In this document: in pieces, positions 1 to 64,000 of the stretch | Layout: each line of letters begins with the position of its first letter | Numbering within the stretch: the first letter of the stretch is position 1 | Source: Candidatus Doudnabacteria bacterium RIFCSPHIGHO2_12_FULL_48_16 | GTDB taxonomy: Bacteria; Patescibacteriota; Doudnabacteria; UBA920; O2-02-FULL-48-8 | Assembly (NCBI GenBank): GCA_001780035.1 | Contig: MFEY01000007.1 | Span: 6,212 to 70,211, forward strand | Length of the DNA: 64,000 bases | Reading direction: 5' to 3' | The notes under the pieces: generated by a model | What the model was told of the DNA's origin: nothing | Databases searched by the model: none | The model's input: only the letters and a program-made list of their open reading frames with translations | Made by a program: the position numbers and the translations under genes

Positions 1-639
1 AACCCTCACCTTCCTTTGGGTTGGCCCGCGGGATAATTGTTTTTTCAAAAATTTCCGAGCCGCGCCGAATCGTATAAACGGCAAGCTGGCCCGCTGCTTG
101 TTTGGTCAGGGCCTGGATTTGTTCCACCGAAGTGATTGCCTGCCCGTTAATCTGGAGAATTGAATCCCCGGCCTTAAGGCCGGCCAGCGCCGCCGGACTG
201 GCGGCTTGAATCTCCAAAATTCCCACTGAAACGTTGCGCAAATGCGCGCCAGCGGGCAAGGGGTCGGTTTCGGACACGATGGTGGGCAAACCGGCGGCCA
301 TGCCGACAGAGAGCAAAACCCAGGCCAGAATCACATTCATGCTCACTCCGGCAATCAAGACCCCAAACCGCTGCCAGAAGCTTTTGTTGTTGAACGATCG
401 GGGGTCGGCAGTTTCTGAGCCGTCTTCGCCTAAAATTTTTACAAATCCCCCCAACGGTATCAGGTTTACTGAATAGGTTGTTTCGCCGCGGGTAAAACCG
501 AAAATCCGCGGCGGGAAGCCAAAGCCGAATTCATCCACCCGCATGCCGGCGCGCTTGGCCATAATAAAATGCCCAAGTTCGTGGACGAACACGAGTAAGC
601 CGAGAATGACTATAAAAACCAATATTGTAAGCAGTATCA
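1..639 (-). CDS. rseP: Site-2 protease RseP-like (M50 zinc metalloprotease with PDZ domain), N-terminal part; the gene continues past the window start
   Basis: Minus-strand translation from ATG near 639 gives MILLTILVFIVILGLLVFVHELGHFIMAKRAGM... with the HExxH motif, then a PDZ-like stretch (GDSILQINGQAITS). No stop codon before position 1. Confidence 0.75.
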
Positions 640-1197
640 TTATATCGTCAAAACCTCTTTCTCTTTTGCCTCGGCAATTTTTTTGATTTCGTCATTAAAT
701 TTATCCACCATTTTCTGCAAATCTTCCTTGCCGGAAATTTTACCGTCTTCACCTATCTTGCCGTCCTTTTCCATGGTCTGAATTTCTTTCCAAATATCTT
801 CGCGGATGTTGCGCACGCTGATGCGCGCCTTTTCCGCCATTTGAGACACGACCCTCACCAGCTCCTTGCGGCGGTCCTCGGTCATCTGCGGAATCGTTAA
901 GCGAATGTATAATCCGTCGTTAACCGGGTTGATTCCCAAATTTGAAGCTTGGATGGCTTTTTCAATATCCTTCAGCGAATTTTTATCGAACGGCTGAATC
1001 GCAATCATGCGCGGCTCCGGGACGCTGATCTGAGCCATGTGCATGAGCGGCGTTGCGGTCCCATAAAAATCGACAACGATATTTTCAACCAGGCCGGTAG
1101 AAGCTCTTCCTGTGCGCAGGGTTGCCAGCTCGTTTTTTAAATGATCCACGGCCTTTTGGAATTCCGGCTGTTTCTTGCTGATAATTTCAGGTGTCAT
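640..1197 (-). CDS. frr: Ribosome recycling factor
   Basis: The 185-aa product aligns along its whole length to RRF (…LRTGRASTGLVENIVVDFYGTATPL…RRKELVR…). Confidence 0.9.
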   Translation of the reverse strand: MTPEIISKKQPEFQKAVDHLKNELATLRTGRASTGLVENIVVDFYGTATPLMHMAQISVPEPRMIAIQPFDKNSLKDIEKAIQASNLGINPVNDGLYIRLTIPQMTEDRRKELVRVVSQMAEKARISVRNIREDIWKEIQTMEKDGKIGEDGKISGKEDLQKMVDKFNDEIKKIAEAKEKEVLTI

Positions 1198-1206
1198 AAA
1201 TTTGAA

Positions 1207-2265
1207 TTATGGATTGCTGAGTCCTAAATATAGCTCATTACTTGTTTGCGGGTCAATGACGATCCGCTTAACTTCGGCTCGGGTCGGCAGGATTTTGGTT
1301 TCCCAGGTCACGCCGCCGTTGGAACTCTGAAAAATGGTGCTACCTACGGCAACAAACAGGTTGTTGGAATTGTTGGGATTGACCGCGGCGCTGCTGACCC
1401 GCAAGGAGGCGTTCTTAAGCGGCAAAGACAGAAACGACCAAGTCTTGGCGTCGTTAACCGAGCGGAATAGCCCTTGATCGGTCGCCAAATACAAAACCTG
1501 CGGCTGCTTGCGATCCAGAGCCAGGTCATCAAACTGGCTGACCGACGCCTGAACGCTGGTGCTGCTGCTTAAACTTTGGGCGGTCAGTGCCGGCGTGGCC
1601 TGAGTCCAGGCAATGCCGCCGTCCGAACTGACAAACAAACCTTTGTGCAAAGTCAGGGCGTAAACCCGGCTCGACGACCCGAATTCAATTTCCAAAATCC
1701 GGTCCGCTAAATCTTTGGTCGCTTGCCAAGTATGCCCGCCGTCGAGCGAGCGGATAATTTCACCGCTTGATAACCCGGCCAGCACCAGCGAGGAATTGCC
1801 TTTGGAAACATCAATGGCCAGAACCGGGTTGCTTTTGGACGGCTCGGTGTAAATATCCACCCAAGAAGTGCCGCCATCCAGGCTTTTAATGATCTTGCCA
1901 TTGGTGCCGGACAACCCGGAGGCATAGACCACTTGCGGTTGGTAAGCATCCACCACAATCCCGGCCGCGGAAATGCCGGACAAGATATACCGCCACTGTT
2001 TGGCGGCATCGGTTGTTTTGTAAATACCATTGCTGGCGGCCAGATAAATCGTGGCTGAAGTGGAGGAATCAAACGCTATTGCGTTGACGTTGACTCCCGT
2101 AATGTCACCCTTAGGAAGGCTGCTGGCGAGGCGATAGCTCTCCCCCGCGTCTTCGGATTTAAACACTCCGCGAGCGCCGCCGCCGGTGCCCAAAAGCAGA
2201 TCCACGGTATCACAGGATGCCGCCATCAAGCTTAAGCCTAAAATTAAAAAAATAATTTTCCGCAT
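1207..2265 (-). CDS. BNR/Asp-box repeat beta-propeller lipoprotein (Ycf48-like or sialidase-like fold)
   Basis: Signal peptide with a lipobox (LMAASC). Repeated S-x-D-G-G-x-(T/S)-W Asp-box motifs (SLDGGTSW, SLDGGHTW, SSDGGIAW, SSNGGVTW). Confidence 0.55.
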   Translation of the reverse strand: MRKIIFLILGLSLMAASCDTVDLLLGTGGGARGVFKSEDAGESYRLASSLPKGDITGVNVNAIAFDSSTSATIYLAASNGIYKTTDAAKQWRYILSGISAAGIVVDAYQPQVVYASGLSGTNGKIIKSLDGGTSWVDIYTEPSKSNPVLAIDVSKGNSSLVLAGLSSGEIIRSLDGGHTWQATKDLADRILEIEFGSSSRVYALTLHKGLFVSSDGGIAWTQATPALTAQSLSSSTSVQASVSQFDDLALDRKQPQVLYLATDQGLFRSVNDAKTWSFLSLPLKNASLRVSSAAVNPNNSNNLFVAVGSTIFQSSNGGVTWETKILPTRAEVKRIVIDPQTSNELYLGLSNP

Positions 2266-2266
2266 A

Positions 2267-3049
2267 TTAAATTTTGATCATTAAATTGGCGAGCAATAAT
2301 TTACTGTTGACGTTTTGATTAAGGAGGCGCTGCGCCTCGGCCACGGCAGAGATTTTTTTTGTAAGCGCCAACGAAGGCTCGCGCCTGAGCTCGAGTTGAA
2401 GGTCAGCCAACCAACGCTGCAACAAAACCTGCAGATCCGGACTTTCCCAGTCCGCCAAATCTTGGACCAAAATCAGCTTGTCCGCCAGATCCGCGGCTGT
2501 GACTTTTTTGTAATACTCCGTGGCTTCGGCCAGTTTCGCGCAAGCAGCGGGCTCGAGAGCGGGCAGCTGCCGAATTTCTGATTCGTCCAAAGCTCCAAAG
2601 TTAATCTTTTGAACTCGCGAAATAATGGTCTTCGGCAGGCTACTTGAGTTGCTCGTGATCAAAATGATAACCGTCTGGCTCTTGGGTTCTTCTAAGGATT
2701 TCAAAAGTGCGTTGGCCGCTTCGGAATTCATCTCGTGGGCCGAGTCAATCACCGCCACCTTATAAACGCCCGAGTAAGGTTTAAGGGACAGCTTGTAAAC
2801 CAATTCGCGGATCTGAGCGATTTTGATTTCCCCTTCCTGGGCTATTTCAATGTAGTCGGGATGGAAAAAATCATCTCGATGTTCGAGTCCGGGAAGCAGA
2901 GCCTGGGCTAGCCTGCGGGCCACGGCTTTTTTGCCAATGCCGGCCGGGCCGGCAAACAGGTAAGCGTGGGCCAGCTTCGATAGAGCGATGCTTTGGGCCA
3001 GAAATTCCAGTTGTTTTTTGTGTCCTATAATTTGCCAATCCATAAGCAA
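2267..3049 (-). CDS. holB: DNA polymerase III delta-prime subunit
   Basis: AAA+ clamp-loader signature (FAGPAGIGKKAVARRLAQALL, then a sensor region TSNSSSLPKTIISRVQ). The 260-aa length is typical of HolB. Confidence 0.75.
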   Translation of the reverse strand: MLMDWQIIGHKKQLEFLAQSIALSKLAHAYLFAGPAGIGKKAVARRLAQALLPGLEHRDDFFHPDYIEIAQEGEIKIAQIRELVYKLSLKPYSGVYKVAVIDSAHEMNSEAANALLKSLEEPKSQTVIILITSNSSSLPKTIISRVQKINFGALDESEIRQLPALEPAACAKLAEATEYYKKVTAADLADKLILVQDLADWESPDLQVLLQRWLADLQLELRREPSLALTKKISAVAEAQRLLNQNVNSKLLLANLMIKI

Positions 3050-3070
3050 ATTTTACCACGTTTCCAAAGC

Positions 3071-3099
3071 ATTGACAAAACCACGAAAAAACCGTATAA
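3071..3099 (+). promoter_or_regulatory. Consensus sigma70-type promoter (TTGACA-N17-TATAAT), followed by GGAGG and then ATG at 3131
   Basis: I read ttgacaaaaccacgaaaaaaccgtataat, then ...gcggaggaacatac ATG. The -35, spacer, -10 and Shine-Dalgarno are all textbook, which is unusual for this genome. Confidence 0.4.
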
Positions 3100-3130
3100 T
3101 AGTATGTTCAACTCAAGCGGAGGAACATAC

Positions 3131-3411
3131 ATGCGAATCGATCACCGCGACAAGGACGGCGACGGGAAATTCCAGTCAGTTCGTCTGATCGGCTCGGCGA
3201 CGACGGCAAGGTCGTCTTCGGCGTCGGAATCGCCCTGCCCGGTGAATATCCTTTCGGGGTCCACAAGAACCCGGAAACGATCCGGGTTCTCACGGGCGTA
3301 ATGGAGATCAACGGCGCTATCTACCGGCCCGGCAGCAAACCGTTCCGGATCGAAGCCGGAGAAAGCGCCACAATCAAGGTCGAGGTTCCCTCGGCCTACC
3401 TGCGGACCTAA
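3131..3411 (+). pseudogene. ppnP: PpnP/YaiE-family (DUF1255 cupin) pyrimidine/purine nucleoside phosphorylase-like gene, interrupted by a +1/-1 frameshift near 3175-3190
   Basis: The ATG frame gives MRIDHRDKDGDGKFQSV... Another frame, ending at TAA 3409-3411, gives ...SSSDRLGDDGKVVFGVGIALPGEYPFGVHKNPETIRVLTGVMEINGAIYRPGSKPFRIEAGESATIKVEVPSAYLRT. That second stretch is collinear with E. coli PpnP (SVGVMVEGEYTF…VISGAL…YLCRY). The start and stop are in different frames, and the region is about 60% GC. Confidence 0.5.
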
Positions 3412-3544
3412 ATCAAAGGAGGTGACGCATGAAGCGCAAATCTGATTGAGGGTGTAGTTTGGCGAACACCTTCAATGAGTTAACCTAGGATGTCATTCCT
3501 TGAAGGTGCCGGTTCTCCCGACATCCTTCAAGCGAGCTGACATC

Positions 3545-3877
3545 ATGTCCAAGAAGACCATCGCCAGGTTCAGCACGGTCAGGTGGGTGCGGATGCAGGA
3601 CGAACTCGTGGACAGCGACGAGCAGGCCTACGAGATCTACCTCGCCGAGGGCCGGCTGCTGGTATCCACACCCGAAGCGGCGGCCCTCCCCCTGCTCACA
3701 TTCCTCGAGCGCGAGCAGGCCGGCCGGCGCATCCGCTACCTCTACCGCCGGCTCGGCCATAAGCGCCTAACAGCGCTTAACGGGGCTATCCTCGACTTCT
3801 ACCCGAAGGGGTCGGAGCGGGACGGGTTGCCGAGCATCGGCATCGAGGGCGGCGAGCTGAACGGACGGCAATTCTAG
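3545..3877 (+). CDS. Hypothetical protein inside the high-GC island
   Basis: ORF MSKKTIARFSTVRWVRMQDELVDSDEQAYEIYLAEGRLL… at about 65% GC, versus about 48% for the surrounding sequence. I recognise no domain. Confidence 0.3.
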   Translation: MSKKTIARFSTVRWVRMQDELVDSDEQAYEIYLAEGRLLVSTPEAAALPLLTFLEREQAGRRIRYLYRRLGHKRLTALNGAILDFYPKGSERDGLPSIGIEGGELNGRQF

Positions 3878-3883
3878 GGACAA

Positions 3884-3926
3884 CGGGGATCGTGCCTGCA
3901 AGGCGCGACCCCCGTCTTTTTTTGGA
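3884..3926 (+). terminator. Possible rho-independent terminator after the high-GC ORF
   Basis: An imperfect GC-rich stem (gggatcgtgcc…ggcgcgaccc) is followed by cgtcttttttt. Confidence 0.3.
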
Positions 3927-4184
3927 ACAAAAAACAGTAAGTCCTTTTTGACCGCTGCCGACGTATGGGGTGCGACAACAGTTCGGGCTTACTGATTTTT
4001 CTAAACGTTTAGTTAGGCTTAACCTTAATCAGTTTACGGAAGTGAAATTTTCCCGTCAAAACAATTTAAAACCTCTAACTACATTGGGGTTTCCGCCGTT
4101 GCTGTGACAAATTTGTGCGAAACTTGTGGGTAAGGTGTAAATTAAAAACCCATTCCTTTCGAAATGGGCTTTAATTCGATGTCA

Positions 4185-4568
4185 TTAGGACATTGTTGCC
4201 ATTGACCCTTTGTTCATTGAAGCATAGAGTGCCCAAACGCCAACCGCCAAATGCAGGATGGTGTCGGCCGGATTTTCCAGGTTCGCACCCAGGAAACTCT
4301 GATTGAAAATACTGTAAAGACCGACCAAAATGCCGACAACCCCCAAAACCATAACCAGGACTTTTTGGGAAGCCGCCGGGAAGGTGAATGCGGCCAACAG
4401 GCCGACCACGCCAAGAACTAAGTGGGCCCAGTTCTCGCCGTTATCAAACCACCAGTTGGAGCCGAAGATGCTTTTGTCAGCCGTCGGCCCGATTACGCCG
4501 ACAAAGCCCAAAACCCCCAGCAGGACCAAAATAAGGCCGCCAATAACTAAAAATTGCTTTGAATTCAT
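4185..4568 (-). CDS. Small multi-pass membrane protein
   Basis: 127 aa with four hydrophobic helices (LVIGGLILVLLGVLGFVGVIG, HLVLGVVGLLAAF, VLVMVLGVVGILVGL, LHLAVGVWALYA). Confidence 0.5.
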   Translation of the reverse strand: MNSKQFLVIGGLILVLLGVLGFVGVIGPTADKSIFGSNWWFDNGENWAHLVLGVVGLLAAFTFPAASQKVLVMVLGVVGILVGLYSIFNQSFLGANLENPADTILHLAVGVWALYASMNKGSMATMS

Positions 4569-4617
4569 AAACTCACCCCCTCTCTAGCCACATTATAATA
4601 TAAACTTAAGCAAACGG

Positions 4618-5082
4618 CTATTTGGAAGACGGTTTTTCGATTATGACCGTGCCGACCATTTCATCCGCCAAATGATCATGAAAATTATATTGCCCAGGCC
4701 GATTAAGGACGAATTCAAAACTTTCGCCCTGGTGGAGTCCCCGTCCCGCGTCGAAGCCCGGATAAGAACTGTGTGTGGGATGCGGCCCGACAGCCGGCCA
4801 GCGCAAAACAGAATCGTCGTTGCGGAAAACCAAATGATCGCAGACTGCCGCGGCCAGCGATGCGGGATCAAATTTGCCATCGTTCATAACTACGGTCAGG
4901 GTTTGAGAATTTACCACTCCCAAACAATCATAGGCTTTTGCCGGCGGCAACTTGATAATTCCGGCATGCACGAGCGGATAACCGCCGACCATCAGAAACA
5001 TAACCAAAAACAAAACTTTTTTCCAGAATGCAAGCTGCCTGAATTCCTCCACAAATTGTTTGAAGATGTTTAGCATAAGCAA
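4618..5082 (-). CDS. Membrane-anchored cupredoxin-like protein (HPTH…FHDH motif); paralog of 57511-57918
   Basis: N-terminal transmembrane segment. WPAVGPHPTHSSYPGFDAG…ESFEFVLNRPGQYNFHDHL aligns with WPASAPHPTHTDYPEFDS…ETWSFTFGKVGSWKFHDHL in the later ORF. Confidence 0.5.
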   Translation of the reverse strand: MLMLNIFKQFVEEFRQLAFWKKVLFLVMFLMVGGYPLVHAGIIKLPPAKAYDCLGVVNSQTLTVVMNDGKFDPASLAAAVCDHLVFRNDDSVLRWPAVGPHPTHSSYPGFDAGRGLHQGESFEFVLNRPGQYNFHDHLADEMVGTVIIEKPSSK

Positions 5083-5377
5083 ATTATATCATAACTATAA
5101 AAAACCACCTGACGGTGATTTTTTATTAGACCGGTGTGCTGTCAACTCCACTAATCTTGCCCTTACGGACTCCACTAGCCTAGGAACTGGTTCAAGAGGT
5201 TGCCCTTACTTGTTCTAAACCCGGGTTGTTTCTTCCCCGAGCGCACCAATTCGGATTCAACAGTGCCTGATCCCCGAACGACCTTTTTAGAGCCGTCCAT
5301 CTGGCAAAAGTTGCCTCTCACCAGAACGATCGTAGAGACATTATAGAAATCCCCACTCAGCCGGTCAAGAAAAATAA

Positions 5378-5406
5378 AAACCCTGCCAAATGCAGGGATT
5401 TTTATA
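5378..5406 (-). terminator. Rho-independent terminator downstream of mreB
   Basis: On the minus strand: ccctgc-attt-ggcaggg, followed by tttttattttt. Confidence 0.5.
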
Positions 5407-5491
5407 TGAATGTTTATAACCTGTGAGCAACTTTGGGATAAACTGTGCTCAAATTTTATTTCCAGTAGTTTTACGCGCTCTGCGCCGAGCG

Positions 5492-6499
5492 TCACTTACT
5501 GGCAAGAATGCTTTTTTTGTAACTTTCAAGGTTATCGAGAGCCACGCCGGTGCCTTTCACCACACACAGAATCGCGTCTTCGGCCACATAAGCCGGCACT
5601 CCGGTTGATTGGCCAATCAGCTTGTCCAGGTTCTTAAGTAAGGCGGTGCCGCCGGTCATAACCATACCCTTATCAATAATGTCCGCGGCCAATTCGGGGG
5701 GCGTTTCCTGCAAAACTGATCGGATAGCCTTAATAATCTCCCGCAACTCATCTTGAATCGCCTCCACCACTTCATTGGTTGAAATCTGAATCGTTTTCGG
5801 CAGGCCCTGGACCATATCCCGACCGCGGATTTCAATGGTGGTTTGTTTTTCGACCGGCAAAGCGGAACCAATTTTGATCTTGATTTCCTCCGCGGTCCTA
5901 TCGCCCACCGCCAGGCCGTGGCGCTTCTTGATATAAGCCGCAATGGCCGCGTCCAGTTTATTGCCCGCCACCCGAACCGAAGTTTGGGTTACGATTCCGC
6001 CTAAAGATAAAATTGCCACGTCAGTGGTGCCGCCGCCGATATCGATAATCATGTTGCCGGAGGCAGCAGCGATATCAATCCCCGCTCCGATGGCGGCCGC
6101 CACGGTTTCCTTGATGACATAGGCGGCCTTGGCCCCGGCGGCGGTGGCCGCGTCAATCACAGCGCGGCGTTCGGTCGAGGTAATTCCGCCCGGCACGGAA
6201 ATCATAACTTCCGGCCGAAAAAACCGGATGTTGCCCGCGGCCTTGTTTATAAAATAACGAAGCATTGCTTCGGTTACACGGTAATCGGCAATCACGCCAT
6301 CTTTCATCGGCCGATGCGCGACAATCGTATCCGGCGTGCGGCCCAGCATTTCTTTGGCTTCGCCCCCGACAGCCATAATTTTATTATCCACGGTCGAAAT
6401 GGCCACTACCGTGGGTTCGTTGATTATGATGCCTTTTTTCGGGACAAAAACCAGAGTGTTGGCTGTGCCGAGATCAATGCCTATTTTTTGTAAAAACAT
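5492..6499 (-). CDS. mreB: Rod-shape-determining protein MreB
   Basis: MFLQKIGIDLGTANTLVFV… is an actin-fold MreB. The start is trimmed to the internal Met because the upstream ORF extension is low-complexity. Confidence 0.9.
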   Translation of the reverse strand: MFLQKIGIDLGTANTLVFVPKKGIIINEPTVVAISTVDNKIMAVGGEAKEMLGRTPDTIVAHRPMKDGVIADYRVTEAMLRYFINKAAGNIRFFRPEVMISVPGGITSTERRAVIDAATAAGAKAAYVIKETVAAAIGAGIDIAAASGNMIIDIGGGTTDVAILSLGGIVTQTSVRVAGNKLDAAIAAYIKKRHGLAVGDRTAEEIKIKIGSALPVEKQTTIEIRGRDMVQGLPKTIQISTNEVVEAIQDELREIIKAIRSVLQETPPELAADIIDKGMVMTGGTALLKNLDKLIGQSTGVPAYVAEDAILCVVKGTGVALDNLESYKKSILASK

Positions 6500-6569
6500 A
6501 GGGTTAGTGGGTAGTGCGTAGTGATTAGTTTGTAGAGTAGAGTTATTACCCACTACAAACCACCAACTA

Positions 6570-7823
6570 CTAACCAATTCTTTTAATATCCGCCCCCAAA
6601 GCTTGTAATCTTTCCTCTAATCTTTCATAACCGCGATCAATATGCTCGACGCCGGCGATTTCCGACTGGCCATCCGCCACCAGGGCCGCGATTACCATGG
6701 TCATCCCCATGCGAATATCCAAGCTTTCTATTTTAGCACCCTTCAGGGCCACCGGGCCAATGATTTTTACGCGATGGGGATCCAAAATGTCCGCTTTGGC
6801 CCCCATTTTCTTGAGTTGATCGACATACCCCAGCCGGTTTTCATACAGCCATTCATAAATTAACGATTCGCCCGCGGCCTGGGTGGCCAGCACGGCCAGG
6901 GTCGGCATATCGTCCGAAGCCAGCTTGGGATAAAGGCCGCATTGAATTTTGGTTGCCTTGTAAGCCTCAGCTGGCGGCAAGACATGGACAAAATCATTGC
7001 CGATTTCAAACTTAACTTTCATTTGGGAAAGCTTCAGTAAAAAATCGTCAAGAAAATCCGGATTGAGGCCGCTAACAGTAATATCACTTTTGGTCGCGCT
7101 AGCCAGCGTGATCAAACTTGCCGCCTCATTCGAATCCGGAATTATCCGAACCTGCGCGCCATGGAGCTTGGCCACCCCCTCGATAATAACCGTCGGCGTG
7201 CCGATGCCGAAAATTTTTGCGCCCATGAGGTTCAAAAACTCACAGAGTTGCTGGACATGCGGCTCCATGGCCGCCAGTTTGATCGTAGTCAGTCCTTCGG
7301 CCCGGCATGCGGCCAAAACGATATTTTCTGTCGCGGTCACAGAGGATTCTTCCAAAACAATTTTGGTGCCAATAAGCGCCGTGGCTTCAATTTTGATGCC
7401 ATCGGCAACCATAACACGGGCGCCAAGCTTTTGAAATGCAGATAAATGCGAATCGATCGGCCGTTTACCGATCAAGTCACCGCCCGGAAAAACCATACTG
7501 GCGGATTTTTCACGGCCCAGAAGCGCGCCAAGGAGGACAATCGAACCGCGAAGCTTGGCTGCCAAAACCGAATCCAGGCCGGTTTTTTTTAAATTTACGG
7601 CTTTGATCCAAACTTCGTCGCCGCTTACCGTTACTTCAGCGCCCAAATCTCGGATCAAATCAACAATTACTTCCCTGTCCTTGATCGCCGGCACGTTGGT
7701 GAACCGGCATTCTTCCTTAGTCAAAAGCGCGGCCGCAAACAGCGGAAACATCGCGTTTTTGGAGCCAGCCACCCGAATTTCCCCGGATAATTTTTTACCG
7801 CCTTGGATAATAAATTTAGACAT
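6570..7823 (-). CDS. murA: UDP-N-acetylglucosamine 1-carboxyvinyltransferase
   Basis: The 417-aa product matches MurA along its full length (MSKFIIQGGKKLSGEIRVAGSKNA…). Confidence 0.9.
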   Translation of the reverse strand: MSKFIIQGGKKLSGEIRVAGSKNAMFPLFAAALLTKEECRFTNVPAIKDREVIVDLIRDLGAEVTVSGDEVWIKAVNLKKTGLDSVLAAKLRGSIVLLGALLGREKSASMVFPGGDLIGKRPIDSHLSAFQKLGARVMVADGIKIEATALIGTKIVLEESSVTATENIVLAACRAEGLTTIKLAAMEPHVQQLCEFLNLMGAKIFGIGTPTVIIEGVAKLHGAQVRIIPDSNEAASLITLASATKSDITVSGLNPDFLDDFLLKLSQMKVKFEIGNDFVHVLPPAEAYKATKIQCGLYPKLASDDMPTLAVLATQAAGESLIYEWLYENRLGYVDQLKKMGAKADILDPHRVKIIGPVALKGAKIESLDIRMGMTMVIAALVADGQSEIAGVEHIDRGYERLEERLQALGADIKRIG

Positions 7824-7834
7824 AAATTTAAAAT

Positions 7835-8989
7835 TTATGATTTATCATTTGGAATTTCAAAATATTTCGCCAGTTCTTGCTCGCTAAACCCGACCCATTC
7901 CGGCTCGGAAACCAATCGCATCCCCGTTTTGGCAAAGACTTCCTGCCTGACGAGCTTAAACAAACCGGCCACGTCCCGGGCTTTGGCGCTCCCCGTGTTT
8001 ACTATAACCAAAGCCTGATTTTTCCACAACCGGGCGGCCCCGATGCTTTGGCCCTTGAGGCCGCAAATATCAACCAAAAAAGCCGCCGGAATTTTGATCC
8101 GTTTTTCTTCGGCAAACCGAAGCTTGAGTTCCTGCAACCTGGATACAATTTCCGGCGAAAAATTCCGGCCCAGCGTCTGTTCCAATCTCAAATAGTTTTG
8201 CGGGGTTAAAATTAAATTCTTAAAACACGATCCGGCGCAGCCGAACTCATTAAGATCCGGAAATTTTTTGCTCCGAATAGCGATCACCGCCTGGCGGATT
8301 TCGGGCAACCCCGGCGATGGATTGTTGGCGCCAGCGAAATAATTACTCAGGTCGATATAGCTTAAATTCGGCTTGGGTTGGCGCGCCAAGGTAAAAGTTA
8401 CGCTGAGAATCGCATATTTATTTTTCCAAATCGTATTAAAATTGCTCTGCCGGTATTCAAATCCACACTGGTCATTGTTGAAAATTTGGATTTCCAACTC
8501 TTCGAGGTCCAAAACCTCAACCGAGCTGACTACCCGCGATGCTTCTTGTCCGTAAGCGCCAACGTTTTGAATCGGGATTGCCCCGCTTCGGCCGGGAATA
8601 CCGGAAAGATTTTCGATGCCCCAAAGTTCCTTGAGTGCGCAAAGGGCGGCAATATCGTCCCAAACTTCCCCGCTACCAACCCGGATCTCCACCCGGTTGT
8701 CGTCGTCATGTAAAATTTCAATGCCTTTGATTGCGATGTTGATGACCATTCCGCGAAAGCCGGCATCGGCGAAGAGCAAATTGCTGCCGCCGGCCAAAAT
8801 AAATACCGCCAAATCTTTGCCGCGGGCAAATTTTAGCGCCTCTTTCAGCTCTTCCAGTGTTTGCACCACGCAATAAAAATCGGCCGGGCCGCCGATACGG
8901 AAGGTGGTTACCTGGTCTAAATTAAACTTTTCTTTGATCTCCATAAGCCTGCTTATTTTAGCAGAAATAAGGGCGCTTGAAAATGCCAT
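7835..8989 (-). CDS. murB: UDP-N-acetylenolpyruvoylglucosamine reductase
   Basis: FAD-binding MurB N-terminus (FRIGGPADFYCVVQTLEELKEALKFARGKDLAVFILAGGSNLL). The 384-aa length means a C-terminal extension. Confidence 0.8.
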   Translation of the reverse strand: MAFSSALISAKISRLMEIKEKFNLDQVTTFRIGGPADFYCVVQTLEELKEALKFARGKDLAVFILAGGSNLLFADAGFRGMVINIAIKGIEILHDDDNRVEIRVGSGEVWDDIAALCALKELWGIENLSGIPGRSGAIPIQNVGAYGQEASRVVSSVEVLDLEELEIQIFNNDQCGFEYRQSNFNTIWKNKYAILSVTFTLARQPKPNLSYIDLSNYFAGANNPSPGLPEIRQAVIAIRSKKFPDLNEFGCAGSCFKNLILTPQNYLRLEQTLGRNFSPEIVSRLQELKLRFAEEKRIKIPAAFLVDICGLKGQSIGAARLWKNQALVIVNTGSAKARDVAGLFKLVRQEVFAKTGMRLVSEPEWVGFSEQELAKYFEIPNDKS

Positions 8990-9012
8990 AATTAAAAGGT
9001 AAACTATAAATA

Positions 9013-10278
9013 ATGAACCTCAAAGCTAGATTTTCTCTGATCGGCGCCGGCATTATAATTTTTCTGATTATTACCCCGCTGCTGGTATTATACGCCCGTG
9101 GTTTTAAATATGATTTTAGCACAGGCCAAGTGGTCAAAACTGGCACTTTGGTGGTCAAAACCGACCCGGCCAAGGCCGCCGTCTGGCTCAACGGTAACCA
9201 ACAAAAAAACGACACGCCGCTGGTGGTGCGGTTTCTGTCCCCGAAAGATTATGAAATCAGCGTGACCAAAGACGGTTACCAGCCGTGGACCAAGCGCCTG
9301 AGCGTCAATGCGCAATATGTCACCTGGGCGGCCCAAAATCGCGATTACATCAATTTATTTTTCCAAACCCCGAAATTGGAGCAAACTCAACCGGTCGTCC
9401 TTGCCACTTTTTCAAAAAATCGCGATGAAATATTTTTTACCACTTCGGACAATTCAGCCCGAAGCTTAAATGTCAACAACGGCCAAACTGCACCGCTCGG
9501 TCCGGCCGTCACGTCCGATATCGCCAGTTTAACCGATCCCCGGCTTGTCTGGAGCGATGCGGCAAAAATCTATGAAATGATGCTGACCAAAGATAAACCA
9601 GGCCTGCCGGGCGCCCTGGCCGCTCAAATCGAATATGTGGAATCCAACGACGATCAGGTCTTGTTTATCGCCGGCCATAATCTTTATGTTTACAGTCCCG
9701 CCCAAATCAAATTGATTGAACGCAGCGTGGCGGCCGGAACGCTCACCTCTGATGGGACGATCTGGTATGTTCACGCCAATAATCTCTATCGGTGGCGGCC
9801 CAATTCGGAAAAACCGGACATTATTCAGTCCCGCCTGCCGGCTTCCCAGGCCGCGTCCTTGCTCGTTGCAGATAATCGGATTTTTTTAACCCTCGACCAG
9901 ACGCTTTATACCATCAACGAAACTCTGGAGCCGGTTTATTCCCCGGTAACTTTTGCTCAGTGGAACGCCTCAGCCGGGCAGCTTGTTTATAGCAACGGCC
10001 ACGAAGCTCAAATTTATAACCCGAACACCAAGAAATCCCAGCTGGTCCTGCGCAGCCTGGATGCTTTTACCGACCCGATCTTTAACAATGAAACCGGCTA
10101 CCTCTTCTACCAACAAAACGGCCAAATCAGGGCAATTGAACTCGATGACCGGAACGGTCAAAACTCGTATACAATTATTACAAACGTCAGTGTTGGCGCG
10201 AAATTTGAAATTTCCCGCTCCGGCCAGAAAATCTATGTTTACGATCAAAGAATGATTAAAGAATATACTATCCGTTAA
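9013..10278 (+). CDS. PEGA-domain membrane-anchored protein
   Basis: N-terminal transmembrane segment, then a PEGA-like module (AAVWLNGNQQKNDTPLVVRFLSPKDYEISVTKDGYQPW), then a beta-rich C-terminus. Confidence 0.55.
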   Translation: MNLKARFSLIGAGIIIFLIITPLLVLYARGFKYDFSTGQVVKTGTLVVKTDPAKAAVWLNGNQQKNDTPLVVRFLSPKDYEISVTKDGYQPWTKRLSVNAQYVTWAAQNRDYINLFFQTPKLEQTQPVVLATFSKNRDEIFFTTSDNSARSLNVNNGQTAPLGPAVTSDIASLTDPRLVWSDAAKIYEMMLTKDKPGLPGALAAQIEYVESNDDQVLFIAGHNLYVYSPAQIKLIERSVAAGTLTSDGTIWYVHANNLYRWRPNSEKPDIIQSRLPASQAASLLVADNRIFLTLDQTLYTINETLEPVYSPVTFAQWNASAGQLVYSNGHEAQIYNPNTKKSQLVLRSLDAFTDPIFNNETGYLFYQQNGQIRAIELDDRNGQNSYTIITNVSVGAKFEISRSGQKIYVYDQRMIKEYTIR

Positions 10279-10685
10279 GCTTGTTGTTCGTCCAATGCTT
10301 CGTTGACCAACTGGTCAGCGATTTTATTTTGGGCACGGGGCACGTGATTAAATTCCACCTGCAAAAATTTTTGGGTCAAAGCCAGGACTTCCGCAGCCAG
10401 GGATTTAAGTCCTGGTTCTTTTATTTTATATTGGCCCGTGAGCTGTCTGACGACTAGCTCGGAATCTAACCGGCAAACCACGCGCTCAAACCCGAGTTTA
10501 TTCGCTTCTATCAAGGCAGCGATTAAAGCGCGGTATTCAGCTTGATTGTTAGTCGCCACGCCCAAATAATGCTTAAAACGCTTTAATTCTTTGCCGCCGG
10601 CATCAAAAATAACGAAGCCAATCCCTCCTGGTCCCGGGTTACCCCTTGCTCCTCCGTCCGAATAGATAATTAATTTATCATTCAT
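10275..10685 (-). CDS. rnhA: Ribonuclease HI
   Basis: MNDKLIIYSDGGARGNPGPGGIGFVI… is the RNase H fold, and the catalytic D/E/D pattern is preserved. Confidence 0.85.
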   Translation of the reverse strand: MNDKLIIYSDGGARGNPGPGGIGFVIFDAGGKELKRFKHYLGVATNNQAEYRALIAALIEANKLGFERVVCRLDSELVVRQLTGQYKIKEPGLKSLAAEVLALTQKFLQVEFNHVPRAQNKIADQLVNEALDEQQA

Positions 10686-12388
10686 AATTTTTGATTTATA
10701 ATTCGCATGTCGATAATTTTAAATTCCATATCCTTGCGGCCATTCCATTCATTGGCCGTGAGTTCAAACACCGCGTCGAATTTTGTTCCCAAAATCAACT
10801 GGTTCGCCAAGAATCCTTGATTAAATGCAATTGCGCCTAATCGATGGTCGCCGAACTTTGCTTTTAACTTCAAATGCTGATTAGCGTTACCAACTGTGCG
10901 GTATTCTAAAATTTCCAAATCGCGGCCAGAGAGTTTGGGTTTGGGGTTACCCATACCAAAGGGAGCTAGTTTTTCAATCAGTTCTAGAGTTGGCCACGAA
11001 ACATCTGACGGCGAAACTTCCGCATCAATATGCAAAACCGGATCGCTTAAAGTTAGGCTCAAACTTTCCGCATATTCTAAAAGTTTTTGATGTAAATTCT
11101 CCAACCTTTCGTGAGAGGTGCTAAACCCGGCGGCTTGGGTGTGGCCACCGTATTTTTCTAAATGCTCTTGGGAATACCCCAAACCAGCCACAATGTCGAA
11201 TTCTGCAATTGATCGGGCTGAGCCTGTGGCCGCCCCGGCCGCGTCCACGCTGACCACTAGAACGGGTCGGTTGTGCTCTTCCATCAGCTTGCCGGCAACC
11301 AAGCCCACTACGCCCTTCGGCCAATCTGTGCCGGAAACCAATAATACTTTTTTGTCCAAATTCAATTCAGCCTGGGCCCGCGCTTCGCTAAGCACCTGAT
11401 CAGTCAGAATTTGGCGCTGACGATTAAGATCAATCACTTCTTTGGCCAATTGTTCGGCTTCAGCCTTGTCATCTGAAATCAAAAGTTTGAACGCCACGTC
11501 CGCGTGCTTGATACGGCCGGCGGCGTTGATCGGCGGCGCTAAAATAAAACCCAAAGTGAATGTATCGAATTTCTGGCCCTCAATCCCGGCAGTTTTGATT
11601 AGCGCGGCCAGTCCCGGCCAACGGGTTTTGGGCAAAACTTTAAGCCCGAAATTAACCAGGATACGATTTTCGCCGGTCAGACTCTGCAGGTCAGCCACTG
11701 TGCCGATCGCCACTAAATCCAAGAGCCATTTTTCCCACCCATCCGTAATTCGTAATTCGTAATTCGTAATTCGACTAAATAGGCCTTGAACCAGCTTATA
11801 CGCCACCCCAACCCCGGTCAAATACAGAAACGGATAATTATCCGCCGGATTTTTGGGATTGATCACGGCAAACGCTTCCGGCAAATCGCCGATAACTTCG
11901 TGGTGATCGGTAATAATCAAATCGATCCCCAACTCGCGGCAAATTAATGCTTCGGCGCGGGCGTTAATCCCGCAATCAACCGTAATGATAACTTTGGCAT
12001 TCTGAGCGTGTAGTTGCTTAATTCCTTCGGCGCTCATCCCATAACCTTCGCTAAATCGATCCGGGATATAATAAATCACTTGCGCGCCGAGTTTCTTTAA
12101 GGCCAAGTAAGCGACCGCGCAAGCAGTCACCGCATCCGCGTCATAATCCGCGTAAATCGCGATAATCTCTTTTTGTGCAATCGCGCGCTCGATCCGTTCG
12201 ACAGCCTTCTGCATATCCTGAAACAAGAACGGATCATGCAGTTTGGCGTAATCCGGGTCCAAAAAATCGCGGATCGCTTCGGCCTCAGTAATCCCGCGCA
12301 AAGCGAGCAACCGCAAAATGAGCGGCGAGTATTCTGCCAAATCCGGTATTGCGGTTTTCAGTTCTTTGGTTCGCCACTGTTTTTTCAT
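10682..12388 (-). CDS. recJ: Single-stranded-DNA-specific exonuclease RecJ
   Basis: DHH/DHHA1 motifs (…IITVDCGI…, …ITDHHE…). 568 aa. Confidence 0.85.
   Translation of the reverse strand: MKKQWRTKELKTAIPDLAEYSPLILRLLALRGITEAEAIRDFLDPDYAKLHDPFLFQDMQKAVERIERAIAQKEIIAIYADYDADAVTACAVAYLALKKLGAQVIYYIPDRFSEGYGMSAEGIKQLHAQNAKVIITVDCGINARAEALICRELGIDLIITDHHEVIGDLPEAFAVINPKNPADNYPFLYLTGVGVAYKLVQGLFSRITNYELRITDGWEKWLLDLVAIGTVADLQSLTGENRILVNFGLKVLPKTRWPGLAALIKTAGIEGQKFDTFTLGFILAPPINAAGRIKHADVAFKLLISDDKAEAEQLAKEVIDLNRQRQILTDQVLSEARAQAELNLDKKVLLVSGTDWPKGVVGLVAGKLMEEHNRPVLVVSVDAAGAATGSARSIAEFDIVAGLGYSQEHLEKYGGHTQAAGFSTSHERLENLHQKLLEYAESLSLTLSDPVLHIDAEVSPSDVSWPTLELIEKLAPFGMGNPKPKLSGRDLEILEYRTVGNANQHLKLKAKFGDHRLGAIAFNQGFLANQLILGTKFDAVFELTANEWNGRKDMEFKIIDMRIINQKL
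11744..11773. repeat. Tandem heptamer (CGTAATT)x4 inside the recJ coding sequence
   Basis: I read ccgtaattcgtaattcgtaattcgtaattcgac. On the minus strand it encodes …NYELRITDG…. A seven-nucleotide unit means any unit gain or loss shifts the frame. Confidence 0.7.
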
Positions 12389-13116
12389 GCAATTGCATCC
12401 AAAATAATTTGGTTAACTTTTTTAACTTCGTCCAGATTGCGCCGGTAATCATGACCAACGCCACGAACCAGAATAAATTTTTTCGGTTCATTAGCTTCGT
12501 CAAAAATCTTTTGTATGGTTTCTGGTGGACAGATTGTATCTTTTTCTCCGGCTATTAGTAATATAGGAATATGCAATCCCTTTATCTTGTCCAGCGTATC
12601 GTATTTACTTGAATCTTCAAAAAAGGACAGGGGTACTGAATATTGTTTATTTTGAGTAGGGTTACCAGGAATATCTCGATTGTTAACCTCAACTGCTCGG
12701 TTATTACGTAAAGTTTTTTTGTTGCTCGACATAATAGCCAGAACCTTAGAAATATCTGGATCTGATTCGGCATAAAGTAAAGACATCCTTCCTCCCATAC
12801 TATGGCCGCCGGCGAGGAGAAAATTATATGTGCCATTTGCCAACATATAATTTTTTACGCTTCTTATATCATTTAAATACTGAGTGGTTGTGTAGTCTGA
12901 GATTGATCCCTCGCTTTCCCAAGTACCCGTAGGATCAAAACGGACAACAGTATACCCTTTTGCAGCTAAATCGTTAGCCAAATAAAGCAACCCATTATAA
13001 TCTTTCGAATCCAGATAACCTGGACACAAAATCGCCAACTTGTCAGTAACTTGGGTTGACCGGTGAATCGCCGCTGCTAATTTATTTTTTCCAGATGGGA
13101 TTTTAACTAGTTCCAT
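12385..13116 (-). CDS. Alpha/beta-hydrolase family serine hydrolase
   Basis: GxSxG nucleophile elbow (LLAGGHSMGG) and a later GHD triad residue. This gene is about 38% GC. Confidence 0.6.
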   Translation of the reverse strand: MELVKIPSGKNKLAAAIHRSTQVTDKLAILCPGYLDSKDYNGLLYLANDLAAKGYTVVRFDPTGTWESEGSISDYTTTQYLNDIRSVKNYMLANGTYNFLLAGGHSMGGRMSLLYAESDPDISKVLAIMSSNKKTLRNNRAVEVNNRDIPGNPTQNKQYSVPLSFFEDSSKYDTLDKIKGLHIPILLIAGEKDTICPPETIQKIFDEANEPKKFILVRGVGHDYRRNLDEVKKVNQIILDAIA

Positions 13117-13889
13117 AAAATTTTTTTTAAATTACTACCGGTTTTAATTAAAGTGAATAACTCGTCATAAAATTCCGGGTTACCACCCACAAAAACTCTA
13201 TCCGATGGATTAATATTGGTCGCGCCTTCGATATTAGTAAATTTACCGCCGGCTTCTTGAATAATAAACCCTCCAGCAAACTCTGGAAATGCATCTTTAG
13301 TAAAGGTCGCGATACCATCAACACGGCCGCAAGCGACGGCGCAATATTCAACTGCGATCGAATTCCAGTTATTTTCAACCATATAACCACTTAGTAAGTT
13401 TGCTACTTTCTCGATCACTTCCGGTCTTTTCCATGCAATAGATGGTCTTAAGATAACCTTGCTATGTGCTTGGCTAACTTTTATGGGCCGATTATTTAGA
13501 AATGCTCCCTTACCTGCGAAAGCTGTAAATAATTCATCTGCTGTGGGATTATAGACTGCAGCAAAGACCGTCATATGATTAACTAGATGCGAGATTACTA
13601 TTGAGTATGAATTTGGCGCTCCTTTAATAAACCCACTCGTCCCGCTTATCGGATCCACCACCCAAAGATTATCGGAGTTTTGAAATAAGTCATGTTCCTC
13701 TTCGGCGTAAAGTATGTGGTTGGTTCCAAAACTCGCAATAATATTTTGCAAACCTCTTTCAATGGCCAAATCTTCTTCGGTCAAGTGAACTTTTGTGATA
13801 CCAATATCAACAATATTACCGGCTCGGGTAGCTAATCTTTTACCCGACGCCACCATAAAATCAATTATTTTCTGATAATCTATATCCAT
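13107..13889 (-). CDS. Inositol monophosphatase family protein (SuhB/CysQ-like)
   Basis: IMPase motifs WVVDPISGTSGF and …YAEEE…. 260 aa. Confidence 0.7.
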   Translation of the reverse strand: MDIDYQKIIDFMVASGKRLATRAGNIVDIGITKVHLTEEDLAIERGLQNIIASFGTNHILYAEEEHDLFQNSDNLWVVDPISGTSGFIKGAPNSYSIVISHLVNHMTVFAAVYNPTADELFTAFAGKGAFLNNRPIKVSQAHSKVILRPSIAWKRPEVIEKVANLLSGYMVENNWNSIAVEYCAVACGRVDGIATFTKDAFPEFAGGFIIQEAGGKFTNIEGATNINPSDRVFVGGNPEFYDELFTLIKTGSNLKKILWN

Positions 13890-13986
13890 TTATGCATCAT
13901 AACAAAAAATCGCAGGTTCGGCGATTAAATCAAAACCTATTCATAATCAACCCTTCGTCCAATCTTTTGACCGATCGTCCATAAAG

Positions 13987-14466
13987 TTGTACATTATAAA
14001 TATGCACAAAACTGAATTCCAAGAATTTCTCGAACAAACTGCGGGACTACTGGACGACATGGTTCTCGGCCGTTTAAGTATCCGCAGTCTTTACTATCCC
14101 CGCTCAACTTATTATTACAAATTACGAAAGTTTAAAAAACAAGGATTATTAAAGCCTCAAAACCGCAAAAAGTATCCGAATACCCTTATCCTGACTGATA
14201 AAGGCCGCGAGCTGATCAAAAAATCTAAAGCTGCTGTCAAGCGAACCGACGGTCTGTCTACTATTGTTCTGTTCGATATCCCGGAAGAAAAACGGAAGGC
14301 GCGCAATATTTTGCGGCGCTATTTATTACGTAATGGTTATATCCAGATTCAAAAAAGTGCTTTTCTGGGTCAGATTAGGTTCAGCGACGAACTTCGTGAA
14401 TTAGCCGAGGAATTAAAAATTATTACTGATCTTAAAATTATCTCCGGTCGCATCGACCAAATTTAA
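13987..14466 (+). CDS. Winged-helix N-terminal domain fused to a Cas2-like C-terminal domain (PaaX-like architecture)
   Basis: The C-terminus STIVLFDIPEEKRKARNILRRYLLRNGYIQIQKSAFLG fits the Cas2 beta1-alpha1-beta2 signature (xxVxxYDI…RRRL…GxRVQxSVF). The N-terminus …YKLRKFKKQGLL…LTDKGRELI looks like a winged helix. There is no CRISPR array in the window. Confidence 0.4.
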   Translation: MYIINMHKTEFQEFLEQTAGLLDDMVLGRLSIRSLYYPRSTYYYKLRKFKKQGLLKPQNRKKYPNTLILTDKGRELIKKSKAAVKRTDGLSTIVLFDIPEEKRKARNILRRYLLRNGYIQIQKSAFLGQIRFSDELRELAEELKIITDLKIISGRIDQI

Positions 14467-14513
14467 CATTGTCTAATTTTTTGGCCGATCGACCATTTAG
14501 TTGGACAATTCTG

Positions 14514-14954
14514 TCAAAATAAATTTGCTGGCGGGCGATCGTCTTCTTCCATCGGCTGTAAAGGACGATGGGCCATTCCCCGTTCAGAGTTTTTTAAAAG
14601 AGTTTTGGCGGTATCCAAAATATCAGCGGGCGGGTCGTAGCCTTTAACTTTAAACTCGACGTTAGAAAGCATTTTGGCCTGGTCGCGGTCTTTTTCCCGC
14701 CCTAAGTGGGAAAAAATAATCACCGGCACGGGAGAGAGAGCCTTGTTGTTGCGAATTTTTTCGATCAGCTCAAATCCGGTCATTCGCGGCATCATAATGC
14801 CGGTAAACAGCAAGTCGGGATATTCGCTCTGGGCTTTTTCCCAGGCCTCCTGGCCGTCGTTGGCCGGGATAACTTCATATCCCGCGGCTCTAAAAAGCTC
14901 GACGTATAAATCGCGTTGCAAAAAATCATCATCCGCTACTAGAATTTTTTTCAT
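14514..14954 (-). CDS. Single-domain response regulator (CheY-like receiver)
   Basis: MKKILVADDDFLQRDLYVELF…DLLFTGIMMPRMTGFELIEKIR… has the conserved Asp pocket, and there is no output domain. Confidence 0.75.
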   Translation of the reverse strand: MKKILVADDDFLQRDLYVELFRAAGYEVIPANDGQEAWEKAQSEYPDLLFTGIMMPRMTGFELIEKIRNNKALSPVPVIIFSHLGREKDRDQAKMLSNVEFKVKGYDPPADILDTAKTLLKNSERGMAHRPLQPMEEDDRPPANLF

Positions 14955-15061
14955 CCCGTTAGAAATAATGGTTAGTTAATAAATATAATTTTTTATAATC
15001 AATCCGTTGAGTGTATTCTTTGCGATAAATTCAACTATGTAAAATTTCTAACGGGATTCAT
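14955..15061 (-). mobile_element. IR-A miniature inverted-repeat element, copy 1, inserted at the gpmI stop / response-regulator start junction
   Basis: Minus-strand orientation: ATGAAT-CCCGTTAGAAAT…(75 nt)…ATTTCTAACGGG-ATGAAA. The arms are a perfect 12-14 bp inverted repeat and the loop contains TTAACTAAC. If the element and one ATGAA are removed, gpmI and the regulator overlap as …GGGATATGAAAAAA, an ATGA start-stop overlap. Confidence 0.55.
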
Positions 15062-16701
15062 ATCCCTGCTTGTTTGGTCAGTTGCGGCAACAAACTGATG
15101 CCGGTCATTTCAGCGGGTTTTTCTATCCCCATCAATTCTAGCATGGTCGGCGCTACGTCCGAAAGTACCCCCACGGGGACAATCCCCGCTAGCGACACAA
15201 TTCCCCCTTCTTTGGGGTGCTTGCGCTTGAGTTGGCCCATAACCGCGACTAAGGGCACCGGGTTGGTTGAATGCTCTTTATCGATCCCGCCAGATCGAAT
15301 ATCCAGCAACTCCTCGACATTGCCGTGATCCGCGGTGATCAGCAGCGCAATGTTTTGGTTTAGGCATTCGGCCGACAGTTTTTGTAGGCATTCGTCGATT
15401 ACCTTGATCGCCTTGATCGATGCCTGCATGTTTCCCGTATGCCCAACCATATCAGGGTTGGCGTAATTAATCAGGTAAAACGTATAATTTTCTTTCAGCT
15501 TCCCAATCAACTCGTCCGTTGTCTTGTATGCGGACATTTCCGGCACATCGACATAATTTTGATAATTGGACGCGGGCGAAGTGATGATTTTTCGCTCCTC
15601 GCCGGGAAAAGGATTGATCACTCCGCCGTTGAAAAACACCGAAACATGCGCGTATTTTTCTGACTCGGCAATATGAAACTGCCGCAAGCCCTTCTTGCTG
15701 ATTAACTCGGCCATGCCGTTGGTAATTTCCTGGGGCGGGAAAGCCATTTTGACATTCAGGTCGTGAGCGAATTCGGTCATGGTGACAAATAACAGGTTTT
15801 TAAAAACCTTGGCCGGCTGGGTAAATTTATTGAAATTATTCTCCGCAAACGCGCGGGTGATCTGCAGGGCGCGATCCGGCCGGAAATTAAAATGGATTAC
15901 GGCATCATTGTCGGAAACCAGCGCCGGTTTGCCCAGCCTCGACTCGCCGTCGAGGCGAGGCGGGCCATTTTCCTGCAAAATCACATTCGGCGGCACCATT
16001 TCATCAAAAATATGCTGGGCATAACTATCCTCGATCGCCGCCTGGGCCGAACCCACCTGCTTGCCTTCGCCAAAGACCATGGCACGGTAAGTTTGCTCGG
16101 TCAAATTCCAATGCTCAGCCCGATCCATGGAATAAAATCGGCCGGTCACGGTGGCAATTTTGCCGACATCAAAATTCCGCATTTTCTTGCTCAGTTTATC
16201 CAATGTTTCCAGCGCAATTTGCGGCGGCGTATCGCGGCCGTCCAAAAACATATGAATATAGACGTTTTGGATTTTTTGTTCGGCCGCCAAGCCCAATAGC
16301 GCATAAAGATGCTCGTCATAACTGTGCACGCCGCCCGGACTGACCAGCCCGACCAGATGCAGATTGGAGTTGTTCTTCTTGACATGCTCGCAAGCCTGCA
16401 GGAATGCCGGGTTCCTAAAAAAACTCCGGTCCTCGATGGATAATGTAATCCGCGATAAATCCTGGCCAATAATTCGGCCCGCGCCTAGATTCAAATGCCC
16501 GACTTCGGAATTGCCCATTTCACCCCAGGGCAGGCCCACCGACGGTCCCGAAGCCTGCAAGGTGGTGGCGGGATAATTATCGATCAGGTAATTGATGTGT
16601 GTCGGCTGCGCCATAACAATGGCATTGCCTTGCGATCCGGTGGCAATACCAAACCCGTCGAGGACCACTAAGACTAATTTTTTATAAGGTTGGATGGTCA
16701 T
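15058..16701 (-). CDS. gpmI: 2,3-bisphosphoglycerate-independent phosphoglycerate mutase
   Basis: The 547-aa product is collinear with iPGM (…VVLDGFG…, …SEVGHLNLGAGR…, …ADHGN…). Confidence 0.9.
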   Translation of the reverse strand: MTIQPYKKLVLVVLDGFGIATGSQGNAIVMAQPTHINYLIDNYPATTLQASGPSVGLPWGEMGNSEVGHLNLGAGRIIGQDLSRITLSIEDRSFFRNPAFLQACEHVKKNNSNLHLVGLVSPGGVHSYDEHLYALLGLAAEQKIQNVYIHMFLDGRDTPPQIALETLDKLSKKMRNFDVGKIATVTGRFYSMDRAEHWNLTEQTYRAMVFGEGKQVGSAQAAIEDSYAQHIFDEMVPPNVILQENGPPRLDGESRLGKPALVSDNDAVIHFNFRPDRALQITRAFAENNFNKFTQPAKVFKNLLFVTMTEFAHDLNVKMAFPPQEITNGMAELISKKGLRQFHIAESEKYAHVSVFFNGGVINPFPGEERKIITSPASNYQNYVDVPEMSAYKTTDELIGKLKENYTFYLINYANPDMVGHTGNMQASIKAIKVIDECLQKLSAECLNQNIALLITADHGNVEELLDIRSGGIDKEHSTNPVPLVAVMGQLKRKHPKEGGIVSLAGIVPVGVLSDVAPTMLELMGIEKPAEMTGISLLPQLTKQAGI

Positions 16702-16705
16702 AAAA

Positions 16706-17947
16706 TCACTTCCCTTCCAATGCCTTAATTGCCGGTAATTCTTTGCCGGCTAAAAATTCCAGCATGGCGCCGCCGCCGGTGGAAACATGATCCACGAACT
16801 GCGAGACTTTGGCCAGGTCAAACACTTCCACCGTTTCCCCGCCGCCGATCACTCCGAACGCCTTGCCTTTTGACCGGCTGGCGAACACTTGCGCCAAAGA
16901 CTTGCTGCCAAAAGCAAATTTCGGATTTTCGAACAAGCCAAACGGCCCGTTCCAAACCAAGGTTTGGGCCTGCTTGATCAGGCCGGAAAATTTGCGCACG
17001 CTTTCCGGTCCAATGTCCAGAATCTGCTCGGCTTTTTTTACACCATCCACTTTGACTAAGCTAGCTGTGCCGGCCGGGTTTGGGGCCGTAACCAAATCCA
17101 CGGGTAAAACAATTTTGGTTTTGTAGCTCCGCAGCAATTGCCTGGCCAGCGGAACATCGGAAACTTTTGACCCGCCAATTTCATAACCGTGCGCGGCCAA
17201 AAAGGCATTCGCCACGGCCCCGCCGACAATGATCTGTGAGGCGTGCTGGGCCAGATTGTGAATTGTTTCAATTTTATCATCAATTTTTGCTCCGCCGACC
17301 ATAAACACAAACGGCTGGGCCGGGTTGCTGATGATTTTCTGCAGTGATCTAATCTCTTTGATGAAATTCACACCACCATAGGCCGGCAGCTTACGAGCCA
17401 AGCCGAAGGTCGAAGCATCCTTGCGGTGGGCTACCGAGAACGCCTCATTGACGTAAACGTCGCCAAACCGGGCCAGAACCTCGACAAACTCTTCATCGTT
17501 TTGCTGTTCGCCCGGATAAAACCGCAAATTTTCCAGAAACAAAATGTTACCGGCCGAAATTTTTTTGCTCCAGCCGGAGTGGTCTTGCTTAGTGATGTCT
17601 TGGGCAAAAAAATACAGGTGGGGCACGGAATAGCTCGGTATCCGATCCACTATCTCGACGAATTTAAAATTCAACAGTTGGGCCAATTTTTCGGCCACCG
17701 GCCGCAGACTCTTTGATTTATCCCAACCCTCCGGCCGGCCCAGATGGGACATGACGATAATTTTGGCTTTTTGTCCGATCAAATACTTCAAGGTCGACAA
17801 AACGTCTTTGATTCTCGTATCATCTGCAACTATCAATTCTTCCCCCTCCCCCTTCCCCCCTCTACCCTCTTTTAATGGCACGTCAAACCCGGCGCGCAAA
17901 ATCACGCGCCGGCCAGTTACTTTGACACTTGTAATGCTTTTTATCAT
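16706..17947 (-). CDS. pgk: Phosphoglycerate kinase
   Basis: 413 aa with PGK motifs (…VIVMSHLGRP…, …FLENLRF…, …GGGA…). Confidence 0.9.
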   Translation of the reverse strand: MIKSITSVKVTGRRVILRAGFDVPLKEGRGGKGEGEELIVADDTRIKDVLSTLKYLIGQKAKIIVMSHLGRPEGWDKSKSLRPVAEKLAQLLNFKFVEIVDRIPSYSVPHLYFFAQDITKQDHSGWSKKISAGNILFLENLRFYPGEQQNDEEFVEVLARFGDVYVNEAFSVAHRKDASTFGLARKLPAYGGVNFIKEIRSLQKIISNPAQPFVFMVGGAKIDDKIETIHNLAQHASQIIVGGAVANAFLAAHGYEIGGSKVSDVPLARQLLRSYKTKIVLPVDLVTAPNPAGTASLVKVDGVKKAEQILDIGPESVRKFSGLIKQAQTLVWNGPFGLFENPKFAFGSKSLAQVFASRSKGKAFGVIGGGETVEVFDLAKVSQFVDHVSTGGGAMLEFLAGKELPAIKALEGK

Positions 17948-17971
17948 AAATCGTATAATCTCCTCGAAACC

Positions 17972-18085
17972 GTCTTTGCGAGCGGCCGCTTTATAATCTA
18001 TATAAACTTAGCGGCCGCGAAGCAATCTCTTTATTGGGGTAAGATTGCTTCGTCGTCCCGACAAGTCGGGACTCCTCGCAAAGAC
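17972..18085. repeat. IR-B element, copy a (GTCTTTGCGAG … CCTCGCAAAGAC)
   Basis: The terminal inverted repeats flank internal hairpins agcggccgc…gcggccgct, cgaagcaatct…agattgcttcg and gtcccgac-aa-gtcgggac. The element sits just upstream of the pgk start. Confidence 0.55.
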
Positions 18086-18099
18086 AGAAAAAATAATAT

Positions 18100-18279
18100 C
18101 TATCTTTTCTTCGTCTTCGCATCCCTGATCATCACTCCGCCCGGGACTTTCGTCAGCAGCAAATACTGACGTTCGCGCCAGCCAAACGACCGGATAAACT
18201 CTGCGGGAACAATCAGCGCCAGGGATTTTCCCGCGCCAACTCTGGTCAGTTTTCTTTTTGAATTGATCGGCCTTGCCAT
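18100..18279 (-). CDS. AbrB/MazE/SpoVT-family small DNA-binding protein (59 aa). It is not in the ORF track, which only lists ORFs of 60 aa or more
   Basis: MARPINSKRKLTRVGAGKSLALIVPAEFIRSFGWRERQYLLLTKVPGGVMIRDAKTKKR is a swapped-hairpin AbrB/MazE signature (…vG.S.a..iP.e…g…). A paralog lies at 22836-23009. Confidence 0.5.
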   Translation of the reverse strand: MARPINSKRKLTRVGAGKSLALIVPAEFIRSFGWRERQYLLLTKVPGGVMIRDAKTKKR

Positions 18280-18321
18280 ATTTAACTACTTACTTAAGTA
18301 AGTAGTTTAGTGCTGAGTTAC

Positions 18322-18927
18322 TTATTTCGTAAACTTGAAAGTGGACAGGATTTGATCCACCAAAGGAGATACTTTATTAACATAATCATTACTATCGCTT
18401 AAAACATCCGTAAAACTTAGAAAATAAGTTAGAGCAAATGCATTGTTGTTTTTTTCAAAGACAACAATTCTCATGACCCCTAATCCTGTATCGTAGACCA
18501 ATTCGAACGCATCTTCCTGCGCAAATACTATTTTCTGGTTAGATATTAATTTGAACCCTCTAGCCGCGTTGTAAACATTTAACCAATTATTTGCTACTGT
18601 CGATGCCGCTTTATTTTCATATACATACCAGACTGTACCCGAGGGTGCCTGACCTTGAACTTTAGGACCTGTTACCGATACTAAATTCTCATACCACAGC
18701 GAATCGCTCGCGTCGGACTTTGGAAGATGTCTGTCGATTAACTCCCAATTGCTTGGATACTTAAACTCAAACCCGTATTTGGTATTGGTATAAGTTTTCC
18801 AATTCACGGTTTCATTTGTTGTGACTGGAGCCTTAACAATTCTGGGATTCTGCCACAGGTAAATGCCACCGACCACAACGATGGCGGCCGCAGCGAGAAA
18901 TAGATAGCCTAAAATTTTATGCTTCAT
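18322..18927 (-). CDS. Membrane-anchored extracytoplasmic protein, member of the W-TY-N-KYGFEF-YP family, paralog 1
   Basis: N-terminal transmembrane segment, motif [20 protein letters not shown], and a C-terminus …ILSTFKFTK shared with 22033, 23093, 23907 and 45219. Confidence 0.5.
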   Translation of the reverse strand: MKHKILGYLFLAAAAIVVVGGIYLWQNPRIVKAPVTTNETVNWKTYTNTKYGFEFKYPSNWELIDRHLPKSDASDSLWYENLVSVTGPKVQGQAPSGTVWYVYENKAASTVANNWLNVYNAARGFKLISNQKIVFAQEDAFELVYDTGLGVMRIVVFEKNNNAFALTYFLSFTDVLSDSNDYVNKVSPLVDQILSTFKFTK

Positions 18928-19655
18928 TTTAATTCTTTAATTTTCTTAATTAAATTTTCTGGATACCAAACTGGTCCGATTATAACTGGTGCTATTGAAT
19001 TATAATCTGTTGTTCGCAGAACCACATTACCACTTTTGGAATCAGATAATTTAGCCAAAGATCCTAACACAGCGGTCGCTGGTATCGTCCGGCCCCGTGT
19101 TGAAATCATCTGCCAATAAGAAAACTTGGTTGGATAAATTTCAGTAATATTTTTGATATAAATCGTGCGGAGATTATACATTAATGGCAGCAATCCTTTG
19201 ATCTCAACTCTGTCGCTATAAAGGATAAATTTTCTGGAAAATGCGCTAAAACCTAGAAAAATAATAATAATTAATATAACCAATCCGACTATTAATAACC
19301 TTATATCCAGTTGATCAAATGCTTTAAGTGCTCCATACAGAATAAATACACTCATAAAGCCAAAATATCCTAATACCACATAAAATCCGGATCTATCTTG
19401 CTTAATTTCAATCCCGTTCGTAATGAACTCATATTTATCAGCTGTCTTATTTTGTTCTTGAGGTATATTGCCCAGGCCAGAAAAGAAAAGAATCGCGCCC
19501 AACACCATCATAAAAATGCCGACAATTTGCAAATTCTCGTTTGGTTTTAATCCCCAAACCAATACTGCTCCGGCAATGGCGAAAATTAAACCAAATAAAA
19601 TTAACGTTTTAGATGAGATAAATTCTGACTTCTGTTCCATATTACTCTTTCCCAA
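18924..19655 (-). CDS. Polytopic membrane protein with a possible bacterial PH-like (YdbT/DUF304-like) segment
   Basis: 243 aa with several transmembrane helices. Its stop overlaps the start of 18322-18927 by 4 nt. Confidence 0.35.
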   Translation of the reverse strand: MGKSNMEQKSEFISSKTLILFGLIFAIAGAVLVWGLKPNENLQIVGIFMMVLGAILFFSGLGNIPQEQNKTADKYEFITNGIEIKQDRSGFYVVLGYFGFMSVFILYGALKAFDQLDIRLLIVGLVILIIIIFLGFSAFSRKFILYSDRVEIKGLLPLMYNLRTIYIKNITEIYPTKFSYWQMISTRGRTIPATAVLGSLAKLSDSKSGNVVLRTTDYNSIAPVIIGPVWYPENLIKKIKELK

Positions 19656-20733
19656 TTAAGATTGCCTGCTCCACAAAGCGGTTGGCATAGCCGAATTCAT
19701 TGTCATACCAGGCCACAACCTTAACCATATCGCCGTCGACCACTTGGGTCAGGGACAAATCAACTACCGCGGAGTGCGGGTTACCAATGATATCAGAAGA
19801 AACGATTGGATCGGTCGTAACTTCCAGAATGTTTTTCCACATCGGATGCTTGGCCATCTCAATAAAAGCGTTGTTCACTTCCTCAACCGTGGTTCTTTTG
19901 TTCAACAGCGCGGTAAAATCTGAAAGAGAACCGCAGGCCACCGGCACCCGGAATGCAATTCCGCCAAACTCACCCTTGAGCTCCGGGATAACTTCAGTCG
20001 CCGCGATCGAGGCGCCGGTCGAGGTCGGTGTGATGTTGAAACCGGCGGCGCGCATTCGGCGCAGATCTTTATGCAATGGCGGCGGCGGCCCATCCACCAA
20101 ATTCTGCTCCACGGTCAGGGCATGAATCGTCGACATCATCATTTTTTTGACGCCAAACTTGCTATGCAGAATGGCTGCCACCGGCGTGATACAGTTGGTG
20201 GTGCAAGAGGCGTTGGAAATCACATTCTGGCCTTTGTATTGATCGCTGTTGACCCCCAAAATAAACGTCGGGGTAATTCCATCATCTTTCGCCGGGGCGG
20301 AAATAATGACTTTTTTGGCGCCGGCTTTGAGGTGAGCGGAGGCCAGCTCGGTGGTAATAAATCGGCCAGTCGATTCCAGCACCACGTCCACATTTAAATC
20401 CCGCCAGGGCAGCATAGCCGGGTCTTTTTCGGCGAAAATCGGAGTTTTCCGGCCATCGACGGTCAGTGTCCCGGCCGAAGAAATCAACGGGTTGGCTTTT
20501 TCTTTTTTGGTATCAAAACTCACCGGCTTGTCGTAAACGCCGTAGACCGAATCGTATTTTAAAAGGTTGGCCAGCACATCCGGTTCGGTCAGATCGTTGA
20601 TGGCCACCACCTGCAGTTCGGGTTTGGTCAGGGCAATTTTAAAGGCCTGCCTCCCGATCCGGCCAAATCCGTTGATCGCTATGCGAATTTTGCTCGCCCC
20701 GTTAGATTTTACAGAATTTTTATCGTTAATCAT
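19642..20733 (-). CDS. gap: Glyceraldehyde-3-phosphate dehydrogenase, type I
   Basis: INGFGRIGR Rossmann motif and the ASCTTNC active site. The N-terminal 14 aa (MINDKNSVKSNGAS) are encoded by the IR-A2 element, so the ancestral start is probably near KIRIAINGFGRIGR. Confidence 0.9.
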   Translation of the reverse strand: MINDKNSVKSNGASKIRIAINGFGRIGRQAFKIALTKPELQVVAINDLTEPDVLANLLKYDSVYGVYDKPVSFDTKKEKANPLISSAGTLTVDGRKTPIFAEKDPAMLPWRDLNVDVVLESTGRFITTELASAHLKAGAKKVIISAPAKDDGITPTFILGVNSDQYKGQNVISNASCTTNCITPVAAILHSKFGVKKMMMSTIHALTVEQNLVDGPPPPLHKDLRRMRAAGFNITPTSTGASIAATEVIPELKGEFGGIAFRVPVACGSLSDFTALLNKRTTVEEVNNAFIEMAKHPMWKNILEVTTDPIVSSDIIGNPHSAVVDLSLTQVVDGDMVKVVAWYDNEFGYANRFVEQAILIGKE

Positions 20734-20782
20734 AAGTTATCATCCCCGTATTGATTTTTCTAAAAAATCTAACGGGGTGAAT
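20697..20782 (-). mobile_element. IR-A2 element, copy 2, at the 5-prime end of gap
   Basis: Arms CCCCGTTAGATTTT / AAAATCTAACGGGG. The interior is homologous to the 42555-42637 copy, including an ATG that is in frame with gap. Confidence 0.5.
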
Positions 20783-20905
20783 TTATTTTACAATAGTTAA
20801 AAGAAACGCTGCCACAAACAGAGCCCACGCCATAAAAATGATATGTTCGGTGGGGTCCGAGAAATGGAAGTATTCATGCAATTTTTTGGTCTGCTTTTTT
20901 GCCAT
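20783..20905 (-). CDS. Possible 40-aa small membrane peptide
   Basis: MAKKQTKKLHEYFHFSDPTEHIIFMAWALFVAAFLLTIVK ends in a single hydrophobic helix. It sits between fba and gap. This is a weak call. Confidence 0.2.
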   Translation of the reverse strand: MAKKQTKKLHEYFHFSDPTEHIIFMAWALFVAAFLLTIVK

Positions 20906-20938
20906 TTGAATTATTCCTGGTGAATTAATTATTATTTT

Positions 20939-21820
20939 CTAAATTTGGTTGCTTGTTTTCAAAACCTTCAGCTTGTGTTCGGCGACCTTTTGTAAGGCGT
21001 CAGTCGCGGGGGCCAGGAGTTTTCGCGGATCATAGATTTGAGGATTCTTTTTGAGATTGGCCCTTAAAGCTTTGTTAAATGCCACTCGCAGATCGGTATC
21101 GATATTGAACACGGCGACATTAAATTTGATTGCCGCCCGCAGCTGGGCATCGGGCACGCCGGACGCGCCATGCACGACCAGGGGAATTTTGACCTTCTGC
21201 CGGATCGCGGCCAGACGTTTGAGATCGATATGCTCCCTCAGGGTGGTTAAAACTTTTTTAATTCGCGGATCAATCGGAATGCCGTGCATCGACCCCACGG
21301 CTACCGCCAGCGTATCGATTCGGGTTTGAGCCACAAAATCCGCGGCCTGATCCGGATCTGTCATCAAATCTTCCCCCGATTTCACGTTTTGCCAATCTTC
21401 GTTGCCGAGGATCCGGCCGAGTTCGGCCTGGACCCAGACTCCCCGCTTGTGCGCGTAAGCAACCACTTGTTTGGTCAGCTTCAAATTTTCTTTGTAGGGC
21501 AAATGCGAGGCATCAATCATGACCGAGCTATAACCGAGATCGATTAATTTTTTTAATAAATTAAAATCATGGCAATGATCCTGATGCAGAGCAATCGGCA
21601 CGCGGGCTTGCCGCGCTTCGGTTTTGATCAAACCAACCAGTTCTTCGATCCCGGCGTATTCGAGAGCGCCAACCGAGGTCTGGATGATGATTGGAGCTTT
21701 CTGCGCTTGTGCGGCTCTTACGATCCCCAGTGTGGTTTCCAAATCCTGGGTGTTGAATGCCGGCACGGCATATTTGCCGAGCATGTGTCTGTTGATCAGT
21801 TTGCCAATATGGACGAGCAT
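20939..21820 (-). CDS. fba: Fructose-bisphosphate aldolase, class II
   Basis: Class II FBA metal-binding motifs (…IALHQDHCHDF…, …HGASG…). 293 aa. Confidence 0.9.
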   Translation of the reverse strand: MLVHIGKLINRHMLGKYAVPAFNTQDLETTLGIVRAAQAQKAPIIIQTSVGALEYAGIEELVGLIKTEARQARVPIALHQDHCHDFNLLKKLIDLGYSSVMIDASHLPYKENLKLTKQVVAYAHKRGVWVQAELGRILGNEDWQNVKSGEDLMTDPDQAADFVAQTRIDTLAVAVGSMHGIPIDPRIKKVLTTLREHIDLKRLAAIRQKVKIPLVVHGASGVPDAQLRAAIKFNVAVFNIDTDLRVAFNKALRANLKKNPQIYDPRKLLAPATDALQKVAEHKLKVLKTSNQI

Positions 21821-22027
21821 TTAGAATTTGATTCCGGCCTTAAAGATATCCATCAGGCTGGGCAGTTTGGGGTTGCCGGCCTTGGGCTTGCAAACAGCAT
21901 AAATCAATTTGTATTCGCAATTAAAATTCTTCGCGGTCGAGGCGGTTAGGCCGCGCCAAAATATGAAGCCGAGCACTATTACTACAACCAGGATAATTCG
22001 ATTTCTCATTTTTTTCTTGATGTACAT
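21821..22027 (-). CDS. Small hypothetical secreted or membrane protein
   Basis: 68 aa with an N-terminal hydrophobic segment. Its stop abuts the fba start. Confidence 0.3.
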   Translation of the reverse strand: MYIKKKMRNRIILVVVIVLGFIFWRGLTASTAKNFNCEYKLIYAVCKPKAGNPKLPSLMDIFKAGIKF

Positions 22028-22032
22028 ATTAA

Positions 22033-22839
22033 TTATTGTATTTCAAGGGTGGATAATAGCTTTTGAAACTCAAGTTTCTTATGAGCTAAATCTGGATCCT
22101 TATCAGGATTTGGGATATAGAGCTCGAAGGCAATTCCTGAAAAATCCTTCGATGACTTGAGATTAAAAATAGCACCATAACGCCAGGGATAATACCACTC
22201 CATCCCGACGTAAGTTATAGGGTCAATAAAAATACCTGTAGTATTCACACCTGTAACCTCACTAATTAATTTGGAATCAAGCAGATATTTGGTGTTTTGA
22301 ATATATTTGAAGTAATATGCTGTAAGATTTTTAACGTAACCTGTACTATCAAAAAATTGTCCACCTCGATTAGTCTGGAAATCGGAACTAATGCCACCAA
22401 ATAATGCATAACGACTGTTTTGCCCTGGTGGTTTATAATATGCAGCAAATGTTTTCCCTTTGACCTGATCGGGATAAGATGTGTACCCGTAAGTTTCACC
22501 ATTTTTAATTTCGAGGGATATCTCGCCCCAATCGGATGGATATTCAAACTTTACCCCAAGCTCTTTACTTTCAAATGTCTTCCAGTTCAAGGTGTCATTT
22601 GTAGTTTCGGATTTTCTACAATTAGTTCCAGCATCAGGAAAATTGTCTTCCGGGATACAGGTATATCCAGAAGTCGGACAAGGAATGCCGGCAACACTAC
22701 CGCAAAAAATTTCACCTTTGTCTTGGTGGACCACTGGGCCTGGGATCGCCTGGTGCGCCACCTGCCAATAATAAAGCACTGACACGACTGCCGCGCCGAT
22801 CGCCACCAGAAATATGATTCCTAAAACTTTGTATTTCAT
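22033..22839 (-). CDS. Membrane-anchored extracytoplasmic protein, same family, paralog 2
   Basis: LNWKTFESKELGVKFEYPSDW motif with an N-terminal transmembrane segment. Its ATG overlaps the TGA of the upstream AbrB-like gene (ATGA). Confidence 0.5.
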   Translation of the reverse strand: MKYKVLGIIFLVAIGAAVVSVLYYWQVAHQAIPGPVVHQDKGEIFCGSVAGIPCPTSGYTCIPEDNFPDAGTNCRKSETTNDTLNWKTFESKELGVKFEYPSDWGEISLEIKNGETYGYTSYPDQVKGKTFAAYYKPPGQNSRYALFGGISSDFQTNRGGQFFDSTGYVKNLTAYYFKYIQNTKYLLDSKLISEVTGVNTTGIFIDPITYVGMEWYYPWRYGAIFNLKSSKDFSGIAFELYIPNPDKDPDLAHKKLEFQKLLSTLEIQ

Positions 22840-23009
22840 TTGGTTTTCTTATGTTTCGTCATGGCGTCCCGGATCGAAATGCCCCGGGGCATACGCTTCA
22901 CCAAAACCCTTTGTCGCTCGCGCCAGCCCAAGGTTTTCAGTAATTCTTTTGGAATTACAACGGCCAATGATCTTTTGCCAACTCTGGTTACTTTATAAAC
23001 GTTTTTCAT
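22836..23009 (-). CDS. AbrB/MazE/SpoVT-family small protein (57 aa, not in the ORF track)
   Basis: MKNVYKVTRVGKRSLAVVIPKELLKTLGWRERQRVLVKRMPRGISIRDAMTKHKKTK is a paralog of 18100-18279. It is translationally coupled to the downstream family member. Confidence 0.5.
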   Translation of the reverse strand: MKNVYKVTRVGKRSLAVVIPKELLKTLGWRERQRVLVKRMPRGISIRDAMTKHKKTK

Positions 23010-23092
23010 TTGCTTTTGCTACGTAGCATGCTACGTAATTATATTATTTTTTAGGGAGTTTTCTCGAAGCCAATTAGCAAGCTATCTAACAT

Positions 23093-23818
23093 TTATTTAC
23101 TAAATTTAAATGTTGAGAAAATTTGATTAAGCAAATCCATTCGGCCGGAAATATGATATACACGTCCACTTAATTCTGTTAAATAGTCTGAATCACCGAG
23201 TTTCGTCCAAGAAATTCCGTAATAATTTGCAGACGTTTCTGTTTTATTTTTTAAATACTGGTTATCTCTTTTCACTATTGCGAGTTGTGAATTATAAACA
23301 TCAACCCGGGCATTGAAATCTTGTACCGGATACCTCTCAAATATCGCCACAAAAGTTCGAGAATCTGGCATATAGTCAATAGAACTAGCTGGATATTCTT
23401 TTGCTGTCCAGGTTTTTGGATATTGGAACTCAAAACTATATTTTTCGCTGCAGTAAGTCTTAAATTCTCGAGTTTCAACAATACCTGTACAGAAATTGGT
23501 TGTACTTTCATGATGTATAATCTCGGATATAGATTTATCTGGCAAAAATTTTATCAGTAACACTAAACTTACAATACCAAGACCTAATAACGTTACCAAG
23601 ACCGAAGTTAATTTTGATTTCTTCCGCAATTGCCATGCAAATAGCATAAGCAGTATTACAAACATCAACGCTAGTAAATCTAAATTTTCAGTCAACCAAT
23701 TGCCTGAATTATCGCTAAAAGATGTCACTAGAACTAAAAAGAATACGAATCCGCCAAAAATAATCAGTCCAATTACGAACCAAAACCATCCTTCGTTCTT
23801 CTGATCTTGTGGGTTCAT
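23093..23818 (-). CDS. Membrane-anchored extracytoplasmic protein, same family, paralog 3
   Basis: …EFKTYCSEKYSFEFQYPKTW… and a C-terminus …IFSTFKFSK. Confidence 0.5.
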   Translation of the reverse strand: MNPQDQKNEGWFWFVIGLIIFGGFVFFLVLVTSFSDNSGNWLTENLDLLALMFVILLMLFAWQLRKKSKLTSVLVTLLGLGIVSLVLLIKFLPDKSISEIIHHESTTNFCTGIVETREFKTYCSEKYSFEFQYPKTWTAKEYPASSIDYMPDSRTFVAIFERYPVQDFNARVDVYNSQLAIVKRDNQYLKNKTETSANYYGISWTKLGDSDYLTELSGRVYHISGRMDLLNQIFSTFKFSK

Positions 23819-23906
23819 AAGCTATATTTCCCTTGCTCTAAATTTCGGATGCTTTTTCATATAGGCTTCGATTTCCGGAATTTTTATGATAAATGCTTTC
23901 ATAAAA

Positions 23907-24752
23907 TCAATAAAATTTGAAGCTGGAAAGGATTTGATTGATAGTTTCAATGTTATTAACAAATACTTGTCCTGCGGTGAAAACTTGCACTTCAACCACT
24001 TTTTGCTCATGCTCAAAGAAATAAAGATTACCACCACCAAAAACATTAGGTCCAGCTTCCGCCTTATATCCAATATTATCCCCGACTATTATCCTCTCCG
24101 CATTTATGATATAAGGATCTGGTCCTAAAGAATATTTGCTTATAAAATCATTTAAGTCTTTTGTTCCCAATTTTTTCCAGTCAAGTTGTGAAAGTTGAGA
24201 ATATAGAGTGGCTCTAAATAAGTAAGGTAAATCCGTGTCGACATGACTACTGGAAGAAACAGAAGGAGGATCAGCTAACAAGACATCAGCTCCCCTATTC
24301 GACAGGCTAGTTTGAAAATGCCAATCGCCTGGATACTTAAGCTCAAAACCGTATTTCTCATCCCTATATACTTTCCAATTCCCGGTTTCAGCAGCCTCCT
24401 TGGCCTTCCTTTGTTGTATTAGTTGGTCAGCATTATATAAAAAACTGTTTTGTGTACTTATGTTTTGCAAATACGAAATAGCGCCAAGTACTATTCCCAC
24501 AATTAATAATAAAACGGCATATTTAAAAATTTTCTTCCTGATATTTTCTTTCTTTATGGGGAGATCATGTGCTCCAACGAGTAATAATAGTCCTACCAAA
24601 AGCAACATGATAAGTATAAGATAGTTTCCTCCTGAATCGAGTTCTCCTAAAGCAGTCTTGACATAAAACCAAAAAGCAATTGATCCAAGGGCCAAAATAA
24701 CGAATGAAACGCCAATGATATATAATATAGTTTTTATCATTTTTATATTCAT
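23907..24752 (-). CDS. Membrane-anchored extracytoplasmic protein, same family, paralog 4
   Basis: …NWKVYRDEKYGFELKYPGDW… and a C-terminus …ILSSFKFY. Two N-terminal transmembrane helices. Confidence 0.5.
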   Translation of the reverse strand: MNIKMIKTILYIIGVSFVILALGSIAFWFYVKTALGELDSGGNYLILIMLLLVGLLLLVGAHDLPIKKENIRKKIFKYAVLLLIVGIVLGAISYLQNISTQNSFLYNADQLIQQRKAKEAAETGNWKVYRDEKYGFELKYPGDWHFQTSLSNRGADVLLADPPSVSSSSHVDTDLPYLFRATLYSQLSQLDWKKLGTKDLNDFISKYSLGPDPYIINAERIIVGDNIGYKAEAGPNVFGGGNLYFFEHEQKVVEVQVFTAGQVFVNNIETINQILSSFKFY

Positions 24753-24755
24753 AAT

Positions 24756-25196
24756 CTATATTTCTCTGGCTCGAAATTTCGGATGCGTCTTTAAATATTT
24801 TTCAATCTGCGGCCTGGTCTGTAGCCCGGCATGCGGCCCGATATGCATCACGACATTGCCGCCGTTTATAGTTCCCCAGGCCATAGCTTCTCCGACATTT
24901 TTTCCGTAAAAAATCGCGGCAGTAAATGCGGTGCCAAACGCGTCCCCGGCTCCGGTGGCTTCGATATGCGGGCCTACAAATTCATCCATTTTAAGCTGGC
25001 TACCAACCGCATCCAAGACTTCTGCGTCTATTTTATCTACAAGCTGAGACAAAATCGCGTCAAAACCCGCTGTTTCCAGCTTTAGTTCGTCTTTAGACAA
25101 TGGCCTATCCAAAGAGGATACTTTTACATCATGACCGGCCTGAGCCAATAAATCCAAACCTGTTTGTGGAATTTTTCTTGTAACGAATATTTTCAT
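24756..25196 (-). pseudogene. Chimeric gene remnant: an N-terminal fragment of a D-2-hydroxyacid dehydrogenase fused to the C-terminal third of a PfkB kinase
   Basis: MKIFVTRKIPQTGLDLLAQAGHDVKV…DKIDAEVLDAVGSQLK looks like a 2-Hacid_dh N-terminus. It is followed by GPHIEATGAGDAFGTAF…YLKTHPKFRAREI, which matches the last roughly 75 aa of the pfkB product at 25637-26611. A third 13-aa copy (…YMKKHPKFRAREI) ends ORF 23822-24073. Confidence 0.45.
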
Positions 25197-25208
25197 AGAA
25201 TTTTTTCT

Positions 25209-25317
25209 GTCTTTGCGAGGAGGAACGTCTGACGTTCCGACGAAACAATCTCTGGAAGAGATCGCCGCGCGACTGCCGAGAATAATACTTATTGATAAAG
25301 CAGTCGCTCGCGAAGAC
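25209..25317. repeat. IR-B element, copy b
   Basis: gtctttgcgaggagg … cgctcgcgaagac, with internal hairpins ggaacgtctgacgttcc and caatctctggaagagatcg. Confidence 0.5.
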
Positions 25318-25359
25318 GTAATTTATTGATTAATTTTTCTTGTGACAAATATTTTCATG

Positions 25360-25635
25360 TTAAATCAAGGAGTTGAATATATTTTTCCAGATATTAAAGG
25401 TTAAAACCACGAAAGAAACAATAAACAACAATGCCCCCGGTATAAATTGCCTTCTCATAAAAATAGCGCCACCATACAGCAAACCAAATAACGCCAGTGG
25501 ATAAAGAAAAATAGCGATCATGAGTTTGCCGTAATCGATAAATCCAATCTCTCCGCGTAAACCAAAAAACATTAGCAACTCAACAGCTGACAATACTAAA
25601 GGCAAAACCCAATTTAGCAACATCTCTTTTTTCAT
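25360..25635 (-). CDS. Small two-helix membrane protein
   Basis: 91 aa, hydrophobic throughout. Confidence 0.3.
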   Translation of the reverse strand: MKKEMLLNWVLPLVLSAVELLMFFGLRGEIGFIDYGKLMIAIFLYPLALFGLLYGGAIFMRRQFIPGALLFIVSFVVLTFNIWKNIFNSLI

Positions 25636-25636
25636 C

Positions 25637-26611
25637 TTAAATCTCCCGCGCCCTAAACTTAGGGTGCTTATTCAGATAATTCTCGATCTGCGCTCTAGTT
25701 TGCAATCCTTTGTGCGGTCCCACATGCATTACCACATTGCCGCCGTTGATCGTGCCCCAGGCGATGGCTTCGCTGACAGGTTTACCCAAGGCAATGGCTG
25801 CGGTAAACGCGGTTGAGTAGGCATCACCCGCCCCGGTGGCTTCGATATGCGGGCCCGGATATTCATCCAGATACCAAACGCGGGTCTGGCCCGAAGCATA
25901 AGACCCCTGCCGGCCGTCAGTCAGCACGGCAATTTTGGCGCCCAGCTTGTGCATGCCTTTGAGCAATGTTTTAACATTGCGCGTATTTTCCTTCAGCACC
26001 AGCTGCGCTTCTTCCCGATTGAGGAACAAAATTTCCGTGCGCTTGTAAATCCCGTTCAGTTTTGAAGCCCCCATCCGCATCTGGAACGTGCCGGGGTTGA
26101 ACGACAACCTGATTTTGGAATTTCGGTTCAAAAAACTTTCGATCTCCTTGTGAAATTTCTCGGTGCCGGCAGCCATGGAGGAAAAATAAATCCAATCGGT
26201 ATTCAGTTTCGGCAATTTATAAGCGAACTTGTTGTGCTTAATCAAGATCGTGCGCTCACCCTGAAACGACAGGACGAAATGGAAATTGGTCAAGACGCCC
26301 TGGTTGGCATGGATAAACTGCGTGTCGATTCCTTCGGCCTTCAGCTCCCGGACAATCTTACGGCCGTTTTCATCATCGCCGACCGAGGTCACAAACGCGT
26401 TACGCAAGCCGAGGCGAGCCGAACCCACGGCATTATTGGTCGAATTGCCGGCCGGGAGCATGGTCAAGCTTTCATAAGGAACTTTATCCGCATAAGAAAG
26501 ACAAAGCTGGCAGTTGGTATGGTCAACTGAGCAATGAACCGACGCCTCGTGCAGTTCAATAAACGCATCGATGGTCGTATCACCAATTGAAACTATGTCG
26601 TATTTCGGCAC
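25637..26611 (-). CDS. PfkB-family carbohydrate kinase (ribokinase/fructokinase-like)
   Basis: …VGDDENG… and a C-terminal GAGDAYSTAF…TINGGNV motif. 324 aa. Confidence 0.8.
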   Translation of the reverse strand: MPKYDIVSIGDTTIDAFIELHEASVHCSVDHTNCQLCLSYADKVPYESLTMLPAGNSTNNAVGSARLGLRNAFVTSVGDDENGRKIVRELKAEGIDTQFIHANQGVLTNFHFVLSFQGERTILIKHNKFAYKLPKLNTDWIYFSSMAAGTEKFHKEIESFLNRNSKIRLSFNPGTFQMRMGASKLNGIYKRTEILFLNREEAQLVLKENTRNVKTLLKGMHKLGAKIAVLTDGRQGSYASGQTRVWYLDEYPGPHIEATGAGDAYSTAFTAAIALGKPVSEAIAWGTINGGNVVMHVGPHKGLQTRAQIENYLNKHPKFRAREI

Positions 26612-26684
26612 TTTTTTGTTTCGGAAAGTTACTTTTACCTGTTTATTATAATGAATTGTTAAAAAATATGCAAATTAAAAAACC

Positions 26685-26781
26685 GTCTTTGCGAGGAGGC
26701 CAATTTTTGAGCCTTAACTTAGTGGCTGATGAAGCAATCTCTTTTCTCGTGATGAGATTGCTTCGTTTCGCTCGCAAAGAC
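26685..26781. repeat. IR-B element, copy c
   Basis: gtctttgcgaggagg…gaagcaatctcttttctcgtgatgagattgcttcg…cgctcgcaaagac. Confidence 0.55.
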
Positions 26782-26789
26782 AATCTTTT

Positions 26790-27821
26790 CTATCTTTTTC
26801 TCTGGATAACTTTCTTTACCGCCGCGATGATCGCTTTTGAATCCATACCCCACTTGGCAATCAGTTCGTTGGGTTCGCCGCTTTCGCCAAAGTGATCAGG
26901 CATACCCACAAATTCCTGCGGCACCGGGAAATTTCTGGATAAAACTTCCGCCACCGCGCCCCCAACGCCGCCGGTAATCTGGTGCTCTTCGGCGGAAACC
27001 ACACAGCCGGTTTTTTTCACAGAAGTAACCAGAGTTGGCTCATCGATCGGCTTGACCGAAACTAAGTTGATCACTTCGCATTCAATTCCTTCTTTCGACA
27101 GCTGGTCCGCGGCTTGGAGCGCGTAGTAAACTTGCGGCCCGGCCGCCGCGATCGTGCAATCCTTGCCTTGGCGGAAAATAAAAGCCCGGCCAATTTCAAA
27201 GGGCGTCTCTTCCGTGGTAAATTGGGGGGTTTTTTCTCTGGCCAGGCGGATATACACCGGCCCGTTGAATTTGGCGCTCGCAACGGTGGCCTTGCGGGCC
27301 TCCAGGGCGTCACACGGCACCAGCACGCTCATCCGCGGTAGGACGCGGGTCATGGCGATGTCTTCCATGGCCTGGTGCGTGGCGCCATCCGGCCCCACCG
27401 AAATACCCGCGTGGGAGCCCACGATTTTCACATTATTGCCAGAATAGCAGATCGAAACCCGGATCTGATCCCAGTTGCGCCCGGGCGAAAATGTGGCGTA
27501 GGATGTGATAAACGGAATCTTGCCTTCGTGGGCCATGCCAGCGCCAAGGCCCGCTAAGTTCTGTTCAGCCACGCCGACTTCCACGAACCGGTCCGGATAG
27601 GCCCGGGCGAATTCTTGCGAGCGGGTCGATTCGGTCAGATCGCAGCAAAGCACGATGACATTGGGATTTTCTTTGCCCAAAACCATAAGCCCATCGCCGT
27701 AACCGTTACGGATCGGGACTTGCTTGATATCGGGCGCAAATAAATTATCTGTTAATTTAGCTGGCATTTGTATCTTTGTTCTCGTGAATAAAGGCTTTGT
27801 ATTCGGATAATTTTTTATCAA
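26790..27821 (-). CDS. tktB: Transketolase C-terminal subunit (pyrimidine-binding and C-terminal domains)
   Basis: 343 aa covering the second half of transketolase (…GPDGATHQAMEDIA…). Together with 28173-29078 this is a split transketolase. Confidence 0.85.
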   Translation of the reverse strand: MIKNYPNTKPLFTRTKIQMPAKLTDNLFAPDIKQVPIRNGYGDGLMVLGKENPNVIVLCCDLTESTRSQEFARAYPDRFVEVGVAEQNLAGLGAGMAHEGKIPFITSYATFSPGRNWDQIRVSICYSGNNVKIVGSHAGISVGPDGATHQAMEDIAMTRVLPRMSVLVPCDALEARKATVASAKFNGPVYIRLAREKTPQFTTEETPFEIGRAFIFRQGKDCTIAAAGPQVYYALQAADQLSKEGIECEVINLVSVKPIDEPTLVTSVKKTGCVVSAEEHQITGGVGGAVAEVLSRNFPVPQEFVGMPDHFGESGEPNELIAKWGMDSKAIIAAVKKVIQRKR

Positions 27822-27960
27822 TCAATTCTAAATCATCACTTTTCATGGCTTCTTCCAAAACTAGCATTTTTTCATCTGCTAGATTTGTATATTTTTCATG
27901 CTCTTCGTCGCGGAACATGCGGCTCCGACGAGCGGCAAATTCTCTTCCTAATTCGCTCAT
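27757..27960 (-). CDS. Small hypothetical protein inserted between the two transketolase subunit genes
   Basis: 67 aa, charged and helical (…EEHEKYTNLADEKMLVLEEAMKSDDLELIDKKLSEYK…). Confidence 0.3.
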   Translation of the reverse strand: MSELGREFAARRSRMFRDEEHEKYTNLADEKMLVLEEAMKSDDLELIDKKLSEYKAFIHENKDTNAS

Positions 27961-28148
27961 GCCGCCTCCTCTTCAAAGGTCGGGTCAATGGCCCGAATCT
28001 CCCCGGTTAAAATACTCCTTTGCTCTTGAATTTCTTTGATCTTTGAGGTATCTCTGTCTTTTATAGCTTGGTCTAAATGCGGCTGCAAAGCATACCATTC
28101 TGTGAGTAATTCATCAATCCTTGAGCTACGTTCTGGTATTGTATTCAT
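27957..28148 (-). CDS. Small hypothetical coiled-coil protein inserted between the two transketolase subunit genes
   Basis: 63 aa (…IDELLTEWYALQPHLDQAIKDRDTSKIKEIQEQRSIL…). Its stop overlaps the next gene's start by 4 nt. Confidence 0.3.
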   Translation of the reverse strand: MNTIPERSSRIDELLTEWYALQPHLDQAIKDRDTSKIKEIQEQRSILTGEIRAIDPTFEEEAA

Positions 28149-28172
28149 AAATTATTTTTCCTTTCTTTGCGA

Positions 28173-29078
28173 CTATTCATGTTCGCTCCTAATCTTCCCT
28201 CCCAGGGTTCTTAATTCTTTTAAGGCAATATGGGCTTGCTCATTTTTCGGCGGCGCGCCGGACGGCTCGATTGTGCCTGGCGGGTTGCCATGCCACTCGT
28301 AGCGATATTCCATAAAATCCACGCCCTTGCCCGGAATGGTGTGGCAAATGATGACCGTGGGCTTTTCGTAGATGGCCTTGGCCTGATTGCAGGCGTCGAT
28401 AATCTCGCGCATGTTGTGCCCGTCGATTTCCAAAACATGCCAGCCAAACGCTTCCCATTTGGCCGCAAGAGGCTCGAGCGGCATAATGTCTTCCGTGTAG
28501 CCGTCAATCTGGATGTTGTTCCGGTCAATTAACGCGGTTAAATTCCGAAGTTTGTTTTTGGCCGCAAACATCGCGGCTTCCCAAGTCTGGCCTTCTTCCT
28601 GCTCACCGTCGGACATGACGCAATACACGCGCCATGGCTCTTGTTTTCCGCCAGAGGCGGATCCGCCTTTGGCGGACATTCTCAGCCCGACATAAGCCAT
28701 ACCGGCGGCCTGCGACAATCCCTGGCCCAAAGGCCCGGAAGAATTCTCGGCGCCCGGCAATTCCTCGCCGTGCGGATGGCCCTGCAGCCGGCTTCCCAGT
28801 TTGCGCAGCGTGGCCAATTCCGCATGGGGAAAAAATCCGGCATGAGCCAAAGTCGCATACCAGACCGGACAAATGTGCCCGCAGGACAGAACAAACCGGT
28901 CGCGATCGGCCGCCGCCGGATTCTTACCGTCGACATTCATGACCGCGAAATAAAGCGCCGTGAACACATCCGCCATGCCCAAAGGGCCGGCTGAGTGCCC
29001 GGACTTGGCATGCACCAGCATCTTAATAATATCCTGACGGATTTCGTTGGCTTTTTGTTCCAGTTGCTGAATGGTCAT
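28173..29078 (-). CDS. tktA: Transketolase N-terminal subunit (thiamine-diphosphate-binding)
   Basis: …SGHSAGPLGMADVF…GHPHGEELPGAENSSGPLGQGL… The start is trimmed to the MTIQQLEQKANEIRQ Met. Confidence 0.85.
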   Translation of the reverse strand: MTIQQLEQKANEIRQDIIKMLVHAKSGHSAGPLGMADVFTALYFAVMNVDGKNPAAADRDRFVLSCGHICPVWYATLAHAGFFPHAELATLRKLGSRLQGHPHGEELPGAENSSGPLGQGLSQAAGMAYVGLRMSAKGGSASGGKQEPWRVYCVMSDGEQEEGQTWEAAMFAAKNKLRNLTALIDRNNIQIDGYTEDIMPLEPLAAKWEAFGWHVLEIDGHNMREIIDACNQAKAIYEKPTVIICHTIPGKGVDFMEYRYEWHGNPPGTIEPSGAPPKNEQAHIALKELRTLGGKIRSEHE

Positions 29079-29083
29079 AATTT

Positions 29084-29293
29084 TTATAGTGGCAACGGAC
29101 AGCTTTGATTGAGGCAATTTTGCTTCTGAACCCTTTGCTCGGCTTTCCATTTCAAATAATCGTTCATCGTTTTTCTGGAAGTATAATTATTTGGCCAATA
29201 TCCTTCCGTAACCTTAACAATCGGGATTTGGAACCAACCATACAAGCCCACGGCCGTCAGAATCAATATCGTGCTAATAACTTTATTAGTCAT
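29084..29293 (-). CDS. Small membrane protein
   Basis: 69 aa with one transmembrane helix (VISTILILTAVGLYGWF). Confidence 0.3.
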   Translation of the reverse strand: MTNKVISTILILTAVGLYGWFQIPIVKVTEGYWPNNYTSRKTMNDYLKWKAEQRVQKQNCLNQSCPLPL

Positions 29294-29309
29294 ATTTATG
29301 TTTCTCGAC

Positions 29310-29439
29310 GTCTTTGCGAGGAACCGCTTTATTATTTTAGGTTTAACCTTGGCGGCGACGAAGCAATCTCTTTTAAGCGGCGAGATTGCTTCGCGGCGGC
29401 TTAAACTAATTCTTAATAAGTTCCGCCGCTCGCAAAGAC
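29310..29439. repeat. IR-B element, copy d
   Basis: gtctttgcgagg…cgaagcaatctcttttaagcggcgagattgcttcg…cgctcgcaaagac. Confidence 0.55.
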
Positions 29440-29452
29440 AAAAGCTTTTTAC

Positions 29453-30127
29453 TTATGTTTCAATGTCTGCTTTCAAAGATTCGATTGCCATTTCTTCATC
29501 TTCGGAACGCGTAATTGCGGAGCCAGCGACCAAAATATCGGCTCCGGCTTTGGCCAGCTGCCGGGCAATTCCCACTTTCACGCCCCCATCTACACAAATT
29601 ATGACACTTTTGGATAGCTGCCGCAATTCTTTGACTTTTTCAATAATGGCGACCTGAAACGGCCGGCCCTGGAACCCGGGGTGAATGCCCATGAGCTGAA
29701 TCAGCGGCACCTGATCGAGAAATTTGGCGGCGGAATAAAGCGGCGTTTCGGGATTGAGCACCAGGCCGGGCTTTAAGCCCAAGGCCGCGGCCGCGGCGAT
29801 CGTGGCCGCAAACTCCTGATCGTTTGTCATGGCTTCGTAGTGAAACAAAACCCATTCGAACCCGGCGGCTTTGGCGGCGGCAAAATATTTTTGGGGGTCA
29901 ATGGTCATAAAATGCGCAACGAGCGTAAACGGCGAAGATTTAAGAAAACCCAGGTCCGCCGGCAGAACGGTCAGGTTGTGTATAAATTTATCATCAATGA
30001 AATCAACGTGGAGTTTTTTAAAATAGTGGCCTAAAGCAAAAAGTTCCGCGTATTTTTTGCGGAAGTCCGAAACATCATTGGTTAGTATCGCTGGTGAAAT
30101 CTCCGTCATGGCATTACTACGATACAT
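29453..30127 (-). CDS. rpe: Ribulose-phosphate 3-epimerase
   Basis: A TIM-barrel RPE (…KLHVDFIDDKF…, …VDGGV…). 224 aa. Confidence 0.85.
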   Translation of the reverse strand: MYRSNAMTEISPAILTNDVSDFRKKYAELFALGHYFKKLHVDFIDDKFIHNLTVLPADLGFLKSSPFTLVAHFMTIDPQKYFAAAKAAGFEWVLFHYEAMTNDQEFAATIAAAAALGLKPGLVLNPETPLYSAAKFLDQVPLIQLMGIHPGFQGRPFQVAIIEKVKELRQLSKSVIICVDGGVKVGIARQLAKAGADILVAGSAITRSEDEEMAIESLKADIET

Positions 30128-30279
30128 GGAAGTATCATAGTAGTAAATCCTTATTTAGAAGAATTACGTTTAATTCTGTTCCTTATAGACTTTTGTATGG
30201 CCCGAGCGCCGACAGAGACAGCGTCAAACAATACCGTTTCTCCTGTCAGTTTTGGTCGAGTTCGTCTTTCAAGATAATC

Positions 30280-30627
30280 TTATTTTTTTATGATTTTACG
30301 CTGTCTGCTGCGATCCAATCTGTTTAATTTATCATGAGCCTTTCTATAGCCATTGCCTTTTTGGGCCAAAATATTGCTAACTTGGGCAATCGTGCCCTGA
30401 GTTACATGGAGTTCTTCAGAGATCTGATCGTATTTTTGTGCTTCAAGAAGACGTCGTGCGATTTCCAAACGTTTTGCAAACATTTTGTATTCTGTATGCG
30501 TAAACATGTCTTTAAAAAGTAACTGGATATCATCCTTACTGTCCATCAAAGCAAAAGCTGCCCCTAGGTTATTCACGTATAAACCGAAGTCTTTTGGATC
30601 AAGCCCTAATTTAGATAATTTCGCCAT
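30280..30627 (-). CDS. TrpR/YerC-family small DNA-binding protein
   Basis: …ISEELHVTQGTIAQVSNIL… is an HTH in the Trp-repressor-like YerC/YecD family. 115 aa. Confidence 0.55.
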   Translation of the reverse strand: MAKLSKLGLDPKDFGLYVNNLGAAFALMDSKDDIQLLFKDMFTHTEYKMFAKRLEIARRLLEAQKYDQISEELHVTQGTIAQVSNILAQKGNGYRKAHDKLNRLDRSRQRKIIKK

Positions 30628-30678
30628 TTTTATTTATTAGCACTACGATACATGGAACTATTAGAGTATTTAAACTGA

Positions 30679-31167
30679 TTAAAGATTGATATCAATCTTC
30701 TTAACTTTGTTGACGCGGCGGACGAATCGTTCCTGCGGATCAAACGGCGTGGTCAGAAAAGTGTGGACAATTTTTTTGGCTTCGGGAATGCTCGTGTAGT
30801 CGGCGGCCAGACACAAAATATTCGCGTCATCGTCATTTCTTGCCGCATGAGCGGTTTTGTCATTCCAGGCCAGGGCCGCCCGGGCGCCTTTGGCTTTGTT
30901 GGCCACGATCGATTCACCTTGCCCCGAACGGCAGATCAGCACGCCCATGGAGCCTTGCATGCTGCCCACTTTCACCGCCACCGGCCAGGAAAAATCCGGA
31001 TAATCATCATCGGGTGTATATGTATGAGCGCCGAGATCTTGAAATTCGAAGTGCCACTCCGCGAGCCAAGTTTTAATTTCTTCTTTCAATTTATAACCAC
31101 CATGGTCAGCCCCTAAATATACTTTCATTTTTTTCTTTAAGCGAGGGCTGCTATTTTTTGAGGACAA
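30679..31167 (-). CDS. rpiB: Ribose-5-phosphate isomerase B
   Basis: MKVYLGADHGGYKLKEEI…GVLICRSGQGESIVANK… is the RpiB/LacAB fold. Confidence 0.85.
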   Translation of the reverse strand: MSSKNSSPRLKKKMKVYLGADHGGYKLKEEIKTWLAEWHFEFQDLGAHTYTPDDDYPDFSWPVAVKVGSMQGSMGVLICRSGQGESIVANKAKGARAALAWNDKTAHAARNDDDANILCLAADYTSIPEAKKIVHTFLTTPFDPQERFVRRVNKVKKIDINL

Positions 31168-31248
31168 CGTCGAGGACTTTCCAATGTCCGAGACTTTAGT
31201 CCGCCTACAGCGGACGTGTCCGAAAAAAATAATCTGCCCGAGCGGCCC

Positions 31249-32043
31249 TTACCGATGTATACTTTCACGTTCGAACTCCTTGATTATTTCATAAAAATTA
31301 TCGGCGTTGAGGCTGGCCGCGCCGACCAAAGCGCCGCTGATTTCCGGATAGCGAGCATAGAGGCTGACATTGTCTTTGTTCACGGTGCCGCCATAAAGCA
31401 CTTTGGCCTTTCGGGCCTTAGCTGCCGGCATATGGCGCTCCAATATTTGGTAAATATGCTCGATGACATCCCGCGCATGTTCGCCGCTGGCCGGTTTGGA
31501 ATTTTTCATGGTCGAGATGGCCCAGACCGGTTCATAGGCATAGACAATTTTTTTCAGATCCTCCGCGGCAACATTGTGGATGCATTTAACAAACTGTTTG
31601 GTGACCAGAGTTTTCATTTCGCTCTCAATCGCCCCCTCTTCGCCGCCTAGGCACAAAATCGGAATCAGTTTGTGTTGCAGAGCGGCAATCAATTTGGCAT
31701 TAACTACTGAATCGGTTTCACCCTGATACATCCGCCGCTCCGAATGACCCAAAATCACATACTCAACGCCGAGATCGGCCAGTTCGCCGGCGGAAATTTC
31801 ACCAGTCATGCTGCCCGCTGCCGCAAAGCTTACATCCTGGGCGCCTAATTTTAAATTATGGCGCCGCTTGGCACATTCCGCCAAAAATACAAACGGCGGG
31901 CAAATCACGTTCTCGCAATTTGGCTCGCTGTCCTTCAAATAACGCTCCAGCGATTTGATCAGTTCGACGGCTTGCTCTTGCGTCTCCGGGTTCATTTTCC
32001 AATTACCGACAACCAACTTTTTCAAGTGCAAATTAGTCCTCAA
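31249..32043 (-). CDS. tpiA: Triosephosphate isomerase
   Basis: …VVGNWKMN…, …ILGHSERR…, …YEPVWAI… 264 aa. Confidence 0.85.
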   Translation of the reverse strand: MRTNLHLKKLVVGNWKMNPETQEQAVELIKSLERYLKDSEPNCENVICPPFVFLAECAKRRHNLKLGAQDVSFAAAGSMTGEISAGELADLGVEYVILGHSERRMYQGETDSVVNAKLIAALQHKLIPILCLGGEEGAIESEMKTLVTKQFVKCIHNVAAEDLKKIVYAYEPVWAISTMKNSKPASGEHARDVIEHIYQILERHMPAAKARKAKVLYGGTVNKDNVSLYARYPEISGALVGAASLNADNFYEIIKEFERESIHR

Positions 32044-32563
32044 TGGGAATAAGATTAAAAGTCAAAAGAATTTTGTTAATGTCGGATTTGGATCCCCGGA
32101 TAACGTAAATATGCCGGTCCGTTTTGGCTAAGACGACACCCTCCACACGGCCACCGCCCAAATCATTGACGATACCGGTGGCTTTCACGCCGTCAACCAT
32201 GACTGGGCTTTCCGAGATAACGTTCAACGGTTTGCGGATCGTTCGTTCGGCATTCGGTTTATAAACGCTGACTTCGATTCCCTGTCCGCTCTCCGGTGCA
32301 AATATGGCGCTGACCTCATCGGCTTCCACGGCCCAGGAGGCCGGATAGCGCAGCGAAAAACCCAATTTGGGGTTTTCGTAAGTGTGCCAGGAAACAAAGG
32401 TTTGTTCGGCGACCTGGCTGCTCTGAGCTTCGTCGCTGACTTTGATGTATCCGATCAATGCGATAGCCACGAATAATACATAGGCAATGGCCCAAATCAG
32501 CCAGCGGTTATGATGGACTTTAATTTTATGCAAGCGGTAGATTGGGTGTTTTTGTTTGGCCAT
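32033..32563 (-). CDS. Membrane-anchored extracytoplasmic protein, distantly related to the paralog family
   Basis: An N-terminal transmembrane segment, then …VSWHTYENPKLGFSLRYPASW…. Confidence 0.4.
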   Translation of the reverse strand: MAKQKHPIYRLHKIKVHHNRWLIWAIAYVLFVAIALIGYIKVSDEAQSSQVAEQTFVSWHTYENPKLGFSLRYPASWAVEADEVSAIFAPESGQGIEVSVYKPNAERTIRKPLNVISESPVMVDGVKATGIVNDLGGGRVEGVVLAKTDRHIYVIRGSKSDINKILLTFNLIPIED

Positions 32564-32592
32564 AGATTTATTTCTGATTTTTAATTTAAAAT

Positions 32593-32997
32593 TTATAATT
32601 TTTTGTCGAGGTATTGCTGCAGCATTAGCTGGGCCGCGATATTGTCTTTCATGTCTCGTTGCGATTTTTCCGACAGGCCCTGGCTGGCCAGGGTTTTGCC
32701 GGCGGCCACGGAACTAAATCGCTCGTCCAATATTTCAACCGGCTGAACCAGCTGGCTTTTCAACAGGGCGATGAACACCTCAGCGCTCTGGGTGCTGGCC
32801 GTATCCTGTCCGGCCAATCCTTTAGGCAGGCCAATCAACACCTTTTCCACGCCCAGGTCGCTGATTATCTGTTTAATTTCCGCCAGGGCGTTTTTGCTGT
32901 CAATGAATTTTTCGAGCGGAAAAGAAAATTTTCCCTCCGGATCCGACACAGCGCCGCCGATCCGCACTGTCCCCCAATCAAGCGCCAGCATTCTCAT
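32593..32997 (-). CDS. ruvX: Holliday-junction-resolvase-like nuclease YqgF/RuvX
   Basis: MRMLALDWGTVRIGGAVSD…LIGLPKGLAG… is the RNase H-like YqgF signature. Confidence 0.8.
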   Translation of the reverse strand: MRMLALDWGTVRIGGAVSDPEGKFSFPLEKFIDSKNALAEIKQIISDLGVEKVLIGLPKGLAGQDTASTQSAEVFIALLKSQLVQPVEILDERFSSVAAGKTLASQGLSEKSQRDMKDNIAAQLMLQQYLDKKL

Positions 32998-33003
32998 CGG
33001 ATA

Positions 33004-34239
33004 TTATTTCGTTTCCCCCAAAGTAACCGTGATATCCTTCGTGGTCCCCTTGGTTAAAATTTTCATCTTCACCACATCATCGGGATTGTAATCTTTGATC
33101 ACCTGAGCCAGACTGTGCTCCTGGTTGATTTGAACGCCGTTAAATTCCAAAATAATATCGCCCTCCTTAAGACCGGCCTTTTCCGCAGACGAGCCAGGGG
33201 CCACGGCCGGATTGCCGGCTGTGCCGGGGACGATGAACGCCCCATAATTTACGGCCAGTTTGTTTTCTTCTTTGATCGTATCGTTGATTAAGACATAGCG
33301 CACCCCCAGAAACGGCTTCACGATCCGGCCAAATTTATTGAAACTTTCGAGGTCTTTTTTGAAATCGTTGATTGGAATGGCAAAGCCCACCAGCTGGCCC
33401 TGCCGATCAATGGCTGTATTAATGCCGATCACGCTGCCGCCGATATCGAGCAGCGGCCCGCCGGAATTTCCCGGATTGATGGCAGCATCGGTTTGGATGA
33501 CTCCCTCCAACTGTTCCGAACCGGAACTGACCCCATTGGCCGTGATGGTTCGACCGATGCCGGAGACAACCCCGGTCGTGACCGTGTTGCGATACTGGCC
33601 CAAAGAATTGCCGATCGCGATGACTTTCTGGCCGATCTCGAGTTTCGTCGTGTCGCCGAGGCTCAGCGTCGGCAGGCCGCTGGCCTTAATTTTAACCAAA
33701 GCCAAATCGTTGATCGGGTCGCGCGACAGCACTTCCGCGTCATATTTTTTGCCGTCATTGGTCAATACGGTATAAGTGGCGGCGGTGTCTTCCACCACAT
33801 GCTTGTTGGTCGCGATCAATCCGTCACTCGAAATAATAAAGCCGCTGCCGCCACCGACTTCTTGAATGTTCGGCTGAACGGAGCCAGAATTGTTGCGGTT
33901 GTTATAAAACGGATCGAGGCCGAACGGCCCCAGATCAAACGGCGAAGTTGAGTAACCGGGAATCTTGTTTAAATCCTTGGAAATAATAATCGAGACCACG
34001 GCCGGGCTGGCCCGCTTAACCACGTCGACCACGGCCGACTCTTCCGAAACCTGGATGGTTCTGACTCCGGTTAGCGATTGATTGGCCGGACCTTGGGAGA
34101 GAAAAGTCGAACCAAAGATCGAACCGGCAATGCCGAATAAAAAACTTAGTAAAATTACGAACGTAATCTGCCGGATACTGGATTTGTCCCCGTCCCGCGG
34201 GATGTCCGCAGTCAAGGCTTTATGAGTGTTATCGTCCAT
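33004..34239 (-). CDS. htrA: HtrA/DegP-family serine protease with a C-terminal PDZ domain
   Basis: Trypsin-like catalytic GNSGGPL, an N-terminal transmembrane segment, and a PDZ domain (…GDIILEFNGVQI…). Confidence 0.85.
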   Translation of the reverse strand: MDDNTHKALTADIPRDGDKSSIRQITFVILLSFLFGIAGSIFGSTFLSQGPANQSLTGVRTIQVSEESAVVDVVKRASPAVVSIIISKDLNKIPGYSTSPFDLGPFGLDPFYNNRNNSGSVQPNIQEVGGGSGFIISSDGLIATNKHVVEDTAATYTVLTNDGKKYDAEVLSRDPINDLALVKIKASGLPTLSLGDTTKLEIGQKVIAIGNSLGQYRNTVTTGVVSGIGRTITANGVSSGSEQLEGVIQTDAAINPGNSGGPLLDIGGSVIGINTAIDRQGQLVGFAIPINDFKKDLESFNKFGRIVKPFLGVRYVLINDTIKEENKLAVNYGAFIVPGTAGNPAVAPGSSAEKAGLKEGDIILEFNGVQINQEHSLAQVIKDYNPDDVVKMKILTKGTTKDITVTLGETK

Positions 34240-34316
34240 GTTTTAATCTTAATTTCTTTATTTTTTTATCGTTTTGAATCATTCGGCATTACAGTGATGA
34301 GTTTATTATACCATAT

Positions 34317-35078
34317 TTACGCTGTAAGTATGTCGCAACCAGTTGCGGTCACGAGCAGCGTATGTTCCATATGAGCCGAGCGGGAGCCGTCCGCAGTGCG
34401 GATCGTCCACCCGTCCGGATCAAAGGTGATGGCCCAATCCCCGGCGTTGACCATGGGCTCCACTGCAATAACCATGCCTTCAACCAGTTTTGTTCCCACG
34501 CCTTTCTTGCCAAAACCCGGAATTTCCGGTTCCTCGTGGACCGCAGCTCCGACGCCGTGGCCGACCAGATTCCTTACCACCTGAAACCCGTAGCGGGTGG
34601 CGGCCGATTCGGTCGCGAAGCCGACATCGCCCGTGGTTTTTCCCGGAGCAACCTGTTCAATCGCCTTCTTTAGGCATTCAGTGGCAGCTTCAATCAGCTT
34701 CAAGGATTGCTTGTCGACCTGCCCAACCGGAACGGTTATGGCGGCATCGGTAAAAAATCCTTGGTAGTTGACTCCCAAATCCAGGCCGACGATATCGCCG
34801 TTTTTTAAAATTTTATTCTTAGCCGGGATGCCGTGGACAACCTCATCGTTGACCGAAACGCAAAGGGTCGCCGGAAACGGCTTGTCGTCCGGGCTGGATT
34901 TATAATTTTTAAATGCCGGGACCGCCCCCGCCTTGCTGATTTCCTCTTCTGCCAATTGATTCAGCTCATAGGCGGAAACGCCGGGAGCCACCCGGCGAGC
35001 GACAAGCTTTAAAGTCCGGGCCAAAATTTGCCCGCTTTGTCTAAGTAGTTCGATTTGCTTGGGATCGTGCGTAATCAT
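34317..35078 (-). CDS. map: Methionine aminopeptidase, type I
   Basis: Pita-bread fold with metal ligands (…VDGV…, …HGIGR… replaced here by the HGVG context). The 253-aa product is collinear with MAP. Confidence 0.9.
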   Translation of the reverse strand: MITHDPKQIELLRQSGQILARTLKLVARRVAPGVSAYELNQLAEEEISKAGAVPAFKNYKSSPDDKPFPATLCVSVNDEVVHGIPAKNKILKNGDIVGLDLGVNYQGFFTDAAITVPVGQVDKQSLKLIEAATECLKKAIEQVAPGKTTGDVGFATESAATRYGFQVVRNLVGHGVGAAVHEEPEIPGFGKKGVGTKLVEGMVIAVEPMVNAGDWAITFDPDGWTIRTADGSRSAHMEHTLLVTATGCDILTA

Positions 35079-35637
35079 TTATTGTTTTTTGAATATCGCG
35101 GGTAACCTTAAATATGTGCTGGTTCCCATTTATAAATTTAAGTTTGCCCAAAGCCTGAAAATATTTTACGGTCTGCCCCACTTGTTTTTTGTGCCAATTA
35201 ATCCGCCGTTCAATCAGGGCCTTCCTTAAATCATCGTGGCGCATCCGATAAAAACTCCGCTTGATAATTTCCTTAACCGGAAGTTTGACGTAAAAAGCCA
35301 AAAAATCCCGACTGTGTTTCTTCAAAAGTTTGACTAAAAACTGGGCTTCGGGTTTAAGTTTGGGGTTGCCGACGAAAACCAGATTCTTCTTTTTCGGGGC
35401 GATTTGAATTTCTTTGGTTAGAAAAATTTTCATGACGGCCACCGGGGCCGGTTTGGCCTGGCCGACCGTGCGCCGCAGGGTTTTTCCGAACGCAGATTTG
35501 TCCCTTATGTGCCGCCGAAAATACTCACCTGATTCCACTCGTTTTAATTCGTAGTGGTTCGCTAACAGACGGGCCTGGGTGTCTTTGCCCGAAGCCGGAG
35601 CGCCCAAAAAAATTAAATCAAATCCAAGCTTTTTCAT
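35041..35637 (-). CDS. Divergent P-loop nucleoside-monophosphate kinase (adenylate-kinase-like paralog)
   Basis: LIFLGAPASGKDTQARLLANHYELKRVESGEYFRR resembles the adk P-loop and NMP-binding region GAPGSGKGTQ…ISTGDLLR. The rest is divergent. 198 aa. Confidence 0.5.
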   Translation of the reverse strand: MKKLGFDLIFLGAPASGKDTQARLLANHYELKRVESGEYFRRHIRDKSAFGKTLRRTVGQAKPAPVAVMKIFLTKEIQIAPKKKNLVFVGNPKLKPEAQFLVKLLKKHSRDFLAFYVKLPVKEIIKRSFYRMRHDDLRKALIERRINWHKKQVGQTVKYFQALGKLKFINGNQHIFKVTRDIQKTINDYARSQANRTT

Positions 35638-35646
35638 AGATTAGGT

Positions 35647-35748
35647 TGTCTTTCGGGACTGCCGCTTAAGCTAAAGGTCCGACCTTTTGCTTAAACTGGC
35701 GCTTTGTATCAAGGTCGGACCTTGAACCAAGCGGTCGCTCGCAAAGAC
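35647..35748. repeat. IR-B element, copy e (variant left arm)
   Basis: gtctttcggga…aaggtccgaccttt…aaggtcggaccttg…cgctcgcaaagac. Confidence 0.45.
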
Positions 35749-35749
35749 A

Positions 35750-36328
35750 TTACTTAATTCCCAATTTTTTCAATATCTCCTGGTGCACAGCTTCAATCGG
35801 CTGATCGCCGTTAATGTGGATCAAAAAGCCCTTCTGTTCGTAATAATCCTTAACCGGAGCGGTTTTTAACATGTATTGATCGAATCTTTTTTCAACTACA
35901 GCCGGATCGTCATCCGCGCGGCCGGCAACTGAGCCGCGTTTGAGTATCCGGTCTTTTAATTTTTTCTTATCGACTTCCAAAAATAAAGCTTGAAGATTGC
36001 GAATCTCATACCTTTCCATTATGTTTTCGAGCAGTTGGGCTTGTTCAATCGTTCTGGGGTATCCATCCAAGATGACACCGGGTTTGTCGACCAGAGTTTC
36101 AAATTTTTTGGTAAAAATTTCCGTAATGATATCAATCGGCAAAATAAACCCCTGATCGATAATTGATTTTATCTTATGGCCAAAATCATCTTTATGAGTT
36201 GCATATTCGCGCGACAAGGCTCCGGTGCTGAAATATTCATAACCTGATTTTTTCGCTAAAAGTTCGGTCTGCGTTCCTTTGCCCGAACCGGGCGCGCCCA
36301 TGAAGACAATGATATTTTCGAGTTTCAC
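35750..36328 (-). CDS. adk: Adenylate kinase
   Basis: VFMGAPGSGKGTQ P-loop, …GFILDGYPRT… and the LID-region motifs. It uses a GTG start immediately after the IR-A arm. Confidence 0.9.
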   Translation of the reverse strand: MKLENIIVFMGAPGSGKGTQTELLAKKSGYEYFSTGALSREYATHKDDFGHKIKSIIDQGFILPIDIITEIFTKKFETLVDKPGVILDGYPRTIEQAQLLENIMERYEIRNLQALFLEVDKKKLKDRILKRGSVAGRADDDPAVVEKRFDQYMLKTAPVKDYYEQKGFLIHINGDQPIEAVHQEILKKLGIK

Positions 36329-36434
36329 CCCGTTAGAAATAATGATTAGTTAGTAACTGATTTAATTTATAATCTGTGCAATAAATACTCGTTGATCCTG
36401 TAGAATACTATGTGCAATTTCTAACAGGATTCAT
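36329..36434 (-). mobile_element. IR-A element, copy 2, upstream of adk
   Basis: Minus orientation: ATGAAT-CCTGTTAGAAAT…CTAACTAATCATT-ATTTCTAACGGG-GTGAAA. Confidence 0.55.
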
Positions 36435-36516
36435 GTAATTATTATAGCCAATTTTAAGCAAAATTTAAAGGGTCAACCGCTGTTGGCCCTTTAAATAATA
36501 CTGATTTAAATCAGTA

Positions 36517-37812
36517 TTAAAAATCCTCGTAGTCCCGCATGACCATTTGGGCCTGAACCTGTTTCATAACTTCGATCACCACCGCCACTACGATCAGAAG
36601 GCTGGTGCCGCCCAGAGCCAGACTCTGCGCACCGGTAAAGTATTGCATGATGTTTGGCAAAACCGCGATCAGGCCCAAAAAGATGGCGCCGACCAAAGTG
36701 ATCCGGTTTAAAACCTTATAGAGGAACTCGGCGGTTTGCCGGCCTGGCCGTAGGCCCGGAATGAATCCGCCTTGCTTCTGGATATTTTCCGAAATTTCAT
36801 CGGGATTGAATACGATGGCGGTATAGAAATAAGTAAAAGCCACAACCAAGATAAAGTAAATGATCCCCTGGTAAGTCTGGTTTTGGAAAAAAGTGTTTAG
36901 AGCCGTTGCAGCGTGAGCCAGCCAAACGGTTTTGGCGCTGGAAAAAAAGTTCGCGATCAAGCCCGGGAACAACAGGATGGAAATGGCAAAAATGATCGGA
37001 ATGACGCCGGCCTGGTTGACGCGCAGCGGCAGATGGGTGTTGACCCCGCCATACATTTTGTTGCCGCGAATCCGCTTGGCATACGACACCGGGATATTGC
37101 GCTGGGCTTCGGTAATCATAACCACTCCGGCAATAACCACCAATGCCAACGCCAGATACGACAATCCGGTGACCAAAGATTGCGGGCTGATTCCGCCCGA
37201 GGTGTTCAAGCTCAAGAATGATTGCTGGGCCACAACTGGAATGCGGGCAACGATCCCGGCAAAGATAATTAAGGAGATGCCGTTGCCAATTTTGAATTCC
37301 GAAATCATTTCGCCCAGCCAGAGCAACACCATGGTACCGGCCGTAACCGACAATAAGGTAATAAACCACTGAAACGGGCTGAAGTTCGAGGCAATGTTGG
37401 AACCGGCCTGCCGCGACAACAGCATAATCGTGCCGTAAGCCTGGATTGCAGCCAGCGGCACAGTCAAATATCGCATATATTGGTTGATTTTGGCCCGGCC
37501 CGCTTCGCCGCCTTCCTTGGACAGTTCCCCGAGCTTGGGGATGATCACGGTCAGCAACTGGATGATAATCGAAGCCGTGATGTAAGGCCCAACGCCGAGC
37601 ATAGCCACGGAAAAAGTGCTCAAGCCGCCGCCGGAAAAGATATCGAACAAGCCCAACAGCTGGTTGCTGTTGATCAATTGTCTCAAATCAGTGATGCCTA
37701 TTCCCGGAATCGGGATATGGGACAGGATTCTGGTGGCCACCAACAAACCCGCCACAATCAGAATTCGATTGCGAAGTTCTTTGACCTTCCAGATTTGAGA
37801 AATTCTCGACAT
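36517..37812 (-). CDS. secY: Preprotein translocase subunit SecY
   Basis: 431 aa with ten transmembrane segments and SecY-conserved loops. Confidence 0.9.
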   Translation of the reverse strand: MSRISQIWKVKELRNRILIVAGLLVATRILSHIPIPGIGITDLRQLINSNQLLGLFDIFSGGGLSTFSVAMLGVGPYITASIIIQLLTVIIPKLGELSKEGGEAGRAKINQYMRYLTVPLAAIQAYGTIMLLSRQAGSNIASNFSPFQWFITLLSVTAGTMVLLWLGEMISEFKIGNGISLIIFAGIVARIPVVAQQSFLSLNTSGGISPQSLVTGLSYLALALVVIAGVVMITEAQRNIPVSYAKRIRGNKMYGGVNTHLPLRVNQAGVIPIIFAISILLFPGLIANFFSSAKTVWLAHAATALNTFFQNQTYQGIIYFILVVAFTYFYTAIVFNPDEISENIQKQGGFIPGLRPGRQTAEFLYKVLNRITLVGAIFLGLIAVLPNIMQYFTGAQSLALGGTSLLIVVAVVIEVMKQVQAQMVMRDYEDF

Positions 37813-37816
37813 GATT

Positions 37817-38257
37817 TTAGCTGATCTTGCCGCCGGCCTTTTCGATTTTATCCTTCGCCGCGGCGGACACTAATACTTTTTCAAATGACAGGGACTTTTT
37901 AAGTTCGCCCTGATTGAGGATTTTGATCTTACCGTTGGCATCTTTAACCAAGCCCTTGTTGAACAAGGTTTTAGGATTAACCATTTCGCCGGCCTGAAAT
38001 TTCTGTTCCAGCAAATCCAGACTGATCGGTATGGCTTTGGGAATTCGGCTGGTAAAGCCGCGGCGCTTGGGAATCTGCCGGTGCAACGGCATGCGGCCGC
38101 CTTCAAAACCGACCGGAATTGAGGCGCCCGAACGGGCCAGCTGGCCCTTGGCGCCGCGGCCCGAAAAGGTGCCGTGGCCGGAGCCAACACCACGTCCGAC
38201 AGTTTTGCGGCGCTTGGTTGATCCCTTGTATGGCCTGAGTTCAGAGAGTTTCAGCAT
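37817..38257 (-). CDS. rplO: 50S ribosomal protein L15
   Basis: MLKLSELRPYKGSTKRRKTVGRGVGSGHGTFSGRG. It directly follows rpsE with no L30 gene between them. Confidence 0.9.
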   Translation of the reverse strand: MLKLSELRPYKGSTKRRKTVGRGVGSGHGTFSGRGAKGQLARSGASIPVGFEGGRMPLHRQIPKRRGFTSRIPKAIPISLDLLEQKFQAGEMVNPKTLFNKGLVKDANGKIKILNQGELKKSLSFEKVLVSAAAKDKIEKAGGKIS

Positions 38258-38258
38258 A

Positions 38259-38762
38259 TTATTTCTTAAAATTCAGCATGGTGTCTTTGGACTTCATTTT
38301 AGACAAAGCCAGATAGGTCGCCATGACATTATTTACCTTGTTGGAAGAACCGATCATTTTCGACAGCACATTCTTGACGCCGACCAAGTCGAGCACCTGG
38401 CGGATCGAGCCGCCGGCGATAATTCCCGTGCCCGGCCGGGCCGGTTTGAGAAAGACCACCGAGGATTTATACTTCAGCTTCATTTCGTGCGGAATGGTAT
38501 CGTTGACCAGGTTGATGCTCACCAGAGTTTTCTTGGCCGCGTTAACCGCCTTGTTCACAGCTTCCGAAACATCGGCGCCTTTGCGCAGACCGATGCCCAC
38601 CCGCCCTTTTTTGTCCCCGATCACCACTAGGGCGCGGAAACGCATGCGCTTGCCGCCAGCGACCACGCGCGTCACGCGCTTGATCTCGACGATCTTTTGC
38701 TCAAATTCTCTGGGGCCCTGTTCGCCTTGGCGGCCGCGACCGCGGCCTCTGTTAAATGCCAT
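38259..38762 (-). CDS. rpsE: 30S ribosomal protein S5
   Basis: …RVTRVVAGGKRMRFRALVVIGDKKGRVGIG…. Confidence 0.9.
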   Translation of the reverse strand: MAFNRGRGRGRQGEQGPREFEQKIVEIKRVTRVVAGGKRMRFRALVVIGDKKGRVGIGLRKGADVSEAVNKAVNAAKKTLVSINLVNDTIPHEMKLKYKSSVVFLKPARPGTGIIAGGSIRQVLDLVGVKNVLSKMIGSSNKVNNVMATYLALSKMKSKDTMLNFKK

Positions 38763-38781
38763 AAAGATTCTTTCTTCTCTT

Positions 38782-38945
38782 TCTTCTCCCCTTGCGGGAG
38801 AAGATGTCAGCCTTAGAGATTTTATTAAAGCCGGCTGACAGATGAGGGGTATCTAAGGGTTAGTAGGCTCCTAAATCACCCTCACCTGTCACTCAACGAA
38901 GTTGAGTGACATCCTCTCCCGTCAAGGGAGAGGATAAAACTGAAA
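38782..38945. repeat. SR-C structured repeat, copy 1, upstream of rpsE
   Basis: Modules: TCTTCTCCC-cttgc-GGGAGAAGA, tgtcagc…gctgacagatg, gaggggtatctaag…, aaatcaccctcacctgtc…, ATCCTCTCCC-gtcaa-GGGAGAGGAT. Confidence 0.6.
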
Positions 38946-38952
38946 GTTACGT

Positions 38953-39294
38953 TTAAAACTCCAATCCCGCAGCGCGAGCGCTGTCAGCTAATTCTTTTAC
39001 CCGGCCGTGATACTGGTATCCGCCGCGGTCAAACACAACTTTTTTAATCCCGGCCGCCTGGGCTTTCTGGGCGGCGAGCTTGCCGACCTCAACCGAGGCC
39101 TGCTTCTTGCTGTTTTTACCCTTAAGTTCCGAACTGGCGGCGCTGGCCATGGTCTTACCGTTTTCATCATCGATGAATTGCACGTAAATCTGGCTTAACG
39201 ATCGGAAAACATTCATGCGCGGAACTTGCGCCGTTCCTTTGACTTTCGAGCGAATCCGGTTATGTCTAAATTTTCTCTGGGTTCTTTTGTTCAT
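38953..39294 (-). CDS. rplR: 50S ribosomal protein L18
   Basis: …RPRLSVFRSLKHIYAQ…-type L18. 113 aa. Confidence 0.9.
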
Positions 39295-39314
39295 AGAATT
39301 ATAATTTCTAGATT

Positions 39315-39869
39315 CTATTTTCCGCCTCCGACGGCCTTAACGACTTTGCCCGCTTTACGCCGAATAACTTCATCGGAATATTTTATGCCTTTGCCCTTGT
39401 AAGGCTCCGGTTCCCGCTGGGAGCGCACAACAGCCGCAAACTGGCCGACCAACTGGCGGTCAATGCCGGCTACGGTCATAACGTTCTTTTCCACTTTGAC
39501 GTCCAGACCATCCGGGATTTCCATTTCAATCGGGTGCGAATAACCAAGATTCATGACCAATTTTTTTCCGGTCACCGCGGCTTTGTAACCGACCCCGTTG
39601 ATTTCCAAGGTTTTGCTAAACCCGGCGGTCACACCAGAGACCATATTGTTAATCAGCGCGCGCGATAATCCCCACAACGCCCGTTCGCTCTTTACCTTCT
39701 CGTTTTTTACGCTGACGACCAGATCCTGGCCATTCTGAGCAACAGTAACTTTGGGATGAACATGCAGCGTTAATTCGCCCTTGGGTCCTTTGACCTTCAG
39801 AGTCTGATCCTGAATCTCGGCGGTCACACCGGATGGCAGGGTTACTGGTTTTTTACCGATTCTGCTCAT
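39315..39869 (-). CDS. rplF: 50S ribosomal protein L6
   Basis: [33 protein letters not shown]…. Confidence 0.9.
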
Positions 39870-39887
39870 TTGATTCTTTCTTCTTGT

Positions 39888-40036
39888 TCTTCTCCCCTTG
39901 CGGGAGAAGATGTCAGCGTTATTTGGGTTATTATTAGTCGCTGACAGATGAGGGGTATCTAAGCTTACTTAGCTCTTAAATCACCCTCACCTGTCCCGAC
40001 TTTGTCGGGACATCCTCTCCCGTTGAGGGAGAGGAT
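39888..40036. repeat. SR-C structured repeat, copy 2, upstream of rplF
   Basis: About 96% identical over roughly 150 nt to copy 3 (40469-40617). Same module order, with an inner hairpin gtcccgac-tttgtc-gggac. Confidence 0.65.
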
Positions 40037-40052
40037 TAAGCTGAAAATTACA

Positions 40053-40451
40053 TTACCAAATTTGGCAGACAATTTCGCCGCCGACTTTGGCCTTGCGGGC
40101 TTCCTTGTCCGTCATTAATCCTTTCGAAGTCGAAACTACCGTGGTGCCCATGCTGCCCATGACACGCGGCAAATTTTCCCGGGAAGCATAAATACGCTGT
40201 CCCGGCTTGCTGACCCGTTTGATGCCGGAAATCGTCGGTTGGCCGGAGGCATCGTATTTGAGCTGCAGCATCAAATTTTTGAAGCCGCCGTCTTCCGACA
40301 CTTCCACTTTCTTAATCCAGCCTTCTGTTTCCAGAACTTTGGCCAGGCTGAGCTTGAAATTGGAGTGCGGCAAAGAAACTTCGCTCTTGCGGGCGAGCAA
40401 TGCATTGCGAATGCGGGTTAGCATATCTGAAATTGTGTCGTTCATCGTCAT
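40053..40451 (-). CDS. rpsH: 30S ribosomal protein S8
   Basis: MTMNDTISDMLTRIRNALLARK…. Confidence 0.9.
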   Translation of the reverse strand: MTMNDTISDMLTRIRNALLARKSEVSLPHSNFKLSLAKVLETEGWIKKVEVSEDGGFKNLMLQLKYDASGQPTISGIKRVSKPGQRIYASRENLPRVMGSMGTTVVSTSKGLMTDKEARKAKVGGEIVCQIW

Positions 40452-40468
40452 AAGGTTTTTTCTTATTT

Positions 40469-40617
40469 TCTTCTCCCCTTGCGGGAGAAGATGTCAGCGT
40501 TATTTGGGTTATTATTAGTCGCTGACAGATGAGGGGTATCTAAGCTTACTTAGCTCTTAAATCACCCTCACCTGTCCCGACTTTGTCGGGACATCCTCTC
40601 CCGTTGAGGGAGAGGAT
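40469..40617. repeat. SR-C structured repeat, copy 3, upstream of rpsH
   Basis: Near-identical to copy 2. It ends …caaggggagaagaaaataagaaaaaacctt just before the ATG. Confidence 0.65.
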
Positions 40618-40633
40618 TAAGCTGAAAATTACA

Positions 40634-40828
40634 TTACCAGGAAGATTTAACTATACCGGGGATTTCACCATTGGAAGCCAGTTCTCGGAAACAAATGCGG
40701 CAGATATCAAAATCGCGCATATAACCATGCTTGCGGCCACAGCGCCAGCAGCGGCGCACGACCCGGGTCGAATATTTCGCCTGGGTGCGGGATTTAAGAG
40801 ATTTTAAGTATTGAGCCTTGGTTGCCAT
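40634..40828 (-). CDS. rpsZ: 30S ribosomal protein S14, type Z (zinc-binding)
   Basis: 64 aa with CWRCGRKHGYMRDFDICRICFRE, a CxxC…CxxC zinc motif. Confidence 0.9.
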   Translation of the reverse strand: MATKAQYLKSLKSRTQAKYSTRVVRRCWRCGRKHGYMRDFDICRICFRELASNGEIPGIVKSSW

Positions 40829-40833
40829 AGTTG

Positions 40834-41370
40834 TTATTTGGAAAACGGGAACCCTAATGATTTAAGAAGCGCTAAAGCCTGTTTGTCATCGTCAGTCGAA
40901 GTTTGGATGTTAACTTCCAGGCCGAAAGTGTATTCAAAGTGTTCCCGCGTGGTCTCCGGAAATACAATCTGCTCCCGCAGACCAATGTTGTAGTTACCAT
41001 GGCCGTCAAATTTCTTGGGATCCAGGCCGCGGAAATCGCGAACGCGAGGAAGAGCAACCTTCACCAGTTTTTCCAAAAAATCATACATTCGATTGCCGCG
41101 CATGGTGACGACCAGACCAACTACCTGCCCCTCGCGGATTTTAAACCCGGCGATGGATTTCTTGGCCAGGGTTTTGACCGGAGTTTGGCCGGTAATGCGC
41201 TTGACGTCTTCCACAATCGCCTCGAGCATTTTGGCATCTTTCAATGTTTTACCGACGCCGACATTGACCACAACTTTCTGGATTTTCGGTACAGCCATAA
41301 CATTGCCCAAATGCAAATCCTGCATCAGGCTCTTGGTTACTTTTTCTTTGTATAAAGTCTTGAAATTCAT
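40834..41370 (-). CDS. rplE: 50S ribosomal protein L5
   Basis: MNFKTLYKEKVTKSLMQDLHLGNVMAVPKIQKVVVNVGVG…. Confidence 0.9.
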   Translation of the reverse strand: MNFKTLYKEKVTKSLMQDLHLGNVMAVPKIQKVVVNVGVGKTLKDAKMLEAIVEDVKRITGQTPVKTLAKKSIAGFKIREGQVVGLVVTMRGNRMYDFLEKLVKVALPRVRDFRGLDPKKFDGHGNYNIGLREQIVFPETTREHFEYTFGLEVNIQTSTDDDKQALALLKSLGFPFSK

Positions 41371-41476
41371 CCCGTTAGAAATAATAATTAGTTAATCGAC
41401 AATCTTTGTTATAGCCAGCCCGTTGAATATTATGCTCACTATTGGTTAAATATGCAAAATTTCTAACGGGATTCAT
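41371..41476 (-). mobile_element. IR-A element, copy 3, between rplX and rplE
   Basis: TAA-TGAAT-CCCGTTAGAAAT…TTAACTAATTATT-ATTTCTAACGGG-ATGAAT: a perfect 6-bp direct repeat ATGAAT flanks a 14-bp inverted repeat. Removing the element and one repeat gives TAATGAAT, the common TAATG stop-start overlap. Confidence 0.6.
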
Positions 41477-41781
41477 TAGATTACCTTTCCACACTTTTTA
41501 CATTTGCGAAAATTGCCGCGATCGGAAAGTTCGCGTCCGACCCGGGTCGGCTTGCCGCAGAGGGGGCAAATTAACTGAGTTTTGGAAGCATCGATCGCCC
41601 CAGGAAGTTCCAAGCGCTGTCCTTTTTCGCCCTGCCGTTTCGGCCGAGAAAATCGGACCCGGATGTGCAGCCCTTCGACGACCAGCTTGCCGGTTTTGGG
41701 AAACACGTCCAAAACCTTGCCGGTCTTACCCCGTTCTTTGCCTGCCAAAATTTTAACTGTATCGCCTTTCTTTATTCTCAT
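41476..41781 (-). CDS. rplX: 50S ribosomal protein L24
   Basis: MRIKKGDTVKILAGKERGKTGKVL… is the KOW motif. Confidence 0.9.
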   Translation of the reverse strand: MRIKKGDTVKILAGKERGKTGKVLDVFPKTGKLVVEGLHIRVRFSRPKRQGEKGQRLELPGAIDASKTQLICPLCGKPTRVGRELSDRGNFRKCKKCGKVI

Positions 41782-41794
41782 ATAATTCTTAATT

Positions 41795-41880
41795 TACGTC
41801 TACGAACTTACGAAATTTTTACGAAAATACGAAGTGAGCTAACCCTTTTCGTATGTTCGTATTCTGTTCGTAATTTCGTA
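41795..41880. repeat. Long imperfect hairpin built from iterated TACGAA (x4) and TTCGTA (x4) units, between rplN and rplX
   Basis: ctacgaacttacgaaatttttacgaaaatacgaag-tgagctaaccctt-ttcgtatgttcgtattctgttcgtaatttcgtag. The same TTCGTAAT unit is the recJ heptamer repeat. Confidence 0.55.
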
Positions 41881-41884
41881 GCCA

Positions 41885-42256
41885 TTACACTACTTCTTCG
41901 GCTAATGAAATAATTTTAGTGAACCCCAGATCGCGCAACTCCCTCGGCATCGGGCCAAAAATACGGGTGCCCCGCGGTTCCGGATCATCTTTGTTAACCA
42001 AAACTGCGGCGTTGTCATCAAATCTGATGTAAGATCCGTCAGAGCGGCGCACTTCCTTGCGGGTGCGGACGATCACGGCGTAAACCTTATCGCCCTTCTT
42101 GACTTGGCCTTTCGGACTGGCGATTTTGACGGAAGCGGAGATAACATCACCGATCGTCGCGAAACGGCGCTTGTTTTTCCCGTTCACGCTAAAAGCCGCG
42201 ATCTCGCGAGCGCCGGTATTATCTGCAACTTTTAAACGTGTTCTTAACTGTATCAT
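41885..42256 (-). CDS. rplN: 50S ribosomal protein L14
   Basis: [19 protein letters not shown]…. Confidence 0.9.
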
Positions 42257-42315
42257 AATTTATTAGGTTGTTGTCCGCCGGAGGCGGATCCGCCTTTGGC
42301 GGAAATCATAAAATA

Positions 42316-42588
42316 TTAAATCTTGCTGACAACTTTCCAATTAACGGTTTTACTGTAAGGCCGGGATTCTTCGATTATGACCTTATCGCCGATTTTCAAT
42401 CCTTCCAAATCGTTATGGGAAGGGTATTTCTTTGAAACCGTGTAGCGCTTGTGATACTTCGGGTGCACTTTCACGGAATCGACTTCCACGATGACCGTCT
42501 TGGTCATTTTGTCGGAAATAACCCTGCCGGTTAATTTTCTGTGAATCTTATTCACCCCGTTAGATTTTACTGAATTATTATCTGTCAT
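42316..42588 (-). CDS. rpsQ: 30S ribosomal protein S17, with about 10 extra N-terminal residues encoded by an IR-A2 element
   Basis: MTDNNSVKSNGVN-KIHRKLTGRVISDKMTKTVIV… The S17 core starts at KIHRKLTGRVISDK. An alternative GTG at 42553-42555 directly follows the inverted-repeat arm. Confidence 0.85.
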   Translation of the reverse strand: MTDNNSVKSNGVNKIHRKLTGRVISDKMTKTVIVEVDSVKVHPKYHKRYTVSKKYPSHNDLEGLKIGDKVIIEESRPYSKTVNWKVVSKI

Positions 42589-42637
42589 AATTTTCTGCTT
42601 ATCCCATTGATTTTTCTAAAAATCTAACGGGGTCAAT
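42555..42637 (-). mobile_element. IR-A2 element, copy 1, between rpmC and rpsQ
   Basis: Minus orientation: TAA-TATTGA-CCCCGTTAGATTTTT…TTATGACAGATAATAATTCAGT-AAAATCTAACGGGG-TGAAT. The interior is homologous to the gap copy. Confidence 0.55.
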
Positions 42638-42638
42638 A

Positions 42639-42821
42639 TTATTTGGAATTAATGAGAGTTAAAATGCGGGCAATGTCTTTCTTGATATTCTGGAGGGTGT
42701 GGCTGTTCTTAACTTCCTTGGAATGAATCTTGAAAGTCAGATCACGAACCTGTTCGCGCAGGCTCGCCAGCTGGCGGCCCAGTTCCTGTTCACCCATGGC
42801 TTGCAATTCTTTCATTTTCAT
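42639..42821 (-). CDS. rpmC: 50S ribosomal protein L29
   Basis: MKMKELQAMGEQELGRQLASLREQVRDLTFK…. Confidence 0.9.
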   Translation of the reverse strand: MKMKELQAMGEQELGRQLASLREQVRDLTFKIHSKEVKNSHTLQNIKKDIARILTLINSK

Positions 42822-42822
42822 C

Positions 42823-42924
42823 CCGTTAAAAATTAATAACTAAATTAATCATATCTGTGATCGATAATCCTGCTAATATACTTTGCCCATCAACGAACGT
42901 CTCAAAATTTCTAACGGGATTCAT
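42823..42924 (-). mobile_element. IR-A element, copy 4, between rplP and rpmC
   Basis: TAA-ttt-ATGAAT-CCCGTTAGAAAT…TTTAGTTATTAATT-TTTAACGGG-ATGAAA. Confidence 0.55.
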
Positions 42925-42927
42925 AAA

Positions 42928-43341
42928 TTAAGCCTGATCCCTTAAGACAAACCGAGTCTTGATCGGCAGTTTGTGCGAGGCCAAGCGCATCGCTTCCGCA
43001 GCCTGGTCGGCGGTTACCCCGTCCATTTCAAACATAATCCGGCCCTTCTGGACGACGGCGACGAAATGGTCAACAGCTCCTTTGCCGGAACCCATCGGGG
43101 ATTCATTACCGTGAGAAGTGATCGGCTTATCTGGAAAAATGCGGATCCAAATCTTGCCGCCGCGCTGGACATATCGGGTCATGGCTCGGCGCGCTGATTC
43201 AATCTGGCGCGAAGTCACCCAGCTGTTTTCCAGGGCTTTGAGGCCATAGCTGCCAAAGGCAACATAATTGCCGGACATGGCCTTGCCGGAAGACTTTCCG
43301 CGGTGGTGCTTTCGATGCTTGACCTTTTTAGGTATTAACAT
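42928..43341 (-). CDS. rplP: 50S ribosomal protein L16
   Basis: [16 protein letters not shown]…. Confidence 0.9.
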
Positions 43342-43453
43342 AGTAGTTTAACTTAAAATCAATAAATATTCTTAAATATTTCCGGTTCTCGCCCCGTACC
43401 GGAGCGAAGCGACTGGTGCGGGGTGTTTTACTTTCTTGGGAATCAACATAAAA

Positions 43454-44131
43454 TTATACGCCTTTCAGTCTAAGTTTATTACCGGTAAACACTTCACCTT
43501 TGTTAATCCAAACCTTGACTCCGATCGTGCCGTATGTGGTAAAGGCGGTGACGCGGGCAAAATCAATGTTGGCGCGCAGGGTGTGCAAGGGCAGTTTGCC
43601 TTTAAACAACCGTTCGCTGCGGGCGATTTCTGCGCCGCCCAACCGGCCGGCGCATTCGATTTTGACGCCCAAAGCCCCGGATTCCATAACCTGTTCAATG
43701 GCGCCTTTCATGGCGCGGCGAAAGGCAATCCGTTTTTCAATCTGATCCGCGATATTCTGCGCGACCACTTGAGACTGCAGATTGACGTCTTTGACTTCTT
43801 CGATGTTCAACTTCAAATCCAGCTTTTTTAAATTCAAGTGGGCCAAAATTTTCTTTTTTAAATCCTCAACGCCGCCCCCGCCCTTGCCGATAATCATTCC
43901 GGGCTTGGTGGTTTTGACCGTGACGCTCACGGTGGGACCGAAACGTTCGATATCGATCCGAACTAGGCCGCATTTTTTCAGTTGCAGCATCAAAAACGCG
44001 CGGATGCGGGTATCCTGTTCCAGCTTGGCGGCAAAACCGGTCTTGGAAAGCCATTTGGATTTCCAAGTGTCGGTAATGTTCATTCTTAAACTGTTGGCGT
44101 TGACTTTCTGTCCCATAAAATTTACCCCCAC
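43454..44131 (-). CDS. rpsC: 30S ribosomal protein S3
   Basis: MGQKVNANSLRMNITDTWKSKW… with the KH and S3-C domains. Confidence 0.9.
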   Translation of the reverse strand: MGVNFMGQKVNANSLRMNITDTWKSKWLSKTGFAAKLEQDTRIRAFLMLQLKKCGLVRIDIERFGPTVSVTVKTTKPGMIIGKGGGGVEDLKKKILAHLNLKKLDLKLNIEEVKDVNLQSQVVAQNIADQIEKRIAFRRAMKGAIEQVMESGALGVKIECAGRLGGAEIARSERLFKGKLPLHTLRANIDFARVTAFTTYGTIGVKVWINKGEVFTGNKLRLKGV

Positions 44132-44135
44132 ACCA

Positions 44136-44252
44136 AACGAGCTTCTGTTTCGGCTACGCCGAAACAGTTTACTCGCAGATTAGTTCGCTCGTTGATTATT
44201 GGTATTCTAATTATCATAAATTTATTATAACTGATTAAGCTCGTTCTGGTGT
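44136..44252. repeat. IR-flanked element between rpsC and rplV
   Basis: A 19-bp inverted repeat acccccacaccaaacgagc / gctcgttctggtgtgggggt encloses the hairpin ctgtttcgg-cta-cgccgaaacag. Confidence 0.5.
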
Positions 44253-44258
44253 GGGGGT

Positions 44259-44843
44259 TTATTCTCCAGATTTACGGTTAAATAATCGGCGCTTCAAACT
44301 GATAAAACTATTCTTGCGTTTTTCGCTCGAGCGCGGGGCCAATTTCGGCCCTTGCTGCTTGGTCGGTTCAACTTCGCCGGCTTCCCGTTCAACTTCGTTG
44401 AATGATGCTCGCCCCTTCGGGACGGCCGGTTCCGTTGATTTAGGGCGGAGTGTGAAAATAGATCGCTTGCTGACTGATTTCTTCGGGGCTCGTTCGCCCA
44501 ACACAAGATTGATGTGGCTGGTACGCTTGCGTTCAACGAAAGCCCGGCCCTGGGCACGCGGCGCGTATCGTTTGAAAACCGGTCCGCCGTCGATGGTTAC
44601 GGATTTAATATATAAATTATCCCTATTCAGATTAAAATTGTGGATGGCGTTGGCGATAGCGGAGTTGATAACCTTGGTTAAAGGCAGGGCGGCATTTTTG
44701 GAAGAAAAACGCAGCTGTTCCAACGCCACGTCCACTGAATTCGTGCGCACCAAATCCGCCACCAACCGCAGCTTGCGGGGGCTGACATGGATATAGCGGG
44801 CAAATGCCTTCACTTCCTTGATTTTAGACTTTTCTTGTGCCAT
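44259..44843 (-). CDS. rplV: 50S ribosomal protein L22, with a long C-terminal extension
   Basis: The L22 core is MAQEKSKIKEVKAFARYIHVSPRKLRLV…, followed by an extra Lys/Pro/Glu-rich tail of about 80 aa. Confidence 0.85.
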   Translation of the reverse strand: MAQEKSKIKEVKAFARYIHVSPRKLRLVADLVRTNSVDVALEQLRFSSKNAALPLTKVINSAIANAIHNFNLNRDNLYIKSVTIDGGPVFKRYAPRAQGRAFVERKRTSHINLVLGERAPKKSVSKRSIFTLRPKSTEPAVPKGRASFNEVEREAGEVEPTKQQGPKLAPRSSEKRKNSFISLKRRLFNRKSGE

Positions 44844-44848
44844 AAAAG

Positions 44849-45217
44849 TTATTTTTTAACTCCTTCAGCCGGGGCTTTGGATGCTTCTTGGGCCCGCTTT
44901 TCGGCTTCGGCCGCAGCCATGGCTTCGTCTTTGGCCATTTTGCCGCCGTGTCTGGTAAATTTGCGGGTGGGGGAAAATTCGCCGAGCTTGTGGCCAACCA
45001 TATTTTCCGAGCAGAGAACTGAGATAAAAATCTTCCCGTTGTGCACGAGGAAAGTCATGCCGACCATTTCTGGAAAAATCGTGGAGTCGCGAGACCAGGT
45101 TTTGATCTCAACTTTAAGTTTTCCGCCGGAGGCGGATCCGCCGCTGGCGGAAACTTTCTGGATTTTGGCCAGCAGTTTCGCGTCGATAAAGGGTCCTTTT
45201 TTTAACGATCTTGACAT
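44849..45217 (-). CDS. rpsS: 30S ribosomal protein S19, with a C-terminal extension
   Basis: [21 protein letters not shown]…, followed by an Ala/Lys/Glu-rich tail. Confidence 0.85.
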
Positions 45218-45218
45218 A

Positions 45219-45764
45219 TTATTTAGTGAATTTAAAACTGGAAAGAATCAGCTTTATCTCGTCCAGATTATATTTCTGGGTCAAAATATAATAAATTGTA
45301 CCGTTATGTTTAACTAAAACTTCGTATGAGGAAACGCTCACACTGCCGTCTTCATTCGTTCCGGGATACTTTTCAACAAATGCATATCCATTTTCGCCGG
45401 CAAAAGTAATTGCGGATTCAACCGGTACGCTGCCACCCACTGCCTTCTTTAACTGCTGTCTGACGGTTTCAAAAGGCTTGGTTTCTATTCGGACAGCTAG
45501 ATAAACTGTCATATTGTCAGCATCAGATTTACTTTGCAAAACAGTGTTTTCAAAGTCAATTCCGTCACTACCGTTCAGTAAATATTTGTCAGCGGGATAT
45601 TCAAATTCAAAACCATACTTAGTATTTGTGTAGGTTTTCCAGGTCGCGGGGTCAGTATCAGTTTTAGTAATTGTTTGATTCTGGGCAGGCTGAACAGCGG
45701 CTTGCTGGTTGCAGGCGGCGGCGATGAACAACATTGAAATTGTCAGAAATAAAAGTTTCTTCAT
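45219..45764 (-). CDS. Lipoprotein of the W-TY-N-KYGFEF-YP family, paralog 5, inserted between rpsS and rplB
   Basis: Lipobox LFIAAAC, motif [21 protein letters not shown], and a C-terminus …[10 protein letters not shown]. Confidence 0.55.
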
Positions 45765-45765
45765 A

Positions 45766-46599
45766 TTACCTTCGTCTCTTAACGATAAATTTATTCGAGG
45801 ATCTCTTCTTGTTGCGGGTCTTCACGCCCAAGGCATGCTTGCCCCAGGGAGTCTTCGGGTATTTCAAACCAATTGGGTTGTGGCCTTCGCCGCCGCCATG
45901 TGGATGGTCAATCGGGTTCATGGCTTTGCCGCGCACCGATGGGCGGATGCCCCGGTGGCGGTTGCGCCCCGCTTTGCCGATTCTAACATACATCCAGTCC
46001 GTATTGGAAACCTGGCCGACGGTGGCCAGCGAATTGCCCGGAATTTTGCGGATTTCACCGGACGGCAGCTTCAATGTCGAATAATCGGGATCCTGGGATT
46101 GCACGATTGCATAAGACCCGGCGGCGCGGACCATCTGTCCCCCGCCCTGGCCGAGAATTTCCACATCGTGAACATTGGCGCCGATCGGAATATTTCGGAG
46201 CATCATCCGGTTGCCCGGCTTAATTTCGGTCCGATCCGCAGTCAGTAAAATCTCGCCGACTTTGACGCCATCCGGAGCCAAAATATACCGTTTTTCACCG
46301 TCAAGGTAAGACAATCGGGTAATAAAGGCGCTGCGTCCCGGATCGTATTCCAGAGTTTCCACCTTGGCCGGAATATTCATTTTGTCGCGGCGGCTAAAGT
46401 CCAAAGTTCGAACTTTCAGTTTATGACCTCCGCCCTGATGGCGAGTGGTAATCTTGCCCTGGTTATTGCGGCCGGCGGTGCGGCCAAACGACTTGATCGC
46501 CGATTTCATGGGCCGCGTGTTCTTGGTCAAAACCGAATAATCTGTAACCGAATGAATGCGGCGGCCGGCGGAAGTTGGTTTATAAATCTTAATTGCCAT
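45766..46599 (-). CDS. rplB: 50S ribosomal protein L2
   Basis: 277 aa (…GGGHKLKVRTLDF…, …GRNNQGKITTRHQGGG…). Confidence 0.9.
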   Translation of the reverse strand: MAIKIYKPTSAGRRIHSVTDYSVLTKNTRPMKSAIKSFGRTAGRNNQGKITTRHQGGGHKLKVRTLDFSRRDKMNIPAKVETLEYDPGRSAFITRLSYLDGEKRYILAPDGVKVGEILLTADRTEIKPGNRMMLRNIPIGANVHDVEILGQGGGQMVRAAGSYAIVQSQDPDYSTLKLPSGEIRKIPGNSLATVGQVSNTDWMYVRIGKAGRNRHRGIRPSVRGKAMNPIDHPHGGGEGHNPIGLKYPKTPWGKHALGVKTRNKKRSSNKFIVKRRR

Positions 46600-46602
46600 A
46601 AA

Positions 46603-47010
46603 TTAAATCCCTTCGGCCAAACTGGAAATTTTTTCCCCGGTTTTTAATGTCACGATCGCTTTCTTCCAGTCCTGGGTCTTGCCGGTGCTGTGGCCGTGGC
46701 GGCGTTTTTTGCCGGTCACGCTGATCATATTGACCGAAACCACATGAACATCGTAAACCTGTTCGACCGCTTTTTTAACCTCAATCTTGTTTGTATTTTT
46801 GGCGACGCGGAAGACATAGCGGCCGGATTGTGAAAATAAATTGCTCTTCTCGGACAAATGGTAATTGCGCAAAACCCGGTGGGCCCGGCCGGTGTTTTCT
46901 TTTAACGCCTGGTGAGTCTTGGTCTCCACGGGCTCCTTGACCATGTCCAAAACATTCTCGTCTTTCTGAGCGGGCTTCACAGCGTCTTTTTTTCGTCCAA
47001 ATAATGCCAT
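46603..47010 (-). CDS. rplW: 50S ribosomal protein L23, with an N-terminal extension
   Basis: The C-terminal part is …YVFRVAKNTNKIEVKKAVEQVYDVHVVSVNMI…. 135 aa. Confidence 0.85.
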   Translation of the reverse strand: MALFGRKKDAVKPAQKDENVLDMVKEPVETKTHQALKENTGRAHRVLRNYHLSEKSNLFSQSGRYVFRVAKNTNKIEVKKAVEQVYDVHVVSVNMISVTGKKRRHGHSTGKTQDWKKAIVTLKTGEKISSLAEGI

Positions 47011-47011
47011 A

Positions 47012-47650
47012 TTACTTTAGGTAAGTTTTTTCAATTATCGGCAGGGCATCCGCCGTTACGATCGCATCGGCTCGCATTAAATCCAAAACATTCAAATGAG
47101 TCGCGGGTAAAATTTTAACATTGGGCAAGTTGCGGGCGGCGTTTTCCAGTTCGGCGTTATGAGTGGCAATGATCAAAATAAATTTTTTGCCCAATCCGGC
47201 TTTGGCCGCGATAGTGTTAAGCTGTTTGGCCAATTCCCCGGTTTTCGCCGTCTGGCCGATTTTATCCACGACAATCAACTTGCTCTCCTTAAACTTGTCA
47301 GTCAAAACCGTAAACAGCGCTTTGCGCCAGGCGGAGCGGTTCATTTTGAGCGACCAGTCGCGATTATTGCGCGGTCCAAACGTAATGCCGCCGTGTCGCC
47401 ACAGTGGCGAACGAACCGAACCGGCGCGCGCCCGACCAGTGCCTTTTTGCTTCCACGGCTTTTTGCCGCTGCCGGCAACCTCGCCCATCATTTTGGTGTG
47501 GGCCCAAGGGCCGCGAACGTTGTTGCGCTGCGTTCTGACAGCCGCGTGAATTAAATTGGCGTCGAGTTTTTCAATGCCAAAAATCTTCGGATTCAAAGTG
47601 AGTTCCGAAATTTTCTCGCCGCTTTGGTTGTAGACTGAGGCCTTAGTCAT
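47012..47650 (-). CDS. rplD: 50S ribosomal protein L4
   Basis: MTKASVYNQSGEKISELTL…. The start is trimmed to the Met whose ATG overlaps the upstream stop as ATGACTAA. Confidence 0.85.
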   Translation of the reverse strand: MTKASVYNQSGEKISELTLNPKIFGIEKLDANLIHAAVRTQRNNVRGPWAHTKMMGEVAGSGKKPWKQKGTGRARAGSVRSPLWRHGGITFGPRNNRDWSLKMNRSAWRKALFTVLTDKFKESKLIVVDKIGQTAKTGELAKQLNTIAAKAGLGKKFILIIATHNAELENAARNLPNVKILPATHLNVLDLMRADAIVTADALPIIEKTYLK

Positions 47651-48242
47651 AGTTCTTGATAATGTTTGGATAATCGGTAAACACTCCGTCAATTCCCAAT
47701 GCTTTCAGCTTTTGAAATTGAGTGGGATTGTTGACGGTCCAGACAAATACTTTTTTACCCAAGCGCCGGAAGCGCTGAATCAACAGTTTCTTTGCCAGGA
47801 AAGTTTTTGGATGAATGGAATAAAGTTTGAGAACTTTATCAAGCTTCGGGATAAAGGGAATCAGAAACCAGTTGGCTTTTCCGATCACTAGTCCCAGCTG
47901 GACGCTTTCGTCCAAAGCCCTAATTTTCTGCAGTATCTTGGGATACTTAGAGGAAATCAGAACACTGGATGAAAAATTTTTAATGGCGCTTAATACTTCC
48001 CGCTCAAGCCCCGCTTGTTTCAGTTCCAGATTGACCGGAACTGTGATTACGCCCAAGGCTTCAGCCAAAGTCGTAAGATTCAATTTAGAAGAGTTATTGT
48101 GGCTTAAAACTATTTGGCCCGCTTTATCACGGCGCAAATCTGTTTCAACCATATCGACGCCCAACTCCACCGCCTTTTGAAAAGAACCGATCGTGTTTTC
48201 CTTCGCAAGCCCTGCTGCTCCCCGGTGCCCGATGATCAGCAT
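47643..48242 (-). CDS. Glycerophosphodiester phosphodiesterase family protein, inserted between rplC and rplD
   Basis: MLIIGHRGAAGLAKENTIGSFQKAVELGVDMVETDLRRDKAGQIVLSHN is the GDPD signature (HRG…E.D). Confidence 0.8.
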   Translation of the reverse strand: MLIIGHRGAAGLAKENTIGSFQKAVELGVDMVETDLRRDKAGQIVLSHNNSSKLNLTTLAEALGVITVPVNLELKQAGLEREVLSAIKNFSSSVLISSKYPKILQKIRALDESVQLGLVIGKANWFLIPFIPKLDKVLKLYSIHPKTFLAKKLLIQRFRRLGKKVFVWTVNNPTQFQKLKALGIDGVFTDYPNIIKNYD

Positions 48243-48243
48243 G

Positions 48244-48834
48244 CTAGGATGCCTGAATCTTCACTATACCACCGTTGGCTCCCGGCACCGCCCCTTTCAC
48301 GGCGATCAGATTGCGCTTTACATCCACATCGATGACTTCGAGATTGGTAACGGTCCTAACCCCGGCCATATGGCCTGCCATACGCAATCCTTTGCGGACA
48401 TGCTGCGGGAACCGGCCGCCGATCGCACCGACGGCGCGGGGGTGGTCATGGCCGTGGGACGCCGGGGCGCCTTTGAAACCGTGGCGTTTAATCGGACCGG
48501 CAAAGCCGCGGCCTTTCATTTCGGCCGTGACTTTAACTTTGTCGCCGATGACAAAAGTATCAACTTTAATCTCCTGCCCTTTGGTAAAAATATCCTTGTC
48601 GGAAGTTCGAAATTCAGCCAAGGTTTTGAACGCCCCATGGCCGGCTTCGGCCTTGGTCGGATGCTTCTTTTTGCCAAAACCCACCTGCACCGCGGTATAT
48701 TTGTCCTTATCTGCAGTTTTGACCTGGACGACCATCACCGGACCGGCCTTCAACACGGTCACCGGCACGACTTTGCCGTCCTTGGTGAACATCTGCGACA
48801 TATTCAGTTTTTCCGCGATGATGAATTTGGCCAT
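48244..48834 (-). CDS. rplC: 50S ribosomal protein L3
   Basis: MAKFIIAEKLNMSQMFTKDGKVVPVTVLKAGP…. Confidence 0.9.
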   Translation of the reverse strand: MAKFIIAEKLNMSQMFTKDGKVVPVTVLKAGPVMVVQVKTADKDKYTAVQVGFGKKKHPTKAEAGHGAFKTLAEFRTSDKDIFTKGQEIKVDTFVIGDKVKVTAEMKGRGFAGPIKRHGFKGAPASHGHDHPRAVGAIGGRFPQHVRKGLRMAGHMAGVRTVTNLEVIDVDVKRNLIAVKGAVPGANGGIVKIQAS

Positions 48835-49039
48835 TTGATTCTCTTCAAATTGGTGCCACCCTCTCCCTCTGGGAGAGGGGCTGGGGGTGAGGGTTTACTT
48901 TCTTAAACAAAAACCATTCAGATCCCAGAGTAATTCAGAAACCTGAATGGTTCTTCTTGAGGATCGCCGTTGTCCATCTTGTCCGCCGAAGTTTTAGCGT
49001 AGGCGGAATCGGACCTGACACAATCTAAATATTTAATTT

Positions 49040-49363
49040 TTACATTTTAATTTCGATGTCCACGCCAGCCGGAAGGTTCATATTGGAGAGGGCATCGATG
49101 GTTTTGGGGGTTGGACTGCCGATATCAATCAATCGCTTATGAATGCGCATTTCAAACTGTTCGCGGGAGTTCTTATGGACAAAGGTCGAACGGTTAACCG
49201 TATACTTGGTCTTTTCGGTTGGAAGCGGAACCGGACCAATGACCGCCGCCCCGGAACGCTTGGCGGTTTCCACAATCTGGCGGGCTGATTGGTCAATGAG
49301 CTTATGGTCATAAGCTCTGATCTTGATCCTGATTCTTCCTGATTCGGTCTTATCTTGCGGCAT
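49040..49363 (-). CDS. rpsJ: 30S ribosomal protein S10
   Basis: …[39 protein letters not shown]…. Confidence 0.9.
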
Positions 49364-49540
49364 TCGATTGAGTTGGTAAGTTAACTGCGGGTTAATAAAT
49401 TTAGTTGGGTAACTTCAGTATTTTACACAAATTGAGGGTATTTGTCAAACCCGACGCTTACGGGTCGGGTCCCCGACAAAACGTCGGGGCAGAAGGCAGA
49501 TTAAAGGACTAGCCGGGAATTGGCTAGTCCTTTCTTGTCA

Positions 49541-50728
49541 TTATTTGCTGATTTTCAGAACCACTCCGGCGCCGACGGTGTGTCCGCCTTCGCGGATGGC
49601 AAACCGCATCTTTTCTTCGATGGCAACTGGGGTAATGAGCTTGATTTTCAAGGTCACGGTGTCGCCGGGCATGACCATTTCCTGGCCGGCAGGCAACTCA
49701 ACTTCTCCGGTCACGTCAGTGGTTCGAATGTAGAACTGAGGCTTATAACCTTTGAAAAACGGGGTATGGCGGCCACCTTCTTCCTTGGTCAGAATGTAAA
49801 CTTCGGCGTCGAATTCAGTATGTGGCGTAACCGATCCAATCTTAGCCAAAACCTGGCCACGCTCAACTTCTTCCTTCTTGGTGCCGCGAAGCAGGATCCC
49901 GGCGTTATCACCGGCCCGGCCTTCATCAAGCTGCTTGTTGAACATTTCAATTCCGGTCACAACCGTCTTGGTGGTCGGGCGGATGCCGACGATTTCGACT
50001 TCTTCGCCAACCTTGATGATACCCCGTTCGATTCTGCCGGTGACAACGGTACCGCGGCCTTCAATCGAGAAGATGTCTTCAATCGGCATAAGAAACGGCT
50101 TGTCTGTTTCGCGAACCGGATCCGGGATATAGGTGTCGAGAGCTTCCACCAGCTTCAAAATTGCCGGCTCGCCCAATTCAGAGGCATCGCCTTCCAAAGC
50201 TTTCAAGGCGCTGCCGCGAATAATCGGAGTGTCTTTGCCCGGGAAACCGTATTTAGTCAATAAATCCCGGATTTCTTCTTCCACCAAGTCCAAAAGTTCC
50301 TTATCAGGCACGGTGTCAACTTTGTTCATAAACACGACGATATAAGGCACGCCGACCTGTTTGGCGAGCAAAATGTGTTCGCGAGTCTGAGGCATCGGAC
50401 CGTCCGCAGCGGACACAACCAAGATCGCACCGTCCATCTGAGCGGCGCCGGTGATCATGTTCTTGATGTAGTCAGCGTGACCCGGACAATCCACGTGCGC
50501 ATAGTGGCGTTTGTCGGATTCGTATTCGACGTGGGTGGTATTGATGGTAATACCGCGGGCTTTTTCTTCCGGCGACTTGTCGATATCGTCATAAGCCCGG
50601 GCCTTGGCCTTGCCGGTTTTGGCCAAAACATTGGTGATCGCCGCGGTCAGCGTGGTCTTACCGTGGTCAACGTGGCCAATGGTGCCGATGTTGACGTGCG
50701 GCTTGGACCGGTCAAATTTATCTGCCAT
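49541..50728 (-). CDS. tuf: Elongation factor Tu
   Basis: [27 protein letters not shown]… with the G1-G5 motifs. The start is trimmed to the conserved Met. Confidence 0.95.
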
Positions 50729-50996
50729 TTGATTAGATTCCTTGTGGCGTTTAAGTATCAAGGTCTCCTGATGCTAGGCGAAGTTCCCCATGCCCGGGGT
50801 GCTTAGCCAAGTTCAGAAGCCAACTTAAAAAACCGCCTTAAATTAATGGTTTTTACCCGCTTAAACCCTAAGGATTTTACACAGGCTTCCAAATTATAAA
50901 GCAAACATGTCGTTTTGGCAAGCCCTGTGGATTACTTTACTAACAATTCCCAAATTGATAGTATTTAGCCGAAGGAGGAGCCTCTAAAGGCGCATT

Positions 50997-51173
50997 ATGA
51001 CCAAAACCACCCGAACCCGGGCCCTGCTGGCCATTGCGGCGCTGTGCTTTAGCACGGCAACCGGCCAACACGCGATCGCGGTCGGTATTCGTTTTTCAAT
51101 CACTTTAGCCCACTCAGCGTTCGGCACGGACGCGGCCGCCGACCTGTTCCGGTTCATCCACTAGGAGTCCTCA
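50997..51173 (+). CDS. Hypothetical small protein in the second high-GC island (signal-peptide-like N-terminus)
   Basis: MTKTTRTRALLAIAALCFSTATGQHAIAV… at about 65% GC. A weak call. Confidence 0.2.
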
Positions 51174-51358
51174 TGAGCCTGACAACCCGAGCGCGCAGCC
51201 TTGAGAGCGCGATCGATCTGATCCGAGCGACCCGGCAAGCCCAGCCAAAGCGCCGAATCGAAGTCACGGTGGATGACGAAAGCCGGATCAGCCCCTTGCT
51301 TCGGGCCGGGGCCGATTTCGTCTGCGTCGCGCCACCGGCCGGAAAGGCAACCCACTAA
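51173..51358 (+). CDS. Hypothetical small protein in the second high-GC island
   Basis: 61 aa (MSLTTRARSLESAIDLIRATRQAQPKRRIEVTVDDESRISPLLRAGADFVCVAPPAGKATH). High GC, and on the strand opposite to the operon. Confidence 0.2.
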   Translation: MSLTTRARSLESAIDLIRATRQAQPKRRIEVTVDDESRISPLLRAGADFVCVAPPAGKATH

Positions 51359-51538
51359 TGAACTGGCACTGGCGAGAGTGGGTTGCAAACAATCGAAACG
51401 GCGAACGCGTGTTGCCTAAAGCAACACCCGCGAGCCGTTTTTCATTTGGGACGGTTGCAACTTACGCGACAACATATAAATTCATAAAAATAAAAACACC
51501 TCCTCGCAAATGCAAGAAAGCGTTTCTAAAAATCTATT

Positions 51539-53671
51539 CTACTTACCAACCTGTCCCACCCGGATCTTACCGGTTTCACCGATAATCTTATCCGCGACAT
51601 TTCGCGGGACTTCTTCGTAGTGATGAAATTCCATGCTGTAGGAAGCCTGGCCCTGGGACATGGACCGGATCTGGGTGGCATAGCCGAACATTTCGGCCAG
51701 CGGCACTTCGGCGTCCACCACTTTGAGATTGCCCCGCTCCGTCATTTCATTGATCTTGCCGCGCTTGGCGTTCAAATCGCCGATGACATCCCCCAAAGAT
51801 ACTTCAGGAGTTAAAACCTCCACTTTCATAATCGGCTCCAACAGAATCGGCTGAGCTTTCCGGACCGCGGCCTGGAACGCCATGGAGCCGGCAATTTTAA
51901 ACGCGATTTCCGAGGAGTCAACTTCATGATAAGAGCCGTCGAGCAAGGTTGTTTTCACGTTCAAGACCGGGAACCCGGCGATGACGCCGCGATCCTCGGC
52001 TTCTTCGATGCCTTTTTGAATGGGCTTGATATATTCCTTGGGAATCACGCCACCCACGATTTCATTGATAAATTCGTTGCCCTTGGTCGGGTCATCTTGG
52101 GGTTCGATTTTAATCACGGCATGACCATACTGGCCGCGGCCACCGGTTTGACGAATGTATTTACCTTCCGCTTCGGCGCTGCCCTTGATCGTTTCTTTAT
52201 ACGCCACTTGCGGCCGACCAACATTGGCTTCCACTTTAAACTCGCGCTTCATGCGGTCGACGATGATCTCCAAATGCAATTCGCCCATGCCCGCAATCAA
52301 AGTCTGATTGGTTTCTTCGTCGGATTTGATGCGGAAAGTCGGATCTTCTTCAGCCAGTTTCTGTAAGGCCAACCCCATTTTTTCCTGGTCTTGTTTGGTT
52401 TTCGGTTCAATCGCGACCGAAATAACCGGTTCCGGAAATTTGATGGATTCCAATTGAACCGGAAAATCAACATCACAAAGCGTATCCCCGGTAAAGGTAT
52501 CCTTGGGCCCGACCAACGCGGCGATATCGCCGGAATAAACCTCTTTCACTTCCTCACGGGAATCAGCATGAAGTCGGACCAAGCGGCCGACGCGTTCTTT
52601 GTTGCCCGAGCGGGAGTTTAAAATATAGGAGCCGGCCTGCAGCGTGCCGGTATAAACGCGGAAGAACGCCAGTTTGCCAACAAAGGGGTCGGTGGCAATC
52701 TTAAAAGCCAGGGCCACAAATTTACCTTCGTCATTCGCCGTCAGCAACAATTCTTCTTTGGTTTTGGTGTTTATCGCTTTCACCGCGGGCTTATCGAGCG
52801 GGCTAGGCAGATAATTGACCACGGCGTCTAAAATTGAGGTCACGATCAGCCCCCGGCCGTCGCCGCCTAAAACCGGATAAAATTTACCGGTCAGCGTAGC
52901 TTTCCGGATCGCAGTTTTAAACTCCGCTTCAGTCAGTTCCTTTCCAGCTAAATATTTTTCCATTATTGCGTCATCGGACTCGACTACCCGTTCCATCAGC
53001 CGGTGACGGTATTCTTTGCATTTTTCCAGCATATCAGCCGGCACTTCACCTTCCGTAAATCCCTTATCCTTGTGTTCCTTATATGTGTAGGATTTCATGC
53101 GGACCAAATCCACGATGCCGTTGATATCTTTTTCAAATCCGATCGGCAATTGAATTGGGTAAGCATTGGGCGAAAGGCGCTTATGGATCGCATCCAATGA
53201 TTTATAAAAATCCCCGCCAGTTTGGTTGATCTTATTGATGAAGCACATGCGCGGGACCGCGTATTTGTCAGCCTGGCGCCAGACGGTTTCGGATTGAGGC
53301 TCGACACCCATTTTGCCGTCAAAGACGACGACTGCGCCGTCCAGAACGCGCAAAGAGCGCTCCACCTCGACCGTGAAGTCTACGTGGCCCGGAGTATCGA
53401 TGATATTGATGCGATGGGTATCGGAGACGTGTTCCCCATTTTGCACAGACGGTGACCAAAAAGAAGTGGTTGCGGCAGCCGTAATGGTAATGCCGCGCTC
53501 CCGTTCCTGTTCCATCCAGTCCATGGCTGTGTTGCCTTCGTGGACTTCGCCGATCTTGTGGATTTTACCGGTATAAAATAAAATCGACTCGGTCGTGGTG
53601 GTCTTACCAGCATCGATATGGGCAATAATTCCAATGTTTCTCGTGTGTTCTAAACTATATTCTCTGGGCAT
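51539..53671 (-). CDS. fusA: Elongation factor G
   Basis: [28 protein letters not shown]…. 710 aa. Confidence 0.95.
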
Positions 53672-53738
53672 AATTTTAGATTAGAGCGTTCAGCGTAGAG
53701 CGTTCAGGATCTGCGCCCTGCACGCTACCCGCTGTACG

Positions 53739-54224
53739 CTATCTTCGCTGGAATCGGGCGAAGTGGGCGAACGCTTTGTTCGCTTCCGCCATTTTATGCA
53801 CGTCTTCGCGTTTTTTGATGGCGGCGCCCGTCTTGTTATAGGCTTCCATAAATTCCGTAGCCAATTTTTCGGCCATTGGCTTGCCCTTTTTGGATCGAGC
53901 CGCGTCAATCAGCCATTTCATGCCGAGGGCGGTTTTGCGGGGTTCCTGGACTTCCATCGGAACCTGGTAGTTGGCCCCGCCGATGCGGCGACCTTTAACT
54001 TCCACAATCGGGGTGACGTTGCGGATCGCCTGTTCGAACACAGCCTTCGGATCGGTCTTCATGTCCGCTTCGATTTTGTTGAACGCGTCATAAACAATCT
54101 TCATGGCCACGGTCTTCTTGCCCCGTTCCATAATGTAATTGATAAATTTGCCGATTTTCACGCTGTTGTATTTGTGATCAGCTTCGGCCAGATGTCGTTT
54201 ATAACTTCGAGCTTTACGAGGCAT
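53739..54224 (-). CDS. rpsG: 30S ribosomal protein S7
   Basis: MPRKARSYKRHLAEADHKYNSVKIGKFINYIM…. Confidence 0.9.
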   Translation of the reverse strand: MPRKARSYKRHLAEADHKYNSVKIGKFINYIMERGKKTVAMKIVYDAFNKIEADMKTDPKAVFEQAIRNVTPIVEVKGRRIGGANYQVPMEVQEPRKTALGMKWLIDAARSKKGKPMAEKLATEFMEAYNKTGAAIKKREDVHKMAEANKAFAHFARFQRR

Positions 54225-54254
54225 AATTTATAATTTAAAATCTATAATTTCTAA

Positions 54255-54671
54255 TTACTCAGTTCTCTTGGCGCCGTATTTGCTGCGGCCCTGTTTGCGG
54301 CCTTCCACTCCGGAGGCGTCTAATTTTCCGCGGACAATATGATAGCGCACGCCCGGCAAATCTTTGACGCGGCCGCCACGAATCATAACGACGGAATGCT
54401 CCTGCAAATTATGGCCGATACCCGGAATATAAGCGGTGACTTCCATGCCGTTAGACAGACGGACGCGGGCAATTTTCCGCAAAGCAGAGTTTGGCTTTTT
54501 TGGGGTGGTGGTGGTGACTTTGATACAGACCCCGCGCTTAAACGGCGAGCCTTTCGGCAATTGGTAAGGGCGCCCTTGAAGCAGGTTAAACCCGCGGTCC
54601 AGTGCCGGGGTTTTGGATTTGTAAACTTGCTTGATTCGTCCGTGACGGACTAATTGGTTGATAGTAGGCAT
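54255..54671 (-). CDS. rpsL: 30S ribosomal protein S12
   Basis: [27 protein letters not shown]…. The 32-codon upstream ORF extension is read-through of an SR-C-like repeat (cctctccccttgtgggagaggg…). Confidence 0.9.
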
Positions 54672-54988
54672 AATGGTTATCTTCAGATTGCCCCTCTCCC
54701 CTTGTGGGAGAGGGTGGTGCGAAGCACCGGGTGAGGGGTCTAAACCCTCTCTGTCGCTTCGCGACATCTCCCCCAGAGGGGGAGAATTATTTTGAACAAT
54801 TTACTGGCAATTAAAAACGGTCTTTTAGGACCGCGTGCAACTCAATCCGCCAGCAGGCGGATTGTCCGGTCGCTTGACCGGACCTTACGGCTTTAAAAGC
54901 TCAAAACAATTAATTCTTTTAATTATCCGCCTTCGCTAAAGCTTCGGCGGACTTCGCTGCCAAATCTTAACAGATTTTTCTTGTTATG

Positions 54989-55639
54989 TCAAATCCCAAT
55001 ATTGGATCCGAGCAGGAAATTAAGCAGGAAATTCAGCGGGGGTATTAATACTGTATTTAACAAACCGCTATAAAGAAATAAAATTATCAAAATAAAGCCG
55101 AATTTTTCCATAGACAAAATGGCATACATCCAATTCCGGTCCAGGAAGCCAAACAAACTTGCCAAAATTTTCGAGCCATCCAGTGGTGGAATCGGGATGA
55201 GGTTAAACAAACCAAGTACTAAATTCAGCAAAATCGTTTGAAATAATAATTCTTGGCCCATGTTTGATAAATTCGGACTCAACCGGTAAACAATCGCGGC
55301 CAGCACGGCCAAAACAAAATTTGTGGCTGGCCCGGCCAGCGAAACCAGAATCATATCCCATTTGAGGTTGCGCAAATTGCGGTAATCAACCGGCACCGGC
55401 TTGGCGGCGCCGAACAGAATCGGGGAATTGATCAGCAGTAAAAACACTGGTAAAAGAATCGAGCCGAACAAATCGATATGAGGTATAGGGTTTAGCGTCA
55501 GCCGGCCAGCATAGCGGGCCGTCGGATCCCCCAGTTTATCAGCCACCAGTCCGTGCGCAACCTCGTGAAAAATTACGGAAAACAGCAGAATGGCGACGTA
55601 GATTACAATTGATAGTGGATCCATAGGATTTATATGCAA
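54989..55639 (-). CDS. Site-2 protease family (M50) membrane metalloprotease, SpoIVFB-like
   Basis: The HEVAHGLVADKLGD HExxH motif sits in a transmembrane helix, there is a second LNLVLGLFNLIPIPPLDGS motif, and the protein has six transmembrane segments. Confidence 0.75.
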   Translation of the reverse strand: MHINPMDPLSIVIYVAILLFSVIFHEVAHGLVADKLGDPTARYAGRLTLNPIPHIDLFGSILLPVFLLLINSPILFGAAKPVPVDYRNLRNLKWDMILVSLAGPATNFVLAVLAAIVYRLSPNLSNMGQELLFQTILLNLVLGLFNLIPIPPLDGSKILASLFGFLDRNWMYAILSMEKFGFILIILFLYSGLLNTVLIPPLNFLLNFLLGSNIGI

Positions 55640-55785
55640 CCCTGAACTTGTTTCAGGGTCTCTTCGATGAGATCCTGACTTTCGTCAGGATTGCGAATGC
55701 GTAAGTCTTGCTTAATTTACTCAACCATGTTAATATATCCGAAGTTGCTCTAATTTTAACAAGCTTTAACCAGCCCTACAAATAT

Positions 55786-55977
55786 ATGGCAAGAGTCTGC
55801 CAAGTTTGCGGCAAAGGTTATCTCGCTACTTTTACCCGGTCGCATTCCATGCGCAAAACCAAAGTTCGGCTTTATCCCAATCTCCAGTGGATGAAGCTCG
55901 AACACGGCAAGCGCGTCAAGTCGTGCGTTAAATGCATCAAAACCCGGACTAAGCGGATGGCCGCAGTTGCTGCCTAA
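55786..55977 (+). CDS. rpmB: 50S ribosomal protein L28
   Basis: MARVCQVCGKGYLATFTRSHSMRKTKVRLYPNLQ… is collinear with L28 (MSRVCQVTGK…NRSHA…). Confidence 0.8.
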   Translation: MARVCQVCGKGYLATFTRSHSMRKTKVRLYPNLQWMKLEHGKRVKSCVKCIKTRTKRMAAVAA

Positions 55978-56046
55978 AAATCTCTAGAATTTCTAGAGAT
56001 TTTTTAATCTGTTCATAATATCCTCGCTATCGTTTATAATAACGAT

Positions 56047-57510
56047 ATGATCAAAACTTGGTTATCGCAAACTTCCATGTATCGCCTGATGATTTATTAT
56101 CTGGGGGCATTATTGCTCGCGGGCATGGCATTGAGCATGTTCGGCATCTTGCCATATGTCTGGTGGCACATCGGTTTTGATTTTGCCATCCTCTGGCTCT
56201 CCTGCGCCCTTACCAGCTGGTTATGCGCGAAGATTTTCAGAACCCAGCGGAACCCCGAATCAGAACTGATCACCGCGTTGATCCTGGCCTTAATTGTTGG
56301 GCCGCTGGATCCGTTAATTTATTCCAATTTATTGTTGCTCGCCGGGGTCGGGGCAATTTCACAGGCCAGCAAATATCTGCTGGCGATCAACAAAAAACAT
56401 ATTTTTAACCCGGCCGCGGTGGCCGTGCTGCTGGCGGCGCTGTTCCTGCATCAAGGCGCTTCGTGGTGGGTCGGTGACCGACACCTGCTCTGGATCATGG
56501 TAATTGGCGGCGCTCTGATTTTGCACAAATTGCGGTGGTTCCATCTAAGTCTGAGTTTTCTAATCCCTTATCTGGCCGTCCTTACAGCCCAGCAAGGATG
56601 GCGGCTCGATTATCTGGCCATCCTCTCGCCGCTGCTCTTTTTTTCAACAGTAATGCTGATTGAACCGTTAACCAGCCCGACTGGCCGACGAAAAAGGATC
56701 CTTTACGGGGTTTGTACCGCCTTGATCTTGGCCGGACTGATTAACTATTCCTCGCTGCCTTATACGCTCGAGCTCGCTTTGATAATAGCAAATTTTGCAT
56801 TTTGGTGGACCAAAATCAAGCAGCGAATAATTTTAAAATTTATAAACAAGGAGCCGGGAGCCAAGGACATCTATAAATTTTGGTTTGAACCGTTAAAAAA
56901 ATTCAGCTTCCGCCCCGGCCAGTTTCTCCAGTGGACCCTGCCACATTCGCGCGCCGATGACCGCGGCACCCGGCGCTGGTTTACTATTGCCTCGTCACCG
57001 ACCGAAGAAAAAGTATTGTTAACCACCAAATTTTCCGATCGATCGAGCACCTTCAAACAGGCGCTACGCGAGCTCAAGCCCGGCGCGGAGATTGCCACCA
57101 GTGATCCGGATGGCGATTTTATCCTGCCGATTGATCCGACAATGAAGCTAGTTTTTATCGCCGGCGGCATCGGCATCACTCCATACCGTAGCATGATCAA
57201 ATATTTGCTCGATACGAAGCAGTCGCGGGATATAATTATAATCTATGCGGCCAAAACGGCTGAAGAATTCAGCTTTAAAGAATTACTCGCCCAAGCAACC
57301 GAAATAGGACTGAATACTATTTACATTCAAACCGAAAAAACTGGTTTTATTACGCCGGAAATGATAAAAAAAGAAATTCCGGATTGGGCCCAGCGCACGT
57401 TTTACATTTCCGGCCCGGAACCCATGGTTGAAGCCTATGAAAAAATGCTAAAAGAAACCGGCATCAAGGATGCCGGAATCAGAACTGATTTCTTTCCAGG
57501 ATACGAATAA
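56047..57510 (+). CDS. Membrane-anchored ferredoxin-NADP reductase-type FAD/NAD(P)-binding oxidoreductase
   Basis: An N-terminal multi-helix membrane domain of about 270 aa. The C-terminus carries RPGQFLQW…RWFTIASSP (FAD-binding) and FIAGGIGITP (NAD-binding). Confidence 0.6.
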   Translation: MIKTWLSQTSMYRLMIYYLGALLLAGMALSMFGILPYVWWHIGFDFAILWLSCALTSWLCAKIFRTQRNPESELITALILALIVGPLDPLIYSNLLLLAGVGAISQASKYLLAINKKHIFNPAAVAVLLAALFLHQGASWWVGDRHLLWIMVIGGALILHKLRWFHLSLSFLIPYLAVLTAQQGWRLDYLAILSPLLFFSTVMLIEPLTSPTGRRKRILYGVCTALILAGLINYSSLPYTLELALIIANFAFWWTKIKQRIILKFINKEPGAKDIYKFWFEPLKKFSFRPGQFLQWTLPHSRADDRGTRRWFTIASSPTEEKVLLTTKFSDRSSTFKQALRELKPGAEIATSDPDGDFILPIDPTMKLVFIAGGIGITPYRSMIKYLLDTKQSRDIIIIYAAKTAEEFSFKELLAQATEIGLNTIYIQTEKTGFITPEMIKKEIPDWAQRTFYISGPEPMVEAYEKMLKETGIKDAGIRTDFFPGYE

Positions 57511-57918
57511 TTATTCAGTCACCGTAATCTTACCGAAAGAGCTGGAATTCAGATGGTCATGAAACTTCCAGCTGCCGACTTTTCCGAAAGTGAATGACCA
57601 AGTTTCGCCCGGAGCAATGGCGCGTTTGGAATCAAACTCCGGATAATCGGTGTGCGTCGGATGCGGCGCGGAAGCCGGCCAATGAGGCTTGCTGTCAGTG
57701 TTTACAAATTTAACCAAGTCGCCTTTTTTAATGGTCAGGGTGGCGGGATTAAATCCAGCGGCCATATTAATTTCGTATGTTTTGGGAGCCGCGGGTGCTG
57801 CTTGGTTTTGGTTGTTGTCTTGGCTGCTTGGGGGATTTGGATTGGCCGCCGGTTGGGATTTATTGCAGGCCGCGGCCAGAAGCGCCAGGCCCAGAAACAA
57901 AATTGCAAGTTTTCGCAT
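57511..57918 (-). CDS. Cupredoxin-like lipoprotein (paralog of 4618-5082)
   Basis: Lipobox LLAAAC, a Pro/Gln/Asn-rich linker, then WPASAPHPTHTDYPEFD…FHDHL. Confidence 0.5.
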   Translation of the reverse strand: MRKLAILFLGLALLAAACNKSQPAANPNPPSSQDNNQNQAAPAAPKTYEINMAAGFNPATLTIKKGDLVKFVNTDSKPHWPASAPHPTHTDYPEFDSKRAIAPGETWSFTFGKVGSWKFHDHLNSSSFGKITVTE

Positions 57919-57942
57919 ATTTTTTGTGGTTAATTGTTTTAA

Positions 57943-58338
57943 TTATAATTGAGAGGTACAGAAAGGACACCGAGTCGCGTTGATACTGACGCTGTTGCGG
58001 CAATAAGGACATTCCTTGGTGTGCACAATGTCGGATTGCCGGCGGCGAAACCGGTTCATTTGCTTGACCACGAGGAAAATCACAAAGGAGACGACGGTGA
58101 AATTGATAACCGTATTAATAAACGAGCCTAAGGCCAAGGTGTGTCGCCCGGGCAAACCGATGGTAATATTGTGGAAATCAACTTGGCCGATGATTAAAGA
58201 TAATATCGGGTTGAATAAATCATTGATAATCGAATTCACGACTTGGCCGAACGCGGCCCCGATAATTACGCCGACCGCCAGATCCAGGGCATTGCCTCTG
58301 ACCGCGAATTCCTTAAATTCTTTCCAGATTTGCCTCAT
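57943..58338 (-). CDS. mscL: Large-conductance mechanosensitive channel MscL, with a C-terminal CxxC…CxxC tail
   Basis: …[31 protein letters not shown]… is the MscL TM1 signature. The C-terminus [23 protein letters not shown] is zinc-ribbon-like. Confidence 0.8.
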
Positions 58339-59233
58339 GAGCTTCGCTGTTAACCAAGGTTAGTTTAGTAATTCCTATCAATAAAATCAAGCCGCCGATG
58401 ATCTGCATGCTCTCCAGCGTGGCACCCAAAAATATCCAGTTCACGATCACGGCCGCAACCGGAAAGGCCAGTTCGCAAAGCGTAGCCACGGCCGCCTTGG
58501 TCGAGCGCAGACCGTAATAGTAGAGCAAAAGCGAGGCAAATCCCGCAATAATCGCGGTTATAAACACAAACAGCCAATCCTTGCGCGTGGTCAAATTAAT
58601 TTGGGACAGCGTGTGGTAGTAAACGTTCATGAAAAATAGAAAGACCAACGCCGACAAAAACCGCAGGGATGTCATCATCTGGAAGCTTACTTTATTGAGC
58701 ACGTAGCGGCCAAAAACTGTGGAACCGCCCCAGAAAAACGCCGCGCCGAGCGCCAGCAGAACGCCAAGCGTGTCGGAATTCCACGTCCAGCCAGCCGGTT
58801 TGAAATCCGGAAACGTCACCAGGTAGGCGCCAAAAACAGCCACAACCGTCCATGTCCAGAAATCTTTCGATAATTTCTCACCCAACACCCATACTGCCAG
58901 TAGTATGGCGATCAGCGGCTGCAGCTTTTGCAGCAAAATTGCCACCGTGGGATTAAGATAGTGGAAGCTCTGAGTAAACAGCACTGTGGCCAAGGCCGAG
59001 CCGCCAAAACCGATAAAAATCACGGACAACCACTCGCGGCCGGATAAATTTTTTAACTCCCTCAGGCGCGGTAAGAAAATCGGCAGGACGAAAAACGCGA
59101 TCAGGATATGCTCCATGAGCACAATTACGGTCGAAGACAGCTGACCGCTTAAATATTTGCGAAACGGCGCGTCCACTGCCCAAAGCACCGCAGCCAAAGC
59201 CACCATCCAGGGACCAAAATTTTTATTAGTCAT
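58313..59233 (-). CDS. EamA/DMT-family transporter
   Basis: Ten transmembrane helices with duplicated EamA halves. The start is trimmed to MTNKNFGPW…; the upstream ORF extension is read-through of SR-C copy 4. Confidence 0.7.
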
Positions 59234-59243
59234 TTCAGATCTT

Positions 59244-59385
59244 TCTTCTCCCCTTGCGGGAGAAGATGCCCGCAGGGCAGATGAGGGGTAAAAAAAATAA
59301 TAGCCCTCGTTCGGGGCATAGCGAGAAATCACCCTCTCCTGTCCGGTCAGTTGACCGGACATCCTCTCCCGTCGAGGGAGAGGAT
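59244..59385. repeat. SR-C structured repeat, copy 4, upstream of the DMT transporter
   Basis: TCTTCTCCCCTTGCGGGAGAAGA…AAATCACCCTCTCCTGTCCGGTCAGTTGACCGGACATCCTCTCCCGTCGAGGGAGAGGAT: the same module order as copies 1-3, with the middle modules diverged. Confidence 0.55.
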
Positions 59386-59593
59386 TAAGCAGAAAGAGTC
59401 TTTCGCCTTCTTTCATCCAGACTATACTGTCGCCTCCGGAATCAAACCGGATCGTGCTCTTTCAAGCTCGCGGGGTATACCGCCGGTGGGGAATTCTCTG
59501 CCCGCCGAAGCCTCGGCGAAGGAGGGTCACCCCGCCCTGAAGGTTAATTGCTTTGATTATAGCTTATACAAAATTGGTAGGCAAACTATTCGC

Positions 59594-59950
59594 CTATTCG
59601 CGCGAATTAGACCCAAAGAATTCTCTAGCCGCCTTTTCGTCTTTCTTCATTTGCTCCACTAACTCAGATTGCGAATCAAATTTTTTATTCTCGCGAATTT
59701 TTTTTAGAATTTCAACTTCTATCTCCTGGCCGTACAAATCGCCATTATAATCCAAAATATGAACTTCGCCATGTCTGACAGTTTCGCCGAAGGTTAGATT
59801 GGACCCAATGAAAACTAGTGACGGCCGATTATTCGCCAAACCAACATAAATACCATCCTTAACCTCTTGGGCCAAATCAAAATTCGCCGTGGGAAATCCC
59901 ATCGCTCTTCCTCGTCCCTGGTCTTTTTTTACTAATACTTTATACTTCAT
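59594..59950 (-). CDS. Riboflavin kinase (stand-alone RibF C-terminal domain)
   Basis: …GRGRAMGFPTANFDL… is the riboflavin kinase beta-barrel motif. 118 aa. Confidence 0.75.
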   Translation of the reverse strand: MKYKVLVKKDQGRGRAMGFPTANFDLAQEVKDGIYVGLANNRPSLVFIGSNLTFGETVRHGEVHILDYNGDLYGQEIEVEILKKIRENKKFDSQSELVEQMKKDEKAAREFFGSNSRE

Positions 59951-60380
59951 ACCTTATACTTCTTCGCAACTTCGAACTCTTATAAATCTGCGGCCAATGG
60001 GGTTTGAGCCGCACGACCTTGGTTTTCTTCAACCCATGCTTCTGCAACTCTGTCTCGAGGGTTATTATCTGTTTTCTGTTATCTGTTATCTGACTAATAT
60101 ACAATCCTTGATCATACCCCAGGGCAATCACATCCGGTCGTGCTTTCACAATATGCGGCCAAGGGTCAATTTTGCCCCCCAAAACGATTTTATCGACATA
60201 AGGGACGCTTCCCAGGTTTGCCAGGCGCTGTTTTTCATCGTGGACCGGCCGCTGACCTTTGATTTTGATGACATTTACATCGCGGGCCACGGACACGATC
60301 AGAAAATCACCCAAAGCTTTGGCCTGCTTGATAAAATCCACATGTCCGGGATGCAACAAATCAAAGACTCCAAATACCAT
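59940..60380 (-). CDS. FMN adenylyltransferase / cytidylyltransferase-like nucleotidyltransferase (stand-alone RibF N-terminal domain)
   Basis: MVFGVFDLLHPGHVDFIKQAKALGD… has the HxGH nucleotidyltransferase motif. It overlaps the riboflavin kinase gene by 11 nt. Confidence 0.65.
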   Translation of the reverse strand: MVFGVFDLLHPGHVDFIKQAKALGDFLIVSVARDVNVIKIKGQRPVHDEKQRLANLGSVPYVDKIVLGGKIDPWPHIVKARPDVIALGYDQGLYISQITDNRKQIITLETELQKHGLKKTKVVRLKPHWPQIYKSSKLRRSIRYEV

Positions 60381-60396
60381 GACTTTAATTTTTTTT

Positions 60397-60663
60397 CTAA
60401 CTGTAAATATCATGATCACCGATATCGATAAAACCAACCCGGCCTTTCCCTAGAAACTCAAAAAGCACTCGATATGAGTGCGTAATTGAAAAAGACCAAT
60501 ATTTTTTCTGTTTACCGCCAAGCTTATGGGTCTTCAGTCTAGGATCGAAGCAGTTATTTTTAAAAATTTTTTCCCGTTCTATAACAATTACTTTTTGATC
60601 TCGATCCAATTTTCTTAACGCTCTCAAAAAATGATTAGAATAACTAATCTCTTTGATTTGCAT
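60397..60663 (-). CDS. RelE/ParE-family type II toxin
   Basis: …KKYWSFSITHSYRVLFEFLGKGRVGFIDIGDHDIY is the RelE/ParE C-terminal signature. 88 aa. Confidence 0.7.
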   Translation of the reverse strand: MQIKEISYSNHFLRALRKLDRDQKVIVIEREKIFKNNCFDPRLKTHKLGGKQKKYWSFSITHSYRVLFEFLGKGRVGFIDIGDHDIYS

Positions 60664-60666
60664 AAT

Positions 60667-60894
60667 TTAGCCCATCAAATCCGCCAAAGAACCTTTAAGA
60701 ACCTTTAATTTGCCTTCCCGCTTCTCTTTTTTATAAATCTTAATTGCTTGTTCCATTTCCATCTCCTCCAAATAGCGGCGTAAGGCTGTCCTTAAAAATT
60801 CCGAACGGGTCATGTGTTGTTTTCTTGCAGCTTTCTCTGATTGAGCCACCATTTCCGGCGGCAATGACACCGTAACTAAAGACGAAGTTCTCAT
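60667..60894 (-). CDS. Ribbon-helix-helix (CopG/ParD-like) antitoxin
   Basis: …LVTVSLPPEMVAQSEKAARKQHMTRSEFLRTALRRYLEE… is an RHH fold, and the gene is immediately upstream of the toxin. Confidence 0.65.
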   Translation of the reverse strand: MRTSSLVTVSLPPEMVAQSEKAARKQHMTRSEFLRTALRRYLEEMEMEQAIKIYKKEKREGKLKVLKGSLADLMG

Positions 60895-60985
60895 ATATTA
60901 TTAGTTAATACTAAGTATTAATAGTGTATCATGTCATAATTATTACGTCAATTAGTCTGCTTGCCGTTTTCTTTTTTTTGCCATT

Positions 60986-62365
60986 TTACTTTTTACCTTT
61001 TGATTTTAACTTTCGAACAATCCCCATATTCGCATCGACTTCGACCAGCTCGCCGTCTTTTAATGATTTGGTCGCTATCTTGGTTCCAATTATACATGGA
61101 ATATTAAGCTCCCTGGAAACGATTGCCGCATGGCAAGAAAGACCTCCTTCATCAGTTACAATTCCTCCAGCCTTTTTCATAATTACTGTATAGTCCGGCG
61201 TAGTCATGTTAGTTACCAAAATATCACCAGGTTTTAGCTTATTAAATTCAGCCTGCCTAAGAATGATTTTGGCCTCACCTTGTACTAACCCACGGCAGGC
61301 TACCTGACCCTCAAGTCCATTTTTATTGATTTTGTCCGGCTTAGTAACGTGACTATATAATTTCTTTACAATTGGGCCGGTCCATAAAATTTCCCGATTA
61401 TTTAAATAACCATGCGCGTATCCCTGATGACGGTTTTTGACATCACGCTTGGCTACCAATATGTTGTTATTGCGCAAAGACTGAACGACTTCCTCATCAC
61501 GCATCTGAAAAAAATCCTCCCTTTTAATATTCAAATCAGCCGCCAGTTGCTGGGCCAAGGGTTCAAAACTAAACCAAATTTGCTGAGAAATTTCTTTCAT
61601 TCGGTTACGTAAATAAATGCCAGCCTGAAGGCCAACGAGTATATAATTATTTCCCACATGGGGATGGCCGGATAGTTTTTTCGAACTAATATTTTTTATT
61701 TCTTCTCGAACATCCTTTTCTGTATAGTTATCAATAATATTGTATGCTGTTTTTATCCAACCATATTTCTTAACATGGTTACGGATCATTTCCTTCTGTT
61801 TGCTTCCCGAATTAGATTTAATCGAGATCAAAGATAGGTGGAGGCGGTCAACGTCCAACACTTTATAAGATCTGGCACCCGCAAGGAGTGTCGGATTTTT
61901 CAATTGTAACTCCTTCTCACAATAGTTAGTTAAAGGAACGGCTACGATATAATACTTTTGTATGCGCAAAAGCAGAGTCTTATATTTTTTTAAAGTAGTC
62001 AATTTCTCGGTTACGGTGGCCTGTGACCAGTTTTTATGCTTTAAATATTTACAGAACGAATGAGCCTCTCCCGCTGCCTTGTCGATTTGTTGAACCAACT
62101 TCAGAGGCCATTTTTTATCCTGCTTGAATGCAGCGATAAATTTATCGTAGAAATTTTTTGTCGCTGCATTATCGTATAAGTTAGCATCGTTAACCCAAAA
62201 AATTGAATTATATTTAAGCACAACCGACCGCGAAATATTTAAGGGTTGCAACTCTGCCTGACTTACAATTGCGCGTGATTGCAAATACCCGGGTCTTTTA
62301 ACCCTTAAATCCCAATCCTGAGAAACAAATTCTTTTTCAAGTTGTTTAGTGGGTATGGTAATCAT
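60986..62365 (-). CDS. Protein with a C-terminal PEP-utilising-enzyme mobile (swivel phosphohistidine) domain and an uncharacterised N-terminal region
   Basis: The C-terminus …GDILVTNMTTPDYTVIMKKAGGIVTDEGGLSCHAAIVSRELNIPCIIG… matches PF00391-type swivel domains. The start is trimmed to MITIPTKQ, whose ATG overlaps the upstream stop (ATGA). Confidence 0.6.
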   Translation of the reverse strand: MITIPTKQLEKEFVSQDWDLRVKRPGYLQSRAIVSQAELQPLNISRSVVLKYNSIFWVNDANLYDNAATKNFYDKFIAAFKQDKKWPLKLVQQIDKAAGEAHSFCKYLKHKNWSQATVTEKLTTLKKYKTLLLRIQKYYIVAVPLTNYCEKELQLKNPTLLAGARSYKVLDVDRLHLSLISIKSNSGSKQKEMIRNHVKKYGWIKTAYNIIDNYTEKDVREEIKNISSKKLSGHPHVGNNYILVGLQAGIYLRNRMKEISQQIWFSFEPLAQQLAADLNIKREDFFQMRDEEVVQSLRNNNILVAKRDVKNRHQGYAHGYLNNREILWTGPIVKKLYSHVTKPDKINKNGLEGQVACRGLVQGEAKIILRQAEFNKLKPGDILVTNMTTPDYTVIMKKAGGIVTDEGGLSCHAAIVSRELNIPCIIGTKIATKSLKDGELVEVDANMGIVRKLKSKGKK

Positions 62366-63975
62366 AACTTCCTCACAATCCCCTTGTTCGCATCGACTTC
62401 GACCAGCTCGCCGTCTTTGAAATTCGTCATGGCGTTTTTTAACGCCACTACGCACGGAATGCCAAATTCCCGCGACACCACGGCCGCATGGCAAGTCAGG
62501 CCCCCGACCTCGGTGACGATCGCTGCCGCGCGCTTCATCGCCGGCAGATGATCCACACATGTCGCATAGGTAACCATAACATCTCCATTTCTAACCTTGT
62601 CATTCTGACCGGAAAAAGCCACGATCCGAATTTTGCCCCTGACTTTTCCCGGGCTGGCGCAGGTTCCCTTACTTTCATCCCCACCCTGGATGGGTTTAAC
62701 ATAACTTTCTATATGTTTAAATAAATTTTCCGCTTCGATAGGGTTAAGGTTAAGTCTTTTTTTCATACCCAAATCATAACCCCAGCCTCCATACTTTCCC
62801 TTTTTCGCCTGTATATTTTCTATGAACTGTTTACCCCGCAATGCATCCACTAGTTCTTTTTCGGTTAACCCACGCAGCTGTTTAGAAGAAAGATATAATC
62901 TCGCCTGGGATTCGTTGAATAAAGGCATGAGAAACTTGCCTGCATAACTTACAAAATATTCGGCTTCGTTTCTTACGTCTAAAGCCAAACCAAAATCTAT
63001 GAATATTTGCAGACTTTTTTTCCCAAGCCTGTATTTTTTTACAATCTTAGAAATATCGCGGTTGCGAATAATCCTATAGTACTTTAGTTCTTCCAGTTCT
63101 TTTATTAAATCTTTTAATTTACTTTTGGTTAAGTCTTTTAATCCCTGGGTATAATGTTCAGCTTGCCAACCATCTCCGTAAGTAAATATCGGCATCCAGC
63201 CAAATTGCTGGGCTAATATTTTAGACGCGGCTAAAAAAGAGGTTTTCTTATTTTTTATTTTTATCGCTTGAAACAAAACAGCTCTTTTCTCAGTCAGTGT
63301 GGTTGAAATTTGTTCGGGTTTGATTAAAGCAAACATGACTTCGTTATACTCTTTGCTTCCGAAATTTAAACCGGCTTCTTTTTGCAGAATGTTCTTCATC
63401 AATGGGGTCCAGTATTCTTCCCCCAGCCAGCCAAATTGATCAAAAACCACCACATGATGGACCCAACGTCTGATCTCCTCTATAGATTTAGCCAAACCTG
63501 CATTCGAAAGTTTATGAGGGTTTTTATAAATTCCTCGCACCGCGGCCTTGGCTTTTTCGTCTAAGGAATAAAAAGTTCTAAGCTTACGGCTTAAGGCCAG
63601 GTAATCGTTTTGGTTTATTTGGACAATTTGCTTGTGCAGTAAAGTGAAATATTTGGTGGGCACATAGGCGTGCATATATCCATCCTCGCCTGTATACATC
63701 GTCAGAATACCCTTGGGGATGCCAAAGGTTTGTTTGAAAAATTCATTGGTATTTTCGCCATACCAAGTGCCGGTGTCCAACGGCGGGGTATTCCACTTCC
63801 CCATTTTGGTCACCCTAGTTTTGAAATAATGATTCCGCATTGCGTTCATTATACGATAAACCGCAGCATTGACAAAATCGCCAAAAAGTGCTAATATATA
63901 TAGTTCGTAGCTGTTCTTTTTTAGATGCTGAATTCTGTGAGTTTTTCTGTGCCCTGGAATTTCCAGTTCAGACAC
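62362..63975 (-). CDS. Paralogous PEP-utilising swivel-domain protein with an uncharacterised N-terminal domain of about 430 aa
   Basis: The C-terminus …GDVMVTYATCVDHLPAMKRAAAIVTEVGGLTCHAAVVSREFGIPCVVA… is swivel-domain-like. The N-terminus has no ATP-grasp signature I can recognise. Confidence 0.6.
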   Translation of the reverse strand: MSELEIPGHRKTHRIQHLKKNSYELYILALFGDFVNAAVYRIMNAMRNHYFKTRVTKMGKWNTPPLDTGTWYGENTNEFFKQTFGIPKGILTMYTGEDGYMHAYVPTKYFTLLHKQIVQINQNDYLALSRKLRTFYSLDEKAKAAVRGIYKNPHKLSNAGLAKSIEEIRRWVHHVVVFDQFGWLGEEYWTPLMKNILQKEAGLNFGSKEYNEVMFALIKPEQISTTLTEKRAVLFQAIKIKNKKTSFLAASKILAQQFGWMPIFTYGDGWQAEHYTQGLKDLTKSKLKDLIKELEELKYYRIIRNRDISKIVKKYRLGKKSLQIFIDFGLALDVRNEAEYFVSYAGKFLMPLFNESQARLYLSSKQLRGLTEKELVDALRGKQFIENIQAKKGKYGGWGYDLGMKKRLNLNPIEAENLFKHIESYVKPIQGGDESKGTCASPGKVRGKIRIVAFSGQNDKVRNGDVMVTYATCVDHLPAMKRAAAIVTEVGGLTCHAAVVSREFGIPCVVALKNAMTNFKDGELVEVDANKGIVRKL

Positions 63976-64000
63976 AAACTCATAGCAATTCCCATCAACC

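Follow-up and report, generated by a model that had tools for sequence, protein, structure and literature searches.

How did three membrane-protein genes, interspersed with fragments of pfkB and of a 2-hydroxyacid dehydrogenase gene (Hacid), come to be stacked between conserved genes of sugar metabolism? The window analysed is a 64,000-nucleotide stretch of a Candidatus Doudnabacteria (CPR) genome from a groundwater population of the Rifle aquifer. Contigs of several independent assemblies, from the same population and with >99.9% identity, have identical gene order. Hence, the arrangement is not an assembly artefact. Strain-level variation in copy number, which the sequence-only reading had suggested looking for, is not seen: these contigs contain no copy-number variant and no intermediate state.

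Among relatives, the sugar-metabolism backbone is conserved as tktN-tktC-pfkB-(slot 1)-orf68-fba-gapdh-(slot 2)-pgk. Orthologs of pfkB, 64-85% identical, are found at the corresponding position in 17 Doudnabacteria loci (L numbers below), and the contents of both slots differ among these loci. Depending on the lineage, a slot may be empty or contain Hacid, membrane-anchored PsbP_2 proteins (one to several), a small AbrB-type gene, or a combination of these. Nothing occupies slot 1 in L014 and L017. Hacid starts <=10 nt from the pfkB stop in L005, L008, L010, L012 and L019. A PsbP-like gene is found directly 3' of pfkB in L006, L007, L009, L013, L015 and L016, the order in L013 being pfkB-PsbP-like-Hacid. 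Slot 2 of L009 contains three PsbP-like genes. At the other edge of slot 1, orf68 precedes fba in 15/15 Doudnabacteria loci long enough to show its position. In the window, slot 1 reads pfkB(T1)-TM91-H0 / palindromic element / H1::T2-G1-H2::T3-G2-abrB2-G3-orf68-fba (Table 1). As first described, the region is AT-rich, with a GC content of 0.33-0.40 over 22-25 kb versus about 0.47-0.53 in the flanks. Slot 2, from gapdh to pgk, includes TM243, for which GC3 is low (0.31).

Table 1. Coordinates of features in the window. TM helices are predictions from hydropathy.
Feature	Coordinates	Strand	Evidence or context
pfkB, resident pfkB-family sugar kinase, 324 aa	25637..26611	-	Pfam PfkB 112.8 bits
T1, last 77 codons of resident pfkB	25640-25870	-	
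TM91, 91 aa, 3 TM helices	25360..25635	-	hydropathy; between pfkB stop and dehydrogenase start
H0, first 27 nt (MKIFVTRKI) of Hacid, then NQ-stop	25332..25358	-	
Nested-palindrome element, three hairpins inside 11-bp outer stem	25209..25317	.	between H0 and chimera start
Chimeric ORF H1::T2, 146 aa	24756..25196	-	Pfam and tblastn
H1, 2-hydroxyacid dehydrogenase residues 1-70	24987-25196	-	tblastn
T2, 77-codon pfkB remnant (aa 248-324)	24759-24989	-	tblastn 79% identity, E 1.5e-37
G1 (p23907), 281 aa, 3 TM helices and PsbP_2-like domain	23907..24752	-	family HMM 2e-30
Miniature chimera H2::T3	23822..23902	-	tblastn and sequence
T3, pfkB remnant (aa 308-324)	23825-23875	-	tblastn 76% identity, E 2.7e-4
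G2 (p23093), 241 aa, 3 TM helices and PsbP_2-like domain	23093..23818	-	family HMM 1e-13 (1.3e-13)
Perfect 18-nt palindrome TACGTAGCA/TGCTACGTA	23020..23037	.	10 nt upstream of abrB2 ATG
abrB2, 57 aa, AbrB/MazE/SpoVT-type	22836..23009	-	Pfam MazE_antitoxin 31.2 bits (cut-off 24.7)
G3 (p22033), 268 aa, 1 TM helix, Cys-rich insert, PsbP_2-like domain	22033..22839	-	family HMM 3e-9
orf68, small conserved membrane protein	21821..22027	-	downstream edge of slot 1, directly before fba
fba	20939-21820		directly after orf68
TM243, 4 TM helices	18924..19655	-	hydropathy; 4-nt overlap with p18322
p18322, 201 aa, 1 TM helix and PsbP_2 domain	18322..18927	-	Pfam PsbP_2 34.1 bits (cut-off 27)
Perfect 24-nt palindrome AACTACTTACTT/AAGTAAGTAGTT	18284..18307	.	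4 nt upstream of abrB1
abrB1, 59 aa, AbrB/MazE-type, upstream of pgk	18100..18279	-	50% identical to abrB2, E 4e-18
p32033, PsbP_2 paralog, 1 TM helix	32033..32563	-	between ruvX and tpiA; Pfam 27.6 bits
p45219, PsbP_2 paralog	45219..45764	-	between rplB and rpsS; Pfam 33.2 bits

The sequence-only reading recognised six membrane-anchored paralogs with a conserved motif. Exactly six ORFs in the 64 kb were matched by a family HMM trained on database homologs; G1, G2 and G3 were absent from the training alignment. Motif residues W43, Y46 and P58, and C-terminal residues I193 and F197, are invariant in a 50-sequence alignment. Domain search put a name to the family. It is Pfam PF18933 (PsbP_2), has the PsbP fold and is already known and very large, with 4,582 50%-identity clusters in public data at E<=1e-3. 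AF2 models were made for G1 (pLDDT 87.4) and p18322 (pLDDT 79.9). In Foldseek searches CyanoP/PsbP ranked first for both, the top match being CyanoP at E 5e-7 and 1.8e-6, respectively. The position of p32033 is kept in most relatives, with positional orthologs 27-49% identical. By Pfam, the neighbours of p45219 are Ribosomal_L2 and Ribosomal_S19, and its lipobox-like N-terminus (...IAAAC) makes it a probable lipoprotein.

Mutual identity of the stacked proteins G1, G2 and G3 is only 21-25%. G1 has no close homolog among the 5.8e9 proteins searched. The G2 domain is nearer to a protein encoded between gapdh and pgk in L009 (46% identity, E 2e-32) than to any paralog in the window. The N-terminus of G3 is 46-61% identical to genes after pfkB in L007, L009 and L016, and G3 is probably the positional ortholog of the PsbP-like gene adjoining orf68 in relatives. 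The initial description of a fast-evolving locus, with membrane-anchored and presumably surface-exposed products, is supported. We infer that the PsbP-like proteins serve as extracytoplasmic modules for binding, and that they are under diversifying pressure.

The pfkB tails and the chimeric ORF, both reported earlier, are genuine rearrangement scars. Both remnants match pfkB in tblastn (Table 1), and T3 gives E 7e-6 when the chimera is the query. The long remnant spans 77 codons; the short one is 17-18 aa, and not 13 aa as originally proposed. No scars of this type derive from any other gene in the window. Pfam detects two domains in the chimera: 2-Hacid_dh (residues 3-70; 26.3 bits against a cut-off of 24.6) and PfkB (residues 79-124). 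In the miniature chimera, head H2, MKAFIIKIP (compare MKIFVTRKIP), is joined to T3, EIEAYMKKHPKFRAREI, and the joint (23902-23822) carries a shared Pro codon. A six-frame search with a dehydrogenase-head pattern, picked after viewing the site, matched only at H2 and the chimera start. Outside the miniature chimera, ORF 23822-24073 runs into G1, and this part is probably spurious. H0 and the chimera start form a direct repeat with 25/27 positions identical (blastn 25170-25196 versus 25332-25358, 92.6%); H0 also has a weak tblastn match to residues 1-11 of the L013 Hacid.

Rate tests were based on T2 and H1, T3 and H2 being too short. Between T2 and T1, nucleotide identity is 0.71, third-position identity 0.42, pN 0.133 and pS 0.81 (saturated). 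Ortholog pairs have mean pN 0.21 and pS 0.81. Judged by these sequence comparisons, the difference between T2 and T1 is on the scale of orthologs from different species. The T2 frame is open, without a stop codon, and 0/30 conserved columns are changed. Neutral simulation with 67 random substitutions gave ~46% amino-acid identity (maximum 58%) versus 79% observed, and 87% of the trials produced a stop codon. Nucleotide identity of T2 to the tails of L006 (0.758) and L008 (0.749) exceeds that to resident T1; at the nucleotide level, 4% of bootstraps placed T1 closest to T2. At the protein level, T1 was the most frequent single nearest neighbour (36% of bootstraps). Non-synonymous differences to orthologs are fewer for T2 than for T1. 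Saturated pS, protein conservation, closeness to foreign tails and the low identity of the stacked paralogs together indicate that the remnants are ends of other, diverged pfkB genes, truncated recently.

GC3 of H1 is 0.35 versus 0.59-0.64 in the backbone, and that of the T2 half of the chimera is 0.51. In relatives, GC3 of Hacid equals that of pfkB within 0.03. The codon composition of H1 thus looks foreign to the backbone. H1 also looks freshly cut, with pN of 0.18-0.28, inside the ortholog range, and 2/27 invariant columns changed (orthologs show 2-4). However, low GC3 is common to all accessory genes, and weak codon selection, not foreign origin, could be part of the explanation.

On balance, we lean towards slot 1 having been built by serial one-sided recombination with diverged lineages, not by in-place copying. 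Incoming DNA from diverged Doudnabacteria would consist of '...pfkB - membrane protein - start of Hacid'. Its upstream anchor would be homologous recombination in tkt or pfkB, and its far end, the Hacid 5' region, would form an illegitimate joint in the 3' end of resident pfkB. Every event would install a new intact pfkB with a new downstream gene, and displace the old pfkB tail and its old downstream gene further along. We infer both the order of events and the mechanism, which would be like homology-facilitated illegitimate recombination (HFIR) after DNA uptake. Sequential displacement by an HFIR-like process has been described for T6SS arrays of Vibrio and for Rhs loci (PMC5361080), and the slot 1 stack resembles the orphan arrays of those loci. 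A donor lineage, with T2 next to G1 or T3 next to G2, was not found; in the protein database, the pfkB tails most similar to T2 reach only 78-85% identity. The mosaic signal within pfkB is noisy.

The sequence-only reading held that a duplication unit of the resident genome had repeatedly carried the pfkB tail with it. Unequal crossing-over would then have repeated a unit of pfkB tail, membrane protein and Hacid head in place, the copies diverging afterwards, the surface proteins very fast. Duplication from pfkB-248 to Hacid-70 would produce exactly the novel joint seen, Hacid(1-70)::pfkB(248-324). Furthermore, G1 and G2 have the same architecture, three TM helices plus PsbP, and align over about 140 residues (25% identity, E 8e-7), while T2 and T3 both end in TAG and lie equally far from the ATG that follows (84% over 50 nt). 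Yet a non-functional copy as old as the saturation of T2 demands should carry stops and retain ~46% identity, and the T2 protein is conserved and nearer to orthologs than T1. The identity of T1 and T2 is below that of the window and L005 pfkB genes (about 0.77, aa 1-247), but a second tail occurs in 0/17 relatives. Nucleotide comparison of G1 and G2 finds no similarity past the ATG, and the GC3 of H1 is foreign to the backbone. We therefore consider in-place duplication unlikely.

Coding-type divergence of T1, T2 and T3 could also arise without inter-lineage transfer, from an old tandem array in which every unit was a complete pfkB-X. Its two or three pfkB paralogs would have long stayed functional, accounting for the purifying selection seen in the tails, and most of the extra copies would have been lost in recent deletions. 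This is quite improbable: more than one pfkB match is found in 0/26 related loci, several independent recent deletions would each have to end within a Hacid head, and a reduced CPR genome would not be expected to keep redundant kinase copies. Nor does such an array account for the foreign GC3 of H1. Alternatively, the chimeric ORF, perhaps with the mini-ORF at 23902, could be a selected functional new gene, making its conservation uninformative on origin. Its 146-codon frame is intact with conserved residues in both halves, and a stop 4 nt upstream of the G1 start would suit translational coupling. However, it joins 70 residues of a substrate-binding domain to the last 77 of a ribokinase fold, neither of which, from Pfam coverage, would be autonomous. 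GC3 is unequal between the halves, and the chimera is known from one population only. We give this explanation very little credence.

A 14/15-nt direct repeat, GATTTAAnATGAAAA, lies on both sides of TM91, which has no family match and no homolog among relatives. The nested-palindrome element has four copies in the window, with RNA fold z-scores of -4.7 to -9.9, and no match in Rfam. Against serial replacement, the 27-nt repeat shared by H0 and H1 could instead be a target duplication by this element.

Both small genes initially described as unannotated AbrB/MazE genes are of this type, but only abrB2 is missing from public annotation; abrB1 appears there as a 59-aa hypothetical protein. The MazE_antitoxin score of abrB1 is 18.7, under the cut-off, and its GC3 (0.62) is backbone-like. 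The reported ATGA overlap of abrB2 with G3 was confirmed. The order abrB-pgk is also present in L017/L034 and L043. The proposal that the locus has its own small regulator is weak: a PsbP-like neighbour is present at only 1/21 further loci with an AbrB-like gene, and AbrB-like genes have no general linkage to PsbP-like genes. The order abrB-(membrane protein)-orf68-fba is, however, found repeatedly, in four Doudnabacteria lineages.

The 18-nt palindrome before abrB2 lies immediately 3' of a TATAAT-like hexamer and is a candidate operator. The 24-nt palindrome is the longest perfect palindrome in 17900-27000 and is unique in the window with 3 mismatches allowed. The AbrB-like proteins may bind DNA and autoregulate through the palindrome before their own gene. 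If abrB2 is autoregulated, the translationally coupled G3 would fall under the same control. Perfect palindromes, with TACGTA boxes, are found at about -28 of AbrB-like genes in L017 and L020 as well as in the window. For a set of 23 abrB-like genes, the upstream sequences (1,380 nt) contain 20 TACGTA boxes versus 0.34 expected, an enrichment of about 60-fold.

Between 16.7 and 29.2 kb of the window, every gene lies on the minus strand. The window matches contigs of a single Rifle aquifer population of Candidatus Doudnabacteria, at full or >99.9% identity. GCA_001780075.1 and several independent assemblies are among these, all with one gene order. Hence, the arrangement is not an assembly artefact. 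P0003, considered as a strain variant, was rejected; its DNA is identical and the start call alone differs. Every element listed in an earlier, sequence-only reading of this DNA is present, including low GC content (0.33-0.40 across 22-25 kb). The interpretation offered there, a tandemly duplicated surface-protein locus under its own small regulator, is supported in part.

Coordinates of the features discussed, the array being listed in the direction of transcription
Feature	Position	Strand	Context
tktN, tktC, then palindromic element		-	start of the array
pfkB	26611-25637	-	after tktC and palindromic element
TM91 (predicted multi-TM ORF)	25635-25360	-	next after pfkB
H0 (27-nt start of dehydrogenase gene)	25358-25332	-	follows TM91
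Palindromic element	25317-25209		between H0 and chimeric ORF
Chimeric ORF	25196-24756	-	upstream of G1
G1 (p23907)	24752-23907	-	
Mini-ORF with pfkB tail at its end	23902-23822	-	between G1 and G2
G2 (p23093)	23818-23093	-	
abrB2	23009-22836	-	between G2 and G3
G3 (p22033)	22839-22033	-	followed by orf68, fba and gapdh
Cys-rich insert of G3	22603-22710		residues 44-79
orf68	21821-22027		
TM243, p18322, abrB1, palindromic element, pgk	TM243, 18924-19655; p18322, 18322-18927; abrB1, 18100-18279	-	this order after gapdh
p45219	45219-45764		between rplB and rpsS
Nested-palindrome element, all copies	17972-18085; 25209-25317; 26685-26781; 29310-29439; partial at ~35738		

The value of the locus is as an evolutionary record. 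Intact-looking, truncated pieces of two housekeeping genes, pfkB and a 2-hydroxyacid dehydrogenase gene, sit beside a resident copy. The pfkB 3' remnants and the chimeric ORF recognised from the sequence are both borne out by alignment. The longer remnant, T2 (77 codons), matches residues 248-324 of the resident protein (24989-24759; 79% identity, E 1.5e-37). The shorter, T3 (17 codons), matches residues 308-324 (23875-23825; E 2.7e-4, or 7e-6 with the chimera as query). T2 precedes G1, T3 precedes G2 and each remnant ends 3 nt before the next ATG. In the chimeric ORF, T2 is preceded by a 2-Hacid_dh head, H1 (residues 3-70, 26.3 bits; cut-off 24.6). No truncated copies of any other gene were detected within the 64 kb.

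A second chimera precedes G2. The 26 codons from the ATG at 23902 read MKAFIIKIP-EIEAYMKKHPKFRAREI and join a dehydrogenase head, H2 (compare MKIFVTRKIP), to the T3 tail. The ORF starts 4 nt past the G1 stop and shares its frame with T3, exactly as the displacement model described below predicts. The joint falls at a Pro codon common to both parents (KIPQ and RPQIE). H2 is too short for a formal test and its protein pattern, derived after seeing the site, alone stands out; the nucleotide-level Smith-Waterman score is not outstanding. Nothing significant was found in a search for further dehydrogenase remnants downstream of G2. Therefore, each retained membrane-protein gene, meaning G1 and G2, follows a "dehydrogenase head::pfkB tail". 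The breakpoints differ: head residue 70 is joined to tail residue 248 in one case, and head residue ~9 to tail residue ~307 in the other. A third head, H0, lies beyond TM91, which is bracketed by a 14/15 direct repeat, GATTTAAnATGAAAA. Speculatively, this repeat may mark a further joint at the very end of a pfkB tail. Whether TM91 could be a shortened allele of the 3-TM module in G1 and G2 is likewise speculation; its topology is alike, but sequence similarity is undetectable.

The six membrane-anchored paralogs proposed from the sequence are real: searched with a family HMM derived from database homologs, the window gave these six matches and no others. The family is Pfam PF18933 (PsbP_2), within the PsbP/Mog1/DUF1795-like fold group. 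Three of the six exceed the Pfam gathering cut-off of 27 bits (p18322, 34.1; p45219, 33.2; p32033, 27.6). The stacked paralogs G1, G2 and G3 score below it, at 25.7, 24.4 and 18.8 bits, with family-HMM E values of 2e-30, 1e-13 and 3e-9, respectively. AF2 models were obtained for p18322 (pLDDT 79.9) and the G1 domain (pLDDT 87.4). For both, the best Foldseek matches were CyanoP (2lnj, 2xb3) and plant PsbP (E 5e-7 to 2e-5, TM 0.45-0.64), with Apa, DcrB, Tsi3 and EagT6, of the same fold group, ranked next. The models predict a PsbP-type alpha/beta sandwich for p18322 and the G1 domain. A single-sequence search of 1.84 billion cluster representatives returned 4,582 matches at E<=1e-3, many of them multi-domain proteins; named matches came from Pacebacteria, Nomurabacteria, Paceibacterota and Doudnabacteria. 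Hence, given this search and the PF18933 matches, the motif that defined the family in the sequence-only reading belongs to a common, catalogued fold, one widely expanded in CPR genomes. We found nothing specific in the literature on PsbP_2 in CPR bacteria.

Members of this fold group include CyanoP, plant PsbP, M. tuberculosis Apa and MTC28, DcrB, Tsi3 and EagT6. Like DcrB, Apa and MTC28, the window proteins are exported or membrane-anchored. Each of the six is anchored at its N-terminus, by one or three TM helices or by a lipobox-like signal, and the predicted topology places the PsbP_2-like domain outside the cytoplasm. Unlike the PsbP group, they carry strongly conserved W-KTY-N-KYGFEF-YP and ILSTFKF motifs, peculiar to this bacterial subfamily, and G1 and G2 have an additional 3-TM N-terminal module. 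To our knowledge, CPR bacteria are non-photosynthetic and have no photosystem, and we saw no photosystem genes among the annotated window ORFs. Hence, the role of PsbP in photosystem II cannot apply; the fold is shared with that extrinsic protein and the function is not. The family is evidently fast-evolving, since p32033, a stable positional ortholog (ruvX-p32033-tpiA), is 27-49% identical among relatives where pfkB is 64-80% identical.

Several family members have unusual settings. The gene for p45219, a probable PsbP_2 lipoprotein, interrupts an otherwise conserved S10 ribosomal-protein operon. G3 contains a Cys-rich insert of ~36 aa, CGSVAGIPCPTSGYTCIPEDNFPDAGTNC, between anchor and PsbP-like domain. 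The insert is 64% identical to one in a protein from the gapdh-pgk slot (slot 2) of L009 (16567-17463), a relative's locus, and also occurs in L011 and L014. It may be a mobile module within the family, small and disulfide-bonded. TM243, with 4 predicted TM helices, shares a 4-nt overlap with p18322. The pair looks like a divided version of the "multi-TM plus PsbP-like" architecture found as a single fusion in G1, G2 and L019 (16076-17491); TM243 showed no sequence similarity to the N-termini of G1 or G2.

We compared the region with 17 Doudnabacteria loci, at 64-85% identity in pfkB. All have the backbone tktN-tktC-pfkB-(slot 1)-orf68-fba-gapdh-(slot 2)-pgk, and the content of the two slots varies. 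Slot 1 is empty in L014 and L017. It holds a full 2-hydroxyacid dehydrogenase gene, <=10 nt from the pfkB stop, in L005, L008, L010, L012 and L019. A PsbP-like gene is directly 3' of pfkB in L006, L007, L009, L013, L015 and L016, the order in L013 being pfkB-PsbP-like-dehydrogenase. In L018, L020 and L021, slot 1 contains an AbrB-like gene and then a membrane protein. Slot 2 has 0-3 PsbP-like genes across relatives, with 3 in L009. The signal-anchor of G3 is 46-61% identical to those of PsbP-like genes next after pfkB in L007, L009 and L016. Hence, G3, abrB2 and orf68 look like the old resident part of slot 1.

Two further observations concern the backbone. The product of orf68 (68 aa, one TM helix, two Cys) has no family match and is 32-75% identical among loci; the gene is directly upstream of fba in 15/15 Doudnabacteria loci reaching that far. 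Resident pfkB is mosaic-looking. Over ~aa 1-200 its nearest match is L005 (0.75-0.84 nucleotide identity). Similarity to L005 declines beyond ~aa 220; over the last 80 codons it is 0.64-0.68, and L006 and L008 are nearest. A recombination breakpoint near aa 220-245 is suggested, but the windows are noisy.

T2 was compared with T1, the last 77 codons of resident pfkB. The two share 71% DNA identity (42% at third positions), with pN 0.133 and pS 0.81; interspecies ortholog tails average pN 0.21 and pS 0.81. T2 has no stop codons and 0/30 changes at columns >=90% conserved among 18 functional tails. When 67 random substitutions were made in T1, amino-acid identity fell to 46% (maximum 58% in 5,000 trials), with a stop in 87%; the observed value is 79%. 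On the conserved columns and this simulation, nearly all T1-T2 divergence arose while both were in working kinases, and truncation is recent. For H1, pN is inside the ortholog range and 2/27 invariant columns are changed (2-4 in orthologs).

The sequence-only reading had a duplication unit repeatedly carrying the pfkB tail with it. We think such in-place duplication unlikely. It does not fit the saturated T1-T2 synonymous sites, since T1 and T2 differ as orthologs of different species do, and T2 lacks the stops and conserved-column changes expected of random substitution. At the DNA level, T2 is nearer to the tails of L006 (0.758), L008 (0.749) and L005 (0.732) than to T1 (0.71). Only 4% of codon bootstraps place T1 nearest to it; the signal at protein level is ambiguous. 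Across the remainder of pfkB, this genome and L005 (~0.77) have diverged less than T1 and T2 have, yet a second pfkB tail is absent from L005 and from every other relative examined. Nor does H1 fit, being a "fresh" head with a GC3 of 0.35, unlike backbone genes here (0.59-0.64); in relatives, dehydrogenase GC3 is within 0.03 of pfkB GC3. Finally, the paralogs are heterogeneous. G1, G2 and G3 are only 21-25% identical, with no shared DNA similarity past the ATG, and the G2 domain resembles an L009 slot 2 protein (46%, E 2e-32) more than any of its paralogs here. The T1-T2 substitution pattern, the nucleotide affinity of T2 to other species, the foreign GC3 of H1 and the L009 match of G2 lend indirect support to an origin of the array members in different lineages.

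We regard it as very unlikely that the tails are relics of a former array of full pfkB paralogs. That the chimera is a selected protein seems highly improbable; a search with it recovered the same population only, plus pfkB tails <=85% identical. A search with G1 found nothing but G1 itself, and neither protein search found a donor or intermediate of the array. It is quite unlikely that the pfkB-3'/dehydrogenase-5' boundary is a standing cassette-exchange site, where co-occurring Doudnabacteria swap and stack PsbP-fold alleles, keep the old ones and express them by glycolytic-operon read-through. If so, the locus would be a housekeeping-gene-anchored counterpart of orphan immunity arrays. Episymbionts would gain a growing repertoire of surface or "immunity-like" modules, a fold also present in Tsi3, EagT6 and DcrB.

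For the slot 1 stack, we lean slightly towards serial one-sided displacement, both as the mechanism and for the order of events that follows. Donors would have been pfkB-X-dehydrogenase or pfkB-dehydrogenase, arrangements present in relatives. Linear donor DNA would undergo homologous recombination upstream, while its right end, within the dehydrogenase head, would enter the resident pfkB tail through an illegitimate joint. The present stack would result from three rounds of this. Starting from pfkB(T3)-G2-abrB2-G3, the units pfkB(T2)-G1-H2, pfkB-palindromic element-H1 and pfkB(T1)-TM91-H0 would have been added in turn. We infer this mechanism from a single population.

Sequential displacement has been proposed for the orphan immunity arrays of V. 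cholerae T6SS clusters, which retain effector 3' remnants, and for the orphan C-terminal tips of Rhs/CDI loci; a mechanism like homology-facilitated illegitimate recombination (HFIR) was suggested (Kirchberger et al. 2017, PMC5361080). Duplication was rejected there because array members are heterogeneous (PMC5361080). As in T6SS/Rhs arrays, there is a conserved upstream anchor, and an incoming module would displace the resident one, leaving its 3' end and downstream partner. The downstream genes are similarly heterogeneous, each after a truncated 3' remnant, and too different to be duplicates. Unlike those arrays, the anchor here is a housekeeping glycolytic kinase and not a toxin, the cargo is PsbP-fold membrane proteins and not immunity genes, and the right-hand joints lie in a second housekeeping gene, within the dehydrogenase head. 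We detected no toxin, Rhs, VgrG or immunity family and no secretion system in the window, and PADLOC found nothing. The resemblance would be of mechanism only. HFIR is known from naturally transformable Acinetobacter, S. pneumoniae and P. stutzeri (cited in PMC5361080 and PMC3240628). As in HFIR, the proposed events would be homologous at one end and illegitimate, at short microhomology, at the other, adding foreign DNA beside a conserved gene. The Pro codon shared at the H2::T3 joint would also be HFIR-like.

The PsbP-like family and the AbrB-type small regulators are already known kinds. Stacked, coding-quality scars of two housekeeping genes in a CPR genome would represent a further form of displacement array. 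These gene pieces probably diverged elsewhere as functional genes and are now stacked. The locus is informative on recombination and surface-protein turnover in CPR bacteria. If serial displacement is correct, it is direct evidence, in sequence, that uncultivated CPR bacteria swap chromosomal DNA across fairly distant lineages by one-sided recombination. Conserved metabolic operons would then be landing pads that accumulate fast-evolving surface proteins. Two features lend themselves to testing: the TACGTA-type palindromes, as candidate operators for an AbrB-like family widespread in CPR, and the three-hairpin palindromic element peculiar to this lineage.

Both small genes assigned to the AbrB/MazE type by the sequence-only reading belong there. 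abrB2 scores 31.2 bits against PF04014 (AbrB/MazE/SpoVT; gathering cut-off 24.7 bits); abrB1 falls short of this, at 18.7, but shares 50% identity with abrB2 (E 4e-18). That abrB2 overlaps G3 by an ATGA is confirmed. Both genes had been described as unannotated; this holds for abrB2, which is absent from public gene calls, and not for abrB1. Neither has a solved-structure relative by sequence, and NCBIfam matches are far below cut-off. Perfect, zero-spacer palindromes of 24 nt (18284-18307) and 18 nt (23020-23037) precede abrB1 and abrB2, respectively, ending 4-10 nt ahead of the ATG. No other perfect palindrome in 17.9-27 kb is as long, and neither recurs in the window when 3 mismatches are allowed. 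Relatives L017 and L020 have palindromes at the same offset. The 1,380 nt upstream of 23 AbrB-like homologs contain 20 TACGTA boxes, where 0.34 would be expected; a ACTGAGTTAACTCA-type dyad is shared by a second subgroup. The metagenome scan for such genes used a 3-sequence alignment. AbrB-like proteins of 55-63 aa form a family widespread in CPR, and perfect palindromes and paired TACGTA boxes immediately precede their genes (L017, L020, L033-L048). There is no Shine-Dalgarno sequence between palindrome and ATG. A TATAAT-like hexamer, a consensus match only, is just upstream of the abrB2 palindrome, and neither sigma-70-like promoters nor intrinsic terminators are enriched.

This pattern fits autoregulated AbrB/MazE-type DNA binders, the palindromes being candidate operators. 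At 57-59 aa, with a palindrome at their own promoter region, the two proteins are like AbrB/MazE/SpoVT swapped-hairpin proteins (PF04014; TIGR01439). Unlike MazEF, neither gene adjoins a toxin gene; downstream are a PsbP-like membrane protein gene and pgk. No PADLOC or toxin-family match was found beside either gene, and TIGR02609 (doc_partner) scored 19.5 bits against a cut-off of 55.9. Hence, with no toxin partner, they are not MazEF pairs. Only 1/21 metagenomic abrB-like loci has a PsbP-like neighbour (L043; gapdh-PsbP-like-abrB-pgk). In Doudnabacteria, abrB-(membrane protein)-orf68-fba occurs in four lineages and abrB-pgk in three. We therefore reject AbrB-like genes as dedicated regulators of PsbP-like genes as a general rule, and the idea that the surface-protein locus has its own small regulator is not established. 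abrB2 probably controls G3, with which it is coupled.

The nested-palindrome element is ~100-130 nt long, lineage-specific and nearly absent from relatives' loci. All copies are in intergenic gaps of the sugar-metabolism cluster. An outer stem of 11 bp (GTCTTTGCGAG/CTCGCAAAGAC) encloses three hairpins. The stem and the central hairpin, GAAGCAATCTC...GAGATTGCTTC, are conserved; the two side hairpins vary and show compensatory changes. Folded as RNA, the copies have z-scores of -4.7 to -9.9, and there is no Rfam match. Translation of the element yields spurious "...EIAS..." ORFs. The copy upstream of the chimeric ORF is bracketed by a 27-nt direct repeat of the dehydrogenase start-codon region, consisting of H0 and 25170-25196. 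The repeats match at 25/27 positions, with both differences synonymous. They represent a target duplication of unusual length or else a further illegitimate joint.

Follow-up and report, generated by a model that had tools for sequence, protein, structure and literature searches.

Two short inverted-repeat elements, here termed A2, lie directly before gap and rpsQ in the window (the whole 64,000-nucleotide stretch of Doudnabacteria DNA analyzed), each with an ATG in frame with its host gene, and our analysis supports the interpretation that they donate a start codon and an N-terminal tag to these genes. The explanation that we favor with good confidence is that the A2 copies are members of a large MITE-like, nonautonomous inverted-repeat family distributed across several phyla.

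Two A2 elements precede gap and rpsQ

Both A2 copies were found where the preliminary description had placed them, although the element proper ends at the arms and the extra 5 nt that had been counted with it are flank (Table 1). Their interiors are homologous as claimed, with 79% identity over 52 nt, and differ by a frame-keeping 3-nt indel (ACA versus ATTAAC). The minus-strand ORF 19642..20733 translates as MINDKNSVKSNGAS-KIRIAINGFGRIGR (leader and GAPDH), and ORF 42316..42588, also on the minus strand, translates as MTDNNSVKSNGVN-KIHRKLTGRVISDK (leader and S17). In the gap copy, the 5' arm can pair with the pseudo-arm AAAAATCAATACGGGG in a local hairpin of predicted energy -13.2 kcal/mol. 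A search for A2 arms with at most two mismatches yielded five matches in the window against 0.95 expected, a number reached in 0 of 100 shuffles. The fifth, within an EF-Tu-like coding sequence, is a chance match.

The two A2 copies are not an isolated oddity: the window contains six family members in total, two A2 and four of the sister type IR-A, all six in the same orientation relative to their genes. The IR-A copy between rplP and rpmC contains a 33-codon uORF whose stop is the TAA of the 3' arm, 4 nt upstream of the rpmC ATG. A scan of genome collections located the arm pair at no fewer than 118 other loci (≈2 estimated by chance) in the Patescibacteria, Thermodesulfobacteriota, Planctomycetota, Omnitrophota, and other phyla.

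Table 1. Family copies in the window and their features; A2 positions refer to the minus-strand reading.
Feature	Position	Strand	Remarks
A2 element before gap	20697..20777	-	81 nt including terminal C and G; exact 14-nt arms
gap copy, 5' arm CCCCGTTAGATTTT	20777..20764	-	exact sequence match
gap copy, internal pseudo-arm AAAAATCAATACGGGG	20744..20759	-	degenerate third arm copy; local pairing with 5' arm possible
gap copy, element-internal ATG	20731..20733	-	opens ORF 19642..20733
gap copy, 3' arm AAAATCTAACGGGG	20710..20697	-	translated K-S-N-G; last G begins junction codon
gap junction codon GCG (Ala)	20695..20697	-	relatives have the ATG of M-S-K-I-R at this place
GAPDH core coding sequence, SKIRIAINGFGRIGR... 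to stop codon	19642..20694	-	ORF and GAPDH domains
A2 element before rpsQ	42555..42632	-	78 nt; exact 14-nt arms; L119 empty site CCAAATAATATGGACAAGATTCAC
rpsQ copy, 5' arm	42619..42632	-	exact sequence match
rpsQ copy, internal pseudo-arm AAAAATCAATGGG	42603..42615	-	local hairpin, -10.9 kcal/mol
rpsQ copy, element-internal in-frame ATG	42586..42588	-	leader MTDNNSVKSNG; same leader in L121, L123, L127
rpsQ copy, 3' arm	42555..42568	-	K-S-N-G if ATG used
rpsQ junction codon GTG	42553..42555	-	G, element terminus; TG, duplicated target; possible alternative S17 start
rpsQ copy, left flank ATTGAC	42633..42638	-	decayed upstream copy of original ATGGAC; old start codon now ATT
IR-A copy between rplP and rpmC	42821..42919	-	flanks ATGAAT and ATGAAA; L119 empty site TAATTTTATGAAAATGAAAG
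IR-A copy between rplX and rplE	41370..41471	-	direct repeat ATGAAT; uORF stop is arm TAA; L119 empty site ATCTAATGAATTTCAAG
IR-A copy before adenylate kinase-like gene (label from N-terminal sequence only)	36328..36429	-	junction GTG; no internal ATG
IR-A copy between upstream 547-aa ORF (phosphoglycerate mutase-like) and 146-aa ORF (response-regulator-like), translations judged by eye	14954..15056	-	junction codon ATG

The start of ribosomal protein S17

Sequence comparisons indicate that the element ATG is probably the start of S17 in the window, with the junction GTG as a fallback. An ancestral-looking GTG or TTG had been proposed immediately after the arm; the GTG exists and the TTG does not, and the first G of the GTG (42555) is itself the last base of the 3' arm. 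At this position, the closest relative (L119) reads ATG GAC AAG ATT CAC. L123 has an intact rpmC-rpsQ-rplN operon in which the element interrupts rpsQ after codon 4; the junction there is GTA, and the element ATG is the sole start candidate. The leader MxNDNNTVKSNG of the S17 homologs in L121, L123, and L127 is accompanied by both arms every time and was never found in relatives without the inverted repeats. Across five A2 copies, the 3-nt indel is the only indel downstream of the ATG, and codons 6 and 7 differ by synonymous third-position changes; the segment ahead of the ATG, in contrast, varies (10, 10, 12, 12, and 14 nt). Counting against start donation, the A2 ATGs have no clear Shine-Dalgarno sequence, just GGGA or GGAG 10 to 15 nt upstream, and leader codons 8 to 12 would be buried in the minimum-free-energy fold (-22 to -33 kcal/mol), in which the arms pair with each other.

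It is possible, if rather unlikely, that S17 in the window begins instead at the junction GTG, the place of the ancestral ATG GAC AAG, and that the ATG and leader are untranslated baggage of the subfamily, a reading that concerns the window rpsQ only. GTG is a valid bacterial start codon in exactly the ancestral position, and the resulting 79-aa form fits the 78 to 80 aa of most S17 homologs; moreover, the exact 90-aa protein is absent from the database matches, and 6 of 23 GTG-junction copies, including that of the window adenylate kinase-like gene, lack the internal ATG and presumably use GTG. Against this, L123 depends on translation of the same leader, and the ATG and its frame are kept in the rpsQ copies of the window, L121, L123, and L127 with only the 3-nt indel among them. 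As a start codon, ATG is also stronger than GTG, and here it sits in an A/U-rich loop. Finally, the former upstream start, still ATGGAC in L121, has become ATTGAC in L127 as in the window, and because of this loss no coupling to rpmC would bring ribosomes to the rpsQ GTG.

Structure and probable mobility of the family

Family members are 76 to 107 nt long and share short terminal inverted repeats, Y-CCCGTTAGAAAT…ATTTCTAACGGG-R, or, in extended form, Y-CCCGTTAGA(AAT/TTT)...(ATT/AAA)TCTAACGGG-R, with the outermost bases paired (C-G or T-A) in 114 of 122 copies. They are flanked by a target duplication of ≈4 bp (TGAA, TGGA, or TAAA; consensus T-R-R-A): in 69 of 122 copies, the left and right flanking 4-mers are identical, compared with 24 expected by permutation and at most 36 in any of 5000 trials. 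At gap, no target duplication is recognizable (left flank TTCA, right flank CGAG). Tandem and nested copies also occur in the family.

Empty sites indicate that the elements are insertions, in line with the preliminary view of them as mobile sequences. L119, the closest relative by L14, L24, L29, and S17 (82–94% identity), lacks the element at rpmC-rpsQ, rplX-rplE, and rplP-rpmC, and a more distant relative, L130, lacks the gap copy. Since the target A at rplP-rpmC is T in the filled site, the base to the left of CCC is supplied by the element; likewise, the target A at rpsQ is G in the filled site, so the element also provides the opening base of the junction codon. In ≈1 Mb of fetched loci, we found neither a transposase nor an autonomous partner enclosed by these arms, and we therefore infer mobility of the family solely from the empty sites and target duplications.

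In an alternative reading, the arms are not transposon ends and instead form a conserved RNA hairpin that acts in cis, for example as a translational operator, as a stem for RNase III processing, or in stabilizing the mRNA, and that is kept by selection at gene starts and passed on mainly by vertical descent or recombination. This is improbable. The arms are perfectly conserved and the interiors drift, being just 65–80% identical; the uniform orientation of the window copies and the missing transposase would also fit, as would the two mutually exclusive folds that are possible, a long-range stem or a hairpin of the 5' arm and pseudo-arm. A tRNA-Val gene is enclosed by the same arms in L017 and L061, an arrangement that would suit a processing stem. 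Such a hairpin is nonetheless difficult to reconcile with presence/absence polymorphism and duplicated target 4-mers between close relatives, with copies in unrelated phyla, beside unrelated genes, and within coding regions, or with the tandem and nested copies, and an Rfam search gave no family match even at E ≤ 5. A mobile origin would not, however, preclude a regulatory role.

Junction codons and internal ATGs

In 57 of 121 copies, the first base past the arm is exactly where an ORF of at least 50 aa begins. An in-frame, open internal ATG is present in 2 of 35 ATG-junction, 17 of 23 GTG-junction, and 12 of 18 other-junction copies, compared with 5.6, 4.0, and 2.9, respectively, for shuffled interiors. 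Taken together, the 41 copies with a non-ATG junction and a downstream ORF of at least 100 codons include 29 with an internal ATG in frame and open to the junction, versus 2 of 35 at ATG junctions (Fisher p = 3.8e-9), a link that is partly a subfamily effect among copies that are not fully independent. For ATGs no farther than 48 nt from the arm, the ratio of in-frame to out-of-frame ones is 20:9 at GTG junctions, 12:5 at other junctions, and 6:17 at ATG junctions. No frame-disrupting variation among copies, which would have spoken against a coding role, was seen.

C..G-type copies usually carry an internal ATG, in frame and 0 to 8 codons ahead of the 3' arm. Elements of this type also occur in rpsQ or gap of other genomes after codon 4, with GTA and ATT junctions that offer no ATG, GTG, or TTG; in L131, for example, gap is split after codon 4 to give MISNG-IKIAINGFG, and the element ATG is the sole ATG/GTG/TTG available. 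The element ATG is also the sole start candidate for Mur-ligase, Adk, GT2, DegV, and GATase_5 proteins, whose Pfam domains start 0 to 5 residues past the leader.

Removal or skipping of the element at the RNA level, by precise excision between the direct repeats or by ribosomes that bypass it from the left repeat copy to the right one, would restore the original N terminus and make the ATG irrelevant. Bypassing is known from T4 gene 60 and the yeast mitochondrial byp elements; here, the duplication places matched codons on both sides (e.g., GTA AAx in L123), and a strong hairpin begins directly after the left repeat copy. We nevertheless judge this very improbable, as it leaves the enrichment of in-frame open ATGs at non-ATG junctions unexplained, either the upstream ATG or the duplication is gone at gap and rpsQ in the window, which leaves no take-off site, and no ribozyme or intron family matched.

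The start of GAPDH

The claim that gap lacks an alternative start holds. GCG occupies the canonical start position, which leaves the element ATG as the only ATG, GTG, or TTG codon at which GAPDH can start in the window. The extension is specific to this lineage, as had been suspected: 118 of 120 GAPDH homologs (73–91% identical) start with M-x-K-I-R/K two residues ahead of the core (KIR), and the 12-residue leader occurs only in this genome among the homologs compared. Position 1 of the Gp_dh_N profile corresponds to residue 16 of the element-ATG ORF. Although this argument hangs on one base, GTG versus GCG, there is a negligible chance that GCG is a sequencing or assembly error, or gap a pseudogene, and the dependence on the element ATG an artifact, as four independent assemblies, made from different samples, agree over the whole 121-nt region, the same 363-aa GAPDH is listed on at least 24 contigs, the ORF is intact with 100% coverage by GAPDH domains, and all four other GCG-junction copies, from other genomes, have an in-frame ATG.

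Discussion

We propose a mechanism in which the DNA-level steps, insertion and duplication, are in part demonstrated and in part deduced. Insertion at A|TGAA of a gene start would leave the old ATG with the upstream copy, and the new start codon of the downstream gene would consist of the last base of the element (A or G) and the duplicated TG. T..A-type copies, including the four IR-A copies here, would thus regenerate ATG; C..G-type copies, A2 among them, would regenerate only GTG and carry an A/U-rich stretch and an ATG of their own. This ATG lies in the one frame open across the arm, xxx TCT AAC GGG, read as I/K-S-N-G. Comparative data suggest that ribosomes initiate there, cross the 3' arm, and enter the host ORF, such that the host protein would acquire an M-x(0-8)-[IK]SNG tag. 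Their own in-frame ATG would allow such copies to survive insertion a few codons into a gene. The association with start codons probably reflects a target motif that matches common gene starts (ATGAA), together with selection purging insertions elsewhere in these compact genomes.

The family resembles bacterial MITEs such as Correia/NEMIS of Neisseria, Nezha of cyanobacteria, and MITEAba12, which are likewise short, at ≈80 to 105 nt, lack a transposase ORF, have terminal inverted repeats and a short target duplication, reach many copies per genome with filled and empty sites between relatives, and can be cotranscribed and fold into a long hairpin. Its termini and ≈4-bp T-R-R-A duplication match none of these, however (Correia elements duplicate TA), and it further differs in spanning several phyla, in the high share of copies that abut a start codon exactly, and in completing the start codon with the terminal base of the element. 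We know of no parent IS for the family, and we take IS1380/ISEcp1 to be a possible one. The IS1380 family has 4 to 5 bp duplications and ends beginning with CC, and the ISEcp1 end presumably contains TAGATT, as does the A2 arm. These elements also bring expression signals to an adjoining gene, but they donate promoters rather than start codons, are 1.5 to 2 kb long, and encode a transposase. REPIN/RAYT and IS200/IS605-derived elements share the ≈100-nt hairpin doublets, and the flanking tetranucleotides here (TTCA and TTAC, read on the other strand) resemble IS200/IS605 targets; those systems, however, have no true duplication and a fixed end sequence, whereas the flanking 4-mer here varies among copies of one genome yet is equal on both sides, and REP-type GTAG heads are absent.

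Donation of a start codon, initially considered unusual, does have precedents in Neisseria REP2 and in other MITE reading frames fused to host ORFs (PMC3184786). REP2 and similar upstream repeats of Borrelia are 120 to 150 bp long and lie directly upstream of genes (PMC3184786). As a repeat that donates a translation start, REP2 is the closest functional analogue, likened by function alone and not by sequence: it is confined to Neisseria, carries a promoter, and lacks terminal inverted repeats or a known mobility signature, whereas A2 copies have terminal repeats, duplications, and empty sites, and a consensus scan detected no promoter-like site inside them. Rickettsia palindromic elements, in the account given by PMC3184786 (citing Ogata et al. 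2000), are selfish elements of ≈100 to 150 bp that are tolerated in essential genes, in frame and translated. They insert internally and are fully translated; in A2, only the segment from the ATG to the 3' arm would be translated. As far as that account goes, A2 also differs from them in host range and sequence and in replacing or extending the N terminus and supplying the initiation codon.

The contrast between arm and interior conservation could reflect selection for host function rather than for transposition. Taken at the level of sequence, it is highly likely that essential genes of many bacteria receive their start codon and a short N-terminal tag from this element family.

Elements in the window and in other genomes

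Direct reading of the sequence confirmed that two copies of the inverted-repeat element A2 lie on the minus strand, before gap (GAPDH) and rpsQ (S17), where the preliminary description had placed them, that their interiors are homologous (79% identity over 52 nt), and that each host ORF begins at an in-frame ATG inside the element. The gap copy reads TTCAC-CCCGTTAGATTTT-TTAGAAAAATCAATACGGGGATGATAACTT-ATG ATT AAC GAT AAA AAT TCT GTA AAA TCT AAC GGG GCG AGC AAA ATT CGC and the rpsQ copy reads TTGAC-CCCGTTAGATTTT-TAGAAAAATCAATGGGATAAGCAGAAAATT-ATG ACA GAT AAT AAT TCA GTA AAA TCT AAC GGG GTG AAT AAG ATT CAC; the difference between ACA and ATTAAC is a 3-nt indel, as described. The 14-nt arms are exact at all four places and 14/14 complementary in both copies. 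Arm matches with at most two mismatches number 5 in the window (0.95 expected), a count that 100 shuffles never reached; the fifth lies inside a putative EF-Tu-like CDS and was dismissed as a chance match. A relaxed search of the window returned exactly six elements, namely the two A2 copies and four of the sister type IR-A (arms CCCGTTAGAAAT and ATTTCTAACGGG), with terminal inverted repeats of 12-14 bp. In 6/6 the gene begins at the first base past GGG, with ATG three times, GTG twice, and GCG at gap; about 9% of the window's genes carry a copy. A tRNA scan of the window found no tRNA genes, and Rfam 15 gave no match on any element at the gathering threshold or at E ≤ 5; an FMN riboswitch was the window's sole Rfam family at the gathering threshold.

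The termini of the family read YCCCGTTAGAWWT. Scanning one genome from each species for the pattern CCCGTTAGAWWT-N53-83-AWWTCTAACGGG identified at least 118 loci, with ≈2 estimated by chance (loci from other genomes, including those of relatives with empty sites, are designated here by L-numbers). Among the loci listed, most are from Patescibacteria of many classes, and other hosts include Deltaproteobacteria/Thermodesulfobacteriota, Planctomycetota, Omnitrophota, Stahlbacteria, and KSB1, among more. The elements are 76-107 nt long, and their internal frames encode short leaders or upstream ORFs (uORFs) only, with no transposase ORF. The viral collection IMG/VR yielded only three arm-pair matches (L132, L133, and L134), on two contigs; the L133 copy reads ATG ATT TCT AAC GGG GTG with a Shine-Dalgarno-like GAGGGGGG upstream. 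At two loci, a complete tRNA-Val lies exactly between A2-type arms (CCCGTTAGATTT...AAATCTAACGGG), with anticodon GAC in L017 (labelled Spirochaetia) and CAC in L061 (labelled Saccharibacteria); these arms could form a processing stem, or a MITE could have come to carry a tRNA.

Locations of the elements and of the other features described; positions are those of the window unless a locus from another genome is named
Feature	Position	Strand	Remarks
A2	20697-20777	minus	before gap
A2	42555-42632	minus	before rpsQ
gap ORF	19642..20733		begins at element ATG
rpsQ ORF	42316..42588		begins at element ATG
IR-A	14954-15056	minus	before 146-aa response-regulator-like gene (assigned by eye)
IR-A	36328-36429	minus	before adenylate kinase-like (adk-like) gene
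IR-A	41370-41471	minus	before rplE
IR-A	42821-42919	minus	before rpmC
Fifth arm match	50022-50035		chance
GCGAG right flank	20692-20697		gap A2 copy
C..G-type junction	42551-42558
Promoter-like site	36441-36469	minus	TTTAAA, 17-nt spacer, TATAAT
FMN riboswitch	59401-59548	minus	RF00050, 87.7 bits
Composite repeat	38766-38950
Composite repeat	39872-40058
Composite repeat	40453-40639
Composite repeat, exact duplication	39887-40058 = 40468-40639		172 nt
Composite repeat, fourth copy	59233-59395		partial, adjoins FMN riboswitch
GC-rich palindrome	28641-28679
GC-rich palindrome	42268-42308
GC-rich palindrome	45113-45154
Hairpin repeat	18003-18052
Hairpin repeat	29344-29393
Hairpin repeat	L130 ~1230-1290
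Tandem or nested copies	L006 7674-7895
Tandem or nested copies	L104 6362-6571
Tandem or nested copies	L034 6517-7099
Tandem or nested copies	L096 7795-7890
Tandem or nested copies	L021 2335-2437
tRNA-Val between arms	L017 432-538
tRNA-Val between arms	L061 5519-5621

The start codons of gap and rpsQ

Of 120 GAPDH homologs (73-91% identity), 118 begin M-x-K-I-[RK]-[IV]-A-I-N-G-F-G, and the closest (91%) starts MSKINIAING. In this alignment, the 12-residue extension is present in the window protein only, in line with the lineage-specific leader that had been proposed. One other homolog, P0064, is extended by MISNG; at its locus (L131), an IR-A-type copy sits after gap codon 4, and the new protein begins MISNG-IKIAINGFG. 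In the window, the ancestral ATG AGC AAA has become GCG AGC AAA. Because no ATG, GTG, or TTG other than the element's ATG precedes the Rossmann strand, we regard the gap start, by inference, as supplied by the element, with no other route to the full-length enzyme visible. Four independent assemblies agree over the whole 121-nt gap region, and at least 24 contigs carry the 363-aa protein.

The S17 proteins of most relatives are 78-80 aa long and start MDKI[HR]RKLTG, and three database proteins carry M[IN]NDNNTVKSNGVDK. The leader might have been an old one existing apart from the inverted repeats; instead, loci L121 and L127, which encode leader-bearing proteins, have both arms. The former upstream ATG of rpsQ is now ATT in the window and likewise in L127. 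Besides L131, a particularly clear case is L123, a 355-kb contig with rpmC-rpsQ-rplN intact, in which an A2 copy lies within rpsQ after codon 4 (ATG GAT AAA GTAAA|C-CCCGTTAGATTTT...ATG ACA AAC GAT AAT AAC ACT GTA AAA TCT AAC GGG-G|TAAA G CGA CAA). There the old ORF reaches a stop (TAA) after 10 codons, the open part runs from the ATG to the 3' arm only, and, as read from the sequence, the S17 protein (MTNDNNTVKSNG-VKRQLTG...) can only start at the element ATG.

Among the leaders of five A2 copies, the sole length change downstream of the ATG is 3 nt, and the third-position changes in codons 6 and 7 (AAT/AAC, TCA/TCT, and ACA/ACT) are synonymous. The noncoding stretch between the ATG and the pseudo-arm, a third and degenerate copy of the arm that closely follows the 5' arm, measures 10, 10, 12, 12, and 14 nt in the same copies. 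Frame-disrupting variation, which would have spoken against a translated leader, is thus absent from these five. The preliminary description had also pointed to an ancestral-looking GTG/TTG start just past the rpsQ arm, and the GTG at the ancestral position does stand as a possible start. Since the leader must be translated in L123 and the frame is kept in all copies, we consider it probable that the window S17 starts at the element ATG. Overall, the proposal that these elements donate start codons is supported, with the rpsQ GTG as its caveat.

Internal ATGs and the junction codon

All elements were included that had at least 100 codons of ORF downstream in the frame where the arm is read as TCT AAC GGG; the TAA in the arm and the TGA in RTGA close the remaining two frames. 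The elements were sorted by junction codon, the first codon after the 3' arm, whose first base is the last base of the element.

In-frame open internal ATGs by class of junction codon
Junction codon	Copies with internal ATG	Expected from shuffled interiors
ATG	2/35	5.6
GTG	17/23	4.0 (max 10 in 500)
Other (GTA, GCG, ACA, GTT, GGC, ATT)	12/18	2.9 (max 9)

The internal ATG, which sits 0-8 codons ahead of the 3' arm, is strongly associated with junction class (Fisher's exact p = 3.8e-9). At non-start junctions, Pfam domains begin at profile position 1-2 only a few residues past the leader, leaving no room for a downstream start, as in Mur ligase (..ISNG-VHFIGIGGIG), adenylate kinase (..ISNG-VNIIIMGPQG), and GT2 (..ISNG-VKLSIVIPAY); DegV and GATase_5 follow the same pattern. 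We read the internal ATG as being under selection and, in some copies, as the only start available.

The right flank GCGAG occurs in five copies (window gap, L071, L098, L007, and L076), and an in-frame internal ATG is present in 5/5 copies with a GCG junction and a long ORF (window gap, L071, L092, L098, and L106). For the window gap, L071, and L098 copies, ATGAG is the probable ancestral start, and GTG thus seems to have turned into GCG more than once.

Insertion and target duplication

Hexamers on the left of the elements follow R-T-x-y-A-Y, and those on the right follow R-T-x-y-A-N. At flank positions 2-5, the two sides share their 4-mer in 69/122 copies, where permutation expects 24 (maximum 36 in 5000), and the commonest duplicated 4-mers are TGAA (34), TAAA (20), and TGGA (5). 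The base left of CCC is complementary to the base right of GGG in 114/122 copies, so these outer Y:R bases belong to the inverted repeat. An asymmetry between G-U and A-C at this outer stem pair (17 versus 8) was set aside because it is confounded by start-codon constraints. In the window, ATGAA stands on either side of each of the three ATG-junction IR-A copies; the adk-like copy has ATGAA as its left flank and GTGAA as its right. The duplication around the rpsQ A2 copy has decayed to TTGA/TGAA, where relatives have TGGA, and the flanks of the gap A2 copy contain no recognizable target duplication.

The window belongs to a Candidatus Doudnabacteria MAG. Empty sites were found in L119, the closest relative among the fetched loci (82-94% identity in L14, L24, L29, and S17), and in L130, where the gene order (aldolase, small membrane ORF, and gap) is that of the window.

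Empty sites in related loci and the corresponding filled sites in the window
Site	Empty	Filled
rpmC-rpsQ	L119: ...CCAAATAAT ATGGAC AAGATTCAC	ATTGAC and GTGAAT flank the element
rplX-rplE	L119: ...ATCTA ATGAAT TTCAAG	ATGAAT-[element]-ATGAAT TTC
rplP-rpmC	L119: ...TTT ATGAAA ATGAAAG	ATGAAT-[element]-ATGAAA
gap	L130: ...GGAAATAAC ATG GAC AAG ATA AAA ATC

A 6-bp duplication (RTNNAY) was rejected in favor of 4 bp plus Y..R termini by the rplP-rpmC and rpsQ comparisons: the sixth base of the rplP-rpmC left flank (T) derives from the element, the target having A there, and so does the first base of the right flank (G) at the L121 rpsQ element (left flank ATGGAC, right flank GTGGAT), where the target also had A. 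The simplest model suggested by these sequences is an element Y-CCC...GGG-R with a 4-bp duplication. Insertion into A|TGAA would leave the old ATG with the upstream copy, and the element's last base plus the duplicated TG would form a new start codon. The A2 copy at rpsQ is present in more distant relatives and absent from L119, so that either this site was hit by insertion more than once or the element was lost precisely. Tandem and nested copies occur at five loci; each insertion rebuilds its own target 4-mer beside itself, which could favor arrays.

Predicted mRNA structures and upstream reading frames

In the predicted minimum-free-energy fold, the two arms pair (-22 to -33 kcal/mol; z = -2.8 to -5.4), which would place the AUG in a large A/U-rich loop. 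Every element also carries the pseudo-arm (gap, AAAAATCAATACGGGG; most members of the family, AACGGGG-like), and a local hairpin between it and the 5' arm is predicted at -11 to -13 kcal/mol. This hairpin would form first during transcription, leaving the AUG and the 3' arm free. The region before the A2 AUG is A/U-rich (...AAAATT ATG) with no clear Shine-Dalgarno sequence, only a weak GGGA or GGAG 10-15 nt 5' of the ATG. An internal promoter giving a leaderless mRNA was rejected, as its spacing is inconsistent between copies and a consensus scan inside both A2 copies found no promoter-like site. At C..G-type junctions, GGGGUGA (the 3' arm end plus GTGA) is similar to GGAGGUGA, the Shine-Dalgarno complement, if one G-U pair is allowed.

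In IR-A, the retained upstream ATG (ATGAAT) opens a uORF, MNPVRNF.... The uORFs of the rplE and rpmC copies (34 or 33 codons, minus strand) stop at the TAA of the 3' arm, 4 nt before the true ATG, and ATGA supplies a TGA that ends the other out-of-frame reading. An entering ribosome would therefore be released beside the true start. This layout fits termination-reinitiation coupling and looks like built-in translational coupling. A promoter-like site ends 6 nt before the upstream ATGAAT of the adk-like copy, and the original gene may therefore have had a leaderless mRNA, whose start the element may now part from the gene.

Other repeats in the window

A composite repeat of ~180 nt, different from A2 and IR-A and with hairpins CTTCTCCCCTTGCGGGAGAAG and GGACATCCTCTCCCGTTGAGGGAGAGGAT, fills the S5-L18, L6-S8, and S8-S14 spacers of the ribosomal protein operon. 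A family of GC-rich palindromes (TCCGCCGGAGGCGGATCCGCCTTTGGCGGA) has one copy in the rpsQ-rplN spacer, directly downstream of the S17 gene, and a hairpin repeat (CGAAGCAATCTC...GAGATTGCTTCG) is common to the window genome and the related Doudnabacteria contig L130.

Discussion

By its structure, the family is a MITE: it is short, lacks a transposase ORF, and has terminal inverted repeats, a target duplication, and both filled and empty sites. The parent insertion sequence was not found in the fetched loci, and a search of the window and these loci (~1 Mb) for an autonomous partner gave no convincing pair of arms that flank a transposase at 300-5000 nt from each other. The IS1380 family is a candidate parent, whose ends the present termini may resemble; IS1380 members make 4-5 bp duplications and have ends starting CC. 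A literature search on IS1380 brought up nothing of use. IS200/IS605 or REPIN elements were considered for the TTCA/TTAC-like flanks, but this model was not adopted. Such elements make no true duplication and have a fixed cleavage tetranucleotide at the element end, whereas here the flanking 4-mers differ within one genome (TGAA, TGGA, and TGAG) yet match on both sides of each copy, which favors a real duplication as far as sequence can reveal the chemistry. An integron attC site was rejected because it requires the order 5'-RYYYAAC...GTTRRRY-3', and in A2, GTTAGAT and ATCTAAC are reversed, with GTT/AAC outward.

The nearest functional analogue appears to be Neisseria REP2, along with similar Borrelia repeats. 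As in A2, the ATG of REP2 is fused in frame to a downstream ORF, but REP2 carries a promoter and a ribosome-binding site, whereas A2 has no promoter-like site and only a weak Shine-Dalgarno-like sequence. REP2 is also without terminal inverted repeats (PMC3184786), in contrast to the 12-14 bp repeats of A2 and IR-A. Rickettsia palindromic elements are likewise tolerated in essential genes by staying in frame; they are internal and translated whole, whereas in A2 the 5'-arm frame is closed and only the stretch from the ATG to the 3' arm is open. The arm sequence occurs in none of the papers searched, and nothing describing the family was found among work on candidate phyla radiation MITEs or start-codon MITEs; a 2026 intergenic-feature preprint does not mention it. 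What is distinctive relative to known systems is that the element terminus completes the start codon, that a single frame is open through the inverted repeat, that essential genes appear to depend on the family, and that it is spread across phyla.

We infer that the duplicated T-R-R-A, often after A or G, reflects a preference for this sequence, with start codons not being recognized as such. TAAA-type copies in Deltaproteobacteria and Omnitrophota are intergenic, several of them right before a Shine-Dalgarno sequence. Several of the TAAA-type copies L008, L009, L060, and L091 (Deltaproteobacteria and Stahlbacteria) have the right flank GTAAA, then AGGAGG or AGGTGG, then the gene start; in these hosts, the element lies just 5' of the ribosome-binding site instead of at the start codon. 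Among Patescibacteria, whose genomes are A/T-rich and tightly packed, ATGAA would be a common gene start (Met-Lys or Met-Asn). An insertion at any other ATGAA would disrupt a gene, and the siting at start codons is therefore best read as target preference combined with survivorship; ATG-bearing copies would extend the range of tolerated sites into the first few codons.

A stronger reading, which we think rather unlikely, is that the family is a dedicated portable translation-start cassette and, with its two hairpins, a MITE-built regulon across phyla. On this reading, the termini may have evolved as recombination sites, as an open S-N-G frame, and as the first base of a start codon, and the alternative hairpins (5' arm with pseudo-arm or with 3' arm) could be a shared translational switch for dozens of essential genes. 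If this were true, the family could colonize housekeeping genes of streamlined genomes at their 5' ends without killing the host, and decay of the old start would make the host gene dependent on the element, an addiction without a toxin.

Annotation is affected: gene callers will pick different S17 starts (79 or 90 aa), either report spurious SNG tags at N-termini or miss such tags, and call uORFs. An ~80-nt sequence conferring translation initiation could serve as a genetic part in organisms without genetic tools. The same 12-nt termini in Patescibacteria, Thermodesulfobacteriota, Planctomycetota, and Omnitrophota of similar habitats are a marker of horizontal exchange and point to the existence of a transposase. 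The essential genes gap and rpsQ appear to rely on a mobile start codon, and so do genes of the Mur-ligase family and adk, whose essentiality is unproven. The family thus offers a clear natural example, in uncultivated bacteria, of host genes locked to selfish DNA, in which the problem of tolerated insertion is solved more systematically than in the sporadic MITE-ORF fusions described so far.

Follow-up and report, generated by a model that had tools for sequence, protein, structure and literature searches.

The 64-kb window (the whole stretch of Candidatus Doudnabacteria DNA analysed here) holds, within 20.7 kb spanning the str, S10 and spc operons and a riboflavin locus, six sites of one repeat, which we call SR-C: four co-oriented five-hairpin elements of ~150 nt (copies 1 to 4), a compact fifth copy upstream of rpsL and, upstream of rplC, a half-unit (Table 1). 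The sequence-only reading had located the four large copies and named the genes around them, and both hold: the H5 hairpin TCTTCTCCCCTTGCGGGAGAAGA matches exactly at 38782, 39888, 40469 and 59244, the H1 hairpin ATCCTCTCCC-N5-GGGAGAGGAT is found at 38911, 40012, 40593 and 59361 (0.00 matches expected by chance for either), and the genes are indeed those for S5, L18, L6, S8, S14 and an EamA/DMT transporter. Copies 2 and 3, thought to be about 96% identical, are in fact 100% identical over 172 nt (39887-40058 against 40468-40639), and copy 1 shares 81% identity with copy 2. Two further hairpin sites had been described as diverged. The one at 54690-54790 does lie before rpsL, but it is a genuine compact copy and the true rpsL ATG is at 54671; the other, at 48845-48900, was placed after rplC and turns out to be a half-unit upstream of that gene (ATG 48834). 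In the plus-strand reading the rplC unit is CCCTCTCCC-TCT-GGGAGAGGGG-CT-GGGGGTGAGGGT, with a short second loop like that of E. coli BoxC, and its tail (...TTTGAAGAGAATCAA) adjoins the ATG. Pyrimidine/purine hairpins of this kind occupy 11 positions, all of them perfect, with stems of 8-10 bp and loops of 3-5 nt; none was found elsewhere in the 64-kb window, and ~9 kb inspected past the window start contained no further units. Because two independent assemblies (L001 from NCBI and L002 from ENA) carry the identical sequence, the elements are not an assembly artefact.

Table 1. SR-C sites and neighbouring riboswitch features in the window; modules are given in plus-strand coordinates.
Feature	Position	Strand	Modules	Remark
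Copy 1 with tails	38763..38952	(-)	Right side: H5 38782-38804; loop-2 hairpin H4 38805-38839; right third block 38840-38851. Left side: left third block (complement) 38876-38887; H2 38888-38910; H1 38911-38935	Occupies the entire spacer from L18 stop to S5 ATG
Copy 2	39870..40052	(-)	Right side: H5 39888-39910; H4 39911-39945; right third block AGATGAGGGGTA 39946-39957; centre 39958-39980. Left side: left third block 39981-39992; H2 39993-40011; H1 40012-40036	Occupies the spacer from S8 stop to L6 ATG
Copy 3	40452..40633	(-)	H5 40469-40491; right third block 40527-40538; left third block 40562-40573; H1 40593-40617	Occupies the spacer from S14 stop to S8 ATG
rplC single canonical unit	48835..48894	(-)		Upstream of rplC
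Copy 5, compact doublet	54672..54790	(-)	Right side: H5 54692-54714; H4 54715-54728; right third block GGGTGAGGGGT 54729-54739. Left side: left third block 54745-54752; H2 54753-54766; H1 54767-54785	Upstream of rpsL
Copy 4, right single unit	59234..59290	(-)	Tail AAGATCTGAA; H5 59244-59266; loop-2 hairpin GCCCTGCGGGC; third block 59279-59290	ATG-proximal
Native FMN-riboswitch terminator (GCUAUGCCCCGAACGAGGGCUAUUAUUUUUUUU)	59291..59322	(-)		Between the two units of copy 4, not repeat; from alignment with relatives
Copy 4, left single unit	59323..59400	(-)	Third block AGGAGAGGGTGA (complement 59329-59340); H2 59341-59360; H1 59361-59385; tail CTTTCTGCTTA	Between aptamer and terminator
FMN riboswitch aptamer	59401-59548	(-)		Context, outside the repeat; Rfam RF00050, 87.7 bits against a gathering score of 66.2

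The repeating unit is ~60-80 nt long. Read on its purine-motif strand, it consists of a pyrimidine arm, a 4-5-nt loop and the complementary purine arm, followed by a small, variable and perfectly paired GC hairpin at the place where a 3-nt second loop is usual, and finally by a second purine block, which repeats the purine arm in mirror order apart from a single A-to-T change. Beside the pyrimidine arm lies a conserved, A/G-rich tail (WAAnCTGAAAR on the complementary strand). Two units in inverted orientation, tails out, make up the ~150-nt five-hairpin element and form its inverted ends, and its 'H3' hairpin is the pairing between the two third blocks; five of the six window sites are such inverted pairs, and copies 1-4 combine a GAGGA-type with a GAAGA-type unit. 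The loop-2 hairpins, 12-35 nt long in all sites except the rplC half-unit (CT), have many unrelated sequences and are always perfectly paired, and this hairpin-in-second-loop variant is also present in Proteobacteria and Phycisphaerae.

The third block of every unit mirrors its purine arm, which allows for purine-motif triads (G*G-C, A*A-T, T*A-T); in the window the mirror pairs are GGGAGAGGA with AGGTGAGGG and GGGAGAAGA with AGATGAGGG. As single-stranded DNA, a unit could fold back twice into a purine-motif triplex. Copy 4 retains the mirror in its third block (AGGAGAGGG) despite the resulting A-A mismatch in H3. Among 114 unique units, taken from loci picked by the hairpin alone, arm and third block were G/G in 103, A/A in 10 and discordant in one (Fisher p = 1.6e-13), a statistic inflated by sub-family structure since the counts are of sequences and not of independent events. 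Pairings were counted with module-wise scripts because a MAFFT alignment of the elements puts H2 and H4 out of register. As RNA, the sense strand of copy 2 is predicted to form five adjacent hairpins (-85.1 kcal/mol, z = -8.3), ~7 kcal/mol more stable than the antisense strand; the G-U pairs of H3 exist in the sense strand only.

Near relatives lack the elements at the orthologous sites. In relative L148, whose S8 is 88% identical at the amino acid level, all three r-protein junctions are empty, reading TAA-TTT-ATG at L18-S5, TAA-TTAT-ATG at S8-L6 and TAA-ATTAT-ATG at S14-S8. The r-protein spacers are 3-5 nt long in L148 and 0-14 nt long in L149; in L150 only S8-L6 holds an insert, and that one is unrelated. 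Such hairpins were absent from the 20 kb inspected in each of L149 and L150. Units were probably inserted, singly or paired, into 3-5-nt intercistronic spacers of this Doudnabacteria lineage after the split from relatives that are ~80% identical in nucleotide sequence. Comparison of filled and empty sites at the three r-protein junctions and at copy 4 revealed no convincing target-site duplication. Because intercistronic spacers are so short, any tolerated insertion would necessarily come to lie beside a start codon.

Copy 4 is found directly downstream of an FMN riboswitch aptamer, a context that the sequence-only reading had overlooked and near which there is a promoter-like TTGCCT-17-TATAAT at 59584-59556. 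Relatives L151, L152 and L153 have in common a TGC..ATGCCC...GGG plus T-run right behind the aptamer, and on this alignment 'copy 4' is two single units on either side of a native FMN-riboswitch terminator. The units behave independently: L152 has the right unit alone, after the terminator and identical over 48 nt, L153 has no unit there, and the window has one per side. On either side of the left unit in copy 4 lies an imperfect TTTCTGCTTA/TTTCTCGCTA repeat, but the first half of it resembles the tail that all copies share. A minimum free energy fold of the whole riboswitch plus copy 4 region broke up the aptamer and was left out.

A scan of contigs with a generic hairpin pattern revealed that the family crosses phyla, with at least 120 loci in many of them; among the matches listed, 28 of 120 loci carry the full doublet (Gamma- and Alphaproteobacteria, Dehalococcoidia, Phycisphaerae and Binatia). 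The right unit occurs on 59 Rhizobium plasmids with 84-94% identity over 45-48 nt, and on the chromosome of Dyella marensis with 89% identity over 45 nt. A phage vector is unsupported, as a scan of IMG/VR for the right unit gave 0 matches. Units also lie in frame inside bona fide genes, encoding GT2, GT4 (two insertions) and MnmE, where they add the peptide YPSS..SSP..GEE. Position and orientation are uniform in Doudnabacteria-like contigs, in which all copies (the six window sites, L132, L140 and L152) are co-oriented with, and just 5' of, the downstream gene. In other phyla the orientation is mixed, and in the high-GC contigs L123, L136 and L139 a unit is antisense to both neighbouring genes; strict co-orientation is thus limited to CPR-like contigs.

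The sequence-only reading had left two options, a repeat family sitting in 5' leaders or a cis-regulatory leader whose hairpin hides the Shine-Dalgarno sequence, through which S8, L6 or S5 might, for instance, regulate their own synthesis. Our data support the former, as a dispersed repeat family landing in intercistronic spacers. Although the elements are in the 5' leaders of r-protein genes, and the purine run is one strand of a perfect 9-bp stem, we regard a regulatory leader as very improbable. The empty orthologous junctions already largely refute it, and the same element precedes unrelated genes (the EamA transporter gene, ligA and a pilC-like gene), lies within ORFs and is spread across distant phyla. 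At the Rfam gathering score no family, r-protein leaders included, matched the element and only the adjacent FMN aptamer was found, with chance-level matches alone at E <= 10. Nor does the proposed Shine-Dalgarno stand up, and it was rejected as a functional site: counted from the ATGs at 38762, 39869, 40451 and 59233, the purine arm stops 19, 18, 17 and 10 nt upstream, and in three of the four copies it thus lies 17-19 nt away where about 5-10 nt is needed. A GGAG/GAGG/AGGA core at -18..-4 is present in only 2 of the 36 genes of the region, whose leaders are 70% A+T. The copies were also rejected as intrinsic terminators: copies 1-3 contained nothing resembling a promoter or terminator in a consensus scan, and the U run of copy 4 is the native riboswitch terminator.

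A repeat of selfish origin might nonetheless have been domesticated, its five-hairpin module now acting on the RNA as punctuation: as an intercistronic stabiliser or processing site, like REP/BIME and Correia/NEMIS, or as an insulator replacing translational coupling by independent, Shine-Dalgarno-less initiation on the A-rich tail. The uniform orientation, 5' position and 20.7-kb clustering of the copies could reflect selection for such an RNA-level role and, like the better fold of the sense RNA, argue against a selfish reading. Between the Doudnabacteria-like copies and the start codon that follows there are 10-19 nt (60 nt in L140), the clustered ones lie in highly expressed operons, the tail is conserved and A/G-rich, and BoxC and BIME have been reported to be transcribed in E. 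coli (PMC3738161). We consider domestication unlikely, however, as the operons of the nearest relatives work with 3-5-nt spacers, spacers of this length force any tolerated insertion next to a start codon, and units are tolerated within ORFs and antisense to both neighbours. Scarcely credible to us is a REPIN/RAYT system or classical MITE, that is inverted REP doublets moved in trans by a Y1 (HUH) or IS-encoded transposase. Inverted doublets with hairpin-containing arms do resemble REPINs, the strand and orientation bias of the CPR copies would fit single-strand transposition, and in L016 one unit has been interrupted by an IS that has an rve-type integrase. Against this, Pfam scans of about 30 window ORFs returned housekeeping genes and neither RAYT nor any other transposase, the scanned ORFs and the filled and empty sites gave no clear target-site duplication or other mobilisation signature, the mirror third block is not a REP feature, and REPs are normally species-specific whereas the SR-C unit is near-identical across phyla.

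The architecture and mirror covariation of the family, its cross-phylum spread, the filled and empty sites, the independent half-units and the in-frame insertions established above make it likely, in our judgement, that SR-C is a selfish, non-autonomous repeat of intergenic DNA that belongs to the BoxC / PIT / 'TM' (intrastrand-triplex motif) class, present as lineage-specific insertions in Candidatus Doudnabacteria (CPR) and with members in many other phyla. For such a selfish repeat, the constraint would act on single-stranded DNA, as triplex plus hairpin, during copying or mobilisation; against this, the E. coli triplex was seen in isolated single strands only, and neither duplex DNA nor in vivo footprinting showed it (PMC4666352). 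That the about 30 scanned ORFs and the filled and empty sites gave no transposase, clear target-site duplication or other mobilisation signature also speaks against the selfish reading. Effects on expression would then be incidental. A co-transcribed copy may be tolerated since it brings no promoter-like or terminator-like site by consensus scan, would fold on itself within the mRNA, and leaves a 10-19-nt A-rich, unstructured leader before the start codon in a host that mostly does without Shine-Dalgarno sequences. A bolder version, which we hold to be possible if unlikely, is that the ~70-nt unit is an active, pan-bacterial, non-autonomous mobile element with the single-stranded triplex fold as its recognition feature, moved one unit at a time between CPR, Proteobacteria and Planctomycetes by undescribed machinery and landing at gene boundaries or in frame. 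It would now be remodelling the r-protein operons and a riboswitch expression platform of Doudnabacteria, possibly as a portable Shine-Dalgarno-less leader.

These results remove a false lead, a new r-protein regulatory RNA in CPR bacteria, and tie SR-C instead to a long-known and unexplained repeat class, which they extend to CPR, Chloroflexota and Planctomycetota. The unit of this class turns out to exceed its earlier description, as it includes a cassette hairpin in loop 2 together with a conserved tail, and single units act independently and can lie in frame within genes. Near-identity over 45-48 nt across phyla is difficult to account for unless the modules spread horizontally or have a trans-acting machinery in common. 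The natural filled and empty sites, including the insertion pair around a riboswitch terminator, make mobility and expression effects experimentally testable.

Several known systems share parts of this picture. Like r-protein autoregulatory leaders, such as the S8 site in the spc mRNA, SR-C places structured RNA before r-protein cistrons; those leaders, however, are kept by related species, mimic binding sites on rRNA and each belong to a particular gene, none of which holds for SR-C. REP/BIME and REPINs are likewise inverted doublets of small palindromic units in operon spacers, co-transcribed and able to stabilise mRNA; REPINs are REP doublets that form hairpins and are mobilised by RAYTs. 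REPs have no mirror purine third block, are species-specific and are RAYT-linked; for SR-C neither species specificity nor, in the about 30 ORFs scanned, a RAYT gene was seen. Rickettsia palindromic elements, reportedly described by Ogata et al. in 2000, are selfish, about 100-150 bp long and able to insert in frame into protein-coding genes and be translated; their sequence family is unrelated to SR-C, lacks a triplex-type mirror block and is not known outside Rickettsia. The Correia/NEMIS MITEs of Neisseria are ~100-160 bp long with inverted ends and are co-transcribed, their RNA hairpins serving as processing sites, and so model what the RNA-punctuation alternative would look like. They combine classical terminal inverted repeats and a TA duplication with promoter and IHF sites; the pyrimidine/purine hairpin and mirror block of SR-C are missing from them. 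NEMIS are listed in PMC2267715.

The closest resemblance is to BoxC/PIT/TMECO. This intrastrand-triplex motif of E. coli and other Proteobacteria was reportedly described by Bachellier et al. and by Hoyne & Maher in 2000. [quoted passage not shown] 2015, PMC4666352). SR-C differs in that its second loop is a 12-35-nt perfect hairpin in five of six sites and not 3 nt, its arms are GAGGA/GAAGA variants, its unit is extended by the conserved CTGAAA tail, its host is a CPR bacterium, its copies, all co-oriented, lie in r-protein operons and a riboswitch platform, and related units are found in frame inside genes. No promoter or terminator activity is reported for BoxC/PIT/TMECO, and the consensus scan of SR-C copies 1-3 found no site of either kind. 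Both are multi-copy and intergenic, often as inverted pairs of two non-identical types, and their presence or absence differs among close relatives. In both, a C-rich arm (~9 nt in TMECO) is followed by a short loop, the G-rich complement of the arm and a second, mirror-related G-rich block; each SR-C end matches the TMECO logic, and the BoxC doublet at E. coli hrpB-mrcB has the same layout as SR-C, without the loop-2 hairpins.

All four copies of SR-C, an element of about 150 nt with five hairpins (H1 to H5 in gene orientation), were recovered at exactly the positions given by the sequence-only reading. The H5 hairpin, TCTTCTCCCCTTGCGGGAGAAGA, and the H1 hairpin, ATCCTCTCCC-N5-GGGAGAGGAT, each occur four times in the window, against a chance expectation of 0.00. 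The copies are flanked by L18/S5, S8/L6, S14/S8 and an EamA (DMT) transporter, minus-strand genes throughout. Copies 2 and 3 had rightly been called near-identical, the figure being 100% over 172 nt and not about 96%; identity between copies 1 and 2 is 81%. For the copy 2 sense RNA the computed fold (-85.1 kcal/mol, z = -8.3) is a row of five directly adjoining hairpins, with -77.9 kcal/mol for the antisense, and the element sequence is the same in the NCBI and ENA assemblies. A whole-window scan for Py/Pu hairpins returned only copies 1-4 and two further sites: the SR-C-like hairpins claimed before rpsL are indeed present as a compact doublet, and the one placed after rplC exists as a single unit, but before that gene. 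No Py/Pu hairpin unit was found in the window's first 38 kb or in the ~9 kb beyond the window start. The mechanical ORF of S12 (170 aa, 54255-54767) is over-extended through the compact rpsL copy (copy 5), the canonical start MPTINQLVR being at 54671.

Positions and layouts of the repeats and associated features (window coordinates unless a locus is named)
Feature	Position	Sequence or remark
SR-C copies 1 to 4	38782-38945, 39888-40036, 40469-40617, 59244-59385	
H1 (gene orientation)		AUCCUCUCCC-loop-GGGAGAGGAU
H2 (gene orientation)		perfect hairpin, variable, GUC...GAC
H3 (gene orientation)		AGGUGAGGGUGA ... CCCCUCAUCU
H4 (gene orientation)		perfect hairpin, variable
H5 (gene orientation)		UCUUCUCCC-GCAAG-GGGAGAAGA; ATG 10-19 nt further on
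Left unit, sense strand		CCUCUCCC-loop-GGGAGAGGA [H2] AGGTGAGGG
Right unit, plus strand		CTTCTCCC-cttgc-GGGAGAAGA [H4] AGATGAGGG
Compact doublet before rpsL	54692-54785	rpsL ATG at 54671
Single unit before rplC	48859-48894	rplC ATG at 48834
FMN aptamer, complete	59401-59548	87.7 bits; copy 4 directly 3-prime
Empty site, relative L148		S14-TAA-ATTAT-ATG-S8
Empty site, relative L148		S8-TAA-TTAT-ATG-L6
Empty site, relative L148		L18-TAA-TTT-ATG-S5
In-frame units, low-GC metagenome contigs	L130 ~1017-1085; L124; L131 ~3029-3100	two sites in L124
Second repeat family	14950-15061, 36324-36434, 41366-41476; L140 5661-5770	
Second repeat family, partial copies	20754-20782, 42896-42924, 42540-42591	
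Third small repeat	28641-28679, 42268-42306, 45116-45154	one copy in S17-L14 spacer
GDPD gene	47643-48242; L149 3559-4224; L150 1910-2503	

Each end of the element is one triplex-motif unit, as known from the BoxC repeat of E. coli, which was rediscovered as the PIT element and later named the TMECO intrastrand-triplex motif, with the consensus CCCTCNCCC-N3-6-GGGNGAGGG-N3-GGGNGAGGG (Holder et al. 2015, PMC4666352). A unit comprises a Py/Pu hairpin, a second loop and a third block, which is the purine arm mirrored with one A-to-T change; two inverted units, the left at the H1 end and the right at the ATG-proximal H5 end, form one element, and H2 and H4 sit in loop 2 of their respective units. 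An antiparallel purine-motif triplex needs just such a mirrored block. The third block tracks the arm, GAGGA occurring with AGGTG and GAAGA with AGATG, and at the variable arm position 113 of 114 unique units agree with the mirrored partner (103 G/G, 10 A/A, 1 discordant; Fisher p = 1.6e-13), these units coming from loci picked by the hairpin alone and being related to one another, so that they do not count as independent events. The mirror rule holds in each of at least four arm variants, and a direct repeat of the arm, which would permit an alternative hairpin, is not the pattern in the units. Copy 4 has a perfectly mirrored third block, AGGAGAGGG, although this puts an A-A mismatch into H3; since the mirror is kept despite the mismatch, H3 looks like a by-product of paired inverted units and not the constrained feature. 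Purine-motif triplexes are not formed in RNA (PMC4666352), and the conserved mirror block would make sense as a constraint on single-stranded DNA, not on RNA. Across loci H2 and H4 take many unrelated sequences, with pairing always perfect and a TG start almost always. An alignment of eight copies further revealed a conserved tail, WAAnCTGAAAR, after the hairpin's purine arm, on the strand opposite to that of the triplex motif; the unit therefore exceeds the published 37 nt.

Copy 4 had been described as an SR-C copy differing in the middle. The difference is real, but this is not one element, as its middle is the expression platform of an FMN riboswitch, whose aptamer has a promoter-like site upstream. 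Among relatives with the orthologous riboflavin kinase-EamA spacer, L153 has the aptamer, a short terminator (TGCTTATGCCC...GGG and a T-run) and the ATG, and L152 has in addition a right unit only, between terminator and ATG, with 48 nt identical to the window's right unit though the genes are ~73% identical; L151 carries unrelated repeats at this spot. In the window a left unit follows the aptamer, and after it come the same terminator (59291-59322), a right unit and the ATG. Thus, the relatives' spacers identify copy 4 as two single units around a native terminator, which shows that insertion proceeds by single units and that doublets can arise through paired insertion. An imperfect direct repeat, TTTCTGCTTA / TTTCTCGCTA, lies around the left unit (59386-59399, 59323-59332) and may be either a target-site duplication or a coincidence of the element tail with native sequence. 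In L151, the closest relative, ~200 nt of other hairpin repeats (830-1028) separate the riboswitch terminator from the EamA ATG and include a CGAAGCAATCT...AGATTGCTTCG type also present at window 18003-18052 and 29344-29393; this spacer appears to be a hot spot for differing repeat families.

At the r-protein junctions, the spacers of 182-190 nt are filled entirely by the element and its tails. The same junctions are empty in L148, the nearest relative found (S8 88% identical in amino acids, genes ~76-81% in nucleotides), and the 20 kb r-protein operons of two ~75% relatives (L149, L150) contain no Py/Pu hairpins, contrary to the suggestion of a regulatory leader. Comparison of filled with empty sites revealed no clear target duplication, and no mobilising gene was found among the ~30 window ORFs scanned. 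The proposal that the H5 purine run is a sequestered Shine-Dalgarno fared no better: among 36 genes from this part of the window, only two have a GGAG/GAGG/AGGA core at -18 to -4, and one of these, EamA, owes it to the H5 arm itself; in three copies 17-19 nt separate the end of the arm from the ATG. A+T content is 70% in the 20 nt preceding start codons versus 53% overall, and, judging from these upstream regions, the organism evidently initiates mostly without Shine-Dalgarno sequences. The element leaves an A-rich unstructured tail ahead of the ATG, and no promoter-like or terminator-like sites lie within copies 1-3.

No Rfam family covers the element. A generic hairpin pattern matched at least 120 loci from many phyla in GTDB species genomes, and the larger layout (hairpin, GGTGAGGG, variable centre, CCCTCACC, hairpin) was present in 28 of 120 loci examined, among the matches listed. 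The full H1-H2-H3-H4-H5 order is seen in a Phycisphaerae MAG (L068); in a Dehalococcoidia chromosome (L016) the units are arranged in tandem and lack H2 and H4, and an IS interrupts one of them. This latter array (OZ220748.1, L016 1-2100) holds at least five doublet units of ~285 nt, the first of which is disrupted by an IS with an rve-type integrase gene, indicating that triplex-motif repeats can be IS targets. Scanning metagenomes with a right-unit-specific pattern yielded 25 loci. In Doudnabacteria-like contigs the element precedes ligA and a pilC-like gene, and in three low-GC contigs single units are in frame within bona fide GT2, GT4 (two insertions) and MnmE genes, encoding the peptide YPSS(V/A)xxxxSSPxxGEE. 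The right unit also occurs on 59 Rhizobium plasmids (84-94% identity over 45-48 nt) and in the Dyella marensis chromosome (89% over 45 nt); the same pattern had no match in IMG/VR.

The reading with the best support is that of a selfish repeat of the BoxC/PIT/TM kind, non-autonomous and of a variant whose loop 2 carries a cassette hairpin; it would recently have invaded this lineage's tight intercistronic spacers. Of the two options originally offered, the repeat family stands and the regulatory switch falls, a dedicated r-protein autoregulatory leader being essentially excluded. A secondary role at the RNA level, as stabiliser, processing site or translation decoupler, might be argued from the strict co-orientation of all Doudnabacteria-like copies with transcription, their clustering in highly expressed operons and the better fold of the sense strand; spacers of 3-5 nt force closeness to the ATG, but not orientation. 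However, orientation relative to genes is mixed in high-GC contigs, and we consider such a role rather unlikely.

The window contains other repeats too. A second family of ~110 nt has inverted ends (..CCCGTTAGAAAT ... ATTTCTAACGGG...) with ATGAAT/TTCAT repeated at both. Its copies stop precisely where a start codon begins, those of L5, L29 and the gene at 36328 being examples, and it resembles a further MITE-like element that has invaded these operons. A third, small repeat is a double hairpin, CCGCCnnnGGCGG-ATCCGCCnnnGGCGG. Between 38.7 and 49.4 kb, spacers of 50-205 nt are found at L24-L5, L14-L24, S17-L14, L29-S17, L16-L29, S3-L16, L22-S3 and S10-L3, and most of these junctions measure 1-14 nt in L149 (L150 was also compared); several repeat families, SR-C being one, have colonised the whole r-protein cluster. 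The S10 operon also holds a glycerophosphodiester phosphodiesterase (GDPD) gene between rplC and rplD, kept in three Doudnabacteria genomes. A PsbP_2-like gene (181 aa, 45219-45764) is located between rplB and rpsS, an interval with three extra ORFs, one DUF5818, in L150 (4410-6114) and none in L149. PsbP-like paralogues near 18322-18924, 22523 and 24316 account for repeat family D3. A 159-aa ORF at 13987-14463 has a PaaX_M / Cas2-like domain, with no CRISPR array noticed nearby.

The element is of interest chiefly because its unit is nearly identical across phyla, because half-units behave independently, because insertions occur in frame, and because the units around the riboswitch terminator constitute a natural experiment. 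Its known counterpart, TMECO, has 3610 copies across 262 proteobacterial genomes and 23 in MG1655, where five pairs are inverted, always type A with type B; a stable triplex was seen with isolated single strands but neither in duplex DNA nor in vivo, and the motif is without promoter or terminator activity and associated with local genomic variability (PMC4666352). The E. coli hrpB-mrcB doublet has a layout like that of the window's element, but without H2 and H4; the mixed orientation in high-GC contigs is as reported for E. coli, and the in-frame units within genes recall Rickettsia palindromic elements.
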